A DNA stretch of 64,000 bases. Origin: Amoebophrya sp. A120 (taxonomy: Eukaryota; Protista; Dinoflagellata). The notes under the pieces are model-generated. The model was given only the letters and a program-made list of their open reading frames with translations, was not told the origin of the DNA and made no database searches. The stretch covers positions 9,386,715 through 9,450,714 of the forward strand of contig CAJINV010000004.1 of NCBI GenBank assembly GCA_905178155.1. Direction: 5' to 3'. A program made the position numbers and the translations under genes. Positions 1 through 64,000 of the stretch are shown here, one piece after another (position 1 is the stretch's first letter; each line of letters begins with the position of its first letter).

Positions 1-3000
1 GGGGCAATGTTGTTGACCGATTTCCGCTTGTTGGTGGAGTTTTTGGAACCCGTGTTTGGACTGCCAGCGTTGCCACTGTATCACCTTGAAGATGAGATGC
101 ATCGGGGTCCTCGTGCCCCCGCAAGTAGCAGCTCTACTGACGACCACAGGAGCACCAGCGGCGCGACAACCTTTAGCAACACCAGATTTCGTTCCTTTCA
201 CCTCGAAGTTGTCGACGTGTGCTGCGCAGCGCTCTTGCAACACAATACCATTACCGTCGAAGAGCAAGCCGTCCGCTCTCTTGTCGGGATGCTACTCCGG
301 ACCACGGGGCTGATTCCACCGAATAAAACGACGTCTGGCAGCACAACGAAAGTGAAATTCAAAAAATGCTTCCCAGCGGTTCATCAATTGATCAAATCGC
401 GCCCTGAAATTTTTCTCCAGCCCACCGGGGTCGCGATCAGGAATGTGGTTAGTTTGTTAGGCAATGGTGCTAGTACAGACGGTGGTGGTGGGACAAAACA
501 ACCTGCGGCTTCTTTTGAAACGAAAAAGGTGAAGGAGCTGCTTGGAACAATTCGGGAAAACTTCTCGTCTGCACTTGACGACGTGCAAGTAGTTGCAGCT
601 TCAACAACATCCGGCGCTCGAGTTGGTGTTGGAGGCTCCTCGTCTTCCTCGATGAACAACGATGTTGGCAACATCTTCGTACCCAGCAACAGCAAGCGGT
701 ACCAGAAGTTTCGGCTGAAGACAGAAATTACCCGTCGTTTATTGGACTTTGTCCCCGCGTCCCAACAGGTCATCGAGAGTGTCCAAGATCACTTGGCACC
801 CAACGCGTGGGCGTACACGAGTATCTTGGGCCTTTGCGCCTCAGAACTTCACGACTTCGACTATTGCAAGCAGATCAACGACCGGGGCACAATCGAGCAG
901 TTGTTACCGCATCTCGGGGACAGCTGGCGGATTGAGCACGAAGCGATTGAGCGGGAAAAAAGGCGAAGAAGCAGTATGCTCGGTGGAAATGGAAATCGAA
1001 ATGAAGGCGGTGACAACAATATGGACGTAGAAATGATGGAAAACAACAACAGCACTGCCAGTGGCGTGAAAAAACGGTTGAACTTTGAAGACTCCGAGTC
1101 GGCGGGTGGATTTGGTCATCAACAACATCCGCAAAAGTTGCGGAAACTGTCAACCGAGAGCAGCGGAATAAATGCCGCAGCTGTGGCCATGTCTCAATCG
1201 GTGCATGTCGTCGACCCGCTTAGGAGTTTTATTCACGAACAGGAAAGCCGGATGCAGACGCAGAGCTATTCCGGTGGGCCTGCTTCGCCGCCGATGGCTG
1301 GAATGTCGTCGGGTGACCTCCAAGGAATGGTTGGTGTTGGAGGAGCTGCTCGTGGCAGGGTTGGAAGTTCCGGGGAAGAAGTCAACAATCCACATGGCGA
1401 AGAGCAGGACCCCTACCAGCCCCTCGTTCCTTGCGAGAAGCTTCTGCAGCTCGCGAAGGAAACCGGGCGGCCGCAGTGCTTGAGGTTCATTGACGTAGCC
1501 GACTGGAGCAACTTATGTGGAGAGTTGGAAGTAGATCAAGCCAGGGACGACGAAAGTCCATCTGGATCTGGAGCAGGTACTACCCAAGCAGCTACGTTCG
1601 CCGAATATCTCTCCGAAGGGCCTATCGCAATCTCGAAAGGATACAAATCCGGTATGCGTATGCTTCAGGACGATTATACCAGAAAACGCAATAGAATGAA
1701 TCGGTACGAGTTCCTTTGGGATCCAGCGATTCTGCGGCAATACGACGAACTTTTGCCTTATTTGGAGCACGACTGGTCCACGCGGACCGACGAAAGCAAA
1801 AATCGCCTTACCGTGCAGAACAACCAAATCCTGAGCGCAAGCAACCTCGGAAAGCGCCGCTTCCTCGTGTTTCAGCTTTTGCACCTCCAAACCCTCGTTG
1901 CCCACCCAGTCCGCGAGCTGCGGATGCTGGCACTGCAGGTGGAAAGCGCCTTACGAAGTAGGGGTGTATCAAATATTAAACCAACATCGTCCGACTTCGA
2001 TCACGCGTCGGTTTTTCTGCACAAGAAGCTGCTGCGATTCGGAGACGCGAAAGCCGACCCAGCGGTCTACGTTCGGCACAAGAAGGGAATAACTCCGACA
2101 ACTGCGGTATGGGAGTGTCAGGATTGAAATCAACAAAATCGAAACAATTTGTGATGCATAAAATCGATACCAGTTTGAGCTTCAGTTTTCAAGCGGCGCA
2201 TGACAAATTTCGGGAGCACCAAAATAGAGTCTGTGATGCTGTTTGGGCAAAGAAGACTGCGCCTGTCATGCTACTCTGGCAGCACATCGTCTTCCCATAA
2301 ACAGGCTTGCAATCAGTCTCGTTTGCCTGCTCCCCAACACAGACCATACGTGCCCTACATCTTATGCATTACAAGTTTTTCGAATTTCGATTTTGTCGAT
2401 TTCGATTCTGACACTTTCATATGCGGGCTGCTTCGAGCCCCTGGACTGTTACTTTCCTGTAGAGGGAAAGGTTGCTGCTGAAGCAGGTACTGTGCCGGCG
2501 CTGATGGCCGCACCTCTTCATCAGAGTGGAAACAATAAAAAGGCCATAGTAGCGGCAAGAAGGAACTCGATTTCGGCCATGACAACGCGCGCGAAAGATT
2601 TCGTTTCAGCTTTTGTAAACGAAGAAAACGAAGATCACGACTTGCTTTCCGACGAGACGCTCGAATTGTGCCTCGACGATAGCAAAAAACTGGAGTCCAG
2701 AACTATTCCGCAGTGGGCGAGTGCGACTTTACCGGGTTTTTTCCCAGCCGCTTTTTCAGCGAAGAACAGCCCGGCCGTGCGGATGGCAATGGGAAATGCG
2801 ACACTGCGGGCATTGTTGGAAGAACAGAAGCTGTTTGGCGTAGACGGTTCAGGAGGAGAAGGTGACAACCTGCATCAAAATCGAGTTGATGTCCGTGCAC
2901 CTCGCAGCGGCTTGTTCCCGTCAGGAAAAGAAAGCCAGTCGCTGGAGACTGCAGGGAACAAAGGCAGGGCAGTGCCGAAAGCAGCGGTCGCAGACCCCAC

Positions 3001-6000
3001 CGGTAGCTCCTCTGCGCAATTTGAGGCCACTGTAGCGAGCATGAGTTGTGGCGAAGGCATGAGTGGCGAAATGGAAAGGTTGTTTGGGTCCAGTTCGATG
3101 CCGCCAGTGGAAACAAACCAAGAATCGGCAAGAAGTGCAAACTCTTCTAGCGCGGCATCATATGACTCGGTGTCCCAGCATGGTGCCAACGCGCAGGCAT
3201 CCTCACCCCTGTACTCCCACTTGCTCGAGCGGTTACTTCAGCTCTGGGAGGGTTTCTTAGATCCAGATGTTTTGGCCGCTTGTTGTTCCTGTGGAGATGA
3301 CAGTACCTCTGAGGAACCACGGCATGAAGAGGACAGTTTTTCGCTCTGGGTACGGCTCTTCGTTGGCGCCGCGCTGCACGAAATCGGTAAGGCCCAGGCG
3401 CAGAGCGCCACGCAGATGAACAAAAAGCAGGAGCAACCAAACCTGAGCATCTTGCCCGGAGCTGAGCACGCCTATCTCCTAGCGCTTCACGATTGCGACT
3501 TCGCGTTAGGAGCTTTTCCGTTTGTTTTCAGTTCGTGTCGCGAGAGGTTGTGGGCGGGGATTTTCCAGAGATTGTGCGAAGCGATGGAGCATGTTTCGGC
3601 TACAGTACCTGCAGCGAATTTTCACGCTAGCTTCGATACTCACGCAGCAGAAAGAGCGCCAAAAACAACGTCTAGTTTTTCACAGGGTGGCAAAAACGGG
3701 TTGTTTCTGCGAAAAGATTTTCTCGAGGCGCTGACTGATCTCGTTGTTTCTGCGATGAAGGACGTGCGCAGAATGCTTACCGAAGAAGATATTGGTTCCG
3801 ACGTCATGAAACCTCCAGGGGCTGGCGCGCTTGCGAACTCGGGCATCTTTCTCAGCCTTCTGGTGCAGAAGCCAGATCTACCGTGGAAAGGAAACAAATC
3901 GTCAGCAGCAGCCCGCCGAGGTTCTGGAAGTGCGTTTCTCAACCTGGCCGAACTGTGCTTGTACATCGACGAGGCGGAGGAAGCTTTGGGCTATGTTGAA
4001 TTGGAGGTGTTGCTGTGCGAAAAGGCTCACGACCGGGCCTCTTTACGTCCGGACATGAGCAGTCCGGATGACGAAGAAGAGGAGATGACCATGAAGAAAG
4101 AGCAGGCAAAGCTACACTTGGCCTCAACGAGCGCAAAGAGGCTTGCTGTTTTCGCAAAAGTCAGCAAGAAGTTGGACATGCCCTTAACTCATCTGCACCA
4201 AATAGGCACCGGGTCCATCGCATCTGTACTGCAGACCAGAGCCTTGGTTTTACCACACTGTGGAAGCTTAGAGCAGATTCTGACCAGCGCGATTTCCAGT
4301 GCGGCTGCAGGGGGATCAACGTCATCTTTTTCGTCGGTATTAAATCGCCCGGACATCTTTGGCTCGTCAGGAAGCAGTGGCGCTGATTTCCAGAGTAACA
4401 ATTTTCTTGCGAGCCTGCGAAACGCAACGGAAGCGGCATTGACAAACGCTGGACTTGGAGCTTGTGCGCTTCTCTTGCAGAATGAAGACCAACATCTAGA
4501 TCCTAATCGTGGCGTCAGATCAGGCGCGCTGACAAACCACGGTACTAGCACAAATACTTTTCTCTCAGATTACAAAGAGCGGCAGGCAAAGACGTTTCTC
4601 GAGCTTGGTCAATGGCAAGATTTGGGAGAATTCGGCGTTTCTGATTTCTCGCATCGAGAACAAATAAACTCGCCACTTTTGCCCGACTCTCCCGCAGAGA
4701 TGACATCACACCTCGACGTCAGCTTGTCGATGAACCAGAGCAATTTAAAAGCAGAAGGCGGTGGTGGACCACATCATCAGCCGCGAAAAATAAAAGCCGC
4801 ATCCAGAATTGTCGGTTTCCACACAGCATTGCTTTCCGCTTTGCAAGAAGGGTCCGATGAGTGCGTCAAAACAGCGCTGCGCTTCACGCACACGGAGTTG
4901 GCTCGCGGCAGCGCTTCGTTTCCGCAGGGTGCTGTGCAGGCACAGATTGCTGCAGACGTCCGATCATATATGGCGTCCGGCCCATCTACGGGTGCAGCAG
5001 GGCGCCAGGGTCCTCGTGGACCTCCCAACAAGCAAGCACAGACACAAAAGCAAGTAGCTGCAGCTGCAAACTATGCCGATTACATTCTGCGAGACTCAGA
5101 GAACGTGGAGGTGCTCTCCTCCACATCTGCAGCCGCGAGCTTTAGTGCGAAGTTGACATCGTCTTCGGAGAACAGTGCGCCTACTGCCCCGTCGTTTACT
5201 ACTTCCTCTTCAGTTAATTTTCCGGGCTCAACTACAACACCCGATGAATTCATCTCGTCGAATATCAAATACCCACATTCCATCTGGTCCAGCGGCACCA
5301 TCGAGCCGCTGCTGGAGGTCCGCCGCGCTCTGACGCTGAAGTCGCGGAACAAAGCGTACTTGTCCGCAGGTTGTGGCGACACCTCGCACGTGCTCGACCT
5401 GAAAACCCTCTTTGGCGGCGCGGCGGAATATGGGGTGCGTGTGGAAGACAAAAGAGCCTTCGCTACCGCGGAGAAAAAGCGCAGTGGTCTGAAGATTCTC
5501 CAAAAGACGTGGGAGGCCGCGAACAAATCCGCGTTGCTGCATGGAAAATTTCTACGATCCGTCAGGAGAAAGCCTGAGTCGGCGATTAATGTGTTAGCAA
5601 GTGTCAGCACGGCTTCGAGTTGTAGTTTGATACACGTCGGCGGTCCTGCGACATCAGCGTCGGCGCTCGACACAGCCGAGGCGAATCTGGAAAATGTGAA
5701 ATACCTGAACCAAACGATCAGCAGGATAAGCAGGATTCTGAAGCAGGACGCACAAGAAAGGCAAACAGCTTCATCTTCATCCCGAGGTGGCGCGGCAGCG
5801 GGGCATAACTCCGCCTTATCAAGCAGTAACTTGCGCCCGCCCCTAGACCTCCCGCCCTTTCGTGAGATGGTGGACCTGGTGCGCTCGAACTTCGAGCGTG
5901 AGTACCAAATTGCCTCTTGTCTGTGGCACGAGAACTCCCGTTCGCAGGCGGTGGGGTGCTTAAAACACATTACGGAGTCCGTGGAGCACGTTTGCAGCTT

Positions 6001-9000
6001 CGCGAATTTGGTGCAGGAAAGAGTGGTGGGCCCCTCGGAGGGAAAGGTAGACGTGTCAATGGTTTCCTTGACAGGAGGGGGCACCAGTTTTGCTTCTGCT
6101 CCTTCTGTAGCGCACAAAGTGCAAAAGATGAATTCGTACCTCCGCTTGCAGATCTTTGCCGCGAAGGTGACGATGCGACTTGGTGAATGGCAGTACAAGA
6201 TATCCGCAAAAAACAACCATCCTTGCCATCCAATTTGTCATGCTAAAGAACTTGCATAAAGATAAAACTAAAAGTAAAAGTTCGAGTTGCACGCAAAATT
6301 TGCCATGCAAGAAATGGATGGGGATGGTTGTTTTTTTGTGGATACAAGACCGGCAAGACGCAAGACGGCCAGGCTTTGCTGCAAAGGGCGACGCAAAAGG
6401 TGGAAGAATCACTGAGGGTCCAGGAAGCGCACAACCAAAAAAGCCCGGAAACGTTTTTCGACGCCCAATTTCTGTACCTGAAGCCGTTCATCCAGTACGC
6501 AACCTGTTTAGATGAAACGTTGAAGACGTTGGAAAGCAACGCCGTCATGATGAAGAAGCAGAAGGAGCAGCTGCAGCGGATTCTCAGCGACGAGCGCAAC
6601 AACTACGATGTACATGGAAACCTTGTGACCCCTATGCACGCACAAGATTCGCTGAGGGGAACGCAAACTTTCGACGAGACGATAAAAGCGTACGTGGAGC
6701 ACACGGTGGAAGCGTTGTTGAAAGTTCTGTGTTTGTACGACGACGGGTACGCCGTCAAGCGAACGCCTTTCTACAACAGTGCGCCGTCGGCCAGTAAGTC
6801 ACCAGGAACATCTTCAAGGGAAAACATTTCGAAAAGAAATCGGGATCCGCACTCTGCCAGCCGGAACAAGTACCTGCAACGGCTGACTCTAATCACCTCG
6901 CGGCTGCTCGTCCTCTGGTTCAATTATCCGAGCATTGCCACCCCTTGCATCAGACGAGCCATGGCCATGCCGCCCTCCCGCGCAGCAGACCGACTCGTGA
7001 AAAGCCCGCGCTCGATTGAATATGAGAAGCCTGAAAACCGTCTGAAATTGAAACCGTTCGTCCCCTTTCTCCGCCAGCTCGCTTGTCGTTTGAGCTTTTT
7101 ACACAAGACGGACGACGGAGACGTCAAGATGGAGCGGAATATCAGCAACAAGAGCCACAGCAGCGAGGCGAGCGGATCGAGCAGCAAAAACGGAGCAGTA
7201 TCTTCGTCCTCCGGGAACAATTCTTCGCAAAACAGCACCCCTGGAGGCAGCTCGCTGGACCGGAACGCGAACTTTCAAGAAACGCTTTGGGAGCTGCTCA
7301 CGCGGCTTCTGCTCAACTACCCTTTCGAGGCCACTCCGGTTCTCTTGTTGCACAAGAACGCCGAACTAATTGTCCACACTAAAAGATCGCAGCAGCGCAA
7401 ACTGCAGCTAAACGCCGGAACGTCGTTTACCAAAGTGCCGCAGGCGGTCCAGGAAATCTTCAACGAAGCCCGGCGCCGGGCGGCAGCATTGGTGGTTGGG
7501 GACGCGAAGAGATCGAACGCGTTTCTGTCCATGATGTCAAAGTGGAGAGCAGAAAAGTTGTCTACTATTGCACCGATAGTACCGCAAGGCCAAGGGGTGA
7601 ATAACAACAAGCTACTACTTTCCGGAGCCTCCAGCGGACAGCAGCAGCCATCCGGTGGATCCGCTTCTTCAATGAATTCGCTGGCTCCGCAGATAAATTT
7701 CGAACTCGGAACATCAAGGGGGAAGAACATTATTAGCGGACCCAACAGCATGGATCATGCTCATGGGGTTCTAGACCAAGAACTACCGGGCGGTAGCTTT
7801 TCTTCTGGTGCAGGAACAACCTCCTCAAGTCTGAACCCCATCGTAGGTGCGCTGCGAAATTTGCTCGGCAAAGCAGCTACGGCAAAGAACAAAACGAGCC
7901 CACCGGATCATGAAAGTGGCTCTAGTAATAGCAGTAGTGAAAGCTGCGATGAACAAGATGGTTCGGGCAACATCGAGAACCTTCTCTTCAAGCTGCTCGA
8001 GCTGTACCAGCAGAAAAAATCCGACTCCTCGGTCGGTCGCCGCGAGTGGCAGGACCAGCTGGACTTTTTCCGCACCGAGCACAACTTTTCGGACGTGCGC
8101 AACCTGAGCCACTTTTTCGTGTTTCCGAAAAAGAGTAAAGCGGTGGAACACAGAAAGCTCGAGAAATACGTGTTTGATGCGAGAAAGGCGAAGCAGCTCC
8201 CGGTAAAAGCGACTAAAGCAGACTGCAAGGAAACCGCGCTTTCCCACCGCGTCACCGCGTTGGAGAAAATCTTTTCCTGGTGCATCGAGCTGTGTCACGA
8301 GCTGCCTCCACACCCAAATGGCATAGACTGGAAGGACGAAAAACGGGTCATGCCCATCACCAAGTCGGCGGTACAGGCGGAGACGCACAAGCAGTGCAAG
8401 CAGTGGGCGACGTGGTGGCCGAGCCTGACCGCTTACTCGGACATTCACTACCAGTACCGTGAAGCGGACCTGCTCACGGGGTGGTCCGACACCTTTCAAA
8501 TGGTGGGCAGCGGGGTCTCCGTGCCGCGCAGCATCATCGTGGTGGCGGAAAGCGGGAAGGCGTACAAGCTGCTGGTCAAGGGCGACGACGATGCCCGACA
8601 AGACTGCATTTTCGAGCAGATTTTCATGCATTTGAAGTCCGTCGCCGGAAGAGCCGCGCCGGGGGGCGGGGGAAAAACCAACAAAAACGTGTTCGAGCAC
8701 CTGGTCACCTACAAAGTGATACCGCTCGCACCGCAACAGGCCGTGATAGAGTGGGTCGACCCAACAATGCCCGTCGGAAGTTGGCTGCAGGTATTGCTTC
8801 AGTTTATTGTCAGAAGTTGTTAGTTTAGTTGAGCAACACGTATTTTTATTTCAATTGCAGCTCATGGCCATGGATATTTCATAAAGATGAGCATGGAACA
8901 CCAAAAAGTTTTCGTCCAAATTTTTCAACAAAGAAACCCTCGATTCCGAAGAAGAAAATGCATTCGAACAACAGGACGCTGGCGGCGGGCATGCGCGCTA

Positions 9001-10338
9001 TAATCCACAGGATTGGGCAAATGCCCGATGTCGCGCGGTCATGAACGAAGGCCACTTTACGGGTTTTGTGCAAGACCCGGCCTTGCGAGACAAGAAAATC
9101 GCGGCGTTCAGGAAGTGTTGCGAGAACTTCCAGCCCGCGCTATTGTGAGGAAAAATCCCCCCTCCCCATATCGAAAAGATACGTCGCCGAAAATTTGCAA
9201 TGCTGATTTGCGACCACAAATCATCTCTGTCTTGCAAGAAGGCAAGTCCACAGGCTCCGCCGCATTCTGCAGGCGGTTTGTGATGCTGTTGGGCCTACAG
9301 CGCAGACGTTTCTCATGCTAAGAGCCTAGCCCAAGACCTCTCTACTCAGGCTTAGTATGGACCTGCAGTCCTCTCCAGCAAGACAAATCCGATTTGTGTA
9401 CGCAAATCCAGCATCACAGACTTCGTTTTGATGTGGGGTGGGGGCTTTTTTCACTTTGATACGCGCTGAAGTACTTCTTTCTCGAGAAATTTGGGCACAA
9501 CGCGGTCAAACACCACGAGGCGCTGTATCAAGTGTAAAAATGTCTGGGTCTGGAAGATTCTGAGATTTGTCATGCATGTTTTACATGACCTAGGATGTCT
9601 GTAATGCGCGACCTGACATCACAGATTTTTAGAGTGCTTGCTGATGCCTACTCCGCATGACAAACGCCCTCCCCGCGTAGCGCAACCTAGACTCCTCTTG
9701 CTGGTCATGCAATACAGATTTTTTTAGATGAGTCCAAAGCTAGCGTCACAAGTTCCATCCTCCCAGACCCAGACATTTTTACAGTTGATACGCTGACGGC
9801 GTATGCGAAATCGTTGGCGGTGACCTCGATGGTCGGGTATGTTCTGGGCGTGGGCGACCGGCACGTGAACAACATCATGATGAATTTGAAAACCGGCGAG
9901 ATCCTCCACATCGACTTTGGCATGGTCTTTGACTTTGCGAAAAATCTCCCCGTTCCCGAGGAGGTGCCCTTCCGGATGACGCGCGACTTGGTGCACCCGC
10001 TCGGGTGGCAGGGGTTGCAGAACGGGGTCTTTCGGAAAGGATGTGAGTACGCGTTCGAACTGCTGCAGCAGCACGAGGAATTGCTGTTAAACCTGTGCGA
10101 AGTCTTTCTCTACGACCCCATCACGCGGTGGAACGCGCGCCAGGAGTGCGAAACGGCGGCCGGCGGGGAGCAGGCACTGCAGAGCATACGGAGCAAGTTG
10201 AGCTTGACCGACTGTCACAGCAAGTCCGGGCTGAGCCAGTTCAAGGACGTGCCGGCTTTCCTGGACTACTTGTTGACGAAAGCAACGGACCCAGTGAACC
10301 AGGCAGTGATGTTTGCCGGGTGGAGCTCGTGGTGTTAG
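1..10338 (+). CDS. ATM: ATM/Tel1-like PIKK serine/threonine kinase (5'-incomplete, about 3030 codons in window)
   Basis: Exons approx 1-2107, 2427-6200, 6350-8790, 8975-9140, 9467-9525, 9796-10338 join in frame (9090 nt). Kinase motifs LLVKGDDDARQD, YKVIPL, CENFQPALKYFFLEKF, GYVLGVGDRHVNNI, HIDFG, PEEVPFRMTRD, EVFLYDP. FATC end ATDPVNQAVMFAGWSSWC. Confidence 0.9.
2108..2421. mobile_element. Introner-like TIR element, family C (non-canonical intron in ATM)
   Basis: TIR tatgggagtgtcaggattgaaatc / gatttcgattctgacactttcata; TSD TGCGG; removing 319 nt joins the two ORFs in frame. Confidence 0.9.
6201..6344. mobile_element. Introner-like TIR element, family F (in ATM)
   Basis: tatccgcaaaaaacaaccatcc / ggatggttgtttttttgtggata; TSD CAAGA; frame restored. 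Confidence 0.9.
8791..8974 (+). other. Canonical GT-AG intron in ATM
   Basis: cag|gtattg...caacag|gac; joins WLQ to DAGGGHARY, matching the ATM kinase region. Confidence 0.8.
9141..9461. mobile_element. Introner-like TIR element, family G-like (ATM kinase domain)
   Basis: tattgtgaggaaaaatcccc / ggggcttttttcactttgata; TSD CGCGC; join gives FQPALKYFF. Confidence 0.85.
9526..9790. mobile_element. Introner-like TIR element, family A (ATM kinase domain)
   Basis: tatcaagtgtaaaaatgtctgggtctgg / ccagacccagacatttttacagttgata; TSD CGCTG; join gives EALTAYAKSLAVTS. Confidence 0.92.
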
Positions 10339-10884
10339 TGACGGGGTCGTTGTGTACGTAGAACCATCAGAAGTGAATTATTCATTTCTGATTGTTTTAC
10401 TCACTTTTGTAGAAATTGGATGAAATCCTCAAGATGCAAATGCTTATACTTTTACTTTGTGAGAAAGGCTCAAGGAACCTCGCACTGCTCGGACCCCGGT
10501 GCGGGGGGAGAGTTTTTAATGTGTCCGTCAGTACTCCTCCCCAAAGTGATGTTCCCGATTTACCCGACTTAAAAGTAAATGATTGTGATTGTCTTCGAGT
10601 AGGTCTCTCTCTCATCAGTAAGGACAGACAGCAGTACTTGCGCACTAGAGTGACAATGAGTGAAAATCTAAATCGTCTGATCGTTCAGCTTTTTCGCTCA
10701 CCGCCAAATAATCGAAAATCGCAAATCGTTGATCGTACTAAGTCGTGCTACAAATTCACCTTCGCACCACCACAAGTCCTTTATCACCGCACTAACAGGG
10801 GAGTCGTATGCAAAATATTAAGATTTGATTCGCGTTCCAGTATTGATTTTTCAGACTGTATAGCAAACTGCAAAAACACTAACC

Positions 10885-12213
10885 ATGCCGAATCCTAATC
10901 CCGGTGGTGGCGCCGCAGAGCCGAAGGAACCAAAGAAGTCGCAGAAGGCGAAAGACGACGAGTCGAACGGGGAAGCGGCACAAAAAAGCAAGCGTGGAAG
11001 GAAGAAGGGGAGTACGAAAAACACGCCGAAGATTGCTGCCACGACGCCTACAGCCACGCCTGGAAACCGCTTGCTCGCGATTGAAAAACAAGTGTCCGAG
11101 TTGCGCTCGCTGAACATTATATCCATCAAGGGATTTGGTCTTCGTCCTTTCTCCATATGGTGTCAGGAGGCACAGGAGGAGCACGACAAGATGACCAAGG
11201 CGGGGAGCGAAGTCGGCGCGGGGGAACAGCAGGAGGAGATGCTGCAAGATGAGGATGGAGACGAAAAAATGAACACCGCTCGGCAAGTAACATTCCCGGA
11301 AGACGAAGATGAGGACGTCAACATGTACTCAAGCAATAAGCGGGCGAACCAGGACGACGAGGAGGAACCCAGCAAGCCATCTCCTATGCTTGAGGCCCAG
11401 TATGTTGCAGATCGGAAGGTGTTCGTAGCCAATTTCGCTGATCACAAGCACCCGGAAAAGCTCAAGTTTTGGAAACGGGAGTGCATACACGAGATCATTG
11501 CGGTACTCAAGGCGAACATCGTAAAGTCGGGGGAGTCGGGACTGCAGGTGCTGAAGGATGAAGCCACCGGAAAAATAACTATTGCAGAGGATCCCGAACT
11601 CAAGTATAGCGAGACGCAGGCAGAGGTTTGCCGGCGCCTCGCGCTCAAGATGGTGAGAGCTTTCAGGGGGATAGAACCTTGTTACATCAGGTTCTTATCA
11701 GTAAATGCAAGCACGGACTGGGCAGATTTGATCTTGCGGCCAAACTCGCAGACTATGGCGCTTAATTCGATAGTACAGTCTGAAGAAAAGAATTGGTGCA
11801 AGATTTACGTCCTACCGATCCTGGTTCGGGAGAACTACCCGCGGTCCCCCGCGGAAGCGAAGAAAACGGCGGCAAAAATCCAGGCGGCAGCGGAAAAGGA
11901 CCAGAAGGATCCGACCGCGGGCACACAGGCGGTGAACACCGAGGACAAGAAGGGCGGCAAGGGAGGCGCGAACCCAAACTCAAAAAAGCAGAAAACTGAC
12001 AGTACGGCGGGAAGCAGCAGTAGCAGTAGTGCTAAGGGAAGTCAGAAGAACCGCGCCGGAACCGGGGCCGCGGCCAGCGCGTCCTCGTCCTCGACAACGG
12101 CGCGAGAGGAAAAACCATCCCAGCCGCAGGTGGTAAAGAAGTCGGGCGTCAATGTGGATCGCCTTCTGAGGACCGGGATTTTGGTGAAGGGGAAAAAGTT
12201 GACGTTCACCTAG
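10885..12213 (+). CDS. LINE ORF1 protein (442 aa; basic and low-complexity ends, short coiled coil)
   Basis: Uninterrupted ORF inside the TSD-bounded element, upstream of ORF2; no CCHC knuckle recognised. Confidence 0.7.
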   Translation: MPNPNPGGGAAEPKEPKKSQKAKDDESNGEAAQKSKRGRKKGSTKNTPKIAATTPTATPGNRLLAIEKQVSELRSLNIISIKGFGLRPFSIWCQEAQEEHDKMTKAGSEVGAGEQQEEMLQDEDGDEKMNTARQVTFPEDEDEDVNMYSSNKRANQDDEEEPSKPSPMLEAQYVADRKVFVANFADHKHPEKLKFWKRECIHEIIAVLKANIVKSGESGLQVLKDEATGKITIAEDPELKYSETQAEVCRRLALKMVRAFRGIEPCYIRFLSVNASTDWADLILRPNSQTMALNSIVQSEEKNWCKIYVLPILVRENYPRSPAEAKKTAAKIQAAAEKDQKDPTAGTQAVNTEDKKGGKGGANPNSKKQKTDSTAGSSSSSSAKGSQKNRAGTGAAASASSSSTTAREEKPSQPQVVKKSGVNVDRLLRTGILVKGKKLTFT

Positions 12214-12905
12214 GTGTGGAGAGGCAAGTAGTTTGTAGTCGATGACTAGCGGTGCGCGTACATGCTGGTCTACCTTACTGATGAGAGGGTTGGAGTATCA
12301 TGAAGTAGTTTTTACTTTTGCTCGCCGAACTGAAAACGAGGACTTAATTCGAACCGGAGGTGAAGCTGCGTCGCAAGTCTCGCCGTGTATGATAAAAAGC
12401 TAGAAAGGTGTTTTTGGAGATATTGCAGCGCGGATTCGCCATCGGGGGCTCACTTGAAGACGATCATATCTAAAAAGTAATATCGAGGAACGGACAGCCG
12501 ATCGCTGAACACGGAGGCGCAGACTGGCCGATACGAAGCAGGAGCTGTTGATTGCAAGACAGCTACGAGACCTCTCCAGCGATCGACCCCGCCGTATCCT
12601 GAAATATCGAAAACGGTGTGCAGTTGTGACAAGTTCTTTGTTTTCCATATCGAAAACGGAGGCACTTGAAAAGATATCAGGAGGCGGTAGTTTGGATTTG
12701 GAAGGAGTGCTGATGTCTTAGAAAGTTGAATTGTGGTTCGATCGACGTGCTGCTGCCAATCGCGACGACATCCTGCAGTAAGTGTGCGTGCAGGTGTAGT
12801 CTGATCGGGTGGTTTACAAGATCGAATTTGTGACGGTCACGAGGACCTGATCGGGCCCGCGGTTTGCCAGCCGCGGTGCTTTTTGAAGGCACAAGCACTA
12901 CTATC

Positions 12906-12934
<29 letters not shown>
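12906..12934 (+). repeat. Poly(A)29 tract in the LINE inter-ORF spacer
   Basis: 29 consecutive A. Confidence 0.95.
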
Positions 12935-12939
<5 letters not shown>

Positions 12940-13120
12940 AGAAGAAGTTCCTGCTGCGTTTGTTCCCCCTGAGCAAAGCGCCTTTTATAAGGCTGACGAA
13001 CGTTACAGGAGCAGACGAGTCCTTGAGTGTGTTCGCGACCAGAAGCCGAGACTTCAGGGCACCCGTGAAGAGTTTTGAGAGAGTTTCTTTTTACCGAGCC
13101 AAACACACCCCTACCCCGCG

Positions 13121-16100
13121 ATGAGCGCACAAGCTTTAGCCCCCGCAGCAGGGAGGAACCCGGCTGCAGGCGACAGCAGACTTCATGCCGGGCGGGAGGA
13201 ACCTGCCCGAGAGCGGCGCAGGGTTAGAGTGCTGAAGAGCTTACGAGTTGGCACCTTCAATGTACGTACGTTGGGGGTGCAAGAGGACGATGGGACCAGA
13301 ACGGTGGAGAGGGAGTGCTTGTTGAGAGATGCTAGAGAGCGGAAGTTGGATGTGCTGGCAACACAAGAATCTCGGGTGACGGAATGGATCAATGGAGAAA
13401 AGCTTGATGAGTACGTGCTTTATGGAGGCGGAGCTTGGAAAAACGCCGCAGGTGCTGCTGTTGGCGGAGTTCTATTCTTGATACGATCAAGCTTAGAAGT
13501 GGTGGGTTATGAGGATGAGCAGTGGGGCCGCCACGCGCGTATTTCATTACGAACGCCACAGGGCCAGAGAGTGCATGTGCACGGATGTTACGCCCCGACC
13601 AACGCCGCAGACCGGGAAACAAAAGACCTCTTTTGGAACCGGGTCGCGCAGAAGGTGGCCGCGCACAGTAGTAGGGATGTTGTAGTGGCGGTGGGCGACT
13701 TCAACGCGGAGTTTACTGGCGGCCCACAGTGGGAGTTGATAGAAGCTGGGCTTCCGTTTACCGTCGGGCCGTGTGGCCTAACCTCCAAGTTTGCGCACGA
13801 GTCGGACAACGCGACCAGACTCCAGAGCTTCGCCGCGGAGGCAGAGTTGGTCGACGTTTCTTCGATGTGTAAAAAACCATGGTCCCGACGCTTCACCTTC
13901 CAGGGGGAGTGGAAGGGGGCGCGCAACAAGCGGGAGTACGACCATATCCTCATAAGCTGGAAACACCGTGCCCGGGCGCACGGTTTCAGGGTACATGGCG
14001 ACACGAATACCTTCAGCGACCACCGACTGGTGGTGGTTGAAATCGCAATGTGGATTGCCAAAAAAGAAAAGGCCCCCACGACAGGAGCTGCATGGGTCAG
14101 AACCAAGCAAGCAGCGGAGCAGGTCAGCAGGGAGCTGGAAAAAGTTTATAACATCGAGGCAACTCCGCACGCCATTGAGACGGGGGATAGGAGCACAGAC
14201 CAGTGGTGGGGGGAGTTCGAAGAAGTCCTCGTAGCCACCATAGACAAGCTCAGCAGAAAAGCAGCGACAAAGAAAGGCCCCCGCAAGCCCTGGATAAGTA
14301 CAGCAACATGGGAAAAAATCGAAGAACGTAAGCGACTGATGACAAAGGAGGGGCGGACAAACAAGCTGAGGCGCAGCAGGCTTGGCCGGGTCATCCGGAT
14401 GTGCATCAAGGAAGACAAAAAGGCCTGGGTGGTCGACAAGCTGGAAGAGCTCCGCCGGGCCGACAACGCCGGAAATTCCCGGGAGGTGTTTGAAGTTGTG
14501 CGGCAGCTTGCGGGGAAATCAAGAAAACCGGCACAGGAATTGCCAGGGAGCCCGGAAATCTGGACCAGTTTCTGGGGGCAGATCCTGGGCGAGCCCCGGC
14601 CGGAGCCCCCCGAGGAGACAAAAAGCACAAAGAGCTACGCAAAGTGCACCGAGGCACTAGCGGAAGACGACAAACCAGCATGGTGCCACGGTTTGGAAGG
14701 GGTCCCAAGCGAGTCCGAGGTGGTCGAGGCCTTGCGCGGGCTAAAAGCGGGAAAAGCTTACGCGGGAGCAGCGCCTGCAGAACTAATACGCGACTGCGCG
14801 CTGGCGCGTGCCGTCGTAGTTTCACTAGTCCGGCGGGTCTTCCGGGGAGAGGAAGTCCCCGAAGCCTGGGGCCGGGCGGTGTTGGCAATGCTCCACAAGA
14901 AAGGGGACAAGAGCCAGGCAAAAAACTACCGGCCGATTGCCTTGCTGACGTTTGGCGAAAAACTTCTTGGACTTATAATTTTGAAGCGAATCGAAAAAGA
15001 AGCAGCGGCAACGATCGACAAAAGGCAAAAAGGGTGCACGCGCGGACTGAGCTGCCGGCATGGCGTCTTCCAGATCCTGCGCGACATGGAAAAATGCAAA
15101 CGGGAAGGGCGCCGGGCGTATCTTATCTTTGCGGACTTCCTCAAAGCCTTCGACAGCTTGGGGTGGGACGTGATGCACAAGATCCTGAAACACCAAGGCC
15201 TCCCGGAGTACATCGGTCGAGTAGTGCGCAGCATGTACGATAGCAACGCAAAAATCTGCATTAGACTGGCGCGGGATCGGTGGACAAAGGACATCAAGCA
15301 ACGGGCAGGAATCAGGCAGGGGAGCTCTCTTTCCCCCTTGATTTTCGCTATTGTCCTGGACTTTGCAATTACCCAGTTCGCGCGGGTAATGGAGGCCGAA
15401 AAGAAGTGGAGTCTTGCTCAGGCTAGGGGCATGGCGATGAGCCTGCTGGGTTTTGTTGATGACTTGGTGGTCAAGGCCAATGACGAAGAAGACGCGCAGT
15501 TCGCAGTGCGCGAACTGGCAGGGGCGTGCCGGTTTGTGGGGCTGGAACTGAACCCAGACAAGGGAAAAACGGAGGTCATGGTCGTAAACCAGCAGAGCAG
15601 GGAGAGGAAAAACGAATTTGCGATGACAGAGCGGTGCATGATCAGCGAAGAAGAGGGGGTCAAGGCAGTCCATGGGTTCCTCGTGGAATGGGACGGCATC
15701 GACCTGGTTCGAGAATACCGCGCTGCCGCGGCAGCGGTGTCAACGAAGCTGATGGGGGACTTGGTCCCCACCCACCTTGCCGTGTGGGACAACGGACTCC
15801 TCAACATCATCAAGATGAAGGCATCCGGGTGGGCCACGCTCGACAACGGCAGGGCCATGCGGATCACGAGGCTAGGCCGCCGGGAGTACATCCTCGAGAA
15901 ACACAACCAGCACCGTTGCCCGAGGTGCGGCGATGTGTTGGAGGATGCCACCGCGCTGAAGTACCACCTGGCCACCGGGTTCTGCCGCAAGGACAAAACC
16001 ATACAGGAACAGAGAACCCTACGGGTGGCCAGACAGGTAGAGGGAAAGAAGAAAAGCGAAAAGGCGGCAGCGGTGGCGGAGCCTGTTCACGTATGGCATG

Positions 16101-17017
16101 GTGGGAAGCAAATAGCCACGGTGGAGCGTTTTGTGTACTTGGGCACAGAAATCGACCGGAATGCAACGACTACGTCCGAAACGAAAAGGCGATGCGCGAT
16201 GGCGCTGAGCACAGTTAAGTCGTTGACAAAAATCTGGCGCGACAAAGAAGTACCGAAACACCTCAAGGCAGGGCTCTACCGCGCGTTGTCGCTAAGCGTC
16301 GCCCTGTACAACGCCGAAACCTGGGCGACTTCGGAAGAAGACGAGAAGATCCTTCGGAGCTTTCAGACCCAGGCGCTGCGCCACATCCTCGGTTATTGGG
16401 ATTGGCAGGGCGCGCCTTCCCGCGACCAGATGTGCCGCATGCTTGGGGTCCAGGCTATCGAAGTAGAGCTTCGGGAAAAACGGATATCCTGGATCGCACA
16501 CACAGCACGGGACACAACCGGGGAGGGTTCTTTGTCCCGTGTCAGGACAGAAATCCAGGAAAAAACGCCATGGGGCCGCAAAGCCGCAGAAGACCTCGAG
16601 TTTTACAACTTCAGCCTCGACGACTTGGTGGCACAAAAGCCAACGGGCGCGGCCACAAGGGAAACGCTGACACGGCGACGGCCCTACGCCACTGGGAGAA
16701 GGGAGCAAAAGAAGAAAGGGCCCGAGCGGGGAAAGCGGTCGAAAAAGGCGGAGAAAATGCTTGAGGAGAGGCGCCTTCGGCTCGAACAACAGAAAGCTGA
16801 ACAAGCTGAAGCTGCTGCAGCTCTTGTAGAAAAACTTTCAGGAAAAAAGTGGAGAGCTTCAACGAGTAGGCCGGGGCAGTGGGAGGTGGAAGGGGACCCA
16901 GAGGTGGCTTTCGAAGTCAGTGACGTCTATTTCTGCGAAAACTCAGGAAAGGAAGAAATGAACGTAGCAGGGGTGTGGTTCGTACGGGAAAACGACGGAA
17001 CTTTTGTGTTGCGATAG
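13121..17017 (+). CDS. LINE ORF2: APE endonuclease plus reverse transcriptase (1298 aa)
   Basis: APE motifs GTFNVRTL, ATQESR, GDFNA, YDHIL, SDHRLV; RT motifs NYRPIALL, FADFLKAFDS, GIRQGSSLSP, FVDDL, YLGT. Confidence 0.95.
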   Translation: MSAQALAPAAGRNPAAGDSRLHAGREEPARERRRVRVLKSLRVGTFNVRTLGVQEDDGTRTVERECLLRDARERKLDVLATQESRVTEWINGEKLDEYVLYGGGAWKNAAGAAVGGVLFLIRSSLEVVGYEDEQWGRHARISLRTPQGQRVHVHGCYAPTNAADRETKDLFWNRVAQKVAAHSSRDVVVAVGDFNAEFTGGPQWELIEAGLPFTVGPCGLTSKFAHESDNATRLQSFAAEAELVDVSSMCKKPWSRRFTFQGEWKGARNKREYDHILISWKHRARAHGFRVHGDTNTFSDHRLVVVEIAMWIAKKEKAPTTGAAWVRTKQAAEQVSRELEKVYNIEATPHAIETGDRSTDQWWGEFEEVLVATIDKLSRKAATKKGPRKPWISTATWEKIEERKRLMTKEGRTNKLRRSRLGRVIRMCIKEDKKAWVVDKLEELRRADNAGNSREVFEVVRQLAGKSRKPAQELPGSPEIWTSFWGQILGEPRPEPPEETKSTKSYAKCTEALAEDDKPAWCHGLEGVPSESEVVEALRGLKAGKAYAGAAPAELIRDCALARAVVVSLVRRVFRGEEVPEAWGRAVLAMLHKKGDKSQAKNYRPIALLTFGEKLLGLIILKRIEKEAAATIDKRQKGCTRGLSCRHGVFQILRDMEKCKREGRRAYLIFADFLKAFDSLGWDVMHKILKHQGLPEYIGRVVRSMYDSNAKICIRLARDRWTKDIKQRAGIRQGSSLSPLIFAIVLDFAITQFARVMEAEKKWSLAQARGMAMSLLGFVDDLVVKANDEEDAQFAVRELAGACRFVGLELNPDKGKTEVMVVNQQSRERKNEFAMTERCMISEEEGVKAVHGFLVEWDGIDLVREYRAAAAAVSTKLMGDLVPTHLAVWDNGLLNIIKMKASGWATLDNGRAMRITRLGRREYILEKHNQHRCPRCGDVLEDATALKYHLATGFCRKDKTIQEQRTLRVARQVEGKKKSEKAAAVAEPVHVWHGGKQIATVERFVYLGTEIDRNATTTSETKRRCAMALSTVKSLTKIWRDKEVPKHLKAGLYRALSLSVALYNAETWATSEEDEKILRSFQTQALRHILGYWDWQGAPSRDQMCRMLGVQAIEVELREKRISWIAHTARDTTGEGSLSRVRTEIQEKTPWGRKAAEDLEFYNFSLDDLVAQKPTGAATRETLTRRRPYATGRREQKKKGPERGKRSKKAEKMLEERRLRLEQQKAEQAEAAAALVEKLSGKKWRASTSRPGQWEVEGDPEVAFEVSDVYFCENSGKEEMNVAGVWFVRENDGTFVLR

Positions 17018-17791
17018 ACGAGCCTTACACCCCTGGAAGGAAAAGAAGATGATAGTAGTGCACGCACATCCACGATTCAATCGATTAATTTCAGAGCGGT
17101 TAACTGAAACAGGATAATGCGTCGAACTGAACTGAACTGAACTTTGTGAGAAAGAAGGAGAAGGATGTCCTCAGAGATACAGAAGAACATGAATCGCAAG
17201 AGTAACGAGAACGAACCTAACGCAAATCGAAATCCCCAACTGAATTACACGAGCATGAACCTGTTTTCTCGACGTAGCAGCTTCAAGAGCATGCGTGAGA
17301 TAAAGTAAAAGCATATGTGTTAATACGACCTATCACCAGACGCCAGCAGGCGCTTCGTCACGTTCGTATTTTCTCGTGAATCTGCTTCTTCCTTGGGTCG
17401 ATCGTCTTCATCATCGTGGGTCGTAGCTTTCATCGATCTATCGTTGTCGTAATATAGTCGTAACTTTTCTTCTTCTTGGACGAAGAACAGTCAGCCAGAT
17501 CGATAGCATGGTGAGGTTCTTGATGTCGTGGTCGTATCTAAAATGTTGTTGTATTGCTATTGGCGACAAAAGAAAATGAAAAATTTTGATGGTGCTTCGA
17601 TTCAAGTTTTCTTTTTCATTTCTGCAAGGGCTCCTAGCAATTCCTGGTCCTACTGTGAAACAGAAATGTGTCCGTCAAGGCAAATAGGGAAGGAGTTGTA
17701 GACCACCGATATTGCATTTTCTGTTTCATCAGCCGGGGGATCTATACTTGGTCTGCATCTTTTAGGTCGAAGTACTGCACCAAGTGAGAAA

Positions 17792-18997
17792 ATGTCGTTC
17801 TGCAGTTCTTGTCCATGCTTCGCCAGCAGCGAAGGAGACGACGAGAACACCTCCGCCACGGATTTAAAGCAAGTTGTCGTCGATAAGAAAAAAAAGAAGA
17901 CAACATCTCAGAACCGCAAAAAGTCGACCGACAGTGCAGGAGATGCCGACCAGTCGGAAGCCGCGCCGCTATTGAAGAACGACAGCAAGAAACGGGACAG
18001 CAAGGGGACCACGACGTCGTCGACCAAGGGGGAAGGCAAGAATAAACGGTCCTCCAGACCATCAAAAGGCAAGGGCAAGGACCAGCCCCCCGATGAAGAA
18101 CCAGAGGACATCAACGACGAGAGCAACGCAGACACGACAAAAAGAGCCTCTCGCACTTCGTCTTCCGCCAAAACAGCTACACGGTCGTCGAAGAACGACC
18201 GCAGGAGCAGCAGAAAGAAATCGCAAGACGAAGCGGAGTATCAAATGCAAAAATGTCTGGGTCTGGAAACTTGTGATGCTGGGTGGCGTATCATGGGGAG
18301 GCCACAAGTGCTGGGTCAGCATGACAAGTTTCTGAGCTTCTAGGTGTTGCCTACCCTGCATGACAGACTGCGTTTCTGCATGACAGATCAATGGGGCCCT
18401 TAGGTAACGTGCATGACAGATTTAAGAGCCATGCCAGACATGCATGACAAACATGCACTCTTCCAGACCCAGACATATTTGCAATCCATACGGAGTACTA
18501 TGGTGCAACAGAAGAACAGGGAGAGCAAAACGGCAGCGCGGGCACTACTTCTGCGAAGTTGACGAAACACGAAGGATCTTTTTCCGGAAATGACGAGGAA
18601 GGCTGGGACAAGGAGGGGCACGACAAGGAGTACAGTGCGGAGAACAAGAAGGGCGACGAGGATGACTGGGAGGAAGAAGATGATGAATCCTGGCCGGCCT
18701 GGACCCTGCGTTATCCAATGTCAAATCTTAATCTAAATCTTTTTCACCACCACGAGTACGGCCCTCAATTTGTAAGAATGCAGATTTTCAATGCTCTGTC
18801 TATCACCACCTAAGCCTAGTAAGGCTAACATGTGCGCATTACAAATTGAGGGTGGACATCGAGGAGACCAACATGGTGGTGATTTTACACTGCATATGCG
18901 GCGGCAAGCCACCTTGGCACGGGACAAGAGCCTGAAAAAGATAAAGCGGCAGGAGACGGCTTTGCAAAACGCGTTCGCGAAAATTATGGAGGACTAG
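17792..18997 (+). CDS. Unknown charged low-complexity protein with Cys-rich N-terminus
   Basis: Exons 17792-18238, 18496-18711, 18902-18997 join in frame after removing two TIR elements. Confidence 0.7.
18239..18490. mobile_element. Introner-like element, family A
   Basis: tatcaaatgcaaaaatgtctgggtctggaa / ttccagacccagacatatttgcaatccata; TSD CGGAG. Confidence 0.92.
18712..18896. mobile_element. Introner-like element (degenerate TIR)
   Basis: tatccaatgtcaaatc / gattttacactgcata; TSD TGCGT/TGCGG; frame restored. Confidence 0.75.
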
Positions 18998-20116
18998 TAC
19001 AACTAGAAGATAGAGATACAGGAGTTACGTACTTCTACACAAAATTAAAAGGTCACAGTAGCGATCGCTTTTTTACTTCTCGTGTATAACTATGATCGTC
19101 ACGACTCTGTCTCCTGCGCTTATCGTACTTGGAGAAACGACGCTGATAGCGCTGCCTGGGCGGATGCAGAGCGACACTAAGATCGCTTCACTGTTTCTTT
19201 GGTTTTTCGTATTTGCAGTAGCAGTAAGTTCTTCAATATGTTTGTTTACTTATTACCGAATTTGAGTTTGGCAAAACAAAATTATCGGCAGCTCCACCTT
19301 ACTAAACTTATCTGAACGAAATGGAAATTAATCATCGGTAGCGTCTTTGCCTTCGGAGGAGGTGCGCCTTGTGATGGACGTGATTGATCACTCACAGCAC
19401 TCAAATACAATATCATCTAAAATTGATTCTGTTTGACTTAGTTTCTTGTACTAGAGTTCTTGTTTGCGTTGATAGATCATTGGATGACCAGTGCCTGTGT
19501 ACAGTTGGTTTTCATCGCTGGATGTTTATACGGATGAATATTGGAAAAATATATACGAAATAAAAAGCCGCCATTCCTTGTTGTAATGTATGGCAGAAAG
19601 AGCCATGCCCATCCGTATTGTTTCGTCGATTTTGTGGCCTTATTTGTCATCGTCTCACATAAAAAGCAATCGTTTTCTTGAAACTCGAACTCGTTGCTAG
19701 GACTCGTCTTGGTTTCTGTGTCCAAGACGGTTCCCTGTCGATCGTATCATGCTCTGCTCCTGCTCGGGTCGTTGCTTATGTGTCAGAAGCTCTCCGTCGT
19801 AAAAAGGGTACTTATGTCGTGTCATTGTCGTCAGCATCATGCTCTTTGGCGTATCTGTTTGCGCACTTTCGCCATCAAATGACAGCACTCAGCACGACCG
19901 AAATATAATGAACTTGGGAGGTGGATCTTCCTGAGCACTTAGACCGATGAATGATATAATGGAAAATTACAGCTGCGAAGCTCGACAGTAGATGATGAAG
20001 ATGAACAGCCCAGCACTTCGACAAACAAATAAAGCATGACGATGAAAAAGCGTATACTAAACACTCGCTTCTCGAGGTTTCATCAACCATGAACGCAAGA
20101 TAAATAAACTGAAAGA

Positions 20117-22799
20117 ATGGTGTGTTGCGGTTGGTGTTGCGGTGACGACACCGAGCTTCTAGTCGATGCCGATACCCCGGCGAAGGACCAATTGCGCCAG
20201 GTCGTCGTAGACCATTCGAAGGCGGCTGTAGTTGCGGTCGACGTCGACGACAGCACCACGGCATTGGAAAATGTCCCACTGATGGCAGCATCCACAGCTT
20301 TTGAGGAAGCAAGCGCAGCACAGGAAAATCTTACCCCCGACGATGTAGACCCAGGCGGTGTTCTTCCAGCAGCTCCCAAGAAAGAAGATCAAGAGCGCAA
20401 GTCAAAACTGATTCCACCCTTGACTTTTTTACCGACGCCCGCCATCAAAAGCAGTATTCGGACCAGTGCAGGGTCGTCTGTTGCTGCTCCTAATGCAGCA
20501 TCTCGAAGATCGTCTACCAACTCCAACACCACAACAGCATCGACCCAAATAAATCTCCAACCTTCCGGAGATCAGGCGCAGCGCAACAGTGCGGCGGCCC
20601 GTCGGCCTTCCGGGTCGAGTTTTCAGTTGAAGCCGCGGATTTCGGGGTTTAATTTTGTCGGAACTACGCAGAAAAAACCGCTGGGAGGTGAAGCCACCAC
20701 AAGTACCTCAACGATCATCCCCCGGCCCAGTGAGGACGATGAAGATGGTGCAGCTCCTGCTGGTGTTGATCCACGACCTCGAGGAACTACATCCTCAAAT
20801 GCGGGCAGCAAAAAATCTTCCATAACGAGCTACTCGGAGCGAACTACAGGTGGAACAGCTTCGCCACTTAATCTCTCACCCACCGGTGCGAAAAGAACGG
20901 TTACGCAAACGAAGTCGCAATTTTCCTTTGGTGAGGAGGGGGTGTACGGCGAACTCCGCACGACAACCGATGAGCACCACGACAACAACGATCACGAGCA
21001 ATTGCACGACGAAGTGCGGGAACAGATCGCGAACATCGATAAGGTTTTGAAACACGAGGAATCTACGTTGAACAGTCGCGACTTCCGCAGCCTGATTCGG
21101 CGCGAGGAGGAGGACCATTTACGCGGCCTGCCCTCGTTCGTCCACAAAGCGAAAGCGGGGCTGAAAACCGCGGTGACTGGTCTGTCTGAAGTCGGCGACA
21201 GTAGTACAACGACCCGGGATGGTACTAGCTTAACCGACGCATCATCAGTCGGAAGGAGGACCGGCGACGGGGAGAAAATGTTTCGCGACGCGGCGGAAGG
21301 TGTGAAACTGAAAAGTGAGGAAAGCGTTGTTCCACCCAGGAGTGCGAGTGCCAATAGCAGTGGTGGACGTTCTGGTCCGTCTCAGCAAACTACTACACAA
21401 GCATCTTCTATCCCAAGATTGTCCTCAAGGCCGGAAAGTGAAAGAGTTCCCTCGATCCCCAGCGCCGAAGATCGCTCGTTTATCAAATTTCCGTCCGCAT
21501 TGCGGAATGTCAGCGGCGCTTCCGGATCCCGAGCTACGGGTGGTGTCCCGAGTGCGTTCAAGGACTACAGCTCGGCCGGGGATTCGATACTGCGCTCGGA
21601 CGACAGTACTATGATCCCCTCCTCGGGAGTAGCTGCACCTGGTGCACAGCCGACCAGCAGCGGGATGTCGTCCAATATCAGCAGTTATGCCTCGCAGAAC
21701 AGTGTTGACTCGCGAATCACAGAACAAGTATCGCAGATGAACAAAGACAACAAACGGGGTGGAAACATCAATACGAATACGTCGAATAGGCCTAGCTCCT
21801 CGGCCGCCAGCATTCTCGACGACTCCCGCGTGACGGAGCAAACGCAGAACTATCATGCGCAAAATTGATATCTTCGTGCCCGTACTGATTGCACTCGTGC
21901 GTGACAGGTGTGTCTTTTTACTAGTCAGCGACATACTCTTGTTCGTTGATTCTGGAAAACGAAAAGCTTGTGGTGTAATTAGTACAAACTCACACGATAT
22001 TATTTTTGAACTGCATAAGAACAAGCGAGGCACCACCACCACTGCGGCTACATTCACGTTCGGCACTACCGTTCTCTCCGCCCCAGGAACTGCAGCTGGA
22101 CAAAGGGACAAGGAGGGGGGTGCGACGGTAGTACACGGTGTAAAACAAGGAGAACTACACCCGGCAGGGCACACGCATACAGCTACCTTCGGGGATAGCG
22201 ATGTTGAGGCTGCTGCTGAACAACAGCAAAACCGTCAAACCAATAACAGTAAGTCGGAGATGAATTACGTGGAAGGCGAGCACCATCGGGAAAGGGATGG
22301 CTCAACATCAGGGTTCCAGTGGTCATCCTCCTCCTCATCCGCTTCGGGGAATGATTCTAGCAACGGGGTGGACGACGACGTGGCAGCTCCCGTGGGCGTC
22401 GTGAGGAACAAGGAAGCGTCGAATCGCAGGGCAACTCCTGATTTCGGTACAACCACGACTGCTTCGCCTGCTCTCATTCCGTCACCGTCGATACCAACCA
22501 GAACCATCGTCTCGACCAGCCCGAACAGCCGAAAACCCGGTGCAGTTGATGCGCAGGAACGACCCAGAAGTAGAGGAATGACAGCCCCGAAAGGTGTTAG
22601 CATTCCCAGTAATACCATCACATCTATCTCGCCCCACATGTCCGCGGCAGCGCGTCTAGCGGCACGGCGGTCGGCGGCTAGAGCGAAAGCGACTGCAGCT
22701 TCGGGCACTGGGAGAGGAGGTAATGTTCCTACTTCTTCATCTTCTACCGGTGTGGTAGATCATGCTAAGAAGACGTCGGCGGGGGATGATGTTATGTAG
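20117..22799 (+). CDS. Unknown Ser/Thr-rich disordered protein with N-terminal CCGWCC
   Basis: Exons 20117-21850 and 22023-22799 join in frame. Confidence 0.75.
21851..22017. mobile_element. Introner-like element, degenerate family B
   Basis: tatcatgcgcaaaattgatatc / gatattatttttgaactgcata; TSD AGAAC; frame restored. Confidence 0.8.
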
Positions 22800-23734
22800 G
22801 GAGCGGTCGGAGTGAACCTGAAAACCAGGAGCCTGTTACCTCCAAAATACACAGCTTCGAAATTGACTTCGTTTTAGGCTTTACAGAAACAATTGACATG
22901 AACTAATCACAGCTAACACTAACGTAAACTAATTTTTGGCTTGCTCCTTATTATACACAGTTTCTTGAAAATACACCTTCTGGTAGAAGTTGGCAGTTAC
23001 TTGCTACAGAAGTTTGAAATTGAAAAATGCGGACTTGAAACCTTTCTTGACTGATTTGAAAACCTGTATCTGAAGTTGATATTGACAGCTATTTCGCTTC
23101 TCCTGAAAAATTTGCACATCGATCGATCGTCGCCGTGGTTACGACCAGCACCAGCAGTCTTGCGGAGATCGAAATTCAAATTGACATCTACGTTTGGCTT
23201 TGGACAACTACTACTACATTGAAATCGAAAATTAGTTTTGGATGATTGATGAAAAGATATGACACGGTGGAGCCATGGACATGGTCATGGACATCGTGTT
23301 GGTCGACTGCGCCTGCCACGTCATACGCAAGTACAACGGGTTTCGCTCCGGCATTGCTCAGTAAGTCGGCTCTATTTCGTTCTACTTGCTCTATCGTAGA
23401 CTCGTTTTCGCGCTGCGTCATCGTTATTTCGATATTGTTGAGCTCTTATTTCGTGGGTAAAGCTTTCGTGTCTTTTCAGCAGCGGAGGGCTGGTCGAGCT
23501 CGAGGGTGACAACATAATCGTTCTTCACATTTCGTGAATCGTGGTCATCTTCACGTAGCGACGCTGGTTTTGTGTAAACGTGCTTGTCATAAACATCATC
23601 TCATCAATTTTCCTCTGCAGCAACACGACCACAGGCGTTTGGCCGATTTAGTTTTTGATTCTGCTGCTGAAAGAGAAAATCGAAGAAAAAGACTGTAGTG
23701 TACGAATAGAAAACCGCAGTCAACTACAGGAACA

Positions 23735-23881
23735 ATGGCCTCCGCCTTGATGATCTGCGGCGGTGGCGTGCTGACGCTGCTTTTTTTGAAATTCCTGGGC
23801 CAGTCAGTGAAGAAAAAGCGGAAAGCGACGGGTTCGAAGTACCAAGCAGGTGGCGGTGCTGCACGGGGGAAGAAAAAATGA
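23735..23881 (+). CDS. Possible 48-aa small membrane protein
   Basis: MASALMICGGGVLTLLFLKFLGQSVKKKRKATGSKYQAGGGAARGKKK*: hydrophobic N-terminus and basic tail. Confidence 0.35.
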   Translation: MASALMICGGGVLTLLFLKFLGQSVKKKRKATGSKYQAGGGAARGKKK

Positions 23882-24130
23882 ACAGGAGGATATTGCTGTA
23901 GTTGCTGGCCGTCGTGAATTTCTCAAACAGAAGATAATTTTTCAAGAAAGCTAGTTATCGAGCTAGTCGTGTTAACCAGTATCGTCAGTCCGATCTCGAA
24001 CAGGTAAAGCTCAAAAGTGTGGCTTTGATTTGACCCTTGTTCATCTCTTGATGACTTCGAGTGTCGTCTTAAAGTAAGATTGTTCTTCGAGTATCGGCGT
24101 ACCCAGGCCACGACACTACCGAGGCGACGT

Positions 24131-24168
24131 CATGCATGTATACGAGTGCGATACTTTTGCAATTCATA
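24131..24168. mobile_element. Solo right end of a family B element
   Basis: catgcatgtatacgagtgcgatacttttgcaattcata, with no matching left TIR seen. Confidence 0.65.
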
Positions 24169-24523
24169 GGGCAACAACCGTGGCGAAAAAAGCTTTAGTA
24201 CAACAACATCGGTGTACTTACTATGGTGAGCTTCGGATTCGGTTATATGTACAACTAGTCGGTATCATTTCAGTTGTCGTGCGCGCGGTGCCATCATATT
24301 TGACAATCTATGAAAATAAGCTATACCTAAAGCAAATACTAGGCAAATTAATATAACTCCCAGGCCGCTGCTCCTCGCATGAAGTGTTGCTAATACCAAC
24401 ATTATTTCTTGTTATCTTGAAGAACAACTAACTTACTTTTTCGCTTCTTCACCTGTACTTGAGTATTTACTTAATTTATCTTTCCATTATAAAGTGCAAC
24501 TTCTATCGCGTGCTCGCATAATC

Positions 24524-26071
24524 ATGTTGCGCATCACAGGGCTCGCCGCGCTTCATTTTTTCAACGGCCTCTCAACAACATTTGGGGTCGGGATGAAGTT
24601 GTACGGCCAAGGCATTAGCACCTTCAAGGAGCCTACTTTCCTGCAGCAGGAAGAACAAGAAGCACAAGGTCAGCTACACATGCACCAGCGTCATGAGTTA
24701 TTTCTTGCTGATCCTTCTACTCCTTCTTGCCCAGACCAAGCACCGAGAGTGTTCGTGTATGGCTTTCCGGATAAGGAGTTACTAAGTCACGGGACACGTG
24801 ACATCGTTTGGCGGGAGGATGCGTACTGCGAAAGAGAATTCCCGTCTGGCTCGGCCGAGGAGCGCGATTGCGTCTTCGGTCCGGAGTTCTCCGTTAGGAT
24901 CGACTCGCCGCCAGCCAACGTGACGCTCCGTGCCACTGACCAGTTTCGAAATGGCCGCATCTTCCAATCCCGCCTGGTGCGCTCGGCTTGCAAAGTCACA
25001 GATCCCATACGCGCCGATGTGTTTTTCGTGCCCATTTGGCGCGAGAATTACAAACCGAACCGCATCGAGTGCCCGACGGCAGACGAAGTTTTGGCTGCTC
25101 TTCCCTACTTGTCCGACGAAACGGCGAGCAAGCACTTTCTGATGTCTCCGCGTGTCGGGGGATTGTGGGACGACGTGTGCCCTTTTTGGAATAGCGAGAA
25201 CCCGCTGCTCCAGAAAATCCGAAAGATGGCCCTGGAAGACACAGCCTGCGGCAAGTACGGAGGCCCTGGAAGAAACCGCCCGGAGCGTTCTATTCCGTAT
25301 CCGACCCTTGGTGGCGGTTTGAGCAGTACGCAACTCGCCCACCTGTTTGCCGTCGCCGATAAAGCGCAGGAAACCGGCCGCGAGTTCCTGGTCATGGCCG
25401 CTCTGGGGAAACGCATTGGCATTGCCTCTGCGCGCGTGCGCGACGTTTGGAATCAACACTGCCACGACAGCGACCATTGTATTGCGGTGGACCCCACGGT
25501 GGAGGGCATGCTCCCTGGGTTGGTCCAAGCCATGATGAAGTCCACCTTTTGCTTGCAGCCGGAAGGAGACACTCCGTCTCGCAAGGGGATGCTGGACAGC
25601 TTGGCGCTGGGATGCATACCGGTGCTTTCGCACCGGAAACAGCACACGCTGTGGCGGTGGCATCTGGGAGACCACGACTGGGAAGATTTCTCTGTGCTGG
25701 CGCCAGATTCCACGCAGGCGGCACACGCAACCACTAGGGGCCATACATCCCCGGGGGAAAACCACCCAGCCGGCGAGGACGGGGGGCAAGAGCAAGACCA
25801 AGCAACTGTCGGCGAGGCAACATCCCAACGTTCGTGGTGCTGTGGCGATGGCGAGAAGAAATCCCCTCCAGCAGTGGCGCAGACGCTGATGGAAACTGGA
25901 TCCGGCGTTAACAATATCGTAGAGTTCCTGAAGACCATCAACGCGACCACGATCGCCAAACTGCAGGCCGGCGTGCGGAGTGCGCGGACGAAAATCATCA
26001 CGCACTGGACCGACACCGACTTGAACGACGCAATTACGGTCACGCTGAAAGCCATACAGGATGGCAAATGA
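24524..26071 (+). CDS. Exostosin-family (GT47) glycosyltransferase
   Basis: RVFVY, DPIRADVFFVP, MMKSTFCLQPEGDTPSRKGMLDSLALGCIPV; N-terminal hydrophobic segment; intronless. Confidence 0.88.
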   Translation: MLRITGLAALHFFNGLSTTFGVGMKLYGQGISTFKEPTFLQQEEQEAQGQLHMHQRHELFLADPSTPSCPDQAPRVFVYGFPDKELLSHGTRDIVWREDAYCEREFPSGSAEERDCVFGPEFSVRIDSPPANVTLRATDQFRNGRIFQSRLVRSACKVTDPIRADVFFVPIWRENYKPNRIECPTADEVLAALPYLSDETASKHFLMSPRVGGLWDDVCPFWNSENPLLQKIRKMALEDTACGKYGGPGRNRPERSIPYPTLGGGLSSTQLAHLFAVADKAQETGREFLVMAALGKRIGIASARVRDVWNQHCHDSDHCIAVDPTVEGMLPGLVQAMMKSTFCLQPEGDTPSRKGMLDSLALGCIPVLSHRKQHTLWRWHLGDHDWEDFSVLAPDSTQAAHATTRGHTSPGENHPAGEDGGQEQDQATVGEATSQRSWCCGDGEKKSPPAVAQTLMETGSGVNNIVEFLKTINATTIAKLQAGVRSARTKIITHWTDTDLNDAITVTLKAIQDGK

Positions 26072-26365
26072 AGAGCAGAAAATGTTTTAAATGGCAAATA
26101 CGGCTCATCAACATCATGATTGCGTTGCTGAGGATCTTAAGGCGTTGGATATCTATCACTGTCATCTGTTGGTTTTATTATTATTGACGCATTTTAATTT
26201 TTTTTTTCTCTTCTGTTGAGCACTTGCGCCTTCGATCCGAATTTTTTGCACACCATCTTCGGAGCAACTCCCGCCGCATCTAGATAGGCGCTAGCGCGCG
26301 AAGTTTTGCAAAAAGTGGGTCGCGCTGTCTCCGGGGGGCGTGCCCTGGTCTCACTATAATAAACT

Positions 26366-26830
26366 TAGCAGGGAAAGGATCCAATGCGCCGCATTCAAAA
26401 GGTTGGGACGAGCTTTGCCTTGCTTAGCTCGCCAAGGCGTAACGCTTGACCTGTGGAACTTCATTCAACGAGCGGAGTGGTTCGAGCCCACTCAAGCGTG
26501 ATTACTGCGCAATCAGTATGGGTCGGAGGTCAGAGCGTTAGTATTGCGAGCCTTAAGCGTGATCGCGTGGCCGATCCTTGACCTCCAGGCCAAAGAATAG
26601 GACAAACAAGTCCCGGCTCCTGTGTGCGTGCTGGTAGTTCCGCCCTGTTCCTCGGAATGTGCGAAACATGCCAGCCCCCGAATGAAGCAAGGCCCAATGA
26701 TCCCGAGCGAGGGCTTTCCACACTTGAATGACGAAAAAACCTGGCCTCAGTCAACGACGTTACCACTAGGGTATCAGGGCAGGCTATTCCTGCCGCGCGT
26801 TGGAGGAGGGAGCTGTCCCGAGCCCCGCTC
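26366..26830 (+). ncRNA. Candidate structured non-coding RNA (identity unresolved)
   Basis: Several long complementary pairs in an intergenic region: gccttgctt/aagcaaggc, ggaggtca/tgacctcc, acgcttg/caagcgt, gagtgg-ttcgagc-ccactc; TATA-like sequence at about 26355. Confidence 0.3.
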
Positions 26831-27190
26831 GAACTAATGCTAATCATCATTGTTCTTTTGTTCGGTGATTTTTCATCTTCTGGAAAACCAACAAAGCGAT
26901 TGAGATTCGATGACGACGAGAGCAGGCTTGATGTAGAGTGTGGTCTTGTGAATGTTGTTGCACGTGAACCTTCGGAGAACTTGGATTTTTGGTTTTCGTC
27001 GTGGTCCTTGTCGTGCAGAGATAGCAGAGCTGCATCCTTGTACTAGTTGAAGTTGTCACGGTTTGATTCACTCACGACTGAGAGAAGCCAGCACTCAAGT
27101 AGTGTCGATGCTCCTCTGCTAGGACCAGGACGGCGAGAAGTGATGTCTGAGTAAGATATTAATCAGACGAATCATCGCCCTTTCTTCAAG

Positions 27191-30100
27191 ATGCCACCAC
27201 TCAGCTGCTGCCACGACCGAGGGCCGGACTTATCCGAGACCACCTTCAGGAGCACAGCTCCGTGTAATTCGTCATCTTCGCCCAGCTCTACTAGTTCGTC
27301 GAGCAGTGCGAAAGCAAGATATCGACATGGAGAAATGAGGTTTCGAGCAAGAAGAACCCCCGCCGTTTTAGGTGCAGCAGCCTGTTGGACAACCGCACTC
27401 CTTCCCAACATCCAGGAAATCTTGTTTCAGGCAAATTTGAATTTCCACCAAAATCTTGTCGCCGCAAAGCAGCACAGGAGCACAAGGAAGAGCAGCGAGC
27501 ACCACCAACAGGGACGAGAAAAGCAAGAGTCTCTCCTCGATGCTGCGTTAAGCTCCGTGAAGAAGAGCGCAGAAGACCTTCTCCACTGGCGCGGCGAGGG
27601 ACAAAACTTTCGAGTACACAAAAAAATGATCGTCAAAGTGAAGAAGCTATCCTGTGCAAAAGTATCGTACTCGTAGTAATTGCAATCATGCATGACAAAT
27701 TGCCCATCTTAGGCAAATCAGCATTACAAATTGCACTTTTCTCTTTGAAAAAATTTGTAATGCAATCTATACTAGTACGATACTTTTGTAATGCATAGAA
27801 GCGGAAGAGGAGCAAAAAACGGAGTGGTGCAAGAACCGCCGCGGCTGGTCGAAAATCATCATCCTCTTCCACCTCTGCCGGCAGAGTCTACTCGTCCACC
27901 TCGAGTAGTAGTAGAAGTGGCCGATTGCAAGATGGGCATCGTCAAGATGAACGCCAGCAGCTTCGAAAGATGAACAAGAAACAGAGAAGGAAAGCCGCGA
28001 AAGGAGCTGCTGCAGCAGCAGCAGCAACAGCTGCTGCACAGATGAGAGGTCTTCAGAAGAAGACCTTGAGAAGCGAAAAACTACTAGTACGCGAAGACGA
28101 GAAAGATGGTAGTGGGAGTGAAGAGGAGATTCCGGATGAAGAAGTAGACAAAATGATGAACGAGAATAGCGAAACATTGCATCCGGACGAGCCCGTGGGG
28201 CTGGACGCCACGACAAGCACAACGAGCACTTCCACGACAAGCACAAGCACGACTTCTACTACGACGACGAAAGCCGGAACGTCTACAGGAAGTTTTTCTG
28301 GCGCGTCAATCCGGATGCCGGGCCCTGCCCCTGCGCCAGCTCCGACCTCCTCGTCTTTGGTGCAGCACGATTGGGACGATGGGGACAACTCGACCGAAGC
28401 ACCGCAAAGGACCACTGCAGGAGCAGTACAAATACAAGACGCGGATGACACAAACTCGACAACGATGTCGCCCCCAAAGGATGCTGCTGGACAACATCAA
28501 GGAAGCTCCTCGTCAGCCTACCTCACAACCGCACAAAATAACGTCTTCCACAACCTGACCAACCGGAGCAGCGAGCAGATTGGCGAGTCCATCAGCACAA
28601 CATCAAGTTCTACTACTTCCACAACCGCTGCGACAACGACGACATTAGCTGGCGGCGATTTTTACACGCCTGAGGCGATGGTGCTGGCAAGGAATAATAA
28701 GGCGGGTGACGATGAAGACGATGAAATAAATCGGACACAATCCTACCTGCAGAAGCAAGACGTGGTGATTCGCCGGAGGATTCCGGTGAGTCAATACGGG
28801 CAGAACAACCTCCAAGGGGCTCCTGTGGCGGGTGGACAGCAAGTGCTGCAAGCAGGTGCAGGGCCAAGCTATCCGCAGCCGGCGCTAGTAGTGCAAGGAG
28901 GTAATGGCTACGCTGCGCAGCCACCGCCGGCGCTATACGAAGATCCGCAGTTTCTCGCAACGGCCTCAGACGGGCAGCAGTTGGTGCAGTCGAACCTCCT
29001 CCAGGGAACAGTGAATGGCATGGTCAAAAATGATGTTGTCCCGCAGCAAAATAATCAAGTCCCGCAAGAACAGCAGCAGCTACAATCCCGTCAGCGTGTT
29101 TTCGCCACGGTGAGTACTACCGGAACGCCAAATGGACCGCAGATTCAAGTCCCGCAAATGTACAACAACCCAACGACAACTAAGCAGTTTGCAATCAACC
29201 AAGACGGATTGGAAGATGAGGAACAGCTTGACGACTGGCCAGCAACTACGAACAGCTACGAAGAGGATGGGGAGTACGAGGACAGCTACGATAGCGGGGA
29301 GGACGATTACGATTCCGGTGAAGACGCAGCTTATCTAGAAGAGCAAGGCGATGACAGCGACGAAGACGATAGCACGAATAGTACCACGACGGGGTTTGTC
29401 GACACGAACACGTTTCGGGAAGAATGTACTTGTGTTTTTCTCGACTTTTTTCGGAAGTGAAAAATGGCCATGGCGATTAAGAAGTTGTACGGAACTTCCG
29501 GTATCGCTTTTCGAAGCGGCCTCACCGAGATGAGAAATAAAAAATCGTGCATGATGCGCATGCCATATTACCCATTCTTGATTTGGAATCACAACATACA
29601 ACAGGTGATGCCGCGACACTGGTGGCCGCCTGGAAAGCTTGTGGGATCAAGGACAGTTCGCTGAAAGATTACAAAGCGGGCGAAAACACCAGCGATTTGG
29701 TGTGGGAAGTGAAACAAAGTACTGCTACTGTGTTGAAAAAGTCTGCTCAGATGATTTGCGATTCTGCCAAACCATTTTGACGTGCTCGGAGTCCATTGTG
29801 ATGCCAAGCACACTTTCCTTCTGCAGCCCTAATATTTCTGAATCCAAAAGAAAAAACACATTCTTATCAAATACAGCCCACCTCTGCAACACCATCTGCA
29901 TGTTGGCCTCCGAGATCTGCGCAGACCTCACCGGCCTAGCCGTATCAAATGTAAAAATGTCTGGGTCTGGAAGAATGCAACTTGTGATGCTCATGCTGCA
30001 TTTGGATGTCTAAAACTAAAAAATTTGTGTTGCATGAGCAGCAAAAGGAATCTAATTTCTGCTACGCGGAGAGGGCATTTGTCATGCAGAATAGGCATCA

Positions 30101-30638
30101 AGAACCCCTCAAAAAACCTGTGATGCTAGGTCATGCATCACAGAGACCACGGCTCATGCAAATCGTGCATCACAAGTCTCAGAACCTTCCAGACCCAGAC
30201 ATTTTTACACTTGAGAAGCCGCCCGGCGGTACGACGAAGTTACCTGCTCGCGTTACTGGAACCGGGTGTCGGAGGAATCCATAGTGGTCACGGAAACCAA
30301 CGACTATCGAATAAAAGAGTGTTAACTTTAACGGTTTTCACAGATGGCAGTCATGCATTACAAATTTTGCCTTCCGTGCATGGTACGCAATACAAATTTG
30401 CGCGCCTCTTCAGATGCATCCCTGCATCACAAATTCCGTTAACGTTAGCACTTTTTCTTGTGATAGCGACGCGTCGTCCAAAGCCATGTTCTTCGGGTGG
30501 AGACTGCAGCTGCTGTTCACCTTTGTGTTCCTGCTGTTTTCGGTCAGCGGCTTCGGGGATCATGATCATGGAGGGTTCCTCGGTACTACAGCAGCCTCGT
30601 CGGTCGGAAGGAGCAGGCAAGTGCAGGGGGTGTGGTGA
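27191..30638 (+). CDS. Unknown Thr/Gln/acidic-rich protein with Cys-rich and hydrophobic C-terminus (surface-like)
   Basis: Exons approx 27191-27647, 27803-29425, 29605-29718, 29877-29942, 30222-30304, 30471-30638; three TIR introns plus two inferred GT-AG introns (29426-29604, 29719-29876). Confidence 0.65.
27648..27797. mobile_element. Introner-like element, family B
   Basis: tatcctgtgcaaaagtatcgtactcgta / tactagtacgatacttttgtaatgcata; TSD GAAGC. Confidence 0.92.
29943..30216. mobile_element. Introner-like element, family A
   Basis: Family A TIRs (right end mutated to ttgaga); TSD AGCCG. Confidence 0.9.
30305..30465. mobile_element. Introner-like element, family E
   Basis: tatcgaataaaagagtgttaac / gttagcactttttcttgtgata; TSD ACGAC/GCGAC. 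Confidence 0.85.
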
Positions 30639-31484
30639 TCAACATGGTGACAACTGTCATCGAAGAGCTCGAAGATCATCGAACATTTACAGGCGAGCCG
30701 CGAACAAATTCTAAAGTGAAAGATTGTTTTGTTATGACGATTTGTTGAACTAGTACCCAGTAAAGGCTTTTCTTGCTGCTTGAGCTTTCAACTCTTGTAC
30801 GATTACACCAGATTTTAATGAATTTCAATTTTCCGAGAAACCAATACTAACCGATAATTTAACAAACTAGTCACAGAAGCAACAAATGCACCAAGAAATG
30901 TAGAATTTCGATTCATCGGAATCAAAGAACGGGTCCGCGGTCCTGCTCCTGCGGGCTCGACACTAGAAATGAACTTGTATCAACGCGTTAAGTCGAGAAA
31001 CAAATGAAAAAAGATCCAGGTTTATAATTTGCGACGAGCTTGTTCTGCCAACACGTCGGAGATGAAGTGGCAATACGCTTCGAGCGCCGTCACAGCGATT
31101 GGTGTCTACTCCGCTTGTTCACAAGAAAGAATGACAGACTGCCTAGAACATCAGAGGCCGTATGCGTGAGCGCGGAGCCGGACTACAACGCATATTCGGA
31201 GCAGCAATGAGGGAGAGTCCCGTCTGCTTGTGAAAAAAAAGAGCATCGTTTTTTGGACGAGCGGAAGCTGCTTGGGAACGTCGCTTTTTCGCAAAAATGT
31301 GCAAAAACCATTTTCTTTATTGAATGAGTGCGCATTTTCGTCCACGGACGTTGAGCAAGCCTTTATCATTATCTTGACGGCCAAACCTTCAGCGTAGGTG
31401 CTGTTGACCCTATGATGATGATCATGCACGCGATATTATAACATCAGTGCCCAACGCGAGCGCCAGGCAGGGGGAATTCTTGAA

Positions 31485-34166
31485 ATGACGACGAGTTGTG
31501 TAGCCAAATCGGCGCGAGGTGTCTTGCTGCTCTTCCTCACCTCATTTGCTCTAATACCGGGCGGTGTAGTTTACGGGATAGAGAGCAGCCGCAGCGCAGG
31601 AGATCTTCCAGCAAGTTCAGGTGGAACAACTACCATTTACAACATTCCTCCACCAGAGCTCGATGTTGGCGGTCACGTCAGATTCACTGCGGACGAAATC
31701 GAGGGGGAGCTTCCCGCAATACCAAGCTTTCTCATCACAAAAGCAGGAGAAAAAGCAAGCAGAAGCACCAAAGAAGAAGTTGGCATCCGTGGTGACGGGC
31801 GACTGTTGCGCGCGGAAAGCAAGACGTCTAGGACCACATCTTTTTCACAAGTGCAACGGGAAGGCGGCCAGACGGTGCTCCTTCAGGAAAACAACCAAAA
31901 CGAAAACAAGAACCCTCCAATAGCAATAGCAAACGCAAAGGGCACGTCCGAAAAGAAACTCTTCGAAGAAACGAACGCAGCCGCATCGAAACAGGCACGG
32001 CACGACTTCTCTCGTCGGCCCGCCGCGGGTCACTCTTCATCCCCAAACCAACATGGCATAACAGCTCAAAATGAAACTGAGGCATCGCTCGTTGTCGCCA
32101 GCAGGACGAGTAGTAGAAAAACTAAACAATCACACAGAAGTAGTATAACAAGGAACAGCATCGACCCCGAAAACCCGAAAAACCCGACCTGGTGGCAGTG
32201 GCAGCTCGTTTGGGTCGAAACCCTCGGCGGGCACAACAGCGAGGACAAGTGCCGACTCCAAGTCCCATTAGCACAGGATCAAACCAACCAGTGGTACACG
32301 GATTTCAAGACCGCAGAGCAACACTGCAGCTCCAGTCTCCTCTGCACCTACGTCCACGACCACGATGGGAATGCATTGCACGCTGCCCGCCTGGACCTCG
32401 ACGCGGACCCGGTGAAGTTCCAGACGACGCCAGCAAACGACCACTATCGCATCTGCGACATGTCCGTGATGTCGACACAGTACGAACACGCGTGGAGCCC
32501 GAGCCACAATCAGCCGGCCGCCAGTGTGGAAAACACGCTGTCGAATCAGGGGCAGGGAAACGCGAACAACTACGATCTCGCTCTGAAGAAAACCAATGTG
32601 CAGCTCCCCTTTGACCAGTTTTTCCCGATCATGCACGAAGAAAAGTGGAAGTTCGCGCCGGTGTGGGTCGCGTTGTTACCCGATGAGGAGTACCGGAAAC
32701 TGCCGCTCAACTGTCACATCGACAACAAGGGGGGAACGTCCCACACGATTGAGATATCCACAGTAAATTTCCCGTACACGTACAAATTCGGTCTCTGCAT
32801 GACAAAACTTGGCTTCCTCGATCCTAGTTTAGCATGACAAGTTTTACGCTCCTAATTGGCGAAATTTGTGATGCACCTTGTACATGTACGGGAAATTTGT
32901 ATTGCATATGAGACGGAAAACGCGTACTGGTTCGCGCCGGAAGACGCCATGAAGGAGTGCCTCGTCACGGCGGAATGCCTATCAATTGCAAAGATGTCTG
33001 GGTCTGGGAGATTGCGACATTTGCCATGCTAGTCTGGTATGACTCTGAAATCTGTATTGCGCGGCCGCGAGGAGCTCCTCTTGCCTGTCATGCAAAGACG
33101 CAGGTTGGTTCTCATGCGGAGTACGCAACTCAGAACCACGGAAAAACTTATCATGCGGGGCAGCGCAATACAGAGCGCTCACTCTTCCCTTCCTTGCATC
33201 ACAAGTTTCCAGACCCCGAGGACATGTTTGCGATGCATAATGCCTGTACGTGTACGACCACGGGTGCCAGTCGCGCATGTTTGACGCGTACGACGGGGAA
33301 ATCTCCGAGTCCGGGTATCACAAGAAAAAGTGTTAACGTTAACGGTTTCTTTTCACAGATTAGGATTACAGCCAGGCATTACAAATATAGCCCAATATGC
33401 ATGCTCTGTATGACAAATTGAAACTCTGGCACGTTTTGTGATGCAATGTTGCATCACAAATTTGAATTTTGTTAACGTTAACACTTTTTCCTGTGATACC
33501 GGGGGCCTGAAAAAGATGCTCATCGTCCAGGAGCCCGCGCACGAAAACGCGTGGCGGATTTGCGGGGACGAAGAATTGGAAGAAATGATGTCAAACAGCA
33601 AAGCGAGCGGGTGTGCGTGGAAAAAGACCTCGTTCAAAAAGATAGAACAGGTCGAAGAACAAGCGGCTGCGCGAAAAACTACCGGGGGGAAGAACACGGA
33701 GGACAACACCGGGACCTTTATGGTCGTGAACATGGTGTTTCTGGTTGTCGTGCTAATCGGGGTTTTGGGGGCGGTGTACTTCATGATGGAAGGGAACAAG
33801 AAACCCGACGACAGCGAGGAGGAAGGCGACGGGGAAGAGGAGGACGAAGAAGATCCGCTGCGCGCAAGCCCCGCCGCGTTCAATTTGGCGGGCGGGGGGA
33901 AATCTATCCTGCCGGGCGCGGGTACGAAATCTTCGTACGGAGCTGGGACAACGATGAACAGGTCTTCTGCGTACGGCGCCACGAGGACGGCGGGCGCCAC
34001 GAGGACGGCGGGCGCGACGAGGACGGCGGGGGCGACGACTACCGCAGGAAACAAGAGCTCGTATGCGGGAAAGTCGACGGTCGGCAACGCTACTAGTGCG
34101 TTTAAGAGTAGCGCCGGAGCTTCTGGTGTGCAGAATGCGTCAATGTTTAAGAGTAGCGGTTTTTAG
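31485..34166 (+). CDS. Type I membrane protein with signal peptide and duplicated Cys-containing module
   Basis: Exons 31485-32754, 32914-32979, 33245-33315, 33504-34166; signal-like N-terminus; TM FMVVNMVFLVVVLIGVLGAVYFM. Confidence 0.75.
32755..32908. mobile_element. Introner-like element
   Basis: tatccacagtaaatttcccgtacacgtacaa / ttgtacatgtacgggaaatttgtattgcata; TSD TGAGA. Confidence 0.9.
32980..33239. mobile_element. Introner-like element, family A
   Basis: Family A TIRs; TSD ATGCC. Confidence 0.9.
33316..33498. mobile_element. Introner-like element, family E
   Basis: tatcacaagaaaaagtgttaacgttaac / gttaacgttaacactttttcctgtgata; TSD CCGGG. Confidence 0.92.
33975..34046 (+). repeat. Coding 18-bp tandem repeat (GATRTA x3 plus a variant)
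   Basis: ggcgccacgaggacggcg repeated. Confidence 0.85.
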
Positions 34167-36910
34167 GTACTGAGAAAGAAAGTTTTGATGTACGATCAGT
34201 GAAGATGTTGAACGCCACACCTGTAGCACACGAACAAACCGTTTCCGTTTCAGAACAGAGGCTAGAACTCCAGAACTGGATCATGATCATGTAGTATAGC
34301 CAGATCGCCAAGAATACCTATGCCAATATTTTCGTATTCGTGTGAACGCGATGTAATATTGCCTGCTAGGAAGGCCAGTGTTCCAGCGTGCAAGAAGCGT
34401 GTCGCCGTTTCCCGTTCCCGTGGCGGGTGTTGCGTCTGTCGGGCGACATCCGTGCTTTTTACTCCGCGTCAGCAAGGATATCTGTGCTCTTTCCTCACCA
34501 GCGCGGACCTGTGTGGTTTTTTGCAGTTTAGAAAACCCAGGGGAATTTTTGAAAAAGCTGGCAGCTTCGGAGCGAATCCGGTGCCGCGGAACGTGCCGGC
34601 CTGTGGATGACATAATAACTGAGGGAAAGCGCCGACGTCGTCTACAAATGGGGCGAGATATATGCGGACACCGGCCCGATGCTAGAGACGGAGCGCGCTG
34701 GGGGGGTTGCCGTGCTCCTGGGCCCCGGCATGGTCATCGTAAAGCGAACGGGCCCGGGTTCTTTCCAGTCTGGCAAGCCAGGCGGCCGCGCCTGGCTGGC
34801 TACGTTGGAAATCTTCGGAAATACCAAATCGAAGAAACCCCCGGTAGGCCGCAGATCAATCAGGCGGCCGCGCCCGCGCGCCCGCTTTCGGGGAGTTCCG
34901 ACGGCCTGCGGCAAGATGGGGCGGCGCTTCGTCGAAACAGTCCGCGGCGGCCCGTTCTGTGGGCCGCGGCCTTGCCCTGTTGCCTGGTGGTTCAGCGTTG
35001 CCGACGGCGGGTGGCGGCCAGGCCGAGGGCGCCAGCCCGCCCTGGCGGGGCGGGGCGCGGCGAAAATAAGAAAAGAGGAGGAGTGTGCTCGCGCGGCGCC
35101 CTGTGCGTTCCATGGGGCCGCTTCGCGGCTTGGGGAGGATGGGTTGCGTTGTGTCGGTGGGGTGTTTCGTTGGCGAAAACAGAGCCCAGCAAGGAGCTTG
35201 AAGATGCGGGAGCATTGGCACGGGTTTCAGCCACCGGGCTGCTTACCCACCCTGCTGGTGCGCAGATGGCGGACCCGTTTCAGGGCATTCGTTCAAGCAG
35301 TGCCAGAAGGAGCGCGGCCGCCGAGCCAGGCGCCACAACGGCGGCAGCTTCCACAAACTCTGGCTCTCGCATTGCAATGGACAAGGATACGACGCCCGCA
35401 ACAGGCAGGGGAGGGCTGGGCTTGCGCGACAGCCACTGCGCGAGCTTTGAAGTGTGGCGGAGGGCGCCGCTGGTGAAACTCTACAAGCTGCATACCCCGA
35501 GGACAGGAAGCCCCTCCCTGCTACTGATGTTGGGGATTTCCCCGGGCCTTCTTCTCGGGATTGGGGCAACCCTCGGGATTTGCGCTGAGTTCCCTCATTG
35601 AGGCGCCGGTCGCGCGGTTTGTGTGTTGAGTTGCTGCCCGCCGTCGGGGGGCCTCCCTGCCCGCCCTGGTTGGGGGCGGGCCGCCGATATGGCCGGGCGC
35701 GTGGCCCCGGGCGCGCGGCCCATTCCGGCGCGCCCGCGCGGCCTGGGGCCCCCCGTGTTCCTTTCCTGGCTAAGTGTGGGCCGCCCCCTCCGGGCGGCGG
35801 GCCTGCCCGCTCGTTTCCAGCGTATGGCGCTTGCGCCGCGCGTAGTCGCCGGGCAGGCCGACGCGCTTTGGCAGAATGCAGCAGCGCCACGGGCCGTGGC
35901 GGAGCGGATTCCGGTTCCCCGCCCGTCGTCCACTCCTTGGGGGTGGCGCTGGTTTGGTCACGTCAGCGAGCGCTCGCCCCTCTGGTGTCAGCCGCTAGAC
36001 ATAGACTCGGGCGAGCCTGCCTGTGGAGAATGCGCTTACCTACCGCTTCCGTGTGACCACGTGGAGTGCGGGTCTTCTTGTAGTGTAAGCGCGTGCGTAC
36101 GTTGTAGAGCCCGTTGCCCCGCCAGGTGGAGATGATAATGCCGAGCATGTTGTGTGTGTTCATTTAGAAAACCGCGCCACGCACGGGCATGGGCCGGCCG
36201 CCGTTTGAGCCGGAGATGGATAGATCAAGTGTAGAGCGAGCAACGTCGTAATCGTGAGCATCTGTCTGCAACAAAGCTGCGCAGCATTTTCGGTTATCTT
36301 TGCATGCTGTCGGTCACCTCTGCAGGGCAACTCTTGCTGGTCGGTCGTCTCGTTCCTTTCGAACCCTTTTATGAGTTCATCAATAAAGAAAAAGGTGTAA
36401 TCTTCGTACAAGCACCAATGGTTCTCGTGCATGACCTTGCCGTAATTACTTTTCTCCATCGGTCTTGTAGTCACAAGGCGACATTTTGTCGGTGTAATGA
36501 TTTTTCACCGTGCAGCAACCCAGGACGTGGATTCTGGCAATTTCGTTTCGCTCGAGTATTCACTCCTCTTCGGTATGTCGTGATGAAAATGAGTATGATA
36601 TTCTTCCGTGTAGATATCCTCTAATTATCCAGGAAGCAGAACATGCTCTGTCATATGATGCCCATTTCGATACCCCACATCAAGCGTCCCAAGTAACTAC
36701 ATTATTTCACCCATGACATTTCTTCTTGCCGTTGTCTTTAGTTGACTGACAAGTTACATGGCCCATTTTTGACCATGTCACAGGTTGCCTCGTCATGTGA
36801 CATGCGGTAGAAGTTTTCCCAATTCAGGGCAACTAGGTCTCCGCATCATTTTTGCAGCACATCTCATGATAATTAGAACGAATTAAGGAGCTGAACACTT
36901 ACTTTTAGCT

Positions 36911-39900
36911 ATGGGCGGGAGGAGCAAGACCGGTGCTGACAACGTTGTCAGAGGACCAACCGGAGTCAAAATGCCCGTCCGAGCCGCCGACGACATCAGG
37001 GACAGAAACGCTTTACATGGAGGTACAACGGCAACACAAATCTCAATGGCGATGAGAAAAAACATCACGACGCAACTTCCCAGCTACGATCCGGTAAACG
37101 ACAAGTACTTGCTGCTCGTTTTCTCCGAGACCGTCACGGAGGAGATTTTTGTGAAAGAGGAAGCCGAACAACAAGCGCAACGAACAGTAGACACGGAGGA
37201 TGACGAAAGGGAAGATGTAGGTGCAGGAACTCCTACATCGAGCGACGAGGATCAACTTCACAGTCGAAGTAGATTCCGCCCCAAGGGTGAGACGAAATCC
37301 TCCGCCGCCCACGTGTACATCTGCGCCACCGACGCGCGCATCCAGGAGGGGCTCTGGGTGACCCAGTCGGATGTTCTCAAAAGGACACAAGCCGCAACAT
37401 CTTCTTCGCAGGTGCTCCAAGCGACGAACAGGCAGCAACCTCGCACTAGCAGAAGCAAGCGCACTTCCCAAAACACCGCTGCGAACCTGCAGATCGGGGG
37501 CACAAGCGGTTCGTCTTCTGCCCCGAAAGTTCCCGTCCGGTACCACAAGGAGATCCTGTTCGAGGTTGGAATGGCCCGCGGGAAGCTGTTGCGGACGAAA
37601 GTGGAGCACAGGATCTTGTTGCCAATCTCCGCCGCGGTCGGACACGTGTATCTTTTTGTGCATGATGTGAAAGCGTCCGAAGCTGGTGCAGGACCAGGAG
37701 CAGGTACAACTAGATCTACAGTAGCTGACGGTGCAGGTCGTGGAGACGGACGAGAAGAGGACCGAAGAGCCGCGTTTTACCGAGATCGCAACCGGATTTC
37801 TCAGTGGTCCCCGATTTCCTTTTTTATCGTGCAGAACTTTGACGACTTTGGGGGTGATTCCAACGCGGTTTTGGCACGACCAGGGTCACTTTATTCGGAG
37901 TTGATAGAACTACTGGCGTCGAAGATGCAAACTTCTCCAGGAGCGAATTTTCATCACATGCTGAACAAGACTACGCTTGGGGACAATGAGCAGCAAAGGA
38001 AAGAACCGTTCCAAATGGGCAGCTACAAGCAGCACCAGCACCCTTTGCTCTTCCCCCCGGCACAAGAACAAGAGAACACCGCCGAGAGCGTGAACAACAC
38101 CAAAAAGCCCCTGTTCAACGTTCCCGCGATTCGGCTGGTCTTTGAGAAAAATTTAGATTCCTTTTCCAAAAACCAGGACAAGCTGGAGCACGACCGCGCG
38201 CTGCCGAAATCCTTCTTTTACTTAGGAAGCGTACAGAACATCAGTTATCGCCTTTTCTACCACAGTGTGGAACAAGGGTTGCACTCGAAATGCTTGATTC
38301 TGCGGGGGTCCGAGGCTTTACCGCAATTTTTACAGCAGAAATACCCGGTCGCGGTCTTGTGGAAGGAGATCAAAGACTCGGAGCAGCAAGCCCTGCAGTC
38401 CGGAATCTACCGAATGATCGAAGATTTGTACGCGAGCTGGCGGAGGATTGTGGAGGAGGGGGAGGAAAATAACAGTCCGGAGGATTTAGTGACGCACCAA
38501 TTCAGACAGCGCTTGTCGCAACAAAAGTTTTTGGCGTTGCAAGCTAGTAGTACACAAAAACAGAGACAAAGTCAGACTGGGATGAAAACAAGACAATCGC
38601 GCAAAACTAGAGCCTCCGCAGCAGAGCAGCAAGCACAAGCAGCTGTCTTACAGGGCACGAAGACGGGCACCAAGCTGGGAACGACCGTGAATCGGACTGA
38701 CTCAACTGACTCAACTTACATGGGACCAATAATTCCTTTAGGAAAGGGTAGCAGCAGCGACGGAGATGAACCATCCGAAAGCCTGAGTGACGACGAAGAG
38801 CATCATGATGAAGACAGTGAAGATCTAAACGACGGTATTAAAACTACCGCCCTAGAGACTGATAACAAGCAGCTCGTGGAGCGCGTCATTCGTCGGCAGA
38901 GTCGGCACGGGCTCTTGCGACAGCTTACCTCGCTGTCCCTCCAGCATGGATCGAATCGGGATTTGCTTTACTCGAGAAGCATGGTGTTGAGGGACTCCGC
39001 TCGGTCTGGATCCATCAGAGAAAAGCAAGCAGAGAAGCAAAAAGCGGAAGCACTTTTTAGTCGGTCGCACCCGAGTGCTTCCGGGACAACGAGCGGATCT
39101 TTGTCTTTTGCGGCGCATCATCAAGTTGTTCACGTGCCGGGGCAGCCTGCGCCGTTGCCGGTATTCCAGACGCCAGTACTGTCCCCGAGACTGGAAATTT
39201 TTCGGCACGACTATACCGACAAAGACTTCCGGGTCTCGTCGGAGATGCCGGATTCCTTGGATTCAGATTTGTTAGAAGACATGCAGAGTGTTCTGAAGAA
39301 CAAAGGTGAAATTGGTGAACAGGACAGCACCGATAAGAAGCAACCACAAGCGGAAGGAGCGGCTTTTGAATCCGCAGGAGAGGGTGATAATGTCATAATG
39401 GAAGGGGAAGATGACGACGCAAGAACTACTGGGGAGCCTGTTGGCACCAGTACCGCGAGGACTGCTGGTGGCATGCAACAAAATCGCCGCCGCCGCCGTG
39501 TCTCTTGGTCCCAAAACCTAGAAGAGAACGAAAAAATTCTCGCCGAGATTGCCGCGGACGAGCAAAAAGCGCTCGCGTCAACATCTCCTGTGCAACCGAG
39601 TGAGATTGGGGATGCGGCCGCCGGGGCGAGCGCGGCGCGAGAGGATTTGCATCGCAACGCGGAGACGGCGAGGAAGGTGTTGCTGGAACTGGTGCAAAGC
39701 ATCGGGGATTTTTATGAAGAATTGGATGAAGATGATGACGCTCCTGTTAGTTTCCAGCCCGGAGATAGGACCTCCTCTAAAGAAAAGAAGAAGAAAAAAC
39801 AGAAACCCCTTCACCCCGCCGATCTTGACACAGACAAGCTGGACACGGAGCTGAAGTACGAGCTTCTAACTTTGTTTCGAAGAACGAAGCAGGTACAAAT

Positions 39901-41085
39901 CGAGCAGAACTCAACACATTCCTCTTGGATCAACGTTCCCGATGGCGCCGCCGCGGAAGCGATAGTTTTGGAGTGCCTGGAGGCGAAATTAGACTACAGC
40001 AATAAGGGGAAAACCGAAGGCGAGTTGAAAATCTCGGTCAAAGAGCAACTGGCGGTGTGTAAGCTGTTGGTGTTGAGCCTGAGACAGAAATTCGGGTTCA
40101 CGCGACTGGATTTGGGGAAAATACTGGAAAAGTTCAAGCGAACGAAGATGAAAAATTTGAGAGAGGAACTGCTACCGGAAAATAAGCCACGTAGTACTGT
40201 GCGACGACAGAAGCAACAGGAAGACCGACAGAGTGAAGGTGCTGTTGTGCAGCCTTCAGTTGGTGAAGAACAGGAGCACCTTCCTGAAGACGCGGCCGCT
40301 GAAGAACCACCTTCCGCCCCTGAACCCGAACAGTTAGACACTGAGCAGCAAAGACTCTTAGACCGAACGCACGATGATGACCACATCACGCATGCTTCTT
40401 CTGTAACCGCGAAAAGGACAAAGAATAAGAATATTAACACAAGAACAGGCCCCTTCGAAGCAGAACCAGAACAAGATGCAGAGCAGAAGAAGAGGGAGAA
40501 ATCGAAGCGGGCCATGCATCGGTTGATCCACGATTATGAACTGCAAAATTATCGTACTCCCTCGTATAAATGCATTACAAATTTTCTTAGCATGAAAAAA
40601 AAAATGTGCAATGCTGATTTGCCTTGACAAAGAAATTTGTAATGCAAGACCTGCATTTATACGAGTGCGATACTTTTGCACAGCATAGCGATAAGTTCGA
40701 GACAAAACCGGAGTTCAGCTCGATAAAGCGGTACAGCGAAGAAGTGTTAGGGGTGTCTGATAAAAAATCTTCGGAAAATAATAACCCGGACCTAGCGGCG
40801 AAGGTCCTAGTGTCGCTTGCGAAACTGGACGACCCGAAGTTTGTTGAACGGTACAATCAGTCGCTGGTGAAGCAGAGTTTAAGGGAGTTAGAACATCATG
40901 AGGTTCATTGGGAGGAACACGAGGTGAATAGGATCCAGAAAAGGGATAATACTGCGATTTTGAAGCAGGTACTCGCTATGGAGAAGGATTTAGAGCTACT
41001 TGCGGACATGTCGAGCACGGTCAGCACCGACGCGATGATGAGCATGCTCAATAGTGCTCCGAGCGCGTACAAAAGCATAAGGTGA
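36911..41085 (+). CDS. Large unknown protein
   Basis: Exons 36911-40534 and 40693-41085 join in frame. Confidence 0.75.
40535..40687. mobile_element. Introner-like element, family B
   Basis: tatgaactgcaaaattatcgtac / gtgcgatacttttgcacagcata; TSD ACGAT/GCGAT. Confidence 0.9.
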
Positions 41086-41343
41086 TAGATCCTCGTCTTT
41101 ATTTCTGCAAAGAACAAGAACGTACTTTCGCGTATCAAGATGAAACAACTCAATCAACTTCGAGGGAAAAAATGGTTTTGGCCGGCGCTACATCGCAGCG
41201 GCCTTGTTGTTCCAGACCAGTCGTTTTGAAATTCGAAAGACCCTGTTCGTTTTCGTTTCTGTCGCACTTGTTGGCCATCTTCCGTACCCTGTATTCGTGT
41301 GATCGCATTGTGTTTGTGATATGATTCGCTCTTCGCCTACAAC

Positions 41344-42798
41344 ATGTGATGAGGAAGCCGAAAAGCGATCTGACCCGCAAGGCGCTGGTGGGCCAGTTTT
41401 TTCCTACCCTGCGTCTGCCTATGGACCAGAACCAGCCTGACTTCCGACCACGACACTACCTGCGCAGTGACAGCAACCTCAAGGAGCTCGATCCGAAGCG
41501 CAGACACATCCCGTCGTATGTGGAGGATTGCGCGGGGTATTTGCGCAAGGAGTGTGGAATAAGCAGTGAGATTCTTGATAAGTTGGTGATGTCACCCGAT
41601 GAATGTGAAGCCTTGCGCCCAGACCTCAAGGGCCCAAATTCGCTCTACCACAAGAATAAGCGGATTTTTTACGTTCTAACTCGCTGGGCATACATTCGTG
41701 AGTGTGTGAGCGATTGGACGAAGCCGGAGAAAGACCAAGGACGCAGAGAGGAACTGCGAGAGGAGTACCTTGACAAATTAGCAATGAAGTATTTTGGCTC
41801 AAACAGCGGGGAGAGGCGCACAAGGGCGCAAATCCGGCGGGACGCAGTTGCGCAGGGGCTTGATCCGGCGGTGGACACCATTGCAGCTCTGAACGGCTAT
41901 ACACGACCAACCGGCGCTATTCCAGAAATCTTCAAGCTACGTCGGTGTCCTTGGTGCCCTGCGGATTCGCCGCATTTTCAGGACCCGGAGGAGGAGCCAC
42001 TGAGCGGTGAGGAGATCACGGGTGTTCCGGACGCCCTCCAGACGCACTGTAAAGACAACCACTCGGTCGTGGAGCCTGACCTTCAATGCCGCAATGCTTT
42101 GATGGAGAGGAATGAAGAGGACGATCACGAAAGAGCTACTGCACTCCGGGCGGAAATCATTGCGCGCCATCCTGGTATCCTGAAGGAAAAAGCGAGGAAA
42201 GGCAAACCACCGGCGGGAAGGAGGCGCGCGGGGCACGTGCCGCAAATAACCTGTGAGATTTGCTGTGAGCATTTTACTTCAAGCGCTGGCGCGATGGAGC
42301 TGCACGCTCTTGCACATACCCGCGGCGACTATGTCAAGTACGGGCAGCTTTGGCGGTATGGCGATGGCGGCGAACGAATTAAAACTAATGAGTTCGTGCC
42401 GAGCGAACACATCTGGGATAGCAACCAGGGGCGATATTTTATGGGCTCCAACGCCTACGTGACCAGGTGCCACGTTCCTGAAGAAGCGTGCTACATGACG
42501 CGCAGCGGCAAGTTCGGAATCAAATGCAGGAAGTGCGGAACATTCAAGAAGCAGCTGCAGGAGGAGGATCAGCAAGTCATCACGGAGTTCACCCGCTCGA
42601 TGATGAAACAAGTTGACGACATGCAGAGACATGAGATGGCCTGCAAGGGAAAGAAGGAAGCAATGCCGCCCCAGCAAGCAGATGCAGATGACCCGGCAAT
42701 TCCCCTGCCACCCAACAGTCTATAGAAACAAATAAGCGCTTACGCTAGTGCTATAGACTATTATAACTCCGTAGTTGAGTAAACCTACCTACCTACCT
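41344..42798 (+). mobile_element. 5'-truncated non-LTR retrotransposon (3' end, multiple zinc fingers)
   Basis: 25-bp TSD atatgattcgctcttcgcctacaac (41319-41343, 42799-42823); (CCTA)4 tail; ORF to 42725 starts HVMRKPKSDLTRKAL (post-RT motif) and has CPWC..HCKDNH, CEIC..HALAH, CRKC..HEMAC. Confidence 0.85.
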
Positions 42799-43185
42799 AT
42801 ATGATTCGCTCTTCGCCTACAACTGTCGCACTCGCCTCTGAGGTCATTTGAGAGTTCTGCTAGTTGCGACATCGTTTTCATCTTCGTGAAATCGTGTTTA
42901 GTTTATCATCCCATCTATCAAAATCGAATTGTCGTCAACGTCGCAAATCGTATCGCGATCAGCCCGTGCCTCGTGCACTGAGATTCTTTGCTGCAGTTGC
43001 GAAGCCGAAACTCAATAGCTTTCTTCGTCGATGATTTTGGATAGGTTTCTTTGTGCAGAAGTTTGTTTTTGCTTTCATTAAGATCAACAACAGACGAGAA
43101 TTACGAGCGTACAGAACCTAGGACATCGAGAGACAACTTCTGTTCGTTACCACCACCCACCCACGAAGAGGAACACAAGGACAAA

Positions 43186-46100
43186 ATGAAGAACTCAACA
43201 AGGAGGCTGCAGGAAATGCGAGAGCTGGAAAGGCAGCGGAATAGCGCAAGGGCCCAAGGGTACGAAGCGCCTGGAATGCCTGACTTGTCCTCTTTCAGTC
43301 GCTCCGGGCGGGGGTCCTCCCCAGGCGGGTCGCAACGAAACCTCCCAGAGGGGAGCAGCGCAGGAGCAGGTTTCGCGAGTGGCAGTAGAGTAGGTGCATC
43401 CACTTCTCTGATGACCGAGGACGCGAAATTAGCCCGGATCCTCCAGAAGGAGGAAAAACGCGTGGCGAAGCAGGGAAACAAGCAATCGCCGACAAGAAAA
43501 AGCCAAAAAGCGAAAGAAAAGGTTTCCGAAGACAATCAGCACGAGGAAGCGATGGATCTGCTGTTTCCGGCGGGTGATAGAAATTCGCTTGGCGCGCCGG
43601 TGGGAACGACGGAAGAGGAGAAACAAGATGGAATAAATGTAGACCAACATCAACAGCAGCACGACCAGCAGGAACCGCAAAAATCACCAACATCTCCCCC
43701 TCCCTCCCCAGGAGCTATTGCAGCAGCGGCGGCTGCAAGGGGAGAAGCCCTAACCACACAATCTCGTTCTGCGTCACGCGAACGAGAAGGGTCCGTGTTG
43801 AATGCAGATGTGAATGCGACACTGCTTCCCGGGGCGGTGTCTCAGTCTTTTGTTTCTGCTGCACGACCTCCGTCTGCTGTTACAGCACCTGCTCGTGTTA
43901 CAGTTGAACCGCCCCCGACAACTACCACTAATGCGCTCGACGCAGAGATGAAGCTCGCCTCGCTCGATCAAGCGATCAAAGACGTGGAAAAGCGCATGGT
44001 CTCCTTCGTCGCGCAGAACATGATGCTGAAACGAGACGTGCCGAAAGTTTTGCAAAATAGTTTGGAGCAGCAGAAACTCGACCTCGCAAAACAGGCAGAG
44101 CAAATCGTCGAAGCGGCGTTTTCCCGGGAGAGACCGAAATTGAAACAAGAGTTAGACGCGCCGCTGCAATCCGAACTCCGCGACGTGATCCGCGGAATGA
44201 CGACGACTTTCAAAAAGGACATCCAGGACGCGAAGGAGAATTCCGCGAAGGAAAGGCAGATAATCAGGGAAAAACTGGAGCAGCAGTTGCAAGACTTGGC
44301 GAAAGACGCGAAATACGAGAGAAGCCAGCTTTCCGAGTCCACAGCGAGAGAACGGCAGGAAATGCGGACGCAACTGCAGCAGCATTTGGAAGACACCGCG
44401 GAGGAAGCGAAAAGGGAAAGGACTAATTTGGCACAACAACTTGAATACGAGATGACGGACACGACCATATCCACAGAAAAAAACCCATTCACATCCAATT
44501 TGTCATGCAAAACACAAAAAATGATGTGCTTGTCATGCAAAAAATGGATGTAAATGAGTTTTTTTCTGTGGATAGACCAGGAAGCAAAACGATCAAAACA
44601 CGTTGAAGCTCCGGGATTTGGAGAAACAACTCCGAGCGGAGAACGCCGCGGCGAGTGTGAAGGTGCAGCAAGAGATGGACCGGAAATTGGAACGAATGTT
44701 AAGAGACATGAGGGATAATTTACAAAAAGAACGACAAGACGCTCTGCTGGAGTTCCGGAAAAAGGTGGATAAAGAGATTCAAGACTTGAAAGAGCAAGTG
44801 TCCGCGCATTTGGAATCGAAGGTAGAAGAAACGGTGAGTAACTCCGTGACGAATATCGGGATATCAAATGCAAAAATGTCTGGGTCTGGAAAATTGTGAT
44901 GCTGCGTTGGGAATAGGGAATGCTCTGTAATGCACACGCACAGCCAAGCATGAGAAATGTCTGCGCTTCTACTCTGTGTTGCGTTTTTCGCATGACAAAC
45001 TGCGTTTTTGCATGACAGGCAAAAGGGTCTCCTCGTGGACACGCATCGCAAACTTTTTGGTCATCCCAGACAAGCATGACAAATCTCGCAGTCCTCTTCC
45101 AGACCCAGACATTCACATTTTTGCATTTGATACGGGAAAATGATCGACAATGTGAACGAAGCGTGGCAGGATAAGCTGGAGTTACTGCAGAAGGGACAGG
45201 AAGGGAACCGATCGAAATTGGAGAAAATGGAACGGGATTTTGGGAAAATGCACAAGCTGGCGGAGGATTTTGCGGGGAAAAGAGAGGAGTTGGACCAGAA
45301 ATTAGCCGCGGTGGATGTGCTCCAGTTGCAGAAAATAGCAGGTGGTGGTGTGGCTGCTGGTGCTGGTGGTACAACTTTTTCTGCAACTACTGGCTCTTCC
45401 AGTGGCACAACCAGCACGCGCACCACTTTTGCGGAGAAGAAACCTAGTCTCGCGATCGCTGCGGATCATCTTCACGAAGAAAAATTAGTCGCTGCAATAG
45501 CCACCTCGACAACAAATTATACCGCTGCGATTACAGGATCAGGAACAGGAACAGGACCACCAACTACTTCTACGGCGAAACTAGTCAACGAGGAGCAGGT
45601 GAGAGAGATCGTGGCTGAAATGAACCTCGCTACGGAGAATCAGCTCCAGGACGTGAAAAACCAAGTGAAAAAAGAAGTTGAAGAAACCATGACAGATTTT
45701 CAAGAACACCTGGCGCTGATGAAGCTCGGGTTGAAGCGCATGGACCAGATTTCTGCGAACTCCGGAGCGGTCGTTGGCTTACAACTTCCTACGAAGATGA
45801 AACCCGGCATGAAACCTGAACCAGGTGGAGAAGTGCACACTGACGCGGAAAGTGTCATCTCCCACGGCAGCCTCGCGAGCGGCCAGATCAACTCCGATCA
45901 CGAAGCGGCGAGGCCGTTGCCGAAAACGTCTACTAGTACTGCAGCTCGGAAGAAACTAAACACTCAGAACCACGTGGACCTCAACAGTGCTACCAACTTC
46001 CTCGGCGTCGCCGGAGACATGATGAAAACGAACGCCAGTCCACCACTTCCTGTTAGAGCTGCTGACGCTGGGGACCACAACATCAACGACACTGCTGCAG

Positions 46101-49100
46101 TTCATCTTGAAGCTGGTGCTGGCGACGCACACGTAGATCAGCTGAACAAAAGAATTTCCTTTGTCTCGGATGACCACGCGATGCAGATCCAGGCGTTAAA
46201 AGCGGACTTGAAACTGCTGCAAGTCGAGAACAAAGAATTCCAAAAGCACGTCGAAGAGAACTTTTCCCAGTACGAAACCGCGACTTTAGAAAATTTGGAA
46301 CAAAAGATGAAAACGATGAAGCAAGATTTGATATCAAATGGAAAAATGTCTGGCTCTGGAAGAATACAAGTTTGTCATGCTTGGCCGGTAATACAGAAAA
46401 GTCTGTGATGCTTGTTGCGCTACAACGCCACTTGTTTGTCATGCAAAGAGGCCATTTGTCATGCGCTTAGCGATAGACATAGCCGCTCAGAAACTTGCCA
46501 TGCGCAGCTCCGCAGCACAGTTTGCGTATCATTCGGACATTAGCATGACAACTTTCCAGCCGTCCCACCAGACATATTTGCCGTGCATACTTGAACGGAG
46601 AGCACAACTTCATTCTGTCCACCTTCAAGCAGCACGTGGAGAAGGACATTCTCGCGATAACGGAACAATTAACCGCGATTCTGCACGACTCGGCGGGGAC
46701 GTCGTCGGCGCACGCCGGTTCAGGAGCTGGACATCAACTGGAGGTGATTGACATCGATCCGAAGCACCACGGGCACATGTTGTTCCAGAGCTCTTCTGCA
46801 ATGACCACGCAAACACCTACGAAACGGCTGAAGGAATTATCCACCGCGATAGCCGCAATGAAAACCGCGAGTTTGGTGACGACGGACACGACGACGGGGG
46901 ATTCGCTTTACACCAGAACCGCTTCCAGTTCAACTGCGGGGAAGTCCAACCAAATTAATCTGTTCGGGATGAACAACAATCAGCAACAGCAAGCAGCTAT
47001 CAAGTGCAAAAGTGTCTGGGTCTGGAAGAATGTAACTTGTGATGCCGCGTTTGGAATCCAAAAAAATCTGTATTGCATGAGCAGCAAAGTGAAGGCAGCA
47101 TTTGCTTCGCGGAGAGGGTATTTGTCACGCGCAATAGGCATCAAGAAGGCTTCAAAAAATCTGTGATGCTAGGGCATGCATCACAGACATCATGGCTCAT
47201 GCAAAATGTGCATGACAAACTCCCCAAGCCTTCCAGACCCAGACATTTTTGCATTTGATAGCAGCCAAGGACGTTGAACTGGCTTCTATCCTCCAGAAGT
47301 ACGGCACGCCCAATGCAGTTTCGTCACTTTCCGGAGGCTATGCGCTGCAAACATGTCTGGGTCTGGAAACCTGTGATGCAAGTCAGGGAATATGATGTGA
47401 GCACACTGTAATGCGCTGTCAAGCACGAGAGGTTTTTGCGTGGTTCTGAGTTGCGTACTCCGCATTAGAAACTGCGTTTTATTTTCATGACGGACAAGAG
47501 AAGCTCTTTGCGGCCACGACGCAATAGAGAGCGCAGAGTCAACATGCCAGTCTAGCATGCCAGACCATGTAAAGAATCTTCGTAGTACCAGACCCCGATC
47601 ATATATTTGCAATGCATAGAGGTAATGCATCGACGCCTCTCACACCGACCCCGACGAAGATTTTCTTTTCCCTGGAACAGGAGCAACGGGTAATTGACCT
47701 CTGCGCAGAATCCACCCGTTCAGTGCGGGAACACCTCCAGAAACTCCTCGATTCCGCGAAGGAAGGCTCGGAAAAAAGGTTAAGACAAGCGTTGGAAAAT
47801 TGCGAACAACTAACAACCGGATTGGAGAAGAAGATCGAGCAGCAACTGTTCCCCGAATTTCGGCAAGTCTTGCTGCAAAAAGAGCTCGGCCGGGACAGAC
47901 TCCGGTCCTGGTTCTGCGATATGAACTGCAAAAGTATCGTACTCGTATAAATGCATTACAAATTTTCTCAGCGTGAGAAATAAAATGTGTAATGCTGATT
48001 TGCCTTGGCAAAGAAATTTGTAATGCAAGACCTGCATTTATACGAGTACGATACTTTTGCACAGCATATGCGAGTGTCTAGCGGAGGAAGCACAGGCGAT
48101 CAGACAGGAGCAGGCCATATGCATTGCAAATATGTCTGGGTCTGGAAGGATGCAGGGTTTGTCATGCTTGTCTGGCATGACTGAAAAATTTGTAATGCGT
48201 GCTCAAGATGAAGAGACCCTCTTGCCTGTCATGTAAAACGCAATCCGTCATGCGGAAAGCGCAATACTAAGCCGCGCAAATATTTCTCATGCTTGGCAGT
48301 GCATTACAAAGAATTCACTGTTCTCAACTCAGCATCACAAGTTCAAGCTTCCAGACCCAGACATATTTGCATTTGATAGGCCAGGGAAATGGACCGGAAG
48401 GAAAAATCCGGCGGGTTGTTTGGGTTTGATGAGGAAAAGGAGCAGTTTGCTTTGGTCCCGGGGGTAGACTTGATTGACGACCAGTTACGGAGATCTCTAC
48501 TCGCGTTGATCGAGCCTTCCGCGACGAAGGCGGTGAGTACTTTGCAGCGGAATTTGTTGGAAAATCTCCAAAGTTCCTTCGAAAAGATCAAGGACCGGGA
48601 GTTGCCGATCACGATTGAAACCGCAGTTCGTAAGCAGGTCGAAGAACAACAATTCGAGGAAAAAATCCGGAAGTATCCAAGAAAAAAACTGTGTTAGTGT
48701 GACTTTCTTGGAGGAATTGCATCACAAGCTCGCTCTGCATGACAGAGAGAGCCTGTAATTCGCCGCTAGTACGTGAAAACATGTACGAAAAGAGCCTCTG
48801 ATGAATGTCGAGCATGACAGGTGTAATTGTCTTGCATCGACTGCAACACAAAGTTACACTTACACAGTTTTTTTCTTGGATAGGAAGTACGCGGAAAACA
48901 TCAGCCGGAACCAGTCGGAGATGGTCAAGGGTTTGATAACGCAACAGAGGGAGCAGCTGCTAGAAAAATTGGAACGCGGACTGGATCGGTGCGAAAAGCG
49001 GTTTGATCAGCAGTTCTCCTCTGTCAAGCTGCAGGATCTGGTGGAGGACAAGTGCCATTTATTCATGGCGAAACAAAAGGAGATGGGTCCTCGTGGGGAG

Positions 49101-50742
49101 CTGTTGAACAACAACAGCGCAAATGTTCTTGCAGGCGTGACGAATTCAGCAGCACAGCAGGAAATGAACTCTCTGTTTGCTGCACACGACCACACTGGAC
49201 GAGAAGTAGATGCTTTTAACTCCGCGTCAGCTGCGACTGCATCGCCCTTCTCGACAGCCGCCGCCATGGAAAAATTCGCCCAGACGCTCTCCGCACTCCA
49301 GCAAAGCGTCGAAGACGTGAAGGATCACGTGGATCACGACGTCGTTAGAAGATTGGACACGATGGAAAGAAATCGAAGTTCAGTTAAGAACGTTTTTGAC
49401 GAGCCTCGGGGCGGGCGGTCATTGGAGGTCGCGTTGTCCAAGATTCTGTTCATGAACCAAGTTGGCGGGGGCCAACAGGTGGACTACTACACAGGAGCAA
49501 CCGGTACAATAAATCCGCGCGTGTCAGGAACTTCATCTGGAGCACCAATACCTGCAGCCGCATCTTCTTCGTCCTGCCACCCTTTGCTCCTCCAAGTGAT
49601 CCAGAAGGAAACTTTGAAGGCGATTGAGCAGCAAGAGCAGCAGAAGAAAATGTTCGAGCAATTCAATTTTTCATCGGGTATGACGTATGACGACCGGCTT
49701 CAACCAATCGCCGCGGAGCACGGAGACAACGAATTTAGTACCAGCCTCTTTACTAGTTCATCTTCGCCACAAACGACCGGAATTGGACAAACACGTCGTA
49801 CAGCAAGACCATCCTTGCAAGCACAGAACAAACAACTCGAACGGGATCTCGGAAAATTAGAAGTGAAACTCCGCGACAGCACGAATCAGGCAGTCGAAAA
49901 CGCCCTGAAGCTCGCGCAAGACGACTACCACGTGGCCGCGGAGACGGAGCGGGCACGGAGCTCCATGGAGATGGCGAGCCAGATTGAGTTGGCGAAGCAA
50001 GAGATTTTAGCAAATGTGCAACGAATGCTACTGGTCGAGGTGAAGCACACGGTGTCGTCGATTTTCACGGGGGGTGATGAAGCAGGGAGAGAAATGATGG
50101 CGGATTTTGTCATGGGGCATTTGGACGAATTGAAATCGGAAATCGGGGGAATGATGGACGAGTATGATTCAACCGTCATGCAACCGAAGTTACAGGAAAT
50201 GGAGAAAAAGATCGAATTATTGGAATTAGCAAATAATGCCGCTGCTAGAGGAGGATCAACATCAGCTGCAGATTTAGTACCCAAAATGAATCCCTTTGCT
50301 GCACTCCCAACGTCCGGAGCTGGCGTTGCTTATCCTGTGCAAAAGTAACGTACTCGTAGTAATCGCAATGATGCATTACAAGTCTTTTTCTTAAGGTAAA
50401 TCCGCATCACAAATTTTATTTCTCATGCTGAGGAAATTTGTAATGCATTTGTACGAGTGCGATACTTTTGCACTGCATATTTCTCGGACGTCGACGATTC
50501 TGCGGGCTTTGGATCAGGCGGTCGCTGTGCCGAAGCAAGAGTACGGCGGCGCGTCTGGTGCGTTGCAGGAGCTGCAGCCGGTCGTGGCATCTGCTATTAC
50601 GTTTGGCGGTCCTCTGGCGAGCGGTAAAAGTGTGGTCAACGTCCTCGCACTGGGAGCTGCAGCTGCGGTTGAGACTAGTAAAACGCAGTCCTGGCGGGAA
50701 AAGAAGCAAGCCATGCTGCGTCAGAAAGTTGAAGCGAACTAG
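43186..50742 (+). CDS. Large coiled-coil protein of unknown function (9 non-canonical introns)
   Basis: Exons 43186-44467, 44580-44861, 45138-46331, 46595-46997, 47266-47338, 47624-47919, 48074-48117, 48384-48673, 48888-50330, 50485-50742 all join in frame; E/Q/K/L heptad-rich. Confidence 0.8.
44468..44574. mobile_element. Introner-like element, family F
   Basis: tatccacagaaaaaaacccattcacatcca / tggatgtaaatgagtttttttctgtggata; TSD GACCA. Confidence 0.92.
44862..45132. mobile_element. Introner-like element, family A
   Basis: Family A TIRs; TSD CGGGA. Confidence 0.92.
46332..46589. mobile_element. Introner-like element, family A
   Basis: Family A TIRs (right end degenerate); TSD TTTGA/CTTGA. 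Confidence 0.88.
46998..47260. mobile_element. Introner-like element, family A
   Basis: Family A TIRs; TSD GCAGC. Confidence 0.92.
47339..47618. mobile_element. Introner-like element, family A
   Basis: Family A TIRs; TSD GAGGC/GAGGT. Confidence 0.88.
47920..48068. mobile_element. Introner-like element, family B
   Basis: Family B TIRs; TSD TGCGA. Confidence 0.93.
48118..48378. mobile_element. Introner-like element, family A
   Basis: Family A TIRs; TSD GGCCA. Confidence 0.93.
48674..48882. mobile_element. Introner-like element, family D
   Basis: Left end tatccaagaaaaaaactgtgttagtgtgac; right end gttacacttacacag...tttcttggata; TSD GGAAG. Confidence 0.92.
50331..50479. mobile_element. Introner-like element, family B
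   Basis: Family B TIRs; TSD TTGCT/TTTCT. Confidence 0.9.
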
Positions 50743-51321
50743 AACTGAAGCAAAAAGAAATATACTAACTTAAATTGAACTCTGAGCTCGTTTGACTAAC
50801 GTGGTGTATCAAACAAGTGCGAGTGGTGCGACGCATTCTCGCTACAAGAAACCCCGCCCCAAGGTTTACGGAACTTGCGCTTGTTTTCAAGAATGCGTCT
50901 GACGTGCAGTAGCCTGCTACATATTCGTCACGTTGCGTGTTCGCAAAACTACAGGCGATAGAACTACGACAACGACGATACATAGCGCTACGGAAAACAC
51001 GTCCTATTTTTTTGCCCGCAGGAGGGAGCTCGTCATTCAGATCCTTTTGCGTTTAGGATCATGCTACGCGTTGCGAAATTTTATTTTTCATGTTGCACCT
51101 TTTTCGAAATGCAATGATGGAGGATTTCCGAAAGCGTCAACTTCCTGATCAACGCCGTGTCTCGTCTTATTGTCATCTTTATTCAGTGCTAAATGCTAGG
51201 AGCATAAACGAGGATCATTTTCATCACCCTGACAAACTAAAGCCACTACAGTAGAGAGACAAAACCATCATGCACGCCGTGAGAATAAAATGAAGATCTC
51301 CCTTTGCGTTTTGCCGTAGGC

Positions 51322-54300
51322 ATGCCAACAATTATTGCACGTGTTCCTCGATACCCAGGAACAACTTGTTCACCCAAGATGTGGCCCGTCGAACGGGTAC
51401 AACAACGAGGGCCACCAGGTCGTGTACGAACTGTATCTGCTCGTCTCTTGAACAACAGACAAAGGAGCAGGCAGCTCCTCCTCTTCGTACTATCAGCGAC
51501 ACCCAGTGCAGCCACTGCTTTTCTTTCCAGCAGCAGCTCATCCAATCCGCAGAACCAGAACAACACGTCCTCCGCCAACAGCGGCCCTAGAGACCACATC
51601 CTCCGACCCGGCACCACGGCGAGGACGGTGCTGAAGGAGATCACTTGCCCAGTGTTGCGCGCCGTCCCCTACACCAAGAACGACGTGAGCTACATCTACG
51701 GCCACAAATGTCCCTACACGTTTGCCGACACCCGGTCCCGCATCGTTTCCCGGCGCGCGTATCAACAGGCGTACAGGCGTATGCATTGATTGGAAAAGTC
51801 TCGCTCTCGTCGACGTCGCTCCTATTGGTTGTATGATGCATGACAATTTTATTTTCGAATTTCGTCAGACGAGAATCTGGAACGGAACTCAGCATGCGAA
51901 ATCGCGTCGCAAATAAACACATCTGCCATGCATGATTGAAAATTGTTAGTATAACGGGCACGATACTTTTGCGGAGCATACGACTTGGCGGTCCGAGTGT
52001 GAGAGGTGCTTCGTCGGGGGCTTCGTCGCTGTCTGCGGAACAAAAAAATGTGGAGGACCACGGGTACTATGAAGCTGCGTAAAGATGCAAAAGATAAAAG
52101 AGTCAAGTATTTTTTTTGTCGTGTGGGAGGAGGAGGACCACGTGGAACTTATTTCCCATGCCTGCGTTACTGTACTATCGCGAAAAAATCGATAACATCA
52201 TAACAGGCTCACTTCTGCCTGGCCGCTTCCTGAGGCTATTTCCTCTTCCCCCATCACTTCTACTGCTCGCCGAAACTCGCAGCGGTGCGGTACCGTCCCG
52301 GTCGGCTGGAAGCGACGCGTTTCGCCCATTTCTGTCCTGAACAAAGACGAAGTTCTGAACAATTGGATTAACTACAGCGCCGAGGCGCTGCAGGATAATT
52401 TTGACGAAAAAACCGAGAATTATCCCCCGGGACTTTGGGTGCCGCAGGACCAAAATAGGGATGGTTTCTTCATTCCTCCGCCGAGCGCAATTCACACGGA
52501 TTTGATCGAAAAATACAACAGCGCCCCGGTATTGCGCGATCCGAAGAAGTTTGTGGAATTGGTTTTGAAAAAGCCGCCGTACATGTGCAAGATAAAAACT
52601 GTGTTAGTCTAACAAGTCTGTTACTGTTTCTGTAAAAACGCGGAAGTAATAAATGCAACAGAGTTCGTACACTTGCAAATCATGCCAGCAGACCTCTTTA
52701 TTTTCTAATGTGTTTTATTTCGTCACGTACTAGCCATCCATGACAGGTTTTCTCTCTGATGCAGAGCAAACTTGTGATCATGCTGTCACCCCAAGAGTAA
52801 AGTTTAAGTTACACTAACACAGTAGTTTTGTAGTTGGATGGTACATCAACGAAATGCCGGGGTTCGTTGACGATTTGACAGGTGGGCAACATTCAACATC
52901 CGGCGCAGGAGGACAGGGAGGATCCACCTCTTCAGGAAGTGGTCTGCAACGGGGCAGCGCAGGAGGTGGATCAGGCTCTGCAGGAGGTGCAGGAGCAGGA
53001 GGGGTCGCCATTGGTGGTACTAGCGCCTCATCTCCTTCTGGATTGATGTCCGTGGGCCAGGTTTTATCCTCCGTTGGTGGTAGTTCGTCTGGGCAAGGAT
53101 CTTTATCGTCGAACAATGCAGGAGATGGTGCGGGGGAGGGAAGTGACAGTTCAGATTCTACTGCCTCATCCAGCTCGAGCGGCGAGGAAAATCAGGCAGC
53201 AAACGGATCGGGACATCCCTCCGGAACACCACAGAGTACTTCTCCCCCCGCCGCCCCCGCTGTTGATCTTTCCGAGGACGAGGATTTTCTCGGGACTACG
53301 GTGATAATTCCCCCGGGCCCGGGGATGCCGTCGTTTGCTCCCGCAGTCGGCGGCCCGATCCTCCCGGGGGCGCCAGCAGGAGGTGCGGCTGGTGCAGCGA
53401 ATGCGAATGACAATCCGAATGCTGGGAATAATGGTACTAACGACGGCGGTAATGGTTTCAATTTCAGAGGGTTTTTCAACCGACTTTTTCGCAACGGTGG
53501 GGGAAACGCTAACAACAATAATGGGCAACAACAAGAAGTCCCGGCGCCTGGTGCTGCAGCTGCAGCCGGGGCAGCTGGTGCGAATAATGGTGGTCAGTCC
53601 TCCGCTATGAACAATCCGACTCTACCCTCGGCAACAGCTTCCTCACCCGGAGCAGGCGCAAGTGGAACAAGTGACGGCCAGTCACCTAAAGCTCCCTCCC
53701 CCGCGACTCGGGGGGTGGGTTTAGCTGTAAACGCCGGTGTAAATGGAGACGATGATGCAACTGGGATGAACGGCGATCCAACGGACAACGAGAACCAAGA
53801 AGCCGCTGCCACCCCCGGTGCCGTGTTGCATCCCGGGGAGCTATTGAACCCGCTTGTGGACCCTTCGTCCACGGACGAAAACGGAGACAACGCCAACTAC
53901 AAGAATTTTCCGGGTGGGATTTCGGCCAAGGAGTACTGGGAGCTGGCGGAGAGGGGGCAGGGGTTCCGTGAGGGAAGACCCAGCTGGCTTTGCTCGATTT
54001 GTATATGATTTTAGACAGGAAAGTGTTTTCATTTTTTTCGAGCCGGAGTTGATGGCGGTGTGCAGTTTTTTGATGTACTTTTTGTTTTTGCCGGCCCGAG
54101 ACGGACAGGAAAAACGAAAATGTTGTTGCTGTCGTGCTGGAACTTTGTTCTTTGTGATCGCAGATGAACAATAAGACAACAAATACTACAGCCCTCGACA
54201 TCATGGAGGACCCGGTGAAACCGAAGGGCAGTCGGGTACTGGATTGCTTTGAGCGCGAGTATTTGCTCCAATCCTTAGCAAGTGACCCCCGACACCCGCT

Positions 54301-56996
54301 TTCCCGTGAGCCAGTGCATACACAAGAAGTCGAGCCTTGCACCGAATTGCTGGAGGAGAAAAGAGGTACAGTTATCATGACGTTGTGTAGTTCTTGGTTG
54401 GGATCGTGCATGATAAGAACTTACAGCTCAAAGTCTTCAAATAAGATGTGGTGTGCAGGTGCACTCAAATATCGATTTATTTTTATGATACATGTTCTAT
54501 CTACCTGCCTTGCTCATGACGCAGTTCCTACCTTGCTCGTGCGCATACGTACGTAGATCTCTTGACATCCGTCTTGAGGTTTAGGGTCGGAGCGCTCTCA
54601 GCACTGCTGAAGCTTTAGAACCAGATGGGAGTGCACACCCGGACGGATCAGAGCAAAGGCTTTTTGATAGCGCTTTTTTACAAATGGCTTCATAATTCGC
54701 TTACTCTGCTGCCCCCCTTTTTCCTTTCCCCCGGGCCCAACTGGCACCAAGCAGTTTTTCTTTTGCGTGTCCTCATCCGGACACATCGATCTCGGTCTAG
54801 GTTTAGGTTTAGGTATAGGACCATCATATGTCGTCCGCCGCGGCCGCTGTCCCGACCACCCACCGCTCCAGCGACGAAACATCTTCTTCCCGCCTACCGT
54901 CCCGGAACGCAGCGGCGATGGGTTTCAGGGTTTTAGGGATTTAGGGTTCTAGTCAAATTTTATGATACATGTTCTATCTAAAAATTTGTAAATGCCAGGC
55001 ATCGAGTCCGGCGAGGTTGTGGTGGACAACACGGGGAAGGAGCTGTACAACAAAATCAAGTTTGAGCGCTGGGAACTTCTGATGTACCACCACTTCCCGG
55101 AGACGCTGTGGAAGTGCGGCGGCGCACTCGTCCTTTGGTTGCTCGTGACCTACCTCGCGTGGCTTGGGGTGAAACGGACATTTTCCGTGAAAATCAAGAA
55201 GGACGAAGAATTGAGCCAGCAAGTGATCGAAAAATCTTTAGCGGACCCGAACAAACTGTTTCCATTGCCATCGTTTTATATCAACGTGAAGGGCAGCAGC
55301 TCCTGCGAAGGATCTTCTACTTCATGGGACGAACAGGGATCATTGAATGCGAAGATGATGAACCAGCGAAATGTAGCGCCGGAACAATTTGCCACAAGTA
55401 GAACGCGGCCAGCTGCTCTAGTTGACATCAATGCCGAAGGACCACAATTAGAGAACCATGTCGAGGACGACGAAAGCGAAACGTTGGCCGCCAGCAAACC
55501 GTTGCTTGACGCCAACAACAGAAAAAACGCTGTCGCGGCCCCAAAAGAGAACGACGACACCTGCAACACAGCGATCAACAGTAGTTCACCAGGGCCAAAA
55601 GATGCAGCATCTTCGTCAGAGGAGTACCAATTGGCGCTGCAGAATTGGCTCGAGAAGGAGCAGAAAGAGCTGGAGGACCACGAGAAGGATGTCGTGGAGC
55701 AGAACAATATCCTGTGCAAAAGTATCGTACTCGTATAAATGCAAGTCTTGCATTGCAAATCCTTTTCCTATTCCTAAGGTAAATCCGCATTGCAAATTTT
55801 ATTTCTCATGCTGAGGGAATTTGTGATGCATTTATACGAGTGCGATACTTTTGCAATTCATAAACTACTACCTGATGCCGTGCGACGGAGCCAGGGGCAT
55901 CCGGATATTGACGAGTGAAAATGGCTTTTCTGAAGAACAATTACAACCGAAGTTTAATATTTTGCCAATTCGAGAGAAGGAGCCTCAACCTGTGGTCGCG
56001 CATTTTGAGTCCTCTTCAACTTCTGCCATCTCGCAGCTCTCCATTCTCCGACCGAGGCTGCCGAACACGAAGCAGGCCGACCGAGGGCCTCATGTTTTTA
56101 AACCACGGAACAACTACCAACCAGCAGCAGGAGCTGGAGTAACACCTCAAGGGAACAACGGAAGTTCCTTTTTCGAGAACCCGACCCCCTTCGCAGGTCT
56201 AACTAATCCGGGGGCCACCTCGTCGTCTTCGGGAGGAGTAGAGGCGAACAGTGCGCTGGATATCCGCAACGCTATCCATTGCATCAAAAGTTTGATCGTA
56301 CGGGCGGCCGTATTGGTTGTCACAATATTGCATGACAGACCTCGATTCTCTTAGGCGGGAAAAAGCATTTTACAAATTCGAGTTCTACTCTGTGGCTTCT
56401 TGAAAAAAATTGTGATGCAAATTCTGCAGGAGCAGGCGCGGCATGCACGGCACATCAACTTTTGCAACGCATAAGCGCCGACCCAAACAGCACCATTCCG
56501 AACCGCGTATTCTACTGTATGGGGCTCTCAAACGTTACGGTTACATTCTCAACTGTTACATAAATTTGTCATGCAAAAATACCATCATCATCCTCACGAT
56601 CAAGCTGCTCCGCATGACAAATCTGCGAAGGGCTAGACCGCGCCTAAATCTGTGCGGAATTTGTAATGCTACAGTTGCAGCTTTCCCCTTTTCACTCTTC
56701 CCTTTCTTGCATTACAAACTCATGTGACAGTTGAGAATGTAACAATTGAGAACGCCATATACTGGAAGCAGCACCGCGAGCTGTGCACGTTCGGGAACCG
56801 CTTGGTCCTGCGGGTTTTGGTGTGGTTGCTGTTGATTGCGCTGCATTGCTTCATTGTCTGGAAAATTTTCAAAGTCTCCCAGCGAGTTGTGCAGTTTCAG
56901 CACGAGCTGAAGGAGCCTTTCGCGTGGCGGAAAATCACGCTGCGGGATCAGTTTCCCTGGGGCTACGACGTCTGGAAGGGCTACTCGTCTTTGTGA
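51322..56996 (+). CDS. Membrane-anchored U-box domain protein (putative E3 ubiquitin ligase)
   Basis: GT-AG intron 54001-54191 yields LCSISLDIMEDPV..CFEREYLLQSL..HPLSREPV (U-box pattern). Other GT-AG introns 52079-52206 and 54366-54998; five TIR introns; two TM segments; Gly/Ser/Asn-rich linker; start codon uncertain. Confidence 0.7.
51780..51980. mobile_element. Introner-like element, degenerate family B
   Basis: tatgcattgattggaaaagtctcg / cacgatacttttgcggagcata; TSD decayed, but the frame is consistent. Confidence 0.65.
52582..52840. mobile_element. Introner-like element, degenerate family D
   Basis: aaaactgtgttagtctaac / gttacactaacacagtagtttt; direct repeat GTACAT at 52579 and 52841; removing 262 nt restores the frame. 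Confidence 0.75.
54504..54957. mobile_element. 454-bp TSD-flanked insertion with telomere-like repeats, inside a GT-AG intron
   Basis: 23-bp direct repeat ttttatgatacatgttctatcta (54481-54503, 54958-54980); degenerate TTTAGG(G) tracts. Confidence 0.7.
55708..55862. mobile_element. Introner-like element, family B
   Basis: Family B TIRs; TSD AACAA/AACTA. Confidence 0.9.
56273..56473. mobile_element. Introner-like element, B-related
   Basis: tatccattgcatcaaaagtttgat / atcaacttttgcaacgcata; TSD AACGC/AGCGC. Confidence 0.8.
56518..56759. mobile_element. Introner-like element
   Basis: tatggggctctcaa..gttacattctcaactgttacat / atgtgacagttgagaatgtaacaattgagaacgccata; TSD TACTG. Confidence 0.88.
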
Positions 56997-58233
56997 GCTG
57001 GTGGGGTGTTAGAGGTCGTGCAGGCAGTTTGCGTCGATGGTGCACTTGTGTTGTAGTCGAGATGCTTGTCTTCACAAGGAAGATTAAGATTTTGTTTAAC
57101 ATACTTTTCTTGAGACAAGAATACAGTTAATGCCGACAGAAAATTTTGGATTTGGGCCTGGAACTATAAAGACGCAGTTTTCGCACGACCACGCCTTAGC
57201 TTTGATTATAGAATAAAACTATTCTTCGTTCAGCCTTTGAACTCATTTTCCGAGCCGCTTTGGAAGTTTTGCAAAATCAGGCCAAACGTCGAGGAAGACT
57301 TCACCCAACTCGTGGGATTGGTAGCGCAGACAAAAATCTTCTGGCACCTCCTTGACGCTTTCGCGTTCCGATGAAATGCCACAATTGACATTTTTTGTTC
57401 TGGCCTTGTGCAAAGTAGGCCGCAACATGAATACAACGCCATCGAATCCGCGGCCTGCTGAAGATATGCCACTGCGACAGGCACACCTGTTTCGGTGAAC
57501 TTGAGCATCAGGCGTGTGCTTGCAAGTGCACACGACATGATCTGAGAAAAAATACAGAGCTGCCGGCGCGGCAGCGTGTGACGGTGTAGTTCTTGTCGGC
57601 GTTCTTTATTTCGCAATCGCCATGTAGATGCGAAGTCTTCCGTGCGGGAAGTGACATCAAGTTCTTGATCTGCTCCTTTACACGTTGATGCGATCATGAT
57701 CATGAAGACCATGAATCGGTGAGTATAAATATGTTGTGCATAATAGGAGCTGGTCTACTTCTGATGTGATCTTTCTGCACATTCATAAGTACATATCAAC
57801 CAGCACGGCGCACTTCTTTGATAAAGCAAAAACACTCCCCACGTGGTGGTCTTTAGGACGTGTACTTCGCCGCATCTCAGTCATGGTCTTCATGCCCCAC
57901 TGCTGGAAACCCCGGGCCGATCATGTAGCATGACCTCATGAGCCAGCAGGAAGACACTCCAAGCAGGAGATATTAATACCTTCTTTGTTAATCGTATAGT
58001 ACGATGGGCAGACCGAGGACTTCTACTTCGATTCTGTGCATTGATTTGACATTTCCGGCACGCCACGACCTGGAGGAGAGGTGGAACAAAAACCCCCGGC
58101 GCGTTTGTAATCGTAAGAGGGCAAGTACATGATTGATCGTCAACATCACCGCCGCGAGATGTAGAAACATGGCAACACGTCGTCGTTCCACGATCGTCGC
58201 TTTCATCTTCGCCGTCAAATATAAAATGGGACG

Positions 58234-61200
58234 ATGATGATGATCTCCAGGTGGCTTCTCCTGGAGAACGAAGAAGCGCGCTTTTCTTCAGAAGGATCGA
58301 AGATGACGCGAGAATCACAATCTCGGCCATGTCCATCATCACGACGGTGGAAAATGAATAAAATGCCGCACAGCTGCTCGTGCACCGGCGTGGTCTACAA
58401 TTTCTTCATGCGGCTGTTTAGAAAGAATAAGCATCTGATTGGTCAGTTTGATGATCCTGATGACCGACTTGAACAGGGTCGTGGCGCCGCAGGTGGTCGA
58501 GGAAAGAACTTCTACTTTCACGACTTCTTGCGCTGTCAACATGATTTGTTCAACATCTACAAGCGACGACTTGCTCCTCCTTTGTTCTTCCCCGTCTTGA
58601 AGCTCCGACAACGTCGTCCACGAGAAGAACTTCTTCGCGGCGGTCGTCTTGCGTCACCCGCTCCCGTGGCCCCACGGCCCTTGCAGTTGTGTAAGAAGAC
58701 CTCTAGAAGAAGTTCTTGTGCTCCTGCCGCTTATCATGTACTGCCAGGACGAGGTGGTGGACGTCGACGGCCGCGTGCGCAGGAGGTTATCTTCTATGAT
58801 TACTACCGTCTGCTCCTTCTCCTCGTCGGGGCGTGCGCAGTTGCGTTTTTCACCTTCTACGTGCTCTATCAAATGTAAAAATGTCTGGGTCGGGAAGAAT
58901 TCATGTTTGTCATGCTTGTCTGGCATGACTGTTAAATCTGTCATGCACGTTACCCAAGAGCTCCGTTTTTCTGTGATGCAGAAACGCAGTTTGTCATGCA
59001 GAATAGGCAACACCTAGAAGCTCAGAAACTTGTCATGTTGAGCCAGCACTTGTGGCCTCATCATGAGACGCCACCCAGCATCACAAGTTTCCAGACCCAG
59101 ACATTTTTACATTTGATATGCTCGTCTCGGTTCTGATTTCTTGTTCCGTGGTCGTCGTCGCACCGGAGCAACAAGGCATTAGAATTGATGACCAGCACGA
59201 GCAGGACCACGCTGGTAGTTCCACGGTCATCATGCACACAACACCTCGTCCAGCACCAGCACCTCCGGACGGCCGCTCATATTACAGCTGCTTCAGCATC
59301 AGCCTCGGCCTTCACCTTGCAGCATTCGCTTTGGACACGACGTCCCGGTCCCGGCTTGTTCAAGAACAACTAGAAGCAACAGAAGGCACAGCACATCAGG
59401 GTCGTGAAGATGTTCAGGCGGAGGACGGGGAGGACGAGATATTAACGATGTTGAGTGCAACCCCGCATCCAGGGCAGGCGCAGAGCACTGCTCCTGGGCA
59501 CGATCTGCGCTTTGAGTCTTTTACACAAGAGGGACGAGATATCCCACGAAAAAACTGTTTCACTGTGATGATTTTGCAAGAAACGCATCACAAGTTTGTT
59601 TACACATGACACAGAAAATTTGCCATGCGCGTTTTTCCCATAGAGAAAAACACGGTTGGAACTCCAATGCTCTATGCAGGTGTAGCAAGGCAAATAGTTC
59701 TGTGTTCCATTTTCTGCATCACAGGTTAACAGCGAAACAGTTTTCTCTTGCGATACGAGAAGCACGAGTGGCCGTAGAGGACGTCGTCGAGGAAGAAGCG
59801 GTATGCATTGCAAAAGTATCGTACTCGTAGTATTAGTAATGGTAGGCATGCATTACAAATCCGATTCTTAAGGCAAATCCGCATAACAAATTCCGTCTGG
59901 CATGCTAAGCTAATTTGTAATGCAATTTGTACTAGTACGATAGGATACTTTTGCAATGCATAAGCGGACCAAAGCTACGACGGCGCGGCTGCCATGGCCA
60001 AATCCGATTCCAGACAAAATGGATATCAAATGTAAAAATGTCTGGGTCTGGAAGAGTCATGCGGGTTTTGCATGACACAGAGGGTCCGGCATGGAAGCTC
60101 TAGCATCACAGGTTTCGAGAAGCTTCCGCAATGCCGAATCCGCATGACAAATGCCCCACTTTGGTGACAAAAAGTGGGCAGCTTTTGCTGCCTATGCATG
60201 AGAGACTTTTATGTGTTATGAAATGCGCATCACAAGTTGCATTATTCCAGACCCAGACATATTTGCAATGCATAATGGAGCAGGAGGAACTTCTACTACA
60301 CCTAGTAATTATGATGTTGCGCCACCTCCTAGCACATTTTTTTCTTCTTCACCGACCCGGGGTGATGATGAAGAAGAAGAACAAGAAGAACGCGACACTG
60401 CTGGTTCGGCACAAGTAGAACATTTTGTTCCCGAGGATGCGGCTGCCAGTGAGACTCTCCGGGCAACGGTTCACAAGAGTAAAGGGGGCGACTATTTCGA
60501 GAAAGATATCGTCGATGATTACCTGGTACCAAATGCAAGAAATATGTCTGGGTCTAGAAGATTGATGCCAGGTTTGTCATGTATCTAATTCGTAGCTCCT
60601 AGACCTTGCCTGGCCCGCGATTGACTCCAGGGCAGCCGGATGGCTGTGACCTGGCTAGAAAGGGCTTCGTCGATCGATTGCGCCAGTGAGGCCTTGTGTT
60701 CCGGCTCGATGGAGGGCGGGACCTGCGCCGGCCACAGGCGCTACCCAACCAACCAACCAACCAGACACGAGCTGCAATCTTCCAGATCCAGACATATTTG
60801 CAATCCATACCTTGTGAAGGGGGAAGAACCCACTTGGGCCGACGCAGCGCATCTGTTGACGATATTGCATTAAAAAGTGCCCCCGCCACCCCCAAAGTTG
60901 CAATAACTTGTGATGCGAAGTTTCCAAATGAAAAGTTTTTGTCATGCATGAAAGGAGTTAGTTGTAGGAATCTTTCTGTTTCTGATGCAGAGTCTAGCTC
61001 TAGGCGTGCACGGCATCGCTTGCATGACAAGCGCCGCGCTTGCTGAAGCTGAGATCTTTTGCAATAGTACAAACTTTTGCTATTCACGATTATATAATGA
61101 TCTGTGACGCTGATAGATGCAAGAGGGCGAGCGTTTCATTTTGCATGGCTTACAATACAAATGCTCCCAAGTTCTGGGGTCCTCGTGGGGGCATTTTTCA

Positions 61201-63419
61201 TTGTGATAGACGAGAACACCTATTCACTTTGCGCGAGCCAGCTTGTTCCGCGAGCAAGTGCAGCGGAGGGTGGCACGCCGTATCCTGGAAATGGGGGAGG
61301 AAGAGGAAAAGAACGCTATCAAATGTAAAAATGTCTGGGTCTGGAAGAGGAGAAGTTTGTCATGCACATTTTCCATGATCCATCCATGATGTCTGTGATG
61401 TACTTATGCCATAGCATCACAGATTTTCTGAGCGCCTATCGATGCACATCCTGCATGACAAATGCCCTCTACGCGTAGCCAAATTTTTTGACTCCTCTTG
61501 CTGCTCATGCAATACAGATTTTTTTAGCATCCAAATGCAGCATCACAAGTTCAGAATCTTCCAGACCCAGACATTTTTGCAGTTCATAGACGCGCTGTAC
61601 GACCTAAAGAAAGAACTGTACAAGGCGTACGCCGGGCGGCCGATGTATGGAGGCGTCAGGATTGAAATCGTCAAAGTTGAAATAACTTGCACATGCATAA
61701 AATCGATAACAGTTGCAAGCCGAATTTCCAAGCGGTGCATGACAAATTTTCCGAGCACCGGAATCCAATTTGTCATGCTGTTTGGGCACAGACGGCTGCT
61801 TTTGTCATGCTACTCCCAAACAGGCTGACAGTCGGCCTCGCTTGCCATCCCGGCAAGACAGGCGTTGCATGCCTTGTATTTTATGCATGACAAACTATTT
61901 CTATTTCAACTTTGACGATTTCAATTCTGACGCTTCCATACGATGCAGGATCAAGTGGACGCGCGGCAGCGCAACAAGGAGCTGGTGCGCATCCAGCGGG
62001 GCCTGTGCGAGTGGGTGAAGTTCGGCGTCGAGTATGCGCATCAGAAGTGGGTGACGGATCGCCCCGGGTCACAGCAGTTGTGGTTTGGGGGTCTTGAGGC
62101 CGTCACAAACACGAAGCAGTTTATAAACACCAAATATGGGCAGTATGCGGAGAACATCGAGCAGTGCCGGCAGGCCTGCACGGAGCACCCGGAGTGCACC
62201 CATTGGACCTACATCCTATGAACTGCAAAAGTATCGTACTCGTATAAATGCATTACAAATTTGCTCAGCATCAGAAATAAAATTTGTAATGCGGATTTAG
62301 ATTCAGAAAAAAAATTGTAATGCATGACTGCAATTACTACGAGTACGATACTTTTGCACAGGATACATCCACAAGTATGGGGATAACAGGGATTTTGCAC
62401 GTGACGGGGTCCTCGACGCCGTCTTTCCCAAATGGTTTCGCTGCTTCTTGAAAAAGTTCAACCCGCGCAACCATGACCATGTACACGACTACGGGTTTGG
62501 GTTTGGCCGACTAGGTATCCTGTGCAAAAGTATCGTACTCGTAGCAATTGCATTTATGCATTACAAATTTCTTTTTCAAGGTAAATCAGCATTACAAATT
62601 TCATTTGTAATGCTAAGTCAATTTGTAATGCAATTTATACTAGTACGATACTTTTGCAATGCATAGTAGGCGATTTTAGTGCGGGGATGACCACCTACCG
62701 CGGGATACACTTCGCCGACTTTAACCCGAACGTGAGGTCGGCGAGTGGCGTATCTTGCACTCCCACAGCGAACCATTATGCATTGCAAAAGCATCTTCGC
62801 ACTCGTCGTATAAATGCATTACAAATTTTCTCAGCGTGAGAAATGAAATTTGTAATGCTGATTTAGCTTAAAGAAAAAGATTTGTATATGCATGATTTTT
62901 ACAACAATAACAATTACTACGAGTTGTGCGATACTTTTGCAGTTCATAACCATGCTCCAGAGACAACTCGCTGCAAACTGATTTTACCGAGCACCAAAAC
63001 CAAAATCAAGGACCATGGCGACGTGTACAAGACAAGATCCACGTACTATTACAATGAAAAATGCTGCCACCCCCAAACTTAGGAGCATTTGCATTGCAAA
63101 CCTTTCCAAATGAAACATTCGCCCTCTTGCATCAATCAGTATCACAGATTTTCGATCGTGAATAGCAAAAATTTGTATTGCAAAAGATCCCAGCAAGAGC
63201 GGCGCTTGTCATGCAAGCGATGCGATATTCGTTTACGTCTAGACTCTGCATCAAAACACTCCTAGTCGGTCGCGGTCCTTTCATGCATGACAAAAAGTTT
63301 TCATTTGGAAACTTCGCATCACAAATTATTGCAACTTTGGGGGTAGGGGCATTTTTCACTGCAATACGTACCTTCACCTGATGAACCGGCACGGGTTTGA
63401 GGATCCTAGTCTCGTGGAT
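58234..63419 (+). CDS. Membrane protein with PAN/apple-like domain (3'-incomplete; 13 TIR introns)
   Basis: Twelve consecutive TSD-guided joins keep the frame. TM LLLLLVGACAVAFFTFYVLVSVLI; EQCRQACTEHPECTHWTY..RCFLK. Start codon uncertain. Confidence 0.7.
58867..59118. mobile_element. Introner-like element, family A (reverse orientation relative to the 18239 copy)
   Basis: Family A TIRs; TSD TGCTC. Confidence 0.93.
59540..59755. mobile_element. Introner-like element, D-related
   Basis: tatcccacgaaaaaactgtttcactgt / acagcgaaacagttttctcttgcgata; TSD CGAGA. Confidence 0.88.
59802..59962. mobile_element. Introner-like element, family B
   Basis: Family B TIRs; TSD AGCGG. Confidence 0.92.
60024..60274. 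mobile_element. Introner-like element, family A
   Basis: Family A TIRs; TSD ATGGA. Confidence 0.93.
60527..60809. mobile_element. Introner-like element, family A (TAC start, distinct interior)
   Basis: Family A TIRs; TSD CCTGG/CCTTG; internal (CCAA)n. Confidence 0.85.
60863..61208. mobile_element. Introner-like element, family G
   Basis: tattgcattaaaaagtgccccc / gggggcatttttcattgtgata; TSD GACGA. Confidence 0.9.
61317..61588. mobile_element. Introner-like element, family A
   Basis: Family A TIRs; TSD AACGC/GACGC. Confidence 0.9.
61646..61940. mobile_element. Introner-like element, family C
   Basis: tatggaggcgtcaggattgaaatcgtcaaagttgaaat / atttcaactttgacgatttcaattctgacgcttccata; TSD CGATG. 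Confidence 0.93.
62217..62365. mobile_element. Introner-like element, family B
   Basis: Family B TIRs; TSD CATCC. Confidence 0.93.
62516..62665. mobile_element. Introner-like element, family B
   Basis: Family B TIRs; TSD CTAGG/GTAGG (can be read as GT-AG). Confidence 0.92.
62777..62948. mobile_element. Introner-like element, family B
   Basis: Family B TIRs; TSD ACCAT. Confidence 0.9.
63047..63366. mobile_element. Introner-like element, family G (reverse orientation relative to the 60863 copy)
   Basis: tattacaatgaaaaatgc / gcatttttcactgcaata; TSD CGTAC. Confidence 0.9.
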
Positions 63420-64000
63420 TATGGGAGTGTCAGGATCGAAATCGTCAAAGTTGAAATAAGATCTGTAATGCAAAAAAGCGATACGAGCTGGAGCCCAGTT
63501 TGCAAGTGGCGCATGACAAATTTTGGCAGCATGGAAATCCAATTTGTCATGCTGTTTGAGCAGAGAAGACTGCTTTTGTCATGCTATTTTAGCAGCTCTA
63601 ATATCTCACACCCCAAACAGGCTTATATGTAGTGAGGTCACCGAACGGTTCTAACCAGGGAGTTTTTTTGCCACCCAGCCAGCAAAACGACCGGCAGTTT
63701 TCAAGCGGCCGGAGGGCTTTTTGCACAAAAAAAAATTTCAATTATCAAGCGGCCGGAGCTGTGCCAACAAACAAGCCCGGTCGAAAACTATCGGTTCCCG
63801 CTTGATAAAACGACGCAGGGGAGCCGGCAAAAGGGGCGCCCTTCTGAGGCGCCCGCCGCCTTAGTTTCTGGCGATTTGGGGCGCCCAAAAAGGGGCGCGC
63901 AAAAAACGCGCCCAAAATCAGAACAGCGAAACAGCATGGCACGGCCGCGATTTCGGAGCATTTTGGGCGGCCGCGAAAGCGGCCGCCTTTTCGCCGGTTT
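63420..64000. mobile_element. Left part of a family C element, followed by unrelated GC-rich sequence
   Basis: Left TIR tatgggagtgtcaggatcgaaatcgtcaaagttgaaat; similarity to other C copies stops at about 63624; no right TIR in the window. Confidence 0.7.

Follow-up and report, generated by a model that had tools for sequence, protein, structure and literature searches.

Elements best read as MITEs interrupt the genes of Amoebophrya sp. A120 and are cut out as element + 5 nt, all informative cuts being compatible with one register (N-TAT...ATA-NNNN); we consider it probable that a relaxed U2-type spliceosome removes them and that an integrase-type transposase mobilises them. The elements are the Amoebophrya A120 introners of Farhat 2021, a class already known from the same genome; the original prediction had named introner-like introns of Amoebophrya genomes. 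TAT-N7-AAA ends, direct repeats and two exon stretches (48888–50327 and 58225–58863) that match proteins named Amoebophrya sp. A120 at 100% identity place them there. New relative to the published class is that the informative cuts fall in one fixed register, which provides a testable splice rule.

Sequence scans of the window, i.e., the whole analysed stretch of 64,000 nucleotides, gave 40 complete elements of 107–346 bp between 2108 and 63366, the number originally predicted, from more than seven families (at least seven had been proposed). TAT starts were found in 38/40 elements (exceptions one TGT and one TAC) and ATA ends likewise in 38/40 (one AGA and one ATG), and the flanking 5-bp direct repeat was perfect at 28/40, had one mismatch at 11/40 and three mismatches at 1/40. 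The TIR end profile is TAT, seven variable bases and then at least three A. Twenty-six TAT..ATA pairs in the window combine a perfect 5-bp repeat with a TIR identity of at least 15/25, while dinucleotide shuffles contained no such pair in 29/30 cases and one pair in 1/30, which contradicts chance as their source and confirms the observation as real. An internal motif, GCATNACAA, was counted 87 times in the window elements (8.7 kb) versus 4 times in spliced sequence (55 kb). Deletion of the element plus one TSD opens the frame, as had been claimed: 1901 codons on the + strand at 43045–50739 once nine elements (+5 each) are taken out, and 826 codons at 58225–63629 (+ strand) once twelve are. Compared with +3, +4, +6 and +7, element+5 was best at 34/40 sites, tied at one and worse at five; these five lie near frame ends, and three of them are RNA-confirmed as +5.

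The elements, which carry no strand assignment, include repeated families. The 308-bp family is represented at 2108–2421 (repeat TGCGG, frame restored by +5), 61646–61940 (CGATG) and by an interrupted 41st element that begins at 63420 (63420–63627, 93% identity to an L024 copy, another repeat inside), extends past the window end and is cut by it. Members of the 320-bp family lie at 9141–9461 (CGCGC) and, with a transcript joint, at 63047–63366 (CGTAC, joint 63040–63366), and those of the 263-bp family at 9526–9790 (CGCTG), 29943–30216 (AGCCG, end AGA), 46998–47260 (GCAGC), 60024–60274 (ATGGA) and 61317–61588 (AACGC/GACGC). The 255-bp family comprises 18239–18490 (CGGAG), 32980–33239 (ATGCC), 44862–45132 (CGGGA), 48118–48378 (GGCCA) and 58867–59118 (TGCTC), the last with 90% identity to 18239 in opposite orientation. 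Elements of the 150-bp family were found at 27648–27797 (GAAGC), 40535–40687 (ACGAT/GCGAT) and 47920–48068 (TGCGA), and one of the 210-bp family at 48674–48882 (GGAAG). Further elements are located at 6201–6344 (CAAGA), 18712–18896 (decayed, TGCGT/TGCGG, mismatch at position 5, non-G donor), 21851–22017 (AGAAC), 30305–30465 (ACGAC/GCGAC), 32755–32908 (TGAGA), 33316–33498 (CCGGG), 44468–44574 (the shortest, 107 bp, GACCA), 46332–46589 (TTTGA/CTTGA), 47339–47618 (GAGGC/GAGGT) and 60863–61208 (the longest, 346 bp, GACGA).

Transcript contigs, all from a single sample of a single study and assumed by us to be RNA, lacked the element + 5 nt at 13/13 elements with a visible junction, so that the element and one repeat copy were removed exactly, as predicted; neither of the outcomes named beforehand as contrary, i.e., retention in transcripts and use of nearby GT-AG sites, was seen at these 13 junctions. 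Among the joints listed (15 of 26), twelve correspond to elements, all as element+5, and three to GT-AG introns on the same contigs. Besides the 320-bp copy, the element joints concern five copies of the 150-bp family, namely 55708–55862 (AACAA/AACTA, joint 55706–55867, 4/4 runs), 59802–59962 (AGCGG, 59795–59962), 62217–62365 (CATCC, 62209–62364), 62516–62665 (CTAGG/GTAGG, 62511–62667) and 62777–62948 (ACCAT, 62770–62948), the 210-bp copy 59540–59755 (CGAGA, 59533–59755), and the elements 51780–51980 (decayed, AGGCG/CGACT, 51777–51984 in X3, X4 and X5), 52584–52840 (GTACA, 52578–52841), 56273–56473 (decayed, AACGC/AGCGC, 56269–56476), 56518–56759 (TACTG, 56512–56760) and 60527–60809 (TAC start, CCTGG/CCTTG, 60525–60814). 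The element at 52584, decayed to TGT...ATG, is still lost as element+5. The 13th case, 50331–50479 (TTGCT/TTTCT), derives from contig pieces rather than a listed joint, with X6 pieces covering 48883–50328 and then continuing from 50483. The GT-AG introns, all on the + strand, lie at 52064–52206 (GTAC start, ATA-ACAG end, possibly element-derived, joint in 4/4 runs), 54001–54191 (GTAT start) and 54366–54998 (GTAC start). Two annotated A120 proteins equal the element+5 model, P0001 across seven junctions (including those of 46332 and 50331) and P0002 across eight. In the DNA run X1, a contig covering 50450–54560 contains the elements 51780 and 52584 without differences, and contig depth is very high over the elements. 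Loss of element + 5 nt thus restores the original coding sequence at 13 elements, and removal at the RNA level is supported. The original prediction had left both levels open with DNA as the less likely one; the transcript joints bear out its RNA part, and the DNA run, which keeps the elements, disfavours the DNA or IES part.

The register was read from sites whose two direct-repeat copies differ, and it is because of these differences that the cut position can be fixed. Transcripts carry the left copy at position 1 (62516), position 2 (56273), position 3 (50331, 51780) and position 4 (55708, 60527), and the right copy at position 5 in element 51780 (left at 1 and 3), the only RNA position-5 site, which has a G donor. 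The left copy at position 1 is likewise present in P0002 at 61317, while P0001 is uninformative on the register at 47339 (non-G donor) because the position-5 mismatch there is synonymous. A related assembly contains two sites that differ at position 5 and have A-TAT donors; their A120 orthologues fit the right copy only (L004, G not E; L049, A not T). These two non-G sites are based on orthologue proteins and not on RNA. The A120 orthologue of one position-3 site of that assembly fits the left copy only. A cut after position 4 fits all informative sites, i.e., six window elements by RNA, two by annotated window proteins and three in the relative by orthologues. These sites show or strongly indicate an intron N-TAT...ATA-NNNN, cut one base before TAT and four after ATA. 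The first T of the TIR is therefore intron position +2, as in GT, and the boundaries are half-canonical.

Only this T+2 is kept. In the fixed register, canonical GT-AG occurs in 1/40 elements (62516). The claim that only 62516 and 47339 can be slid to canonical dinucleotides needs amendment, as 48118, slid inside its repeat, also reads GC-AG. G+1 is not enriched (L5=G 32% vs 29% background), nor is AG at the acceptor (15/167), which is without sequence bias. The first T of the transcript-5' TAT was changed in 0/324 oriented copies and its 3'-end mirror in 9/324 (p = 0.004, a value that would fail correction over 45 positions but belongs to an asymmetry predicted beforehand). In a set of 287 copies the counts were 0 vs 8; with orientation called most permissively they became 1 vs 9, and an initial pass had given 1 vs 7. 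No other of the 45 TIR positions had a clear strand asymmetry. Conservation of this T follows transcript direction, which a strand-blind DNA process would not produce. The three GT-AG introns of the window start with GTAY, resembling the NTAT/NTAC of the elements. Branch-motif sequence tests were negative and gave no branch point; the idea of a branch at A(-7) failed (7 vs 3, p = 0.34), and the GCATNACAA motif had no sense bias (198 vs 192). Orientations in the three big families were 39:39, 26:19 and 21:22.

In the reading that we favour, a retroviral-integrase-clan DDE transposase (Ginger2/Tdd or IS3EU-like) would bind the element at its TAT-N7-AAA ends and at the internal motif repeated within it, and insert it in either orientation via a 5-bp staggered cut. 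Element + 5 nt is then lost from the transcript, as shown at 13 elements, by cuts that the informative sites place one base 5' of TAT and four bases 3' of ATA, returning the coding sequence to its original state. The spliceosome would require U+2 and no longer G+1, AG or the first/last-base pair, and the acceptor would be set by distance from the element end. As the element is an inverted repeat, such a mechanism would work both ways round, and any insertion would thus be a harmless intron. Judged from sequence, spliceosomal catalysis is likely. According to the available text of PMC7789003, A120 retains 83/89 spliceosomal proteins and U2, U4, U5 and U6, with U1 not found, and in Fritillaria the U2 spliceosome is described as acting on non-GT-AG transposon introns (PMC13326754). 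A more far-reaching version, which we regard as unlikely, would have tens of thousands of A120 introns under a non-GT-AG code (NU donor, acceptor four bases past the transposon end), read by a new factor in place of U1 and U2AF. This factor might be the DNA/RNA-binding domain of a domesticated transposase, with specificity for the TIR or for the GCATNACAA motif, and the transposon would thereby have rewired host splicing, with every insertion a perfect intron.

Doubtful, but to be taken seriously, is a non-spliceosomal or heavily remodelled, euglenid-like machinery that would cut the elements out of RNA in this same register. It would be guided by a hairpin that pairs the two element ends, or by a protein, perhaps of transposase origin, bound to the GCATNACAA motif or to the ends of the TIRs. 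The acceptor without AG or sequence bias, the U1 not found, the concentration of the motif in elements, the end-to-end pairing predicted for most elements and the offset TIR pairing also described for euglenid non-conventional introns (PMC11282704, as far as available) are consistent with this reading, whereas the required T lies exactly at the spliceosomal +2 and GT-AG introns of the same transcripts begin with GTAY. Hairpin guidance in particular is at odds with a predicted TAT/ATA pairing probability of at most 0.1 in 6/13 RNA-confirmed, exactly removed elements. The original proposal of structure- or TIR-guided removal therefore loses the purely hairpin-guided cut and is refined by a register fixed relative to the TIR end.

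Spliceosomal removal in a variable register, with the cut wherever the repeat gives the most canonical-like dinucleotides, would accord with splice sites described as variable relative to the hairpin in the accessible part of Farhat et al. (PMC7789003), with published annotations that mix NT starts and AN ends (fam2: 69% NT, 68% AN) and with perfect repeats that mask the register. It is nevertheless improbable, as every informative site fits the cut after position 4, and the NT/AN mix would be expected from an aligner on a palindromic element. Paramecium IESs have a TIR plus direct repeat, of which one copy remains after excision. This resemblance, and rare element-free DNA, with which the DNA-run joints listed are compatible, would suit an IES-like precise DNA excision in some life stage; it is very improbable, as the one DNA run retains the elements, element-free contigs are also without GT-AG introns, and T conservation tracks transcript direction. 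A ciliate-type IES is disfavoured, as DNA contigs of that run contain the elements, i.e., DNA removal was not observed in it.

The MITE nature proposed originally is upheld: the elements are short and non-coding, with TIRs, a fixed-length TSD, many copies and both orientations, and in a set assembled blind to the TSD the 5-bp repeat was perfect in 259/339, with a 6–9 bp repeat in 0/339. Mobilisation by an integrase-type (Ginger/IS3EU-like) transposase is the best reading of these sequence features. Neither a transposase-bearing or long coding copy nor a long same-TIR element enclosing a transposase ORF, as had been envisaged, was present in the window or in the 712 kb searched from the relative, nor was there an orthologous DNA locus for an empty-site comparison, and the available text of PMC7789003 reports no transposase found in A120. 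A published lead on the mobilising transposase is the label of A120 family 38, 'Ginger, 5-bp TSD, TA/TA Termini' (PMC12130899 file sd07).

Non-canonical introns make up >60% of Amoebophrya introns, and their removal, apparently without U1, has been an open question since 2021, partly because direct repeats mask the cut sites. With the register fixed, U+2 as the single base required and no sequence demand at the acceptor, this question becomes a set of specific tests: the register points to the lariat location, the base to mutate and the relaxed contacts (G+1, AG, first/last-base pair). It would also explain how a single transposon group could enter coding sequence without cost, both ways round and at whatever 5-mer, and would correct intron coordinates in published annotations.

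Comparison with known systems draws on the available portions of the cited works. Like the A120 introners of Farhat et al. 2021 (PMC7789003; same organism, TAT-seven variable bases-AAA inverted repeats, about 240 nt, non-GT-AG, RNA-supported, MITE-like, direct repeats of 3–5 nt, given as 5 bp in the legend of Fig. S19), the present elements form repeated families with 5-bp repeats, non-GT-AG ends and transcript removal at 13 elements. Splice position is variable or unknown there, with no clear dinucleotide signature, whereas here the register is fixed and U+2 singled out; families called strain-specific there recur here at 70–95% identity in another assembly. A120 family 38, from the work of Gozashti et al. 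2025 (PMC12130899), may share TIRs with the 107–346 bp elements. Among transposons (PMC2836005, PMC10045372), Ginger2/Tdd shares the TSD length (4–5 bp; Tdd-4/5 give 5 bp), but Ginger termini are TGTNR and those here TAT, while IS3EU/GingerRoot shares TA..TA termini but has 6-bp TSDs (6-bp repeat here in 0/339). The MITE-derived introns of Fritillaria borealis (PMC13326754) similarly have TIR/TSD without GT-AG and are cut by a U2-type spliceosome; most of their ends read AG-AC/AG-AT and the species retains U1, whereas A120, in which no U1 was found, keeps U+2 and leaves G+1/AG free. Polarella/Symbiodinium introners (bioRxiv 10.1101/2020.10.14.339549) also co-opt TSDs as splice sites, in both orientations in some classes, but need G-starting or AG-containing TSDs, whereas any 5-mer serves here. 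Euglenid non-conventional introns (PMC11282704) share TIR pairing and repeats at junctions, with no U+2 rule in the passages available. Unlike U2-type spliceosomal introns, with their GT/GC donor and AG acceptor, 1/40 of the elements has GT-AG.

We identified 40 complete elements of 107–346 bp (8853 bp in total) in the window by an inverted-repeat search and a scan for TAT...ATA pairs that was blind to target site duplications (TSDs), with an end profile and manual reading for decayed copies. In agreement with the original prediction, 38 of the 40 started with TAT and 38 ended with ATA. The predicted 5-bp direct repeats flanked the elements but were perfect in only 28, with one mismatch in eleven and three mismatches in one. 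The strict count was 26 in the window versus 0 or 1 in each of 30 shuffles. Removal of the element plus 5 nt (element+5) connected long plus-strand frames, e.g., of 1901 and 826 codons, and was the best excision at 34 of the 40 sites, tied at one and worse at five near frame ends, which upholds the frame continuity proposed for deletion of the element and one TSD. Three elements, and not only two as first thought, can be slid within the repeat to GT-AG or GC-AG boundaries. All element-bearing genes of the window are on the plus strand, and element families occur in both orientations equally. A further, interrupted element (the 41st) starts at 63420. A solitary right end belonging to the 150-bp family lies at 24130–24170, where there is no long ORF.

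Two window exons matched proteins with the name Amoebophrya sp. A120 at 100% identity. The sections of Farhat et al. (2021, PMC7789003) drawn on here report 29,850 repeated non-canonical introns in A120, with direct repeats of 3–5 nt and with inverted repeats in which TAT is followed by seven variable bases and then AAA, and compare them to MITEs. Exon identity and this description together make the elements an already known class, described from the A120 genome itself, as had been anticipated. Translated introner sequence occurs in P0038 and many other matched database proteins, among them an annotated A120 protein, and suggests that such gene models were left unspliced.

The elements are removed exactly, together with five bases. 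Contigs of four runs taken as RNA (X3–X6, one sample of one study, RNA status guessed) were placed on positions 47000–63700; among the 15 joints listed of 26, twelve omit one element together with exactly 5 bases; the other three are GT-AG introns, which are spliced in the same contigs as the element junctions. Pieces of an X6 contig added removal of the element at 50331. At none of the element joints listed was the element kept or a nearby GT-AG site used instead, in line with the predicted removal from RNA. The element+5 model reproduces the annotated A120 proteins P0001 and P0002 over 7 and 8 junctions, respectively. Transcripts or annotation thus support 24 of the 40 elements, and frame restoration alone the remaining 16. 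Excision from DNA, which had been considered the weaker option from the outset, is very improbable, because contigs of the DNA run X1 retain the elements, e.g., without differences over 50450–54560, among the joints listed (a minority of the total). In two RNA raw-read runs from 2026 (X10, X11), the only matches were short stretches of TIR between foreign flanks, and the runs are therefore uninformative on the window genes. The X10 reads, labelled as the same species, align only over a 33-nt TIR at 60022–60055, which suggests that another strain has a transcript that keeps a related element.

Where the two copies of the 5-bp repeat differ, the junction reveals which copy survives. Transcripts kept the left copy at repeat position 1 (element at 62516), 2 (56273), 3 (50331, 51780), and 4 (55708, 60527); at position 5, the base retained was that of the right copy (51780). 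A scan with the TIR pattern returned at least 157 loci, which cover 712 kb and come without exception from a single metagenome assembly (JACKZZ01), and among the loci listed the same families recur with 70–95% identity. Two JACKZZ01 elements have A-TAT donors and a non-synonymous mismatch at position 5; for both, agreement with the A120 orthologue requires that the right copy be exonic. A third fits its orthologue only if the left copy is retained at position 3. The A120 orthologue of one exon (locus L049) was reached by cluster look-up; the direct homologue search gave no match for this exon. The splice position is termed variable or unknown in the parts of Farhat et al. (2021, PMC7789003) considered; a register that varies between elements is nevertheless unlikely, as all informative sites fit a single cut between positions 4 and 5 of the left repeat, with left bases kept at positions 1–4 and the right base at position 5. 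An intron of the form N-TAT...ATA-NNNN, with the first T of the TIR at intron position +2, is well supported. The three GT-AG introns seen begin with GTAT or GTAC. For A25, whose introns have TT-NN ends, the same rule of U at +2 is predicted. Repeat mismatches at 18712 and 47339 are synonymous, so that proteins are unable to place the cut there, and published tallies of NT starts were not counted as support because they reflect aligner choices. Neither the fixed register nor a rule of U at +2 was found in the published literature searched; figures, bioRxiv supplements and the journal articles of Roy (2023) and Henriet (2019) lay outside this search, and Fig. 3 (logos) and Figs. S14–S25 of Farhat et al. 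may bear on the register.

Splice signals were tested on DNA using 402 elements whose ends were found without the terminal three bases and whose orientation was taken from the coding score. At the transcript 5′ end, the first T was altered in 0/324, against 9/324 for its mirror A of the 3′ end (p = 0.004), an asymmetry that was predicted beforehand and would fail correction over 45 positions; it amounted to 1 versus 9 at the loosest threshold, 1 versus 7 in a first pass, and 0 versus 8 in families of at least six members, with only one other of the 45 positions at p < 0.05. No selection for G+1 or a terminal AG was seen in the repeats, where both were at background, and G at repeat position 4 was mildly higher (40% vs 29%). 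We favor, with moderate confidence, that these MITEs are removed by a U2-type spliceosome that needs U+2, is freed from G+1 and AG, and uses an acceptor that lies four bases beyond the end of the element. Both spliceosomal catalysis and a ruler that would place the acceptor at this distance are proposed on the precedent of Fritillaria, as far as described in the parts of PMC13326754 used here. Farhat et al. (2021, PMC7789003), in the sections consulted, found neither a transposase nor a U1 snRNA in A120. A non-spliceosomal or end-binding machinery is a possible but considerably less likely agent of removal. Of 13 exactly removed elements, only 7 were predicted to pair perfectly at their ends, and the element at 51780 was cut exactly despite differences at 3 of 5 repeat bases; exact removal thus depends on neither the repeat nor a perfectly paired hairpin. 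The internal motif GCATNACAA was rejected as a branch site because it is symmetric on both strands; as the motif is shared and symmetric, a role as a transposase site is more probable. The first A of the terminal ATA was unsupported by the test as a required branch point, and Rfam gave no match in the window. The window makes the open splicing question directly testable.

Other repeats and genes were also recovered. A 1312-codon intronless, LINE-like ORF with APE endonuclease and reverse transcriptase domains (13079–17014, plus strand) lies just 3′ of a poly-A run. A 566-bp repeat (26285–26850) is 95% identical to positions 724–1289 of the JACKZZ01 locus L030. The L030 copy terminates in an (ATC)n tail and sits within a TAT element, and the repeat resembles a SINE or LINE tail. 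The repeat at 63628–64000 is inserted in the 41st element, begins with TGTAG right after TATA (TGTNR, a Ginger-like end), contains GC-rich internal repeats and is cut by the window end; it is carried by other contigs with other flanks, was absent from the 157 loci listed and from viral contigs (0 matches), and is a candidate larger transposon. A 633-nt GT-AG intron contains telomere-like TTTAGG(G) repeats (54798–54952) and a 23-bp direct repeat (54481/54958). Pfam identified an exostosin GT47 glycosyltransferase domain at 24383–26068 (plus strand) and a weak PI3/PI4-kinase match, under the curated cut-off, at 6346–8820 (plus strand); the other host proteins tested had no Pfam match.

Among the loci listed, TSD-blind elements of the JACKZZ01 relative had a perfect 5-bp repeat in 259 of 339 cases and one of 6–9 bp in none. 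No empty site was seen between the window and the 157 loci listed, since the sole non-element match (26285–26850) is another repeat and not an orthologous locus. The original prediction called for a search for long elements that share the TIRs and enclose a transposase ORF; no coding copy was found in the window or in the 157 loci listed (712 kb) of the relative. Only two TIR-bounded elements above 500 bp (834 and 631 bp) occurred among the 157 loci listed; the 834-bp element is a nested insertion. Pfam revealed no DDE or integrase domain in 18 window proteins, and viral contigs gave 0 matches to the TIR pattern. The 5-bp TSD, the TA ends, and the label of A120 family 38 in Gozashti et al. (2025, PMC12130899, sd07), ‘Ginger, 5-bp TSD, TA/TA Termini’, make an integrase-clan transposase the likely mobilizer, judged from sequence features; the portions of that study used also report Copia/Gypsy-like homology for this family, and we leave the superfamily assignment at clan level. 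As described in the parts of PMC2836005 and PMC10045372 drawn on, Tdd-4/5 share the 5-bp TSD of the A120 elements, Ginger termini are TGTNR, unlike the TAT of the A120 elements, and IS3EU/GingerRoot share their TA..TA termini but have a TSD of 6 bp.

What the first reader, a model, noticed from the sequence alone, without database searches (positions are those of the whole stretch)
18239..63366. Orientation-independent introns: the same element works in both directions
Seen: all host genes are on the + strand, yet family members occur in both orientations. The 18239-18490 copy is the reverse complement of 58867-59118 along its interior. 9526 and 61317 are opposite to 29943 and 46998. 40535, 47920 and 62217 are opposite to 27648, 50331 and 55708. 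60863 is opposite to 63047. Known: spliceosomal introns are polar (donor, branch point, acceptor). Inference: the removal signal is symmetric, such as a TIR hairpin that brings the two TSDs together. That points to a modified spliceosome or an endonuclease/ligase route.
Basis: partly seen in the sequence, partly recalled or inferred. Interest (0 to 1): 0.82.

Follow-up and report, generated by a model that had tools for sequence, protein, structure and literature searches.

The report
Jumping introns spliced either way round
In a parasitic marine protist, copies of an already described family of transposon-like introns sit in genes facing either way and are missing from the transcripts in both cases, likely because their mirror-image ends show the cell's ordinary splicing machinery the same short signals in either direction.

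Summary
Confirmed. The window is Amoebophrya sp. A120 DNA (three annotated proteins match 100%), and the repeats are the introner elements of Farhat et al. 2021: TAT...ATA inverted ends, 5-bp target duplication. I count 40, all inside + strand reading frames. Every opposite pair named aligns as a reverse complement with the ends trimmed off. Transcript-like contigs lack 19 copies (15 as joints, 4 by exact contig length), including both orientations of two families. Annotated proteins cross 12 more; 9 rest on frame restoration alone. Both-way introners are already reported for Aureococcus and Polarella; I found no orientation statement for A120. New here: copies with imperfect duplications fit one cut register, after target base 4, so the intron reads N-UAU...AUA-NNNN. 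That register matches the host's own GT-AG introns (GTAY; A at -7 in 7 of 7), and G is enriched at -1. Two copies with no stable predicted hairpin are still removed. Removal is therefore polar on the RNA, and the symmetry comes from the mirror ends. A relaxed spliceosome is likely (0.6); a hairpin nuclease/ligase remains open (0.25). Efficiency per orientation was not measurable. The scan noted similar introns in other dinoflagellates.

The parts
18239..18490 (.). Introner, family A, orientation 1; perfect 5-bp TSD
   Evidence: joint skipping 257 nt (= length+5) in 3 of 4 runs; reverse complement of 58867
58867..59118 (.). Introner, family A, orientation 2
   Evidence: crossed by annotated protein P0006; no RNA joint displayed
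44862..45132 (.). Introner, family A, orientation 1
   Evidence: frame restoration only
47339..47618 (.). Introner, family A, orientation 1; TSD mismatch at base 5
   Evidence: removed by exact contig length, 2075 = 2075
48118..48378 (.). Introner, family A, orientation 2
   Evidence: removed by exact contig length
46332..46589 (.). Introner, family A, orientation 2; decayed TIR, TSD mismatch at base 1
   Evidence: contig pieces 46327 to 46591 contiguous; hairpin z -1.1
32980..33239 (.). Introner, family A, orientation 2
   Evidence: joint in 4 of 4 runs
9526..9790 (.). Introner, family B, orientation 1, in the PI3K-like kinase domain
   Evidence: crossed by P0001
61317..61588 (.). Introner, family B, orientation 1; TSD mismatch at base 1
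   Evidence: crossed by P0006
60024..60274 (.). Introner, family B, orientation 1
   Evidence: crossed by P0006
29943..30216 (.). Introner, family B, orientation 2
   Evidence: joint in 4 of 4 runs
46998..47260 (.). Introner, family B, orientation 2
   Evidence: removed by exact contig length
40535..40687 (.). Introner, family C, orientation 1; TSD mismatch at base 1
   Evidence: frame restoration only
47920..48068 (.). Introner, family C, orientation 1
   Evidence: removed by exact contig length
62217..62365 (.). Introner, family C, orientation 1
   Evidence: frame restoration only
62777..62948 (.). Introner, family C, orientation 1
   Evidence: frame restoration only
27648..27797 (.). Introner, family C, orientation 2
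   Evidence: joint in 4 of 4 runs
50331..50479 (.). Introner, family C, orientation 2; TSD mismatch at base 3, so cut after base 3-5
   Evidence: joint in X1 and X3
55708..55862 (.). Introner, family C, orientation 2; TSD mismatch at base 4, so cut after base 4-5
   Evidence: joint in X3; P0007 agrees
59802..59962 (.). Introner, family C, orientation 2
   Evidence: crossed by P0006
62516..62665 (.). Introner, family C, orientation 2; TSD mismatch at base 1
   Evidence: frame restoration only
60863..61208 (.). Introner, family D, orientation 1
   Evidence: crossed by P0006
63047..63366 (.). Introner, family D, orientation 2
   Evidence: frame restoration only; opposite to 60863
48674..48882 (.). 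Introner, family F, opposite to 52584
   Evidence: joint in X1 and X3; interior score 52 reverse vs 20 forward
52584..52840 (.). Introner, family F, decayed ends
   Evidence: crossed by P0007
18712..18896 (.). Introner, decayed TIR; TSD mismatch at base 5, transcript keeps the right-hand base, so cut after base 0-4
   Evidence: joint in 4 of 4 runs, 4 letters fit either side
51780..51980 (.). Introner whose flanks share only 2 of 5 bases; annotated protein excludes a cut after base 5
56273..56473 (.). Introner with no stable predicted hairpin; TSD mismatch at base 2
   Evidence: joint in X3; z -0.3
56518..56759 (.). Introner
   Evidence: joint in X3
21851..22017 (.). Introner, decayed TIR
   Evidence: joint in 4 of 4 runs
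30305..30465 (.). Introner; TSD mismatch at base 1
   Evidence: joint in 4 of 4 runs
32755..32908 (.). Introner
   Evidence: joint in 4 of 4 runs
33316..33498 (.). Introner
   Evidence: joint in 4 of 4 runs
2108..2421 (.). Introner, same orientation as 61646
   Evidence: frame restoration only
61646..61940 (.). Introner
   Evidence: crossed by P0006
6201..6344 (.). Introner
   Evidence: frame restoration only
9141..9461 (.). Introner
   Evidence: crossed by P0001
44468..44574 (.). Introner, shortest (107 bp)
   Evidence: frame restoration only
59540..59755 (.). Introner
   Evidence: crossed by P0006
60527..60809 (.). Introner; TSD mismatch at base 4
   Evidence: crossed by P0006
8791..8974 (+). 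Canonical GT-AG intron (comparison set, 1 of 7)
   Evidence: P0001
29426..29604 (+). Canonical GT-AG intron
   Evidence: joint in 4 of 4 runs
29719..29876 (+). Canonical GT-AG intron
   Evidence: joint in 4 of 4 runs
31299..31447 (+). Canonical GT-AG intron, weakly supported
   Evidence: one contig of depth 2.3
52064..52206 (+). Canonical GT-AG intron
   Evidence: P0007
54001..54191 (+). Canonical GT-AG intron
   Evidence: P0007
54366..54998 (+). Canonical GT-AG intron
   Evidence: joint in X3; P0007
43045..50739 (+). Host gene, 1901-aa frame across 9 introners, with both orientations of families A and C in one transcript
58225..63629 (+). Host frame of 826 aa across 12 introners; first 8 junctions in annotated partial protein P0006
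1..10335 (+). Host gene, PIKK-type kinase (PI3_PI4_kinase and FATC domains), 3029-aa frame
51322..56993 (+). Host gene P0007, 1208 aa, 5 introners and 3 canonical introns

Best explanation
These are the MITE-like introner elements of Amoebophrya A120: they lie in + strand genes in both orientations and are removed from transcripts either way, likely by a relaxed U2-type spliceosome that reads short signals carried identically by the two mirror-image ends. Shown: TIR/TSD anatomy, both orientations, and removal of exactly element plus 5 nt. Inferred from five imperfect-TSD RNA junctions, one contig join and three annotated proteins: the cut falls after target base 4, so the intron runs N-UAU...AUA-NNNN. 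Inferred: the TIR's first three bases supply +2 to +4 of the host 5' site (GTAY in the host's GT-AG introns). Their reverse complement supplies -7 to -5 of the host 3' site, and the A at -7 is a candidate branch nucleotide. The +1 G and the AG are no longer required, with a residual preference for G at -1. Because a TIR element shows the same two ends whichever way it inserts, a polar machine sees no orientation. The hairpin may help bring the ends together but appears dispensable. Spread is likely by DNA transposition with an unidentified transposase.
For: Skip length equals element+5 at 15 of 15 RNA junctions tabulated. One 2075-nt contig matches the model with six elements removed, to the base. 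The same contigs also lose GT-AG introns, so they behave as spliced RNA. Allowed cut positions: 18712 0-4, 55708 4-5, 50331 3-5, 56273 2-5, 30305 and 46332 1-5; the only shared value is 4. Register 4 is the only one of six with no mismatch to three annotated proteins (0 of 2580 aa; others 1-3). It also scores best against the host's canonical introns at both ends (5' -0.30 vs -2.6 to -7.4; 3' -2.07 vs -4.6 to -9.2), with N-TAY in 39 of 40 and A at -7 in 40 of 40. Canonical introns: GTAY in 6 of 7, A at -7 in 7 of 7 against a background of 0.47. G at target base 4 in 20 of 39 vs 10.6 expected, P 0.0011; a one-sided bias is not what a symmetric transposase target would give. A120 keeps 83 of 89 spliceosome proteins and U2, U4, U5, U6, lacks detectable U1 and lacks snRNP27 (Farhat section 10). 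Loss of SNRNP27K goes with +4 U in yeasts (abstract). Giardia spliceosomal introns use [G|C]TATGT and a branch point fused to the 3' site (passage).
Against: No lariat, branch point or intron product was observed, so the chemistry is untested. The single register rests on two RNA junctions (18712, 55708) from one study plus gene models; 18712 could also be cut after base 3, which would give a GT start. The canonical set has only 7 introns and the -7 A was noticed after the fact. The G enrichment is 1 of 44 cells tested (about 0.05 after correction). TAT/ATA was part of my search rule, so its conservation is partly built in. At register 4 only 12 of 40 start with G, and 1 of 39 is GT-AG, so the spliceosome would have to be unusually permissive. 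U1 was not found in A120. Hairpins are strong in 36 of 39, with a weak G.U over A.C excess on the transcribed strand in one of three windows (54 vs 34, P 0.04; not significant at 16 or 45 nt). Nine copies, including 63047, 62217 and 40535, have no transcript or protein support.
Confidence: 0.6

Rival explanations
1. A separate, structure-guided endonuclease/ligase route, as proposed for euglenid nonconventional introns, cuts at a fixed offset from the TIR hairpin.
For: z < -2 in 36 of 39 copies; TIR bases 9-15 predicted paired with the far end in 36 of 39. No GT-AG at the inferred register; U1 not found. Euglena introns use a defined, offset paired signature (abstract). A fixed 1-nt/4-nt offset is compatible with a ruler.
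Against: 56273 and 46332 are removed in transcript contigs with no stable predicted hairpin, and the terminal three pairs are predicted unpaired in 10 of 19 transcript-supported copies. Sense and antisense folds are equally stable (20 vs 20, P 0.66). TIR bases 4-7 pair in only 18-24 of 39. The match of the inferred register to the host's canonical consensus at both ends would be a coincidence.
Confidence: 0.25
2. A relaxed spliceosome picks a different register within each 5-bp duplication, using whichever GT, GC or AG is at hand, as in Polarella introners; there is no single register.
For: Polarella classes use 2-5 frames and both orientations (passages). 18712 would start with GT at register 3. 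Perfect TSDs hide the register at 9 of 15 RNA junctions.
Against: Only 5 of 39 copies have any GT-AG, GC-AG, GA-AG or AT-AC pair at any of six registers. All informative junctions share register 4.
Confidence: 0.12
3. The elements are not spliced; the joined forms come from DNA alleles or cells that lack them.
For: The RNA status of runs X1-X4 is the tool's guess, and no DNA control run was laid.
Against: The same contigs lack GT-AG introns. All 9 elements in 17100-34300 are skipped. Joined forms mix left and right TSD letters in one consistent way. Retention would break the frame in 39 of 39.
Confidence: 0.03

Closest known systems
Introner elements (IEs) among the non-canonical introns of Amoebophrya sp. 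A120 (Farhat et al. 2021, PMC7789003; sections 5, 10, 11, 12, 16, keyword passages and part 2 of 5 of the supplement read; figures not visible)
   Same: Same organism (P0001, P0006, P0007 are named A120 proteins, 100% identical). Same end motif (TAT, seven bases, A run), 3-5 nt direct repeats, hairpin, about 240 nt. These are those elements. Gozashti et al. 2025 (PMC12130899; passages and 22 of 58 A120 rows of one dataset) list many as TIR DNA introners of unknown superfamily.
   Different: The text I could search says nothing on element orientation (4 uses of the word, all about genes) and leaves the border 'unknown' within the repeat. Here both orientations are shown removed and one cut register is inferred.
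Both-orientation TIR introners of Aureococcus anophagefferens and Polarella glacialis (Roy et al., bioRxiv 10.1101/2020.10.14.339549, passages; Huff et al. 2016 not held, known only as cited there)
   Same: Non-autonomous TIR elements with TSDs that make introns in either orientation, with part of the splice signal from the TIR and part from the TSD.
   Different: Those use GT/GC/GA 5' sites and AG 3' sites, often in several frames, and classes 6, 8 and 10 are reported biased to one orientation. Here neither terminal dinucleotide is fixed, the TSD is 5 bp, one register fits, and the split is about even (11:12 in four families).
Nonconventional introns of euglenids (Nomura et al. 2025, PMC12501133, abstract and passages; review PMC11282704, part 2 of 5)
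   Same: No GT-AG; paired ends offset asymmetrically from the cut sites; proposed MITE origin.
   Different: The Euglena signature is a paired CDG/CHG motif with a purine at the exon start, required by experiment. Here the ends are TAT/ATA, match the host's canonical consensus, and pairing appears dispensable in some copies.
Spliceosomal introns of Giardia with a fused branch point and 3' site (PMC10711314, passages)
   Same: 5' motif with a tolerant +1 followed by TAT; branch signal within about 8 nt of the 3' end.
   Different: Giardia keeps AG and a long fixed motif; its introns are few and are not mobile elements.

Membership tests
Amoebophrya A120 introner elements | Occurs in the A120 genome | tested here: met
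   three host proteins 100% identical to named A120 proteins
Amoebophrya A120 introner elements | Inverted repeat starting TAT, seven bases, then an A run | tested here: met
   T39 A38 T38 at bases 1-3 and A 35-36 at bases 11-13 of 39; TAT/ATA was partly a search criterion
Amoebophrya A120 introner elements | 3-5 nt direct repeat at the borders | tested here: met
   5 of 5 in 29, 4 of 5 in 10, 2 of 5 in 1 of 40
Amoebophrya A120 introner elements | Removed from transcripts at non-canonical sites | tested here: met
   19 of 40 in transcript-like contigs; 5 of 39 have any canonical-type pair
Amoebophrya A120 introner elements | Repeated in families | tested here: met
   five families with opposite copies in 64 kb
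MITE / TIR DNA transposon | TIR, constant-length TSD, short, non-coding interior | tested here: met
   107-346 bp; in-frame stops in 39 of 39
MITE / TIR DNA transposon | Cognate transposase, or an empty orthologous site | not testable with these tools
   no whole genome held; Farhat found no transposase in A120; paralog P0008 is colinear across the 51780 junction at protein level only
U2-type spliceosomal intron | GT(GC)-AG ends | tested here: not met
   1 of 39 GT-AG at register 4
U2-type spliceosomal intron | Inner 5' and 3' site positions like the host's canonical introns | tested here: met
   register 4 best at both ends against 7 canonical introns; small set
U2-type spliceosomal intron | Lariat intermediate and snRNP dependence | not testable with these tools
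   only assembled contigs covered the locus
Euglenid-type nonconventional intron | Pairing of the ends required for removal | tested here: inconclusive
   strong hairpin in 36 of 39, absent in two removed copies; prediction only
Euglenid-type nonconventional intron | CDG/CHG signature near the ends | tested here: not met
   end composition is TAT/ATA
Structured or self-splicing RNA family (Rfam) | Match to a curated model | tested here: not met
   0 matches at gathering score in the window

The most novel reading that the evidence does not exclude
Amoebophrya A120 runs a spliceosome that has dropped the GT-AG rule and reads only UAU at +2 to +4 and an AUA whose first A, 7 nt from the 3' end, is the branch point. 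These two signals are reverse complements, so any transposon with TAT...ATA ends and a 5-bp duplication is a ready-made intron at any coding site, in any phase and either orientation. That would explain how tens of thousands of such introns arose in one lineage.
Probability: 0.4. Interest if true: 0.8.

Novelty: already known. Interest (0 to 1): 0.5.

Why it matters
How Amoebophrya removes its roughly 60% non-canonical introns has been open since 2021. The elements are published, and both-way insertion is known in other introners, so the finding as written is not a new kind of system. The register result turns the open question into sharp predictions: intron 5' end one base before TAT, 3' end four bases after ATA, branch near -7, and equal handling of both orientations. 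It also gives annotators a rule for placing borders in this genome. If the spliceosome reading holds, it shows a splice code whose 5' and 3' signals are reverse complements, which removes the usual orientation barrier to intron gain from transposons.

Tried and rejected
No whole genome is held, so no genome-wide orientation count was possible. No listed holder is on record as RNA. In one search, 20 of 35 joints were not displayed, so the junctions in 58-64 kb are not shown by RNA; 9 of the 15 displayed joints link different repeat copies and were set aside as artefacts. A protein search with the exon after 62038 found nothing, which leaves 62217, 62516, 62777 and 63047 on frame restoration alone. 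Of 46 scan rows at score >=8 I kept 38 and dropped 8 (19589, 22970, 40987, 58732, 62232, 62332, 62562, 62593) as low-scoring or as internal overlaps of real copies; 52584 and 51780 were added by hand. Compensatory change as proof of an RNA hairpin was rejected: TIR bases 8-12 covary, but shared ancestry and transposition predict the same. The strand test (G.U vs A.C) was significant in one of three windows only, and sense and antisense energies did not differ. Pairing of TSD with TSD or across the cut was not supported (flank positions at or below shuffle). Rfam: no match. Literature: six searches that returned papers or a nil result on introners, orientation, Amoebophrya splicing and euglenids or branch points showed no paper on orientation or cut register in A120. 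Huff 2016 was not held. Figures 3, 4, S19-S25 of Farhat, files 13-14 and 36 of 58 A120 rows of Gozashti 2025, and subscription papers were not seen and could bear on the novelty of both points.

Full report
Observation. Self-comparison of the window shows families of 107-346 bp repeats in both orientations. A scan for TAT...ATA ends with a 5-bp duplication gave 38 hits at TIR score >=12 against none in three simulated windows. After dropping 8 weak or overlapping rows of 46 and adding two decayed copies by hand, I count 40 elements; 39 of them cover 13.5% of the window. Because the ends are palindromic, I tested orientation on interiors only. A further opposite pair, 48674/52584, scores 52 vs 20. 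Families split 3:4, 3:2, 4:5 and 1:1.

Host genes. Removing each element plus 5 nt joins broken + strand frames into long ones: 3029 aa, 1901 aa across nine elements, and 826 aa across twelve. Retention would add a stop in 39 of 39. Exon queries returned named Amoebophrya sp. A120 proteins at 100% identity, and the spliced model reproduces P0001, P0006 and P0007 at 2580 of 2580 residues. These are gene models, which the authors say were built from transcriptomes, so they are supporting rather than independent evidence.

Removal in both orientations. Contigs of four runs (two samples, one study; RNA status is the tool's guess) skip all 9 elements in 17100-34300. Two of these runs skip five more as listed joints and one as adjoining pieces in 44001-64000. 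Skip length equals element+5 in 15 of 15. One 2075-nt contig matches the model length exactly only if 46998, 47339, 47920 and 48118 are also removed. The same contigs lack GT-AG introns, so they behave as spliced RNA. Family A is removed in orientation 1 (18239, 47339) and orientation 2 (32980, 46332, 48118). Family C is removed in orientation 1 (47920) and orientation 2 (27648, 50331, 55708). For families B and F one orientation is seen in contigs and the other in annotated proteins. For family D, 60863 is in an annotated protein and 63047 rests on frame restoration alone. Contigs cannot measure efficiency, and the raw RNA runs did not cover the locus.

Where the cut falls. Perfect duplications hide the border; imperfect ones reveal it. 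The transcript keeps the left-hand base at target positions 1, 2, 3 and 4 (30305 and 46332, 56273, 50331, 55708) and the right-hand base at position 5 (18712). At 51780, where the flanks share only 2 of 5 bases, the annotated protein also excludes a cut after base 5. The single register that fits all is after base 4, and it is the only one of six with no mismatch to the three proteins. The intron is then N-UAU...AUA-NNNN: one base outside the 5' TIR and four outside the 3' TIR. This is an inference from few junctions, and per-intron registers are not excluded (18712 would begin GT at register 3).

Mechanism. The seven GT-AG introns in the window begin GTAY in 6 of 7 and have A at -7 in 7 of 7 (background 0.47; noticed after the fact). 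At register 4 the elements read N-TAY in 39 of 40 and A at -7 in 40 of 40, and this register scores best against the canonical set at both ends. G is enriched at target base 4, which is both the last exon base and the last intron base: 20 of 39 vs 10.6 expected, P 0.0011, one of 44 cells. A symmetric transposase target would not give a one-sided bias, so this looks like selection by splicing. Farhat et al. report a nearly complete spliceosome in A120 without detectable U1 and without snRNP27. SNRNP27K loss is linked to +4 U (abstract), and Giardia shows that a tolerant +1 before TAT and a branch signal fused to the 3' site are possible in spliceosomal introns. I therefore favour a relaxed U2-type spliceosome (0.6). 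The machine stays polar; the element looks the same from both directions because TAT and ATA are reverse complements. The branch at -7 is a prediction, not a result.

Against this reading. Only 12 of 40 start with G at that register and 1 of 39 is GT-AG. Hairpins are strong in 36 of 39 (15 shuffles each), and G.U exceeds A.C on the transcribed strand in the outer 30 nt (54 vs 34, P 0.04) though not at 16 or 45 nt. A structure-guided nuclease/ligase like that proposed for Euglena stays possible (0.25). It is weakened by 56273 and 46332, which are removed without a stable predicted hairpin, by terminal pairs predicted open in 10 of 19 transcript-supported copies, and by equal sense and antisense folding energies.

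A trace of polarity remains. Where the two ends differ at TIR base 4, C.C on the transcribed strand outnumbers G.G 14 to 3 (nominal P 0.013; copies are related, so this is overstated).

Comparison with what is known. The elements are the A120 introner elements of Farhat et al. 2021 (same organism, same end motif), listed as TIR DNA introners by Gozashti et al. 2025. Introners that work in either orientation are reported for Aureococcus and Polarella, with near-canonical sites, and the 2022 survey allowed for opposite-orientation copies. I found no statement on orientation or on a cut register for A120 in the text and supplement text I could search; the figures were not visible. Earlier scan notes describe similar hairpin introns in other dinoflagellates; I did not test them and they did not change my reading.

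Verdict. Removal in both orientations and the inferred register are added details. The register makes an open question about this genome directly testable, hence interest 0.5.

Noticed in passing
window 13079-17014 (+): Intact-looking LINE-type retrotransposon frame, 1312 aa, with endonuclease and reverse transcriptase domains, preceded by a long A run near 12905-12934. It holds no introner.
   Followed up: partly
window 41319-42823: A 466-aa frame with no Pfam match lies between two identical 25-bp direct repeats (41319-41343, 42799-42823); possibly an inserted mobile unit.
   Followed up: no
window 63420-63600 and 24129-24168: A copy related to 2108/61646 with no right end found by the scan, and a lone TIR fragment between genes.
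   Followed up: partly
inside 39 elements: A short subterminal motif, GCAT[CGT]AC[AC], occurs 59 times forward and 56 times reversed in 8.65 kb of elements against 12 times in the other 55 kb; candidate transposase-binding repeat.
   Followed up: partly
TIR base 4 of all copies: C.C mismatches on the transcribed strand outnumber G.G 14 to 3, hinting at a residual orientation preference when the two ends differ.
   Followed up: partly
window 54366-54998: This canonical intron holds telomere-like TTTAGG runs between two identical 23-bp repeats (54481-54503, 54958-54980).
   Followed up: no
window 1-10335: The kinase frame is open from base 1 (3029 aa), while the annotated protein P0001 starts at 7129; the public model is probably split.
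   Followed up: no
window 52064-52206: This GT-AG intron also reads G-TAC...ATA-ACAG with 4 of 5 matching flanks, so it may be an old introner that has become canonical.
   Followed up: no
run X7 at 60022-60055: About 80 raw RNA reads carry the same 30-nt TIR in other flanks while the rest of the locus is uncovered, so a related sample shares this end motif.
   Followed up: no
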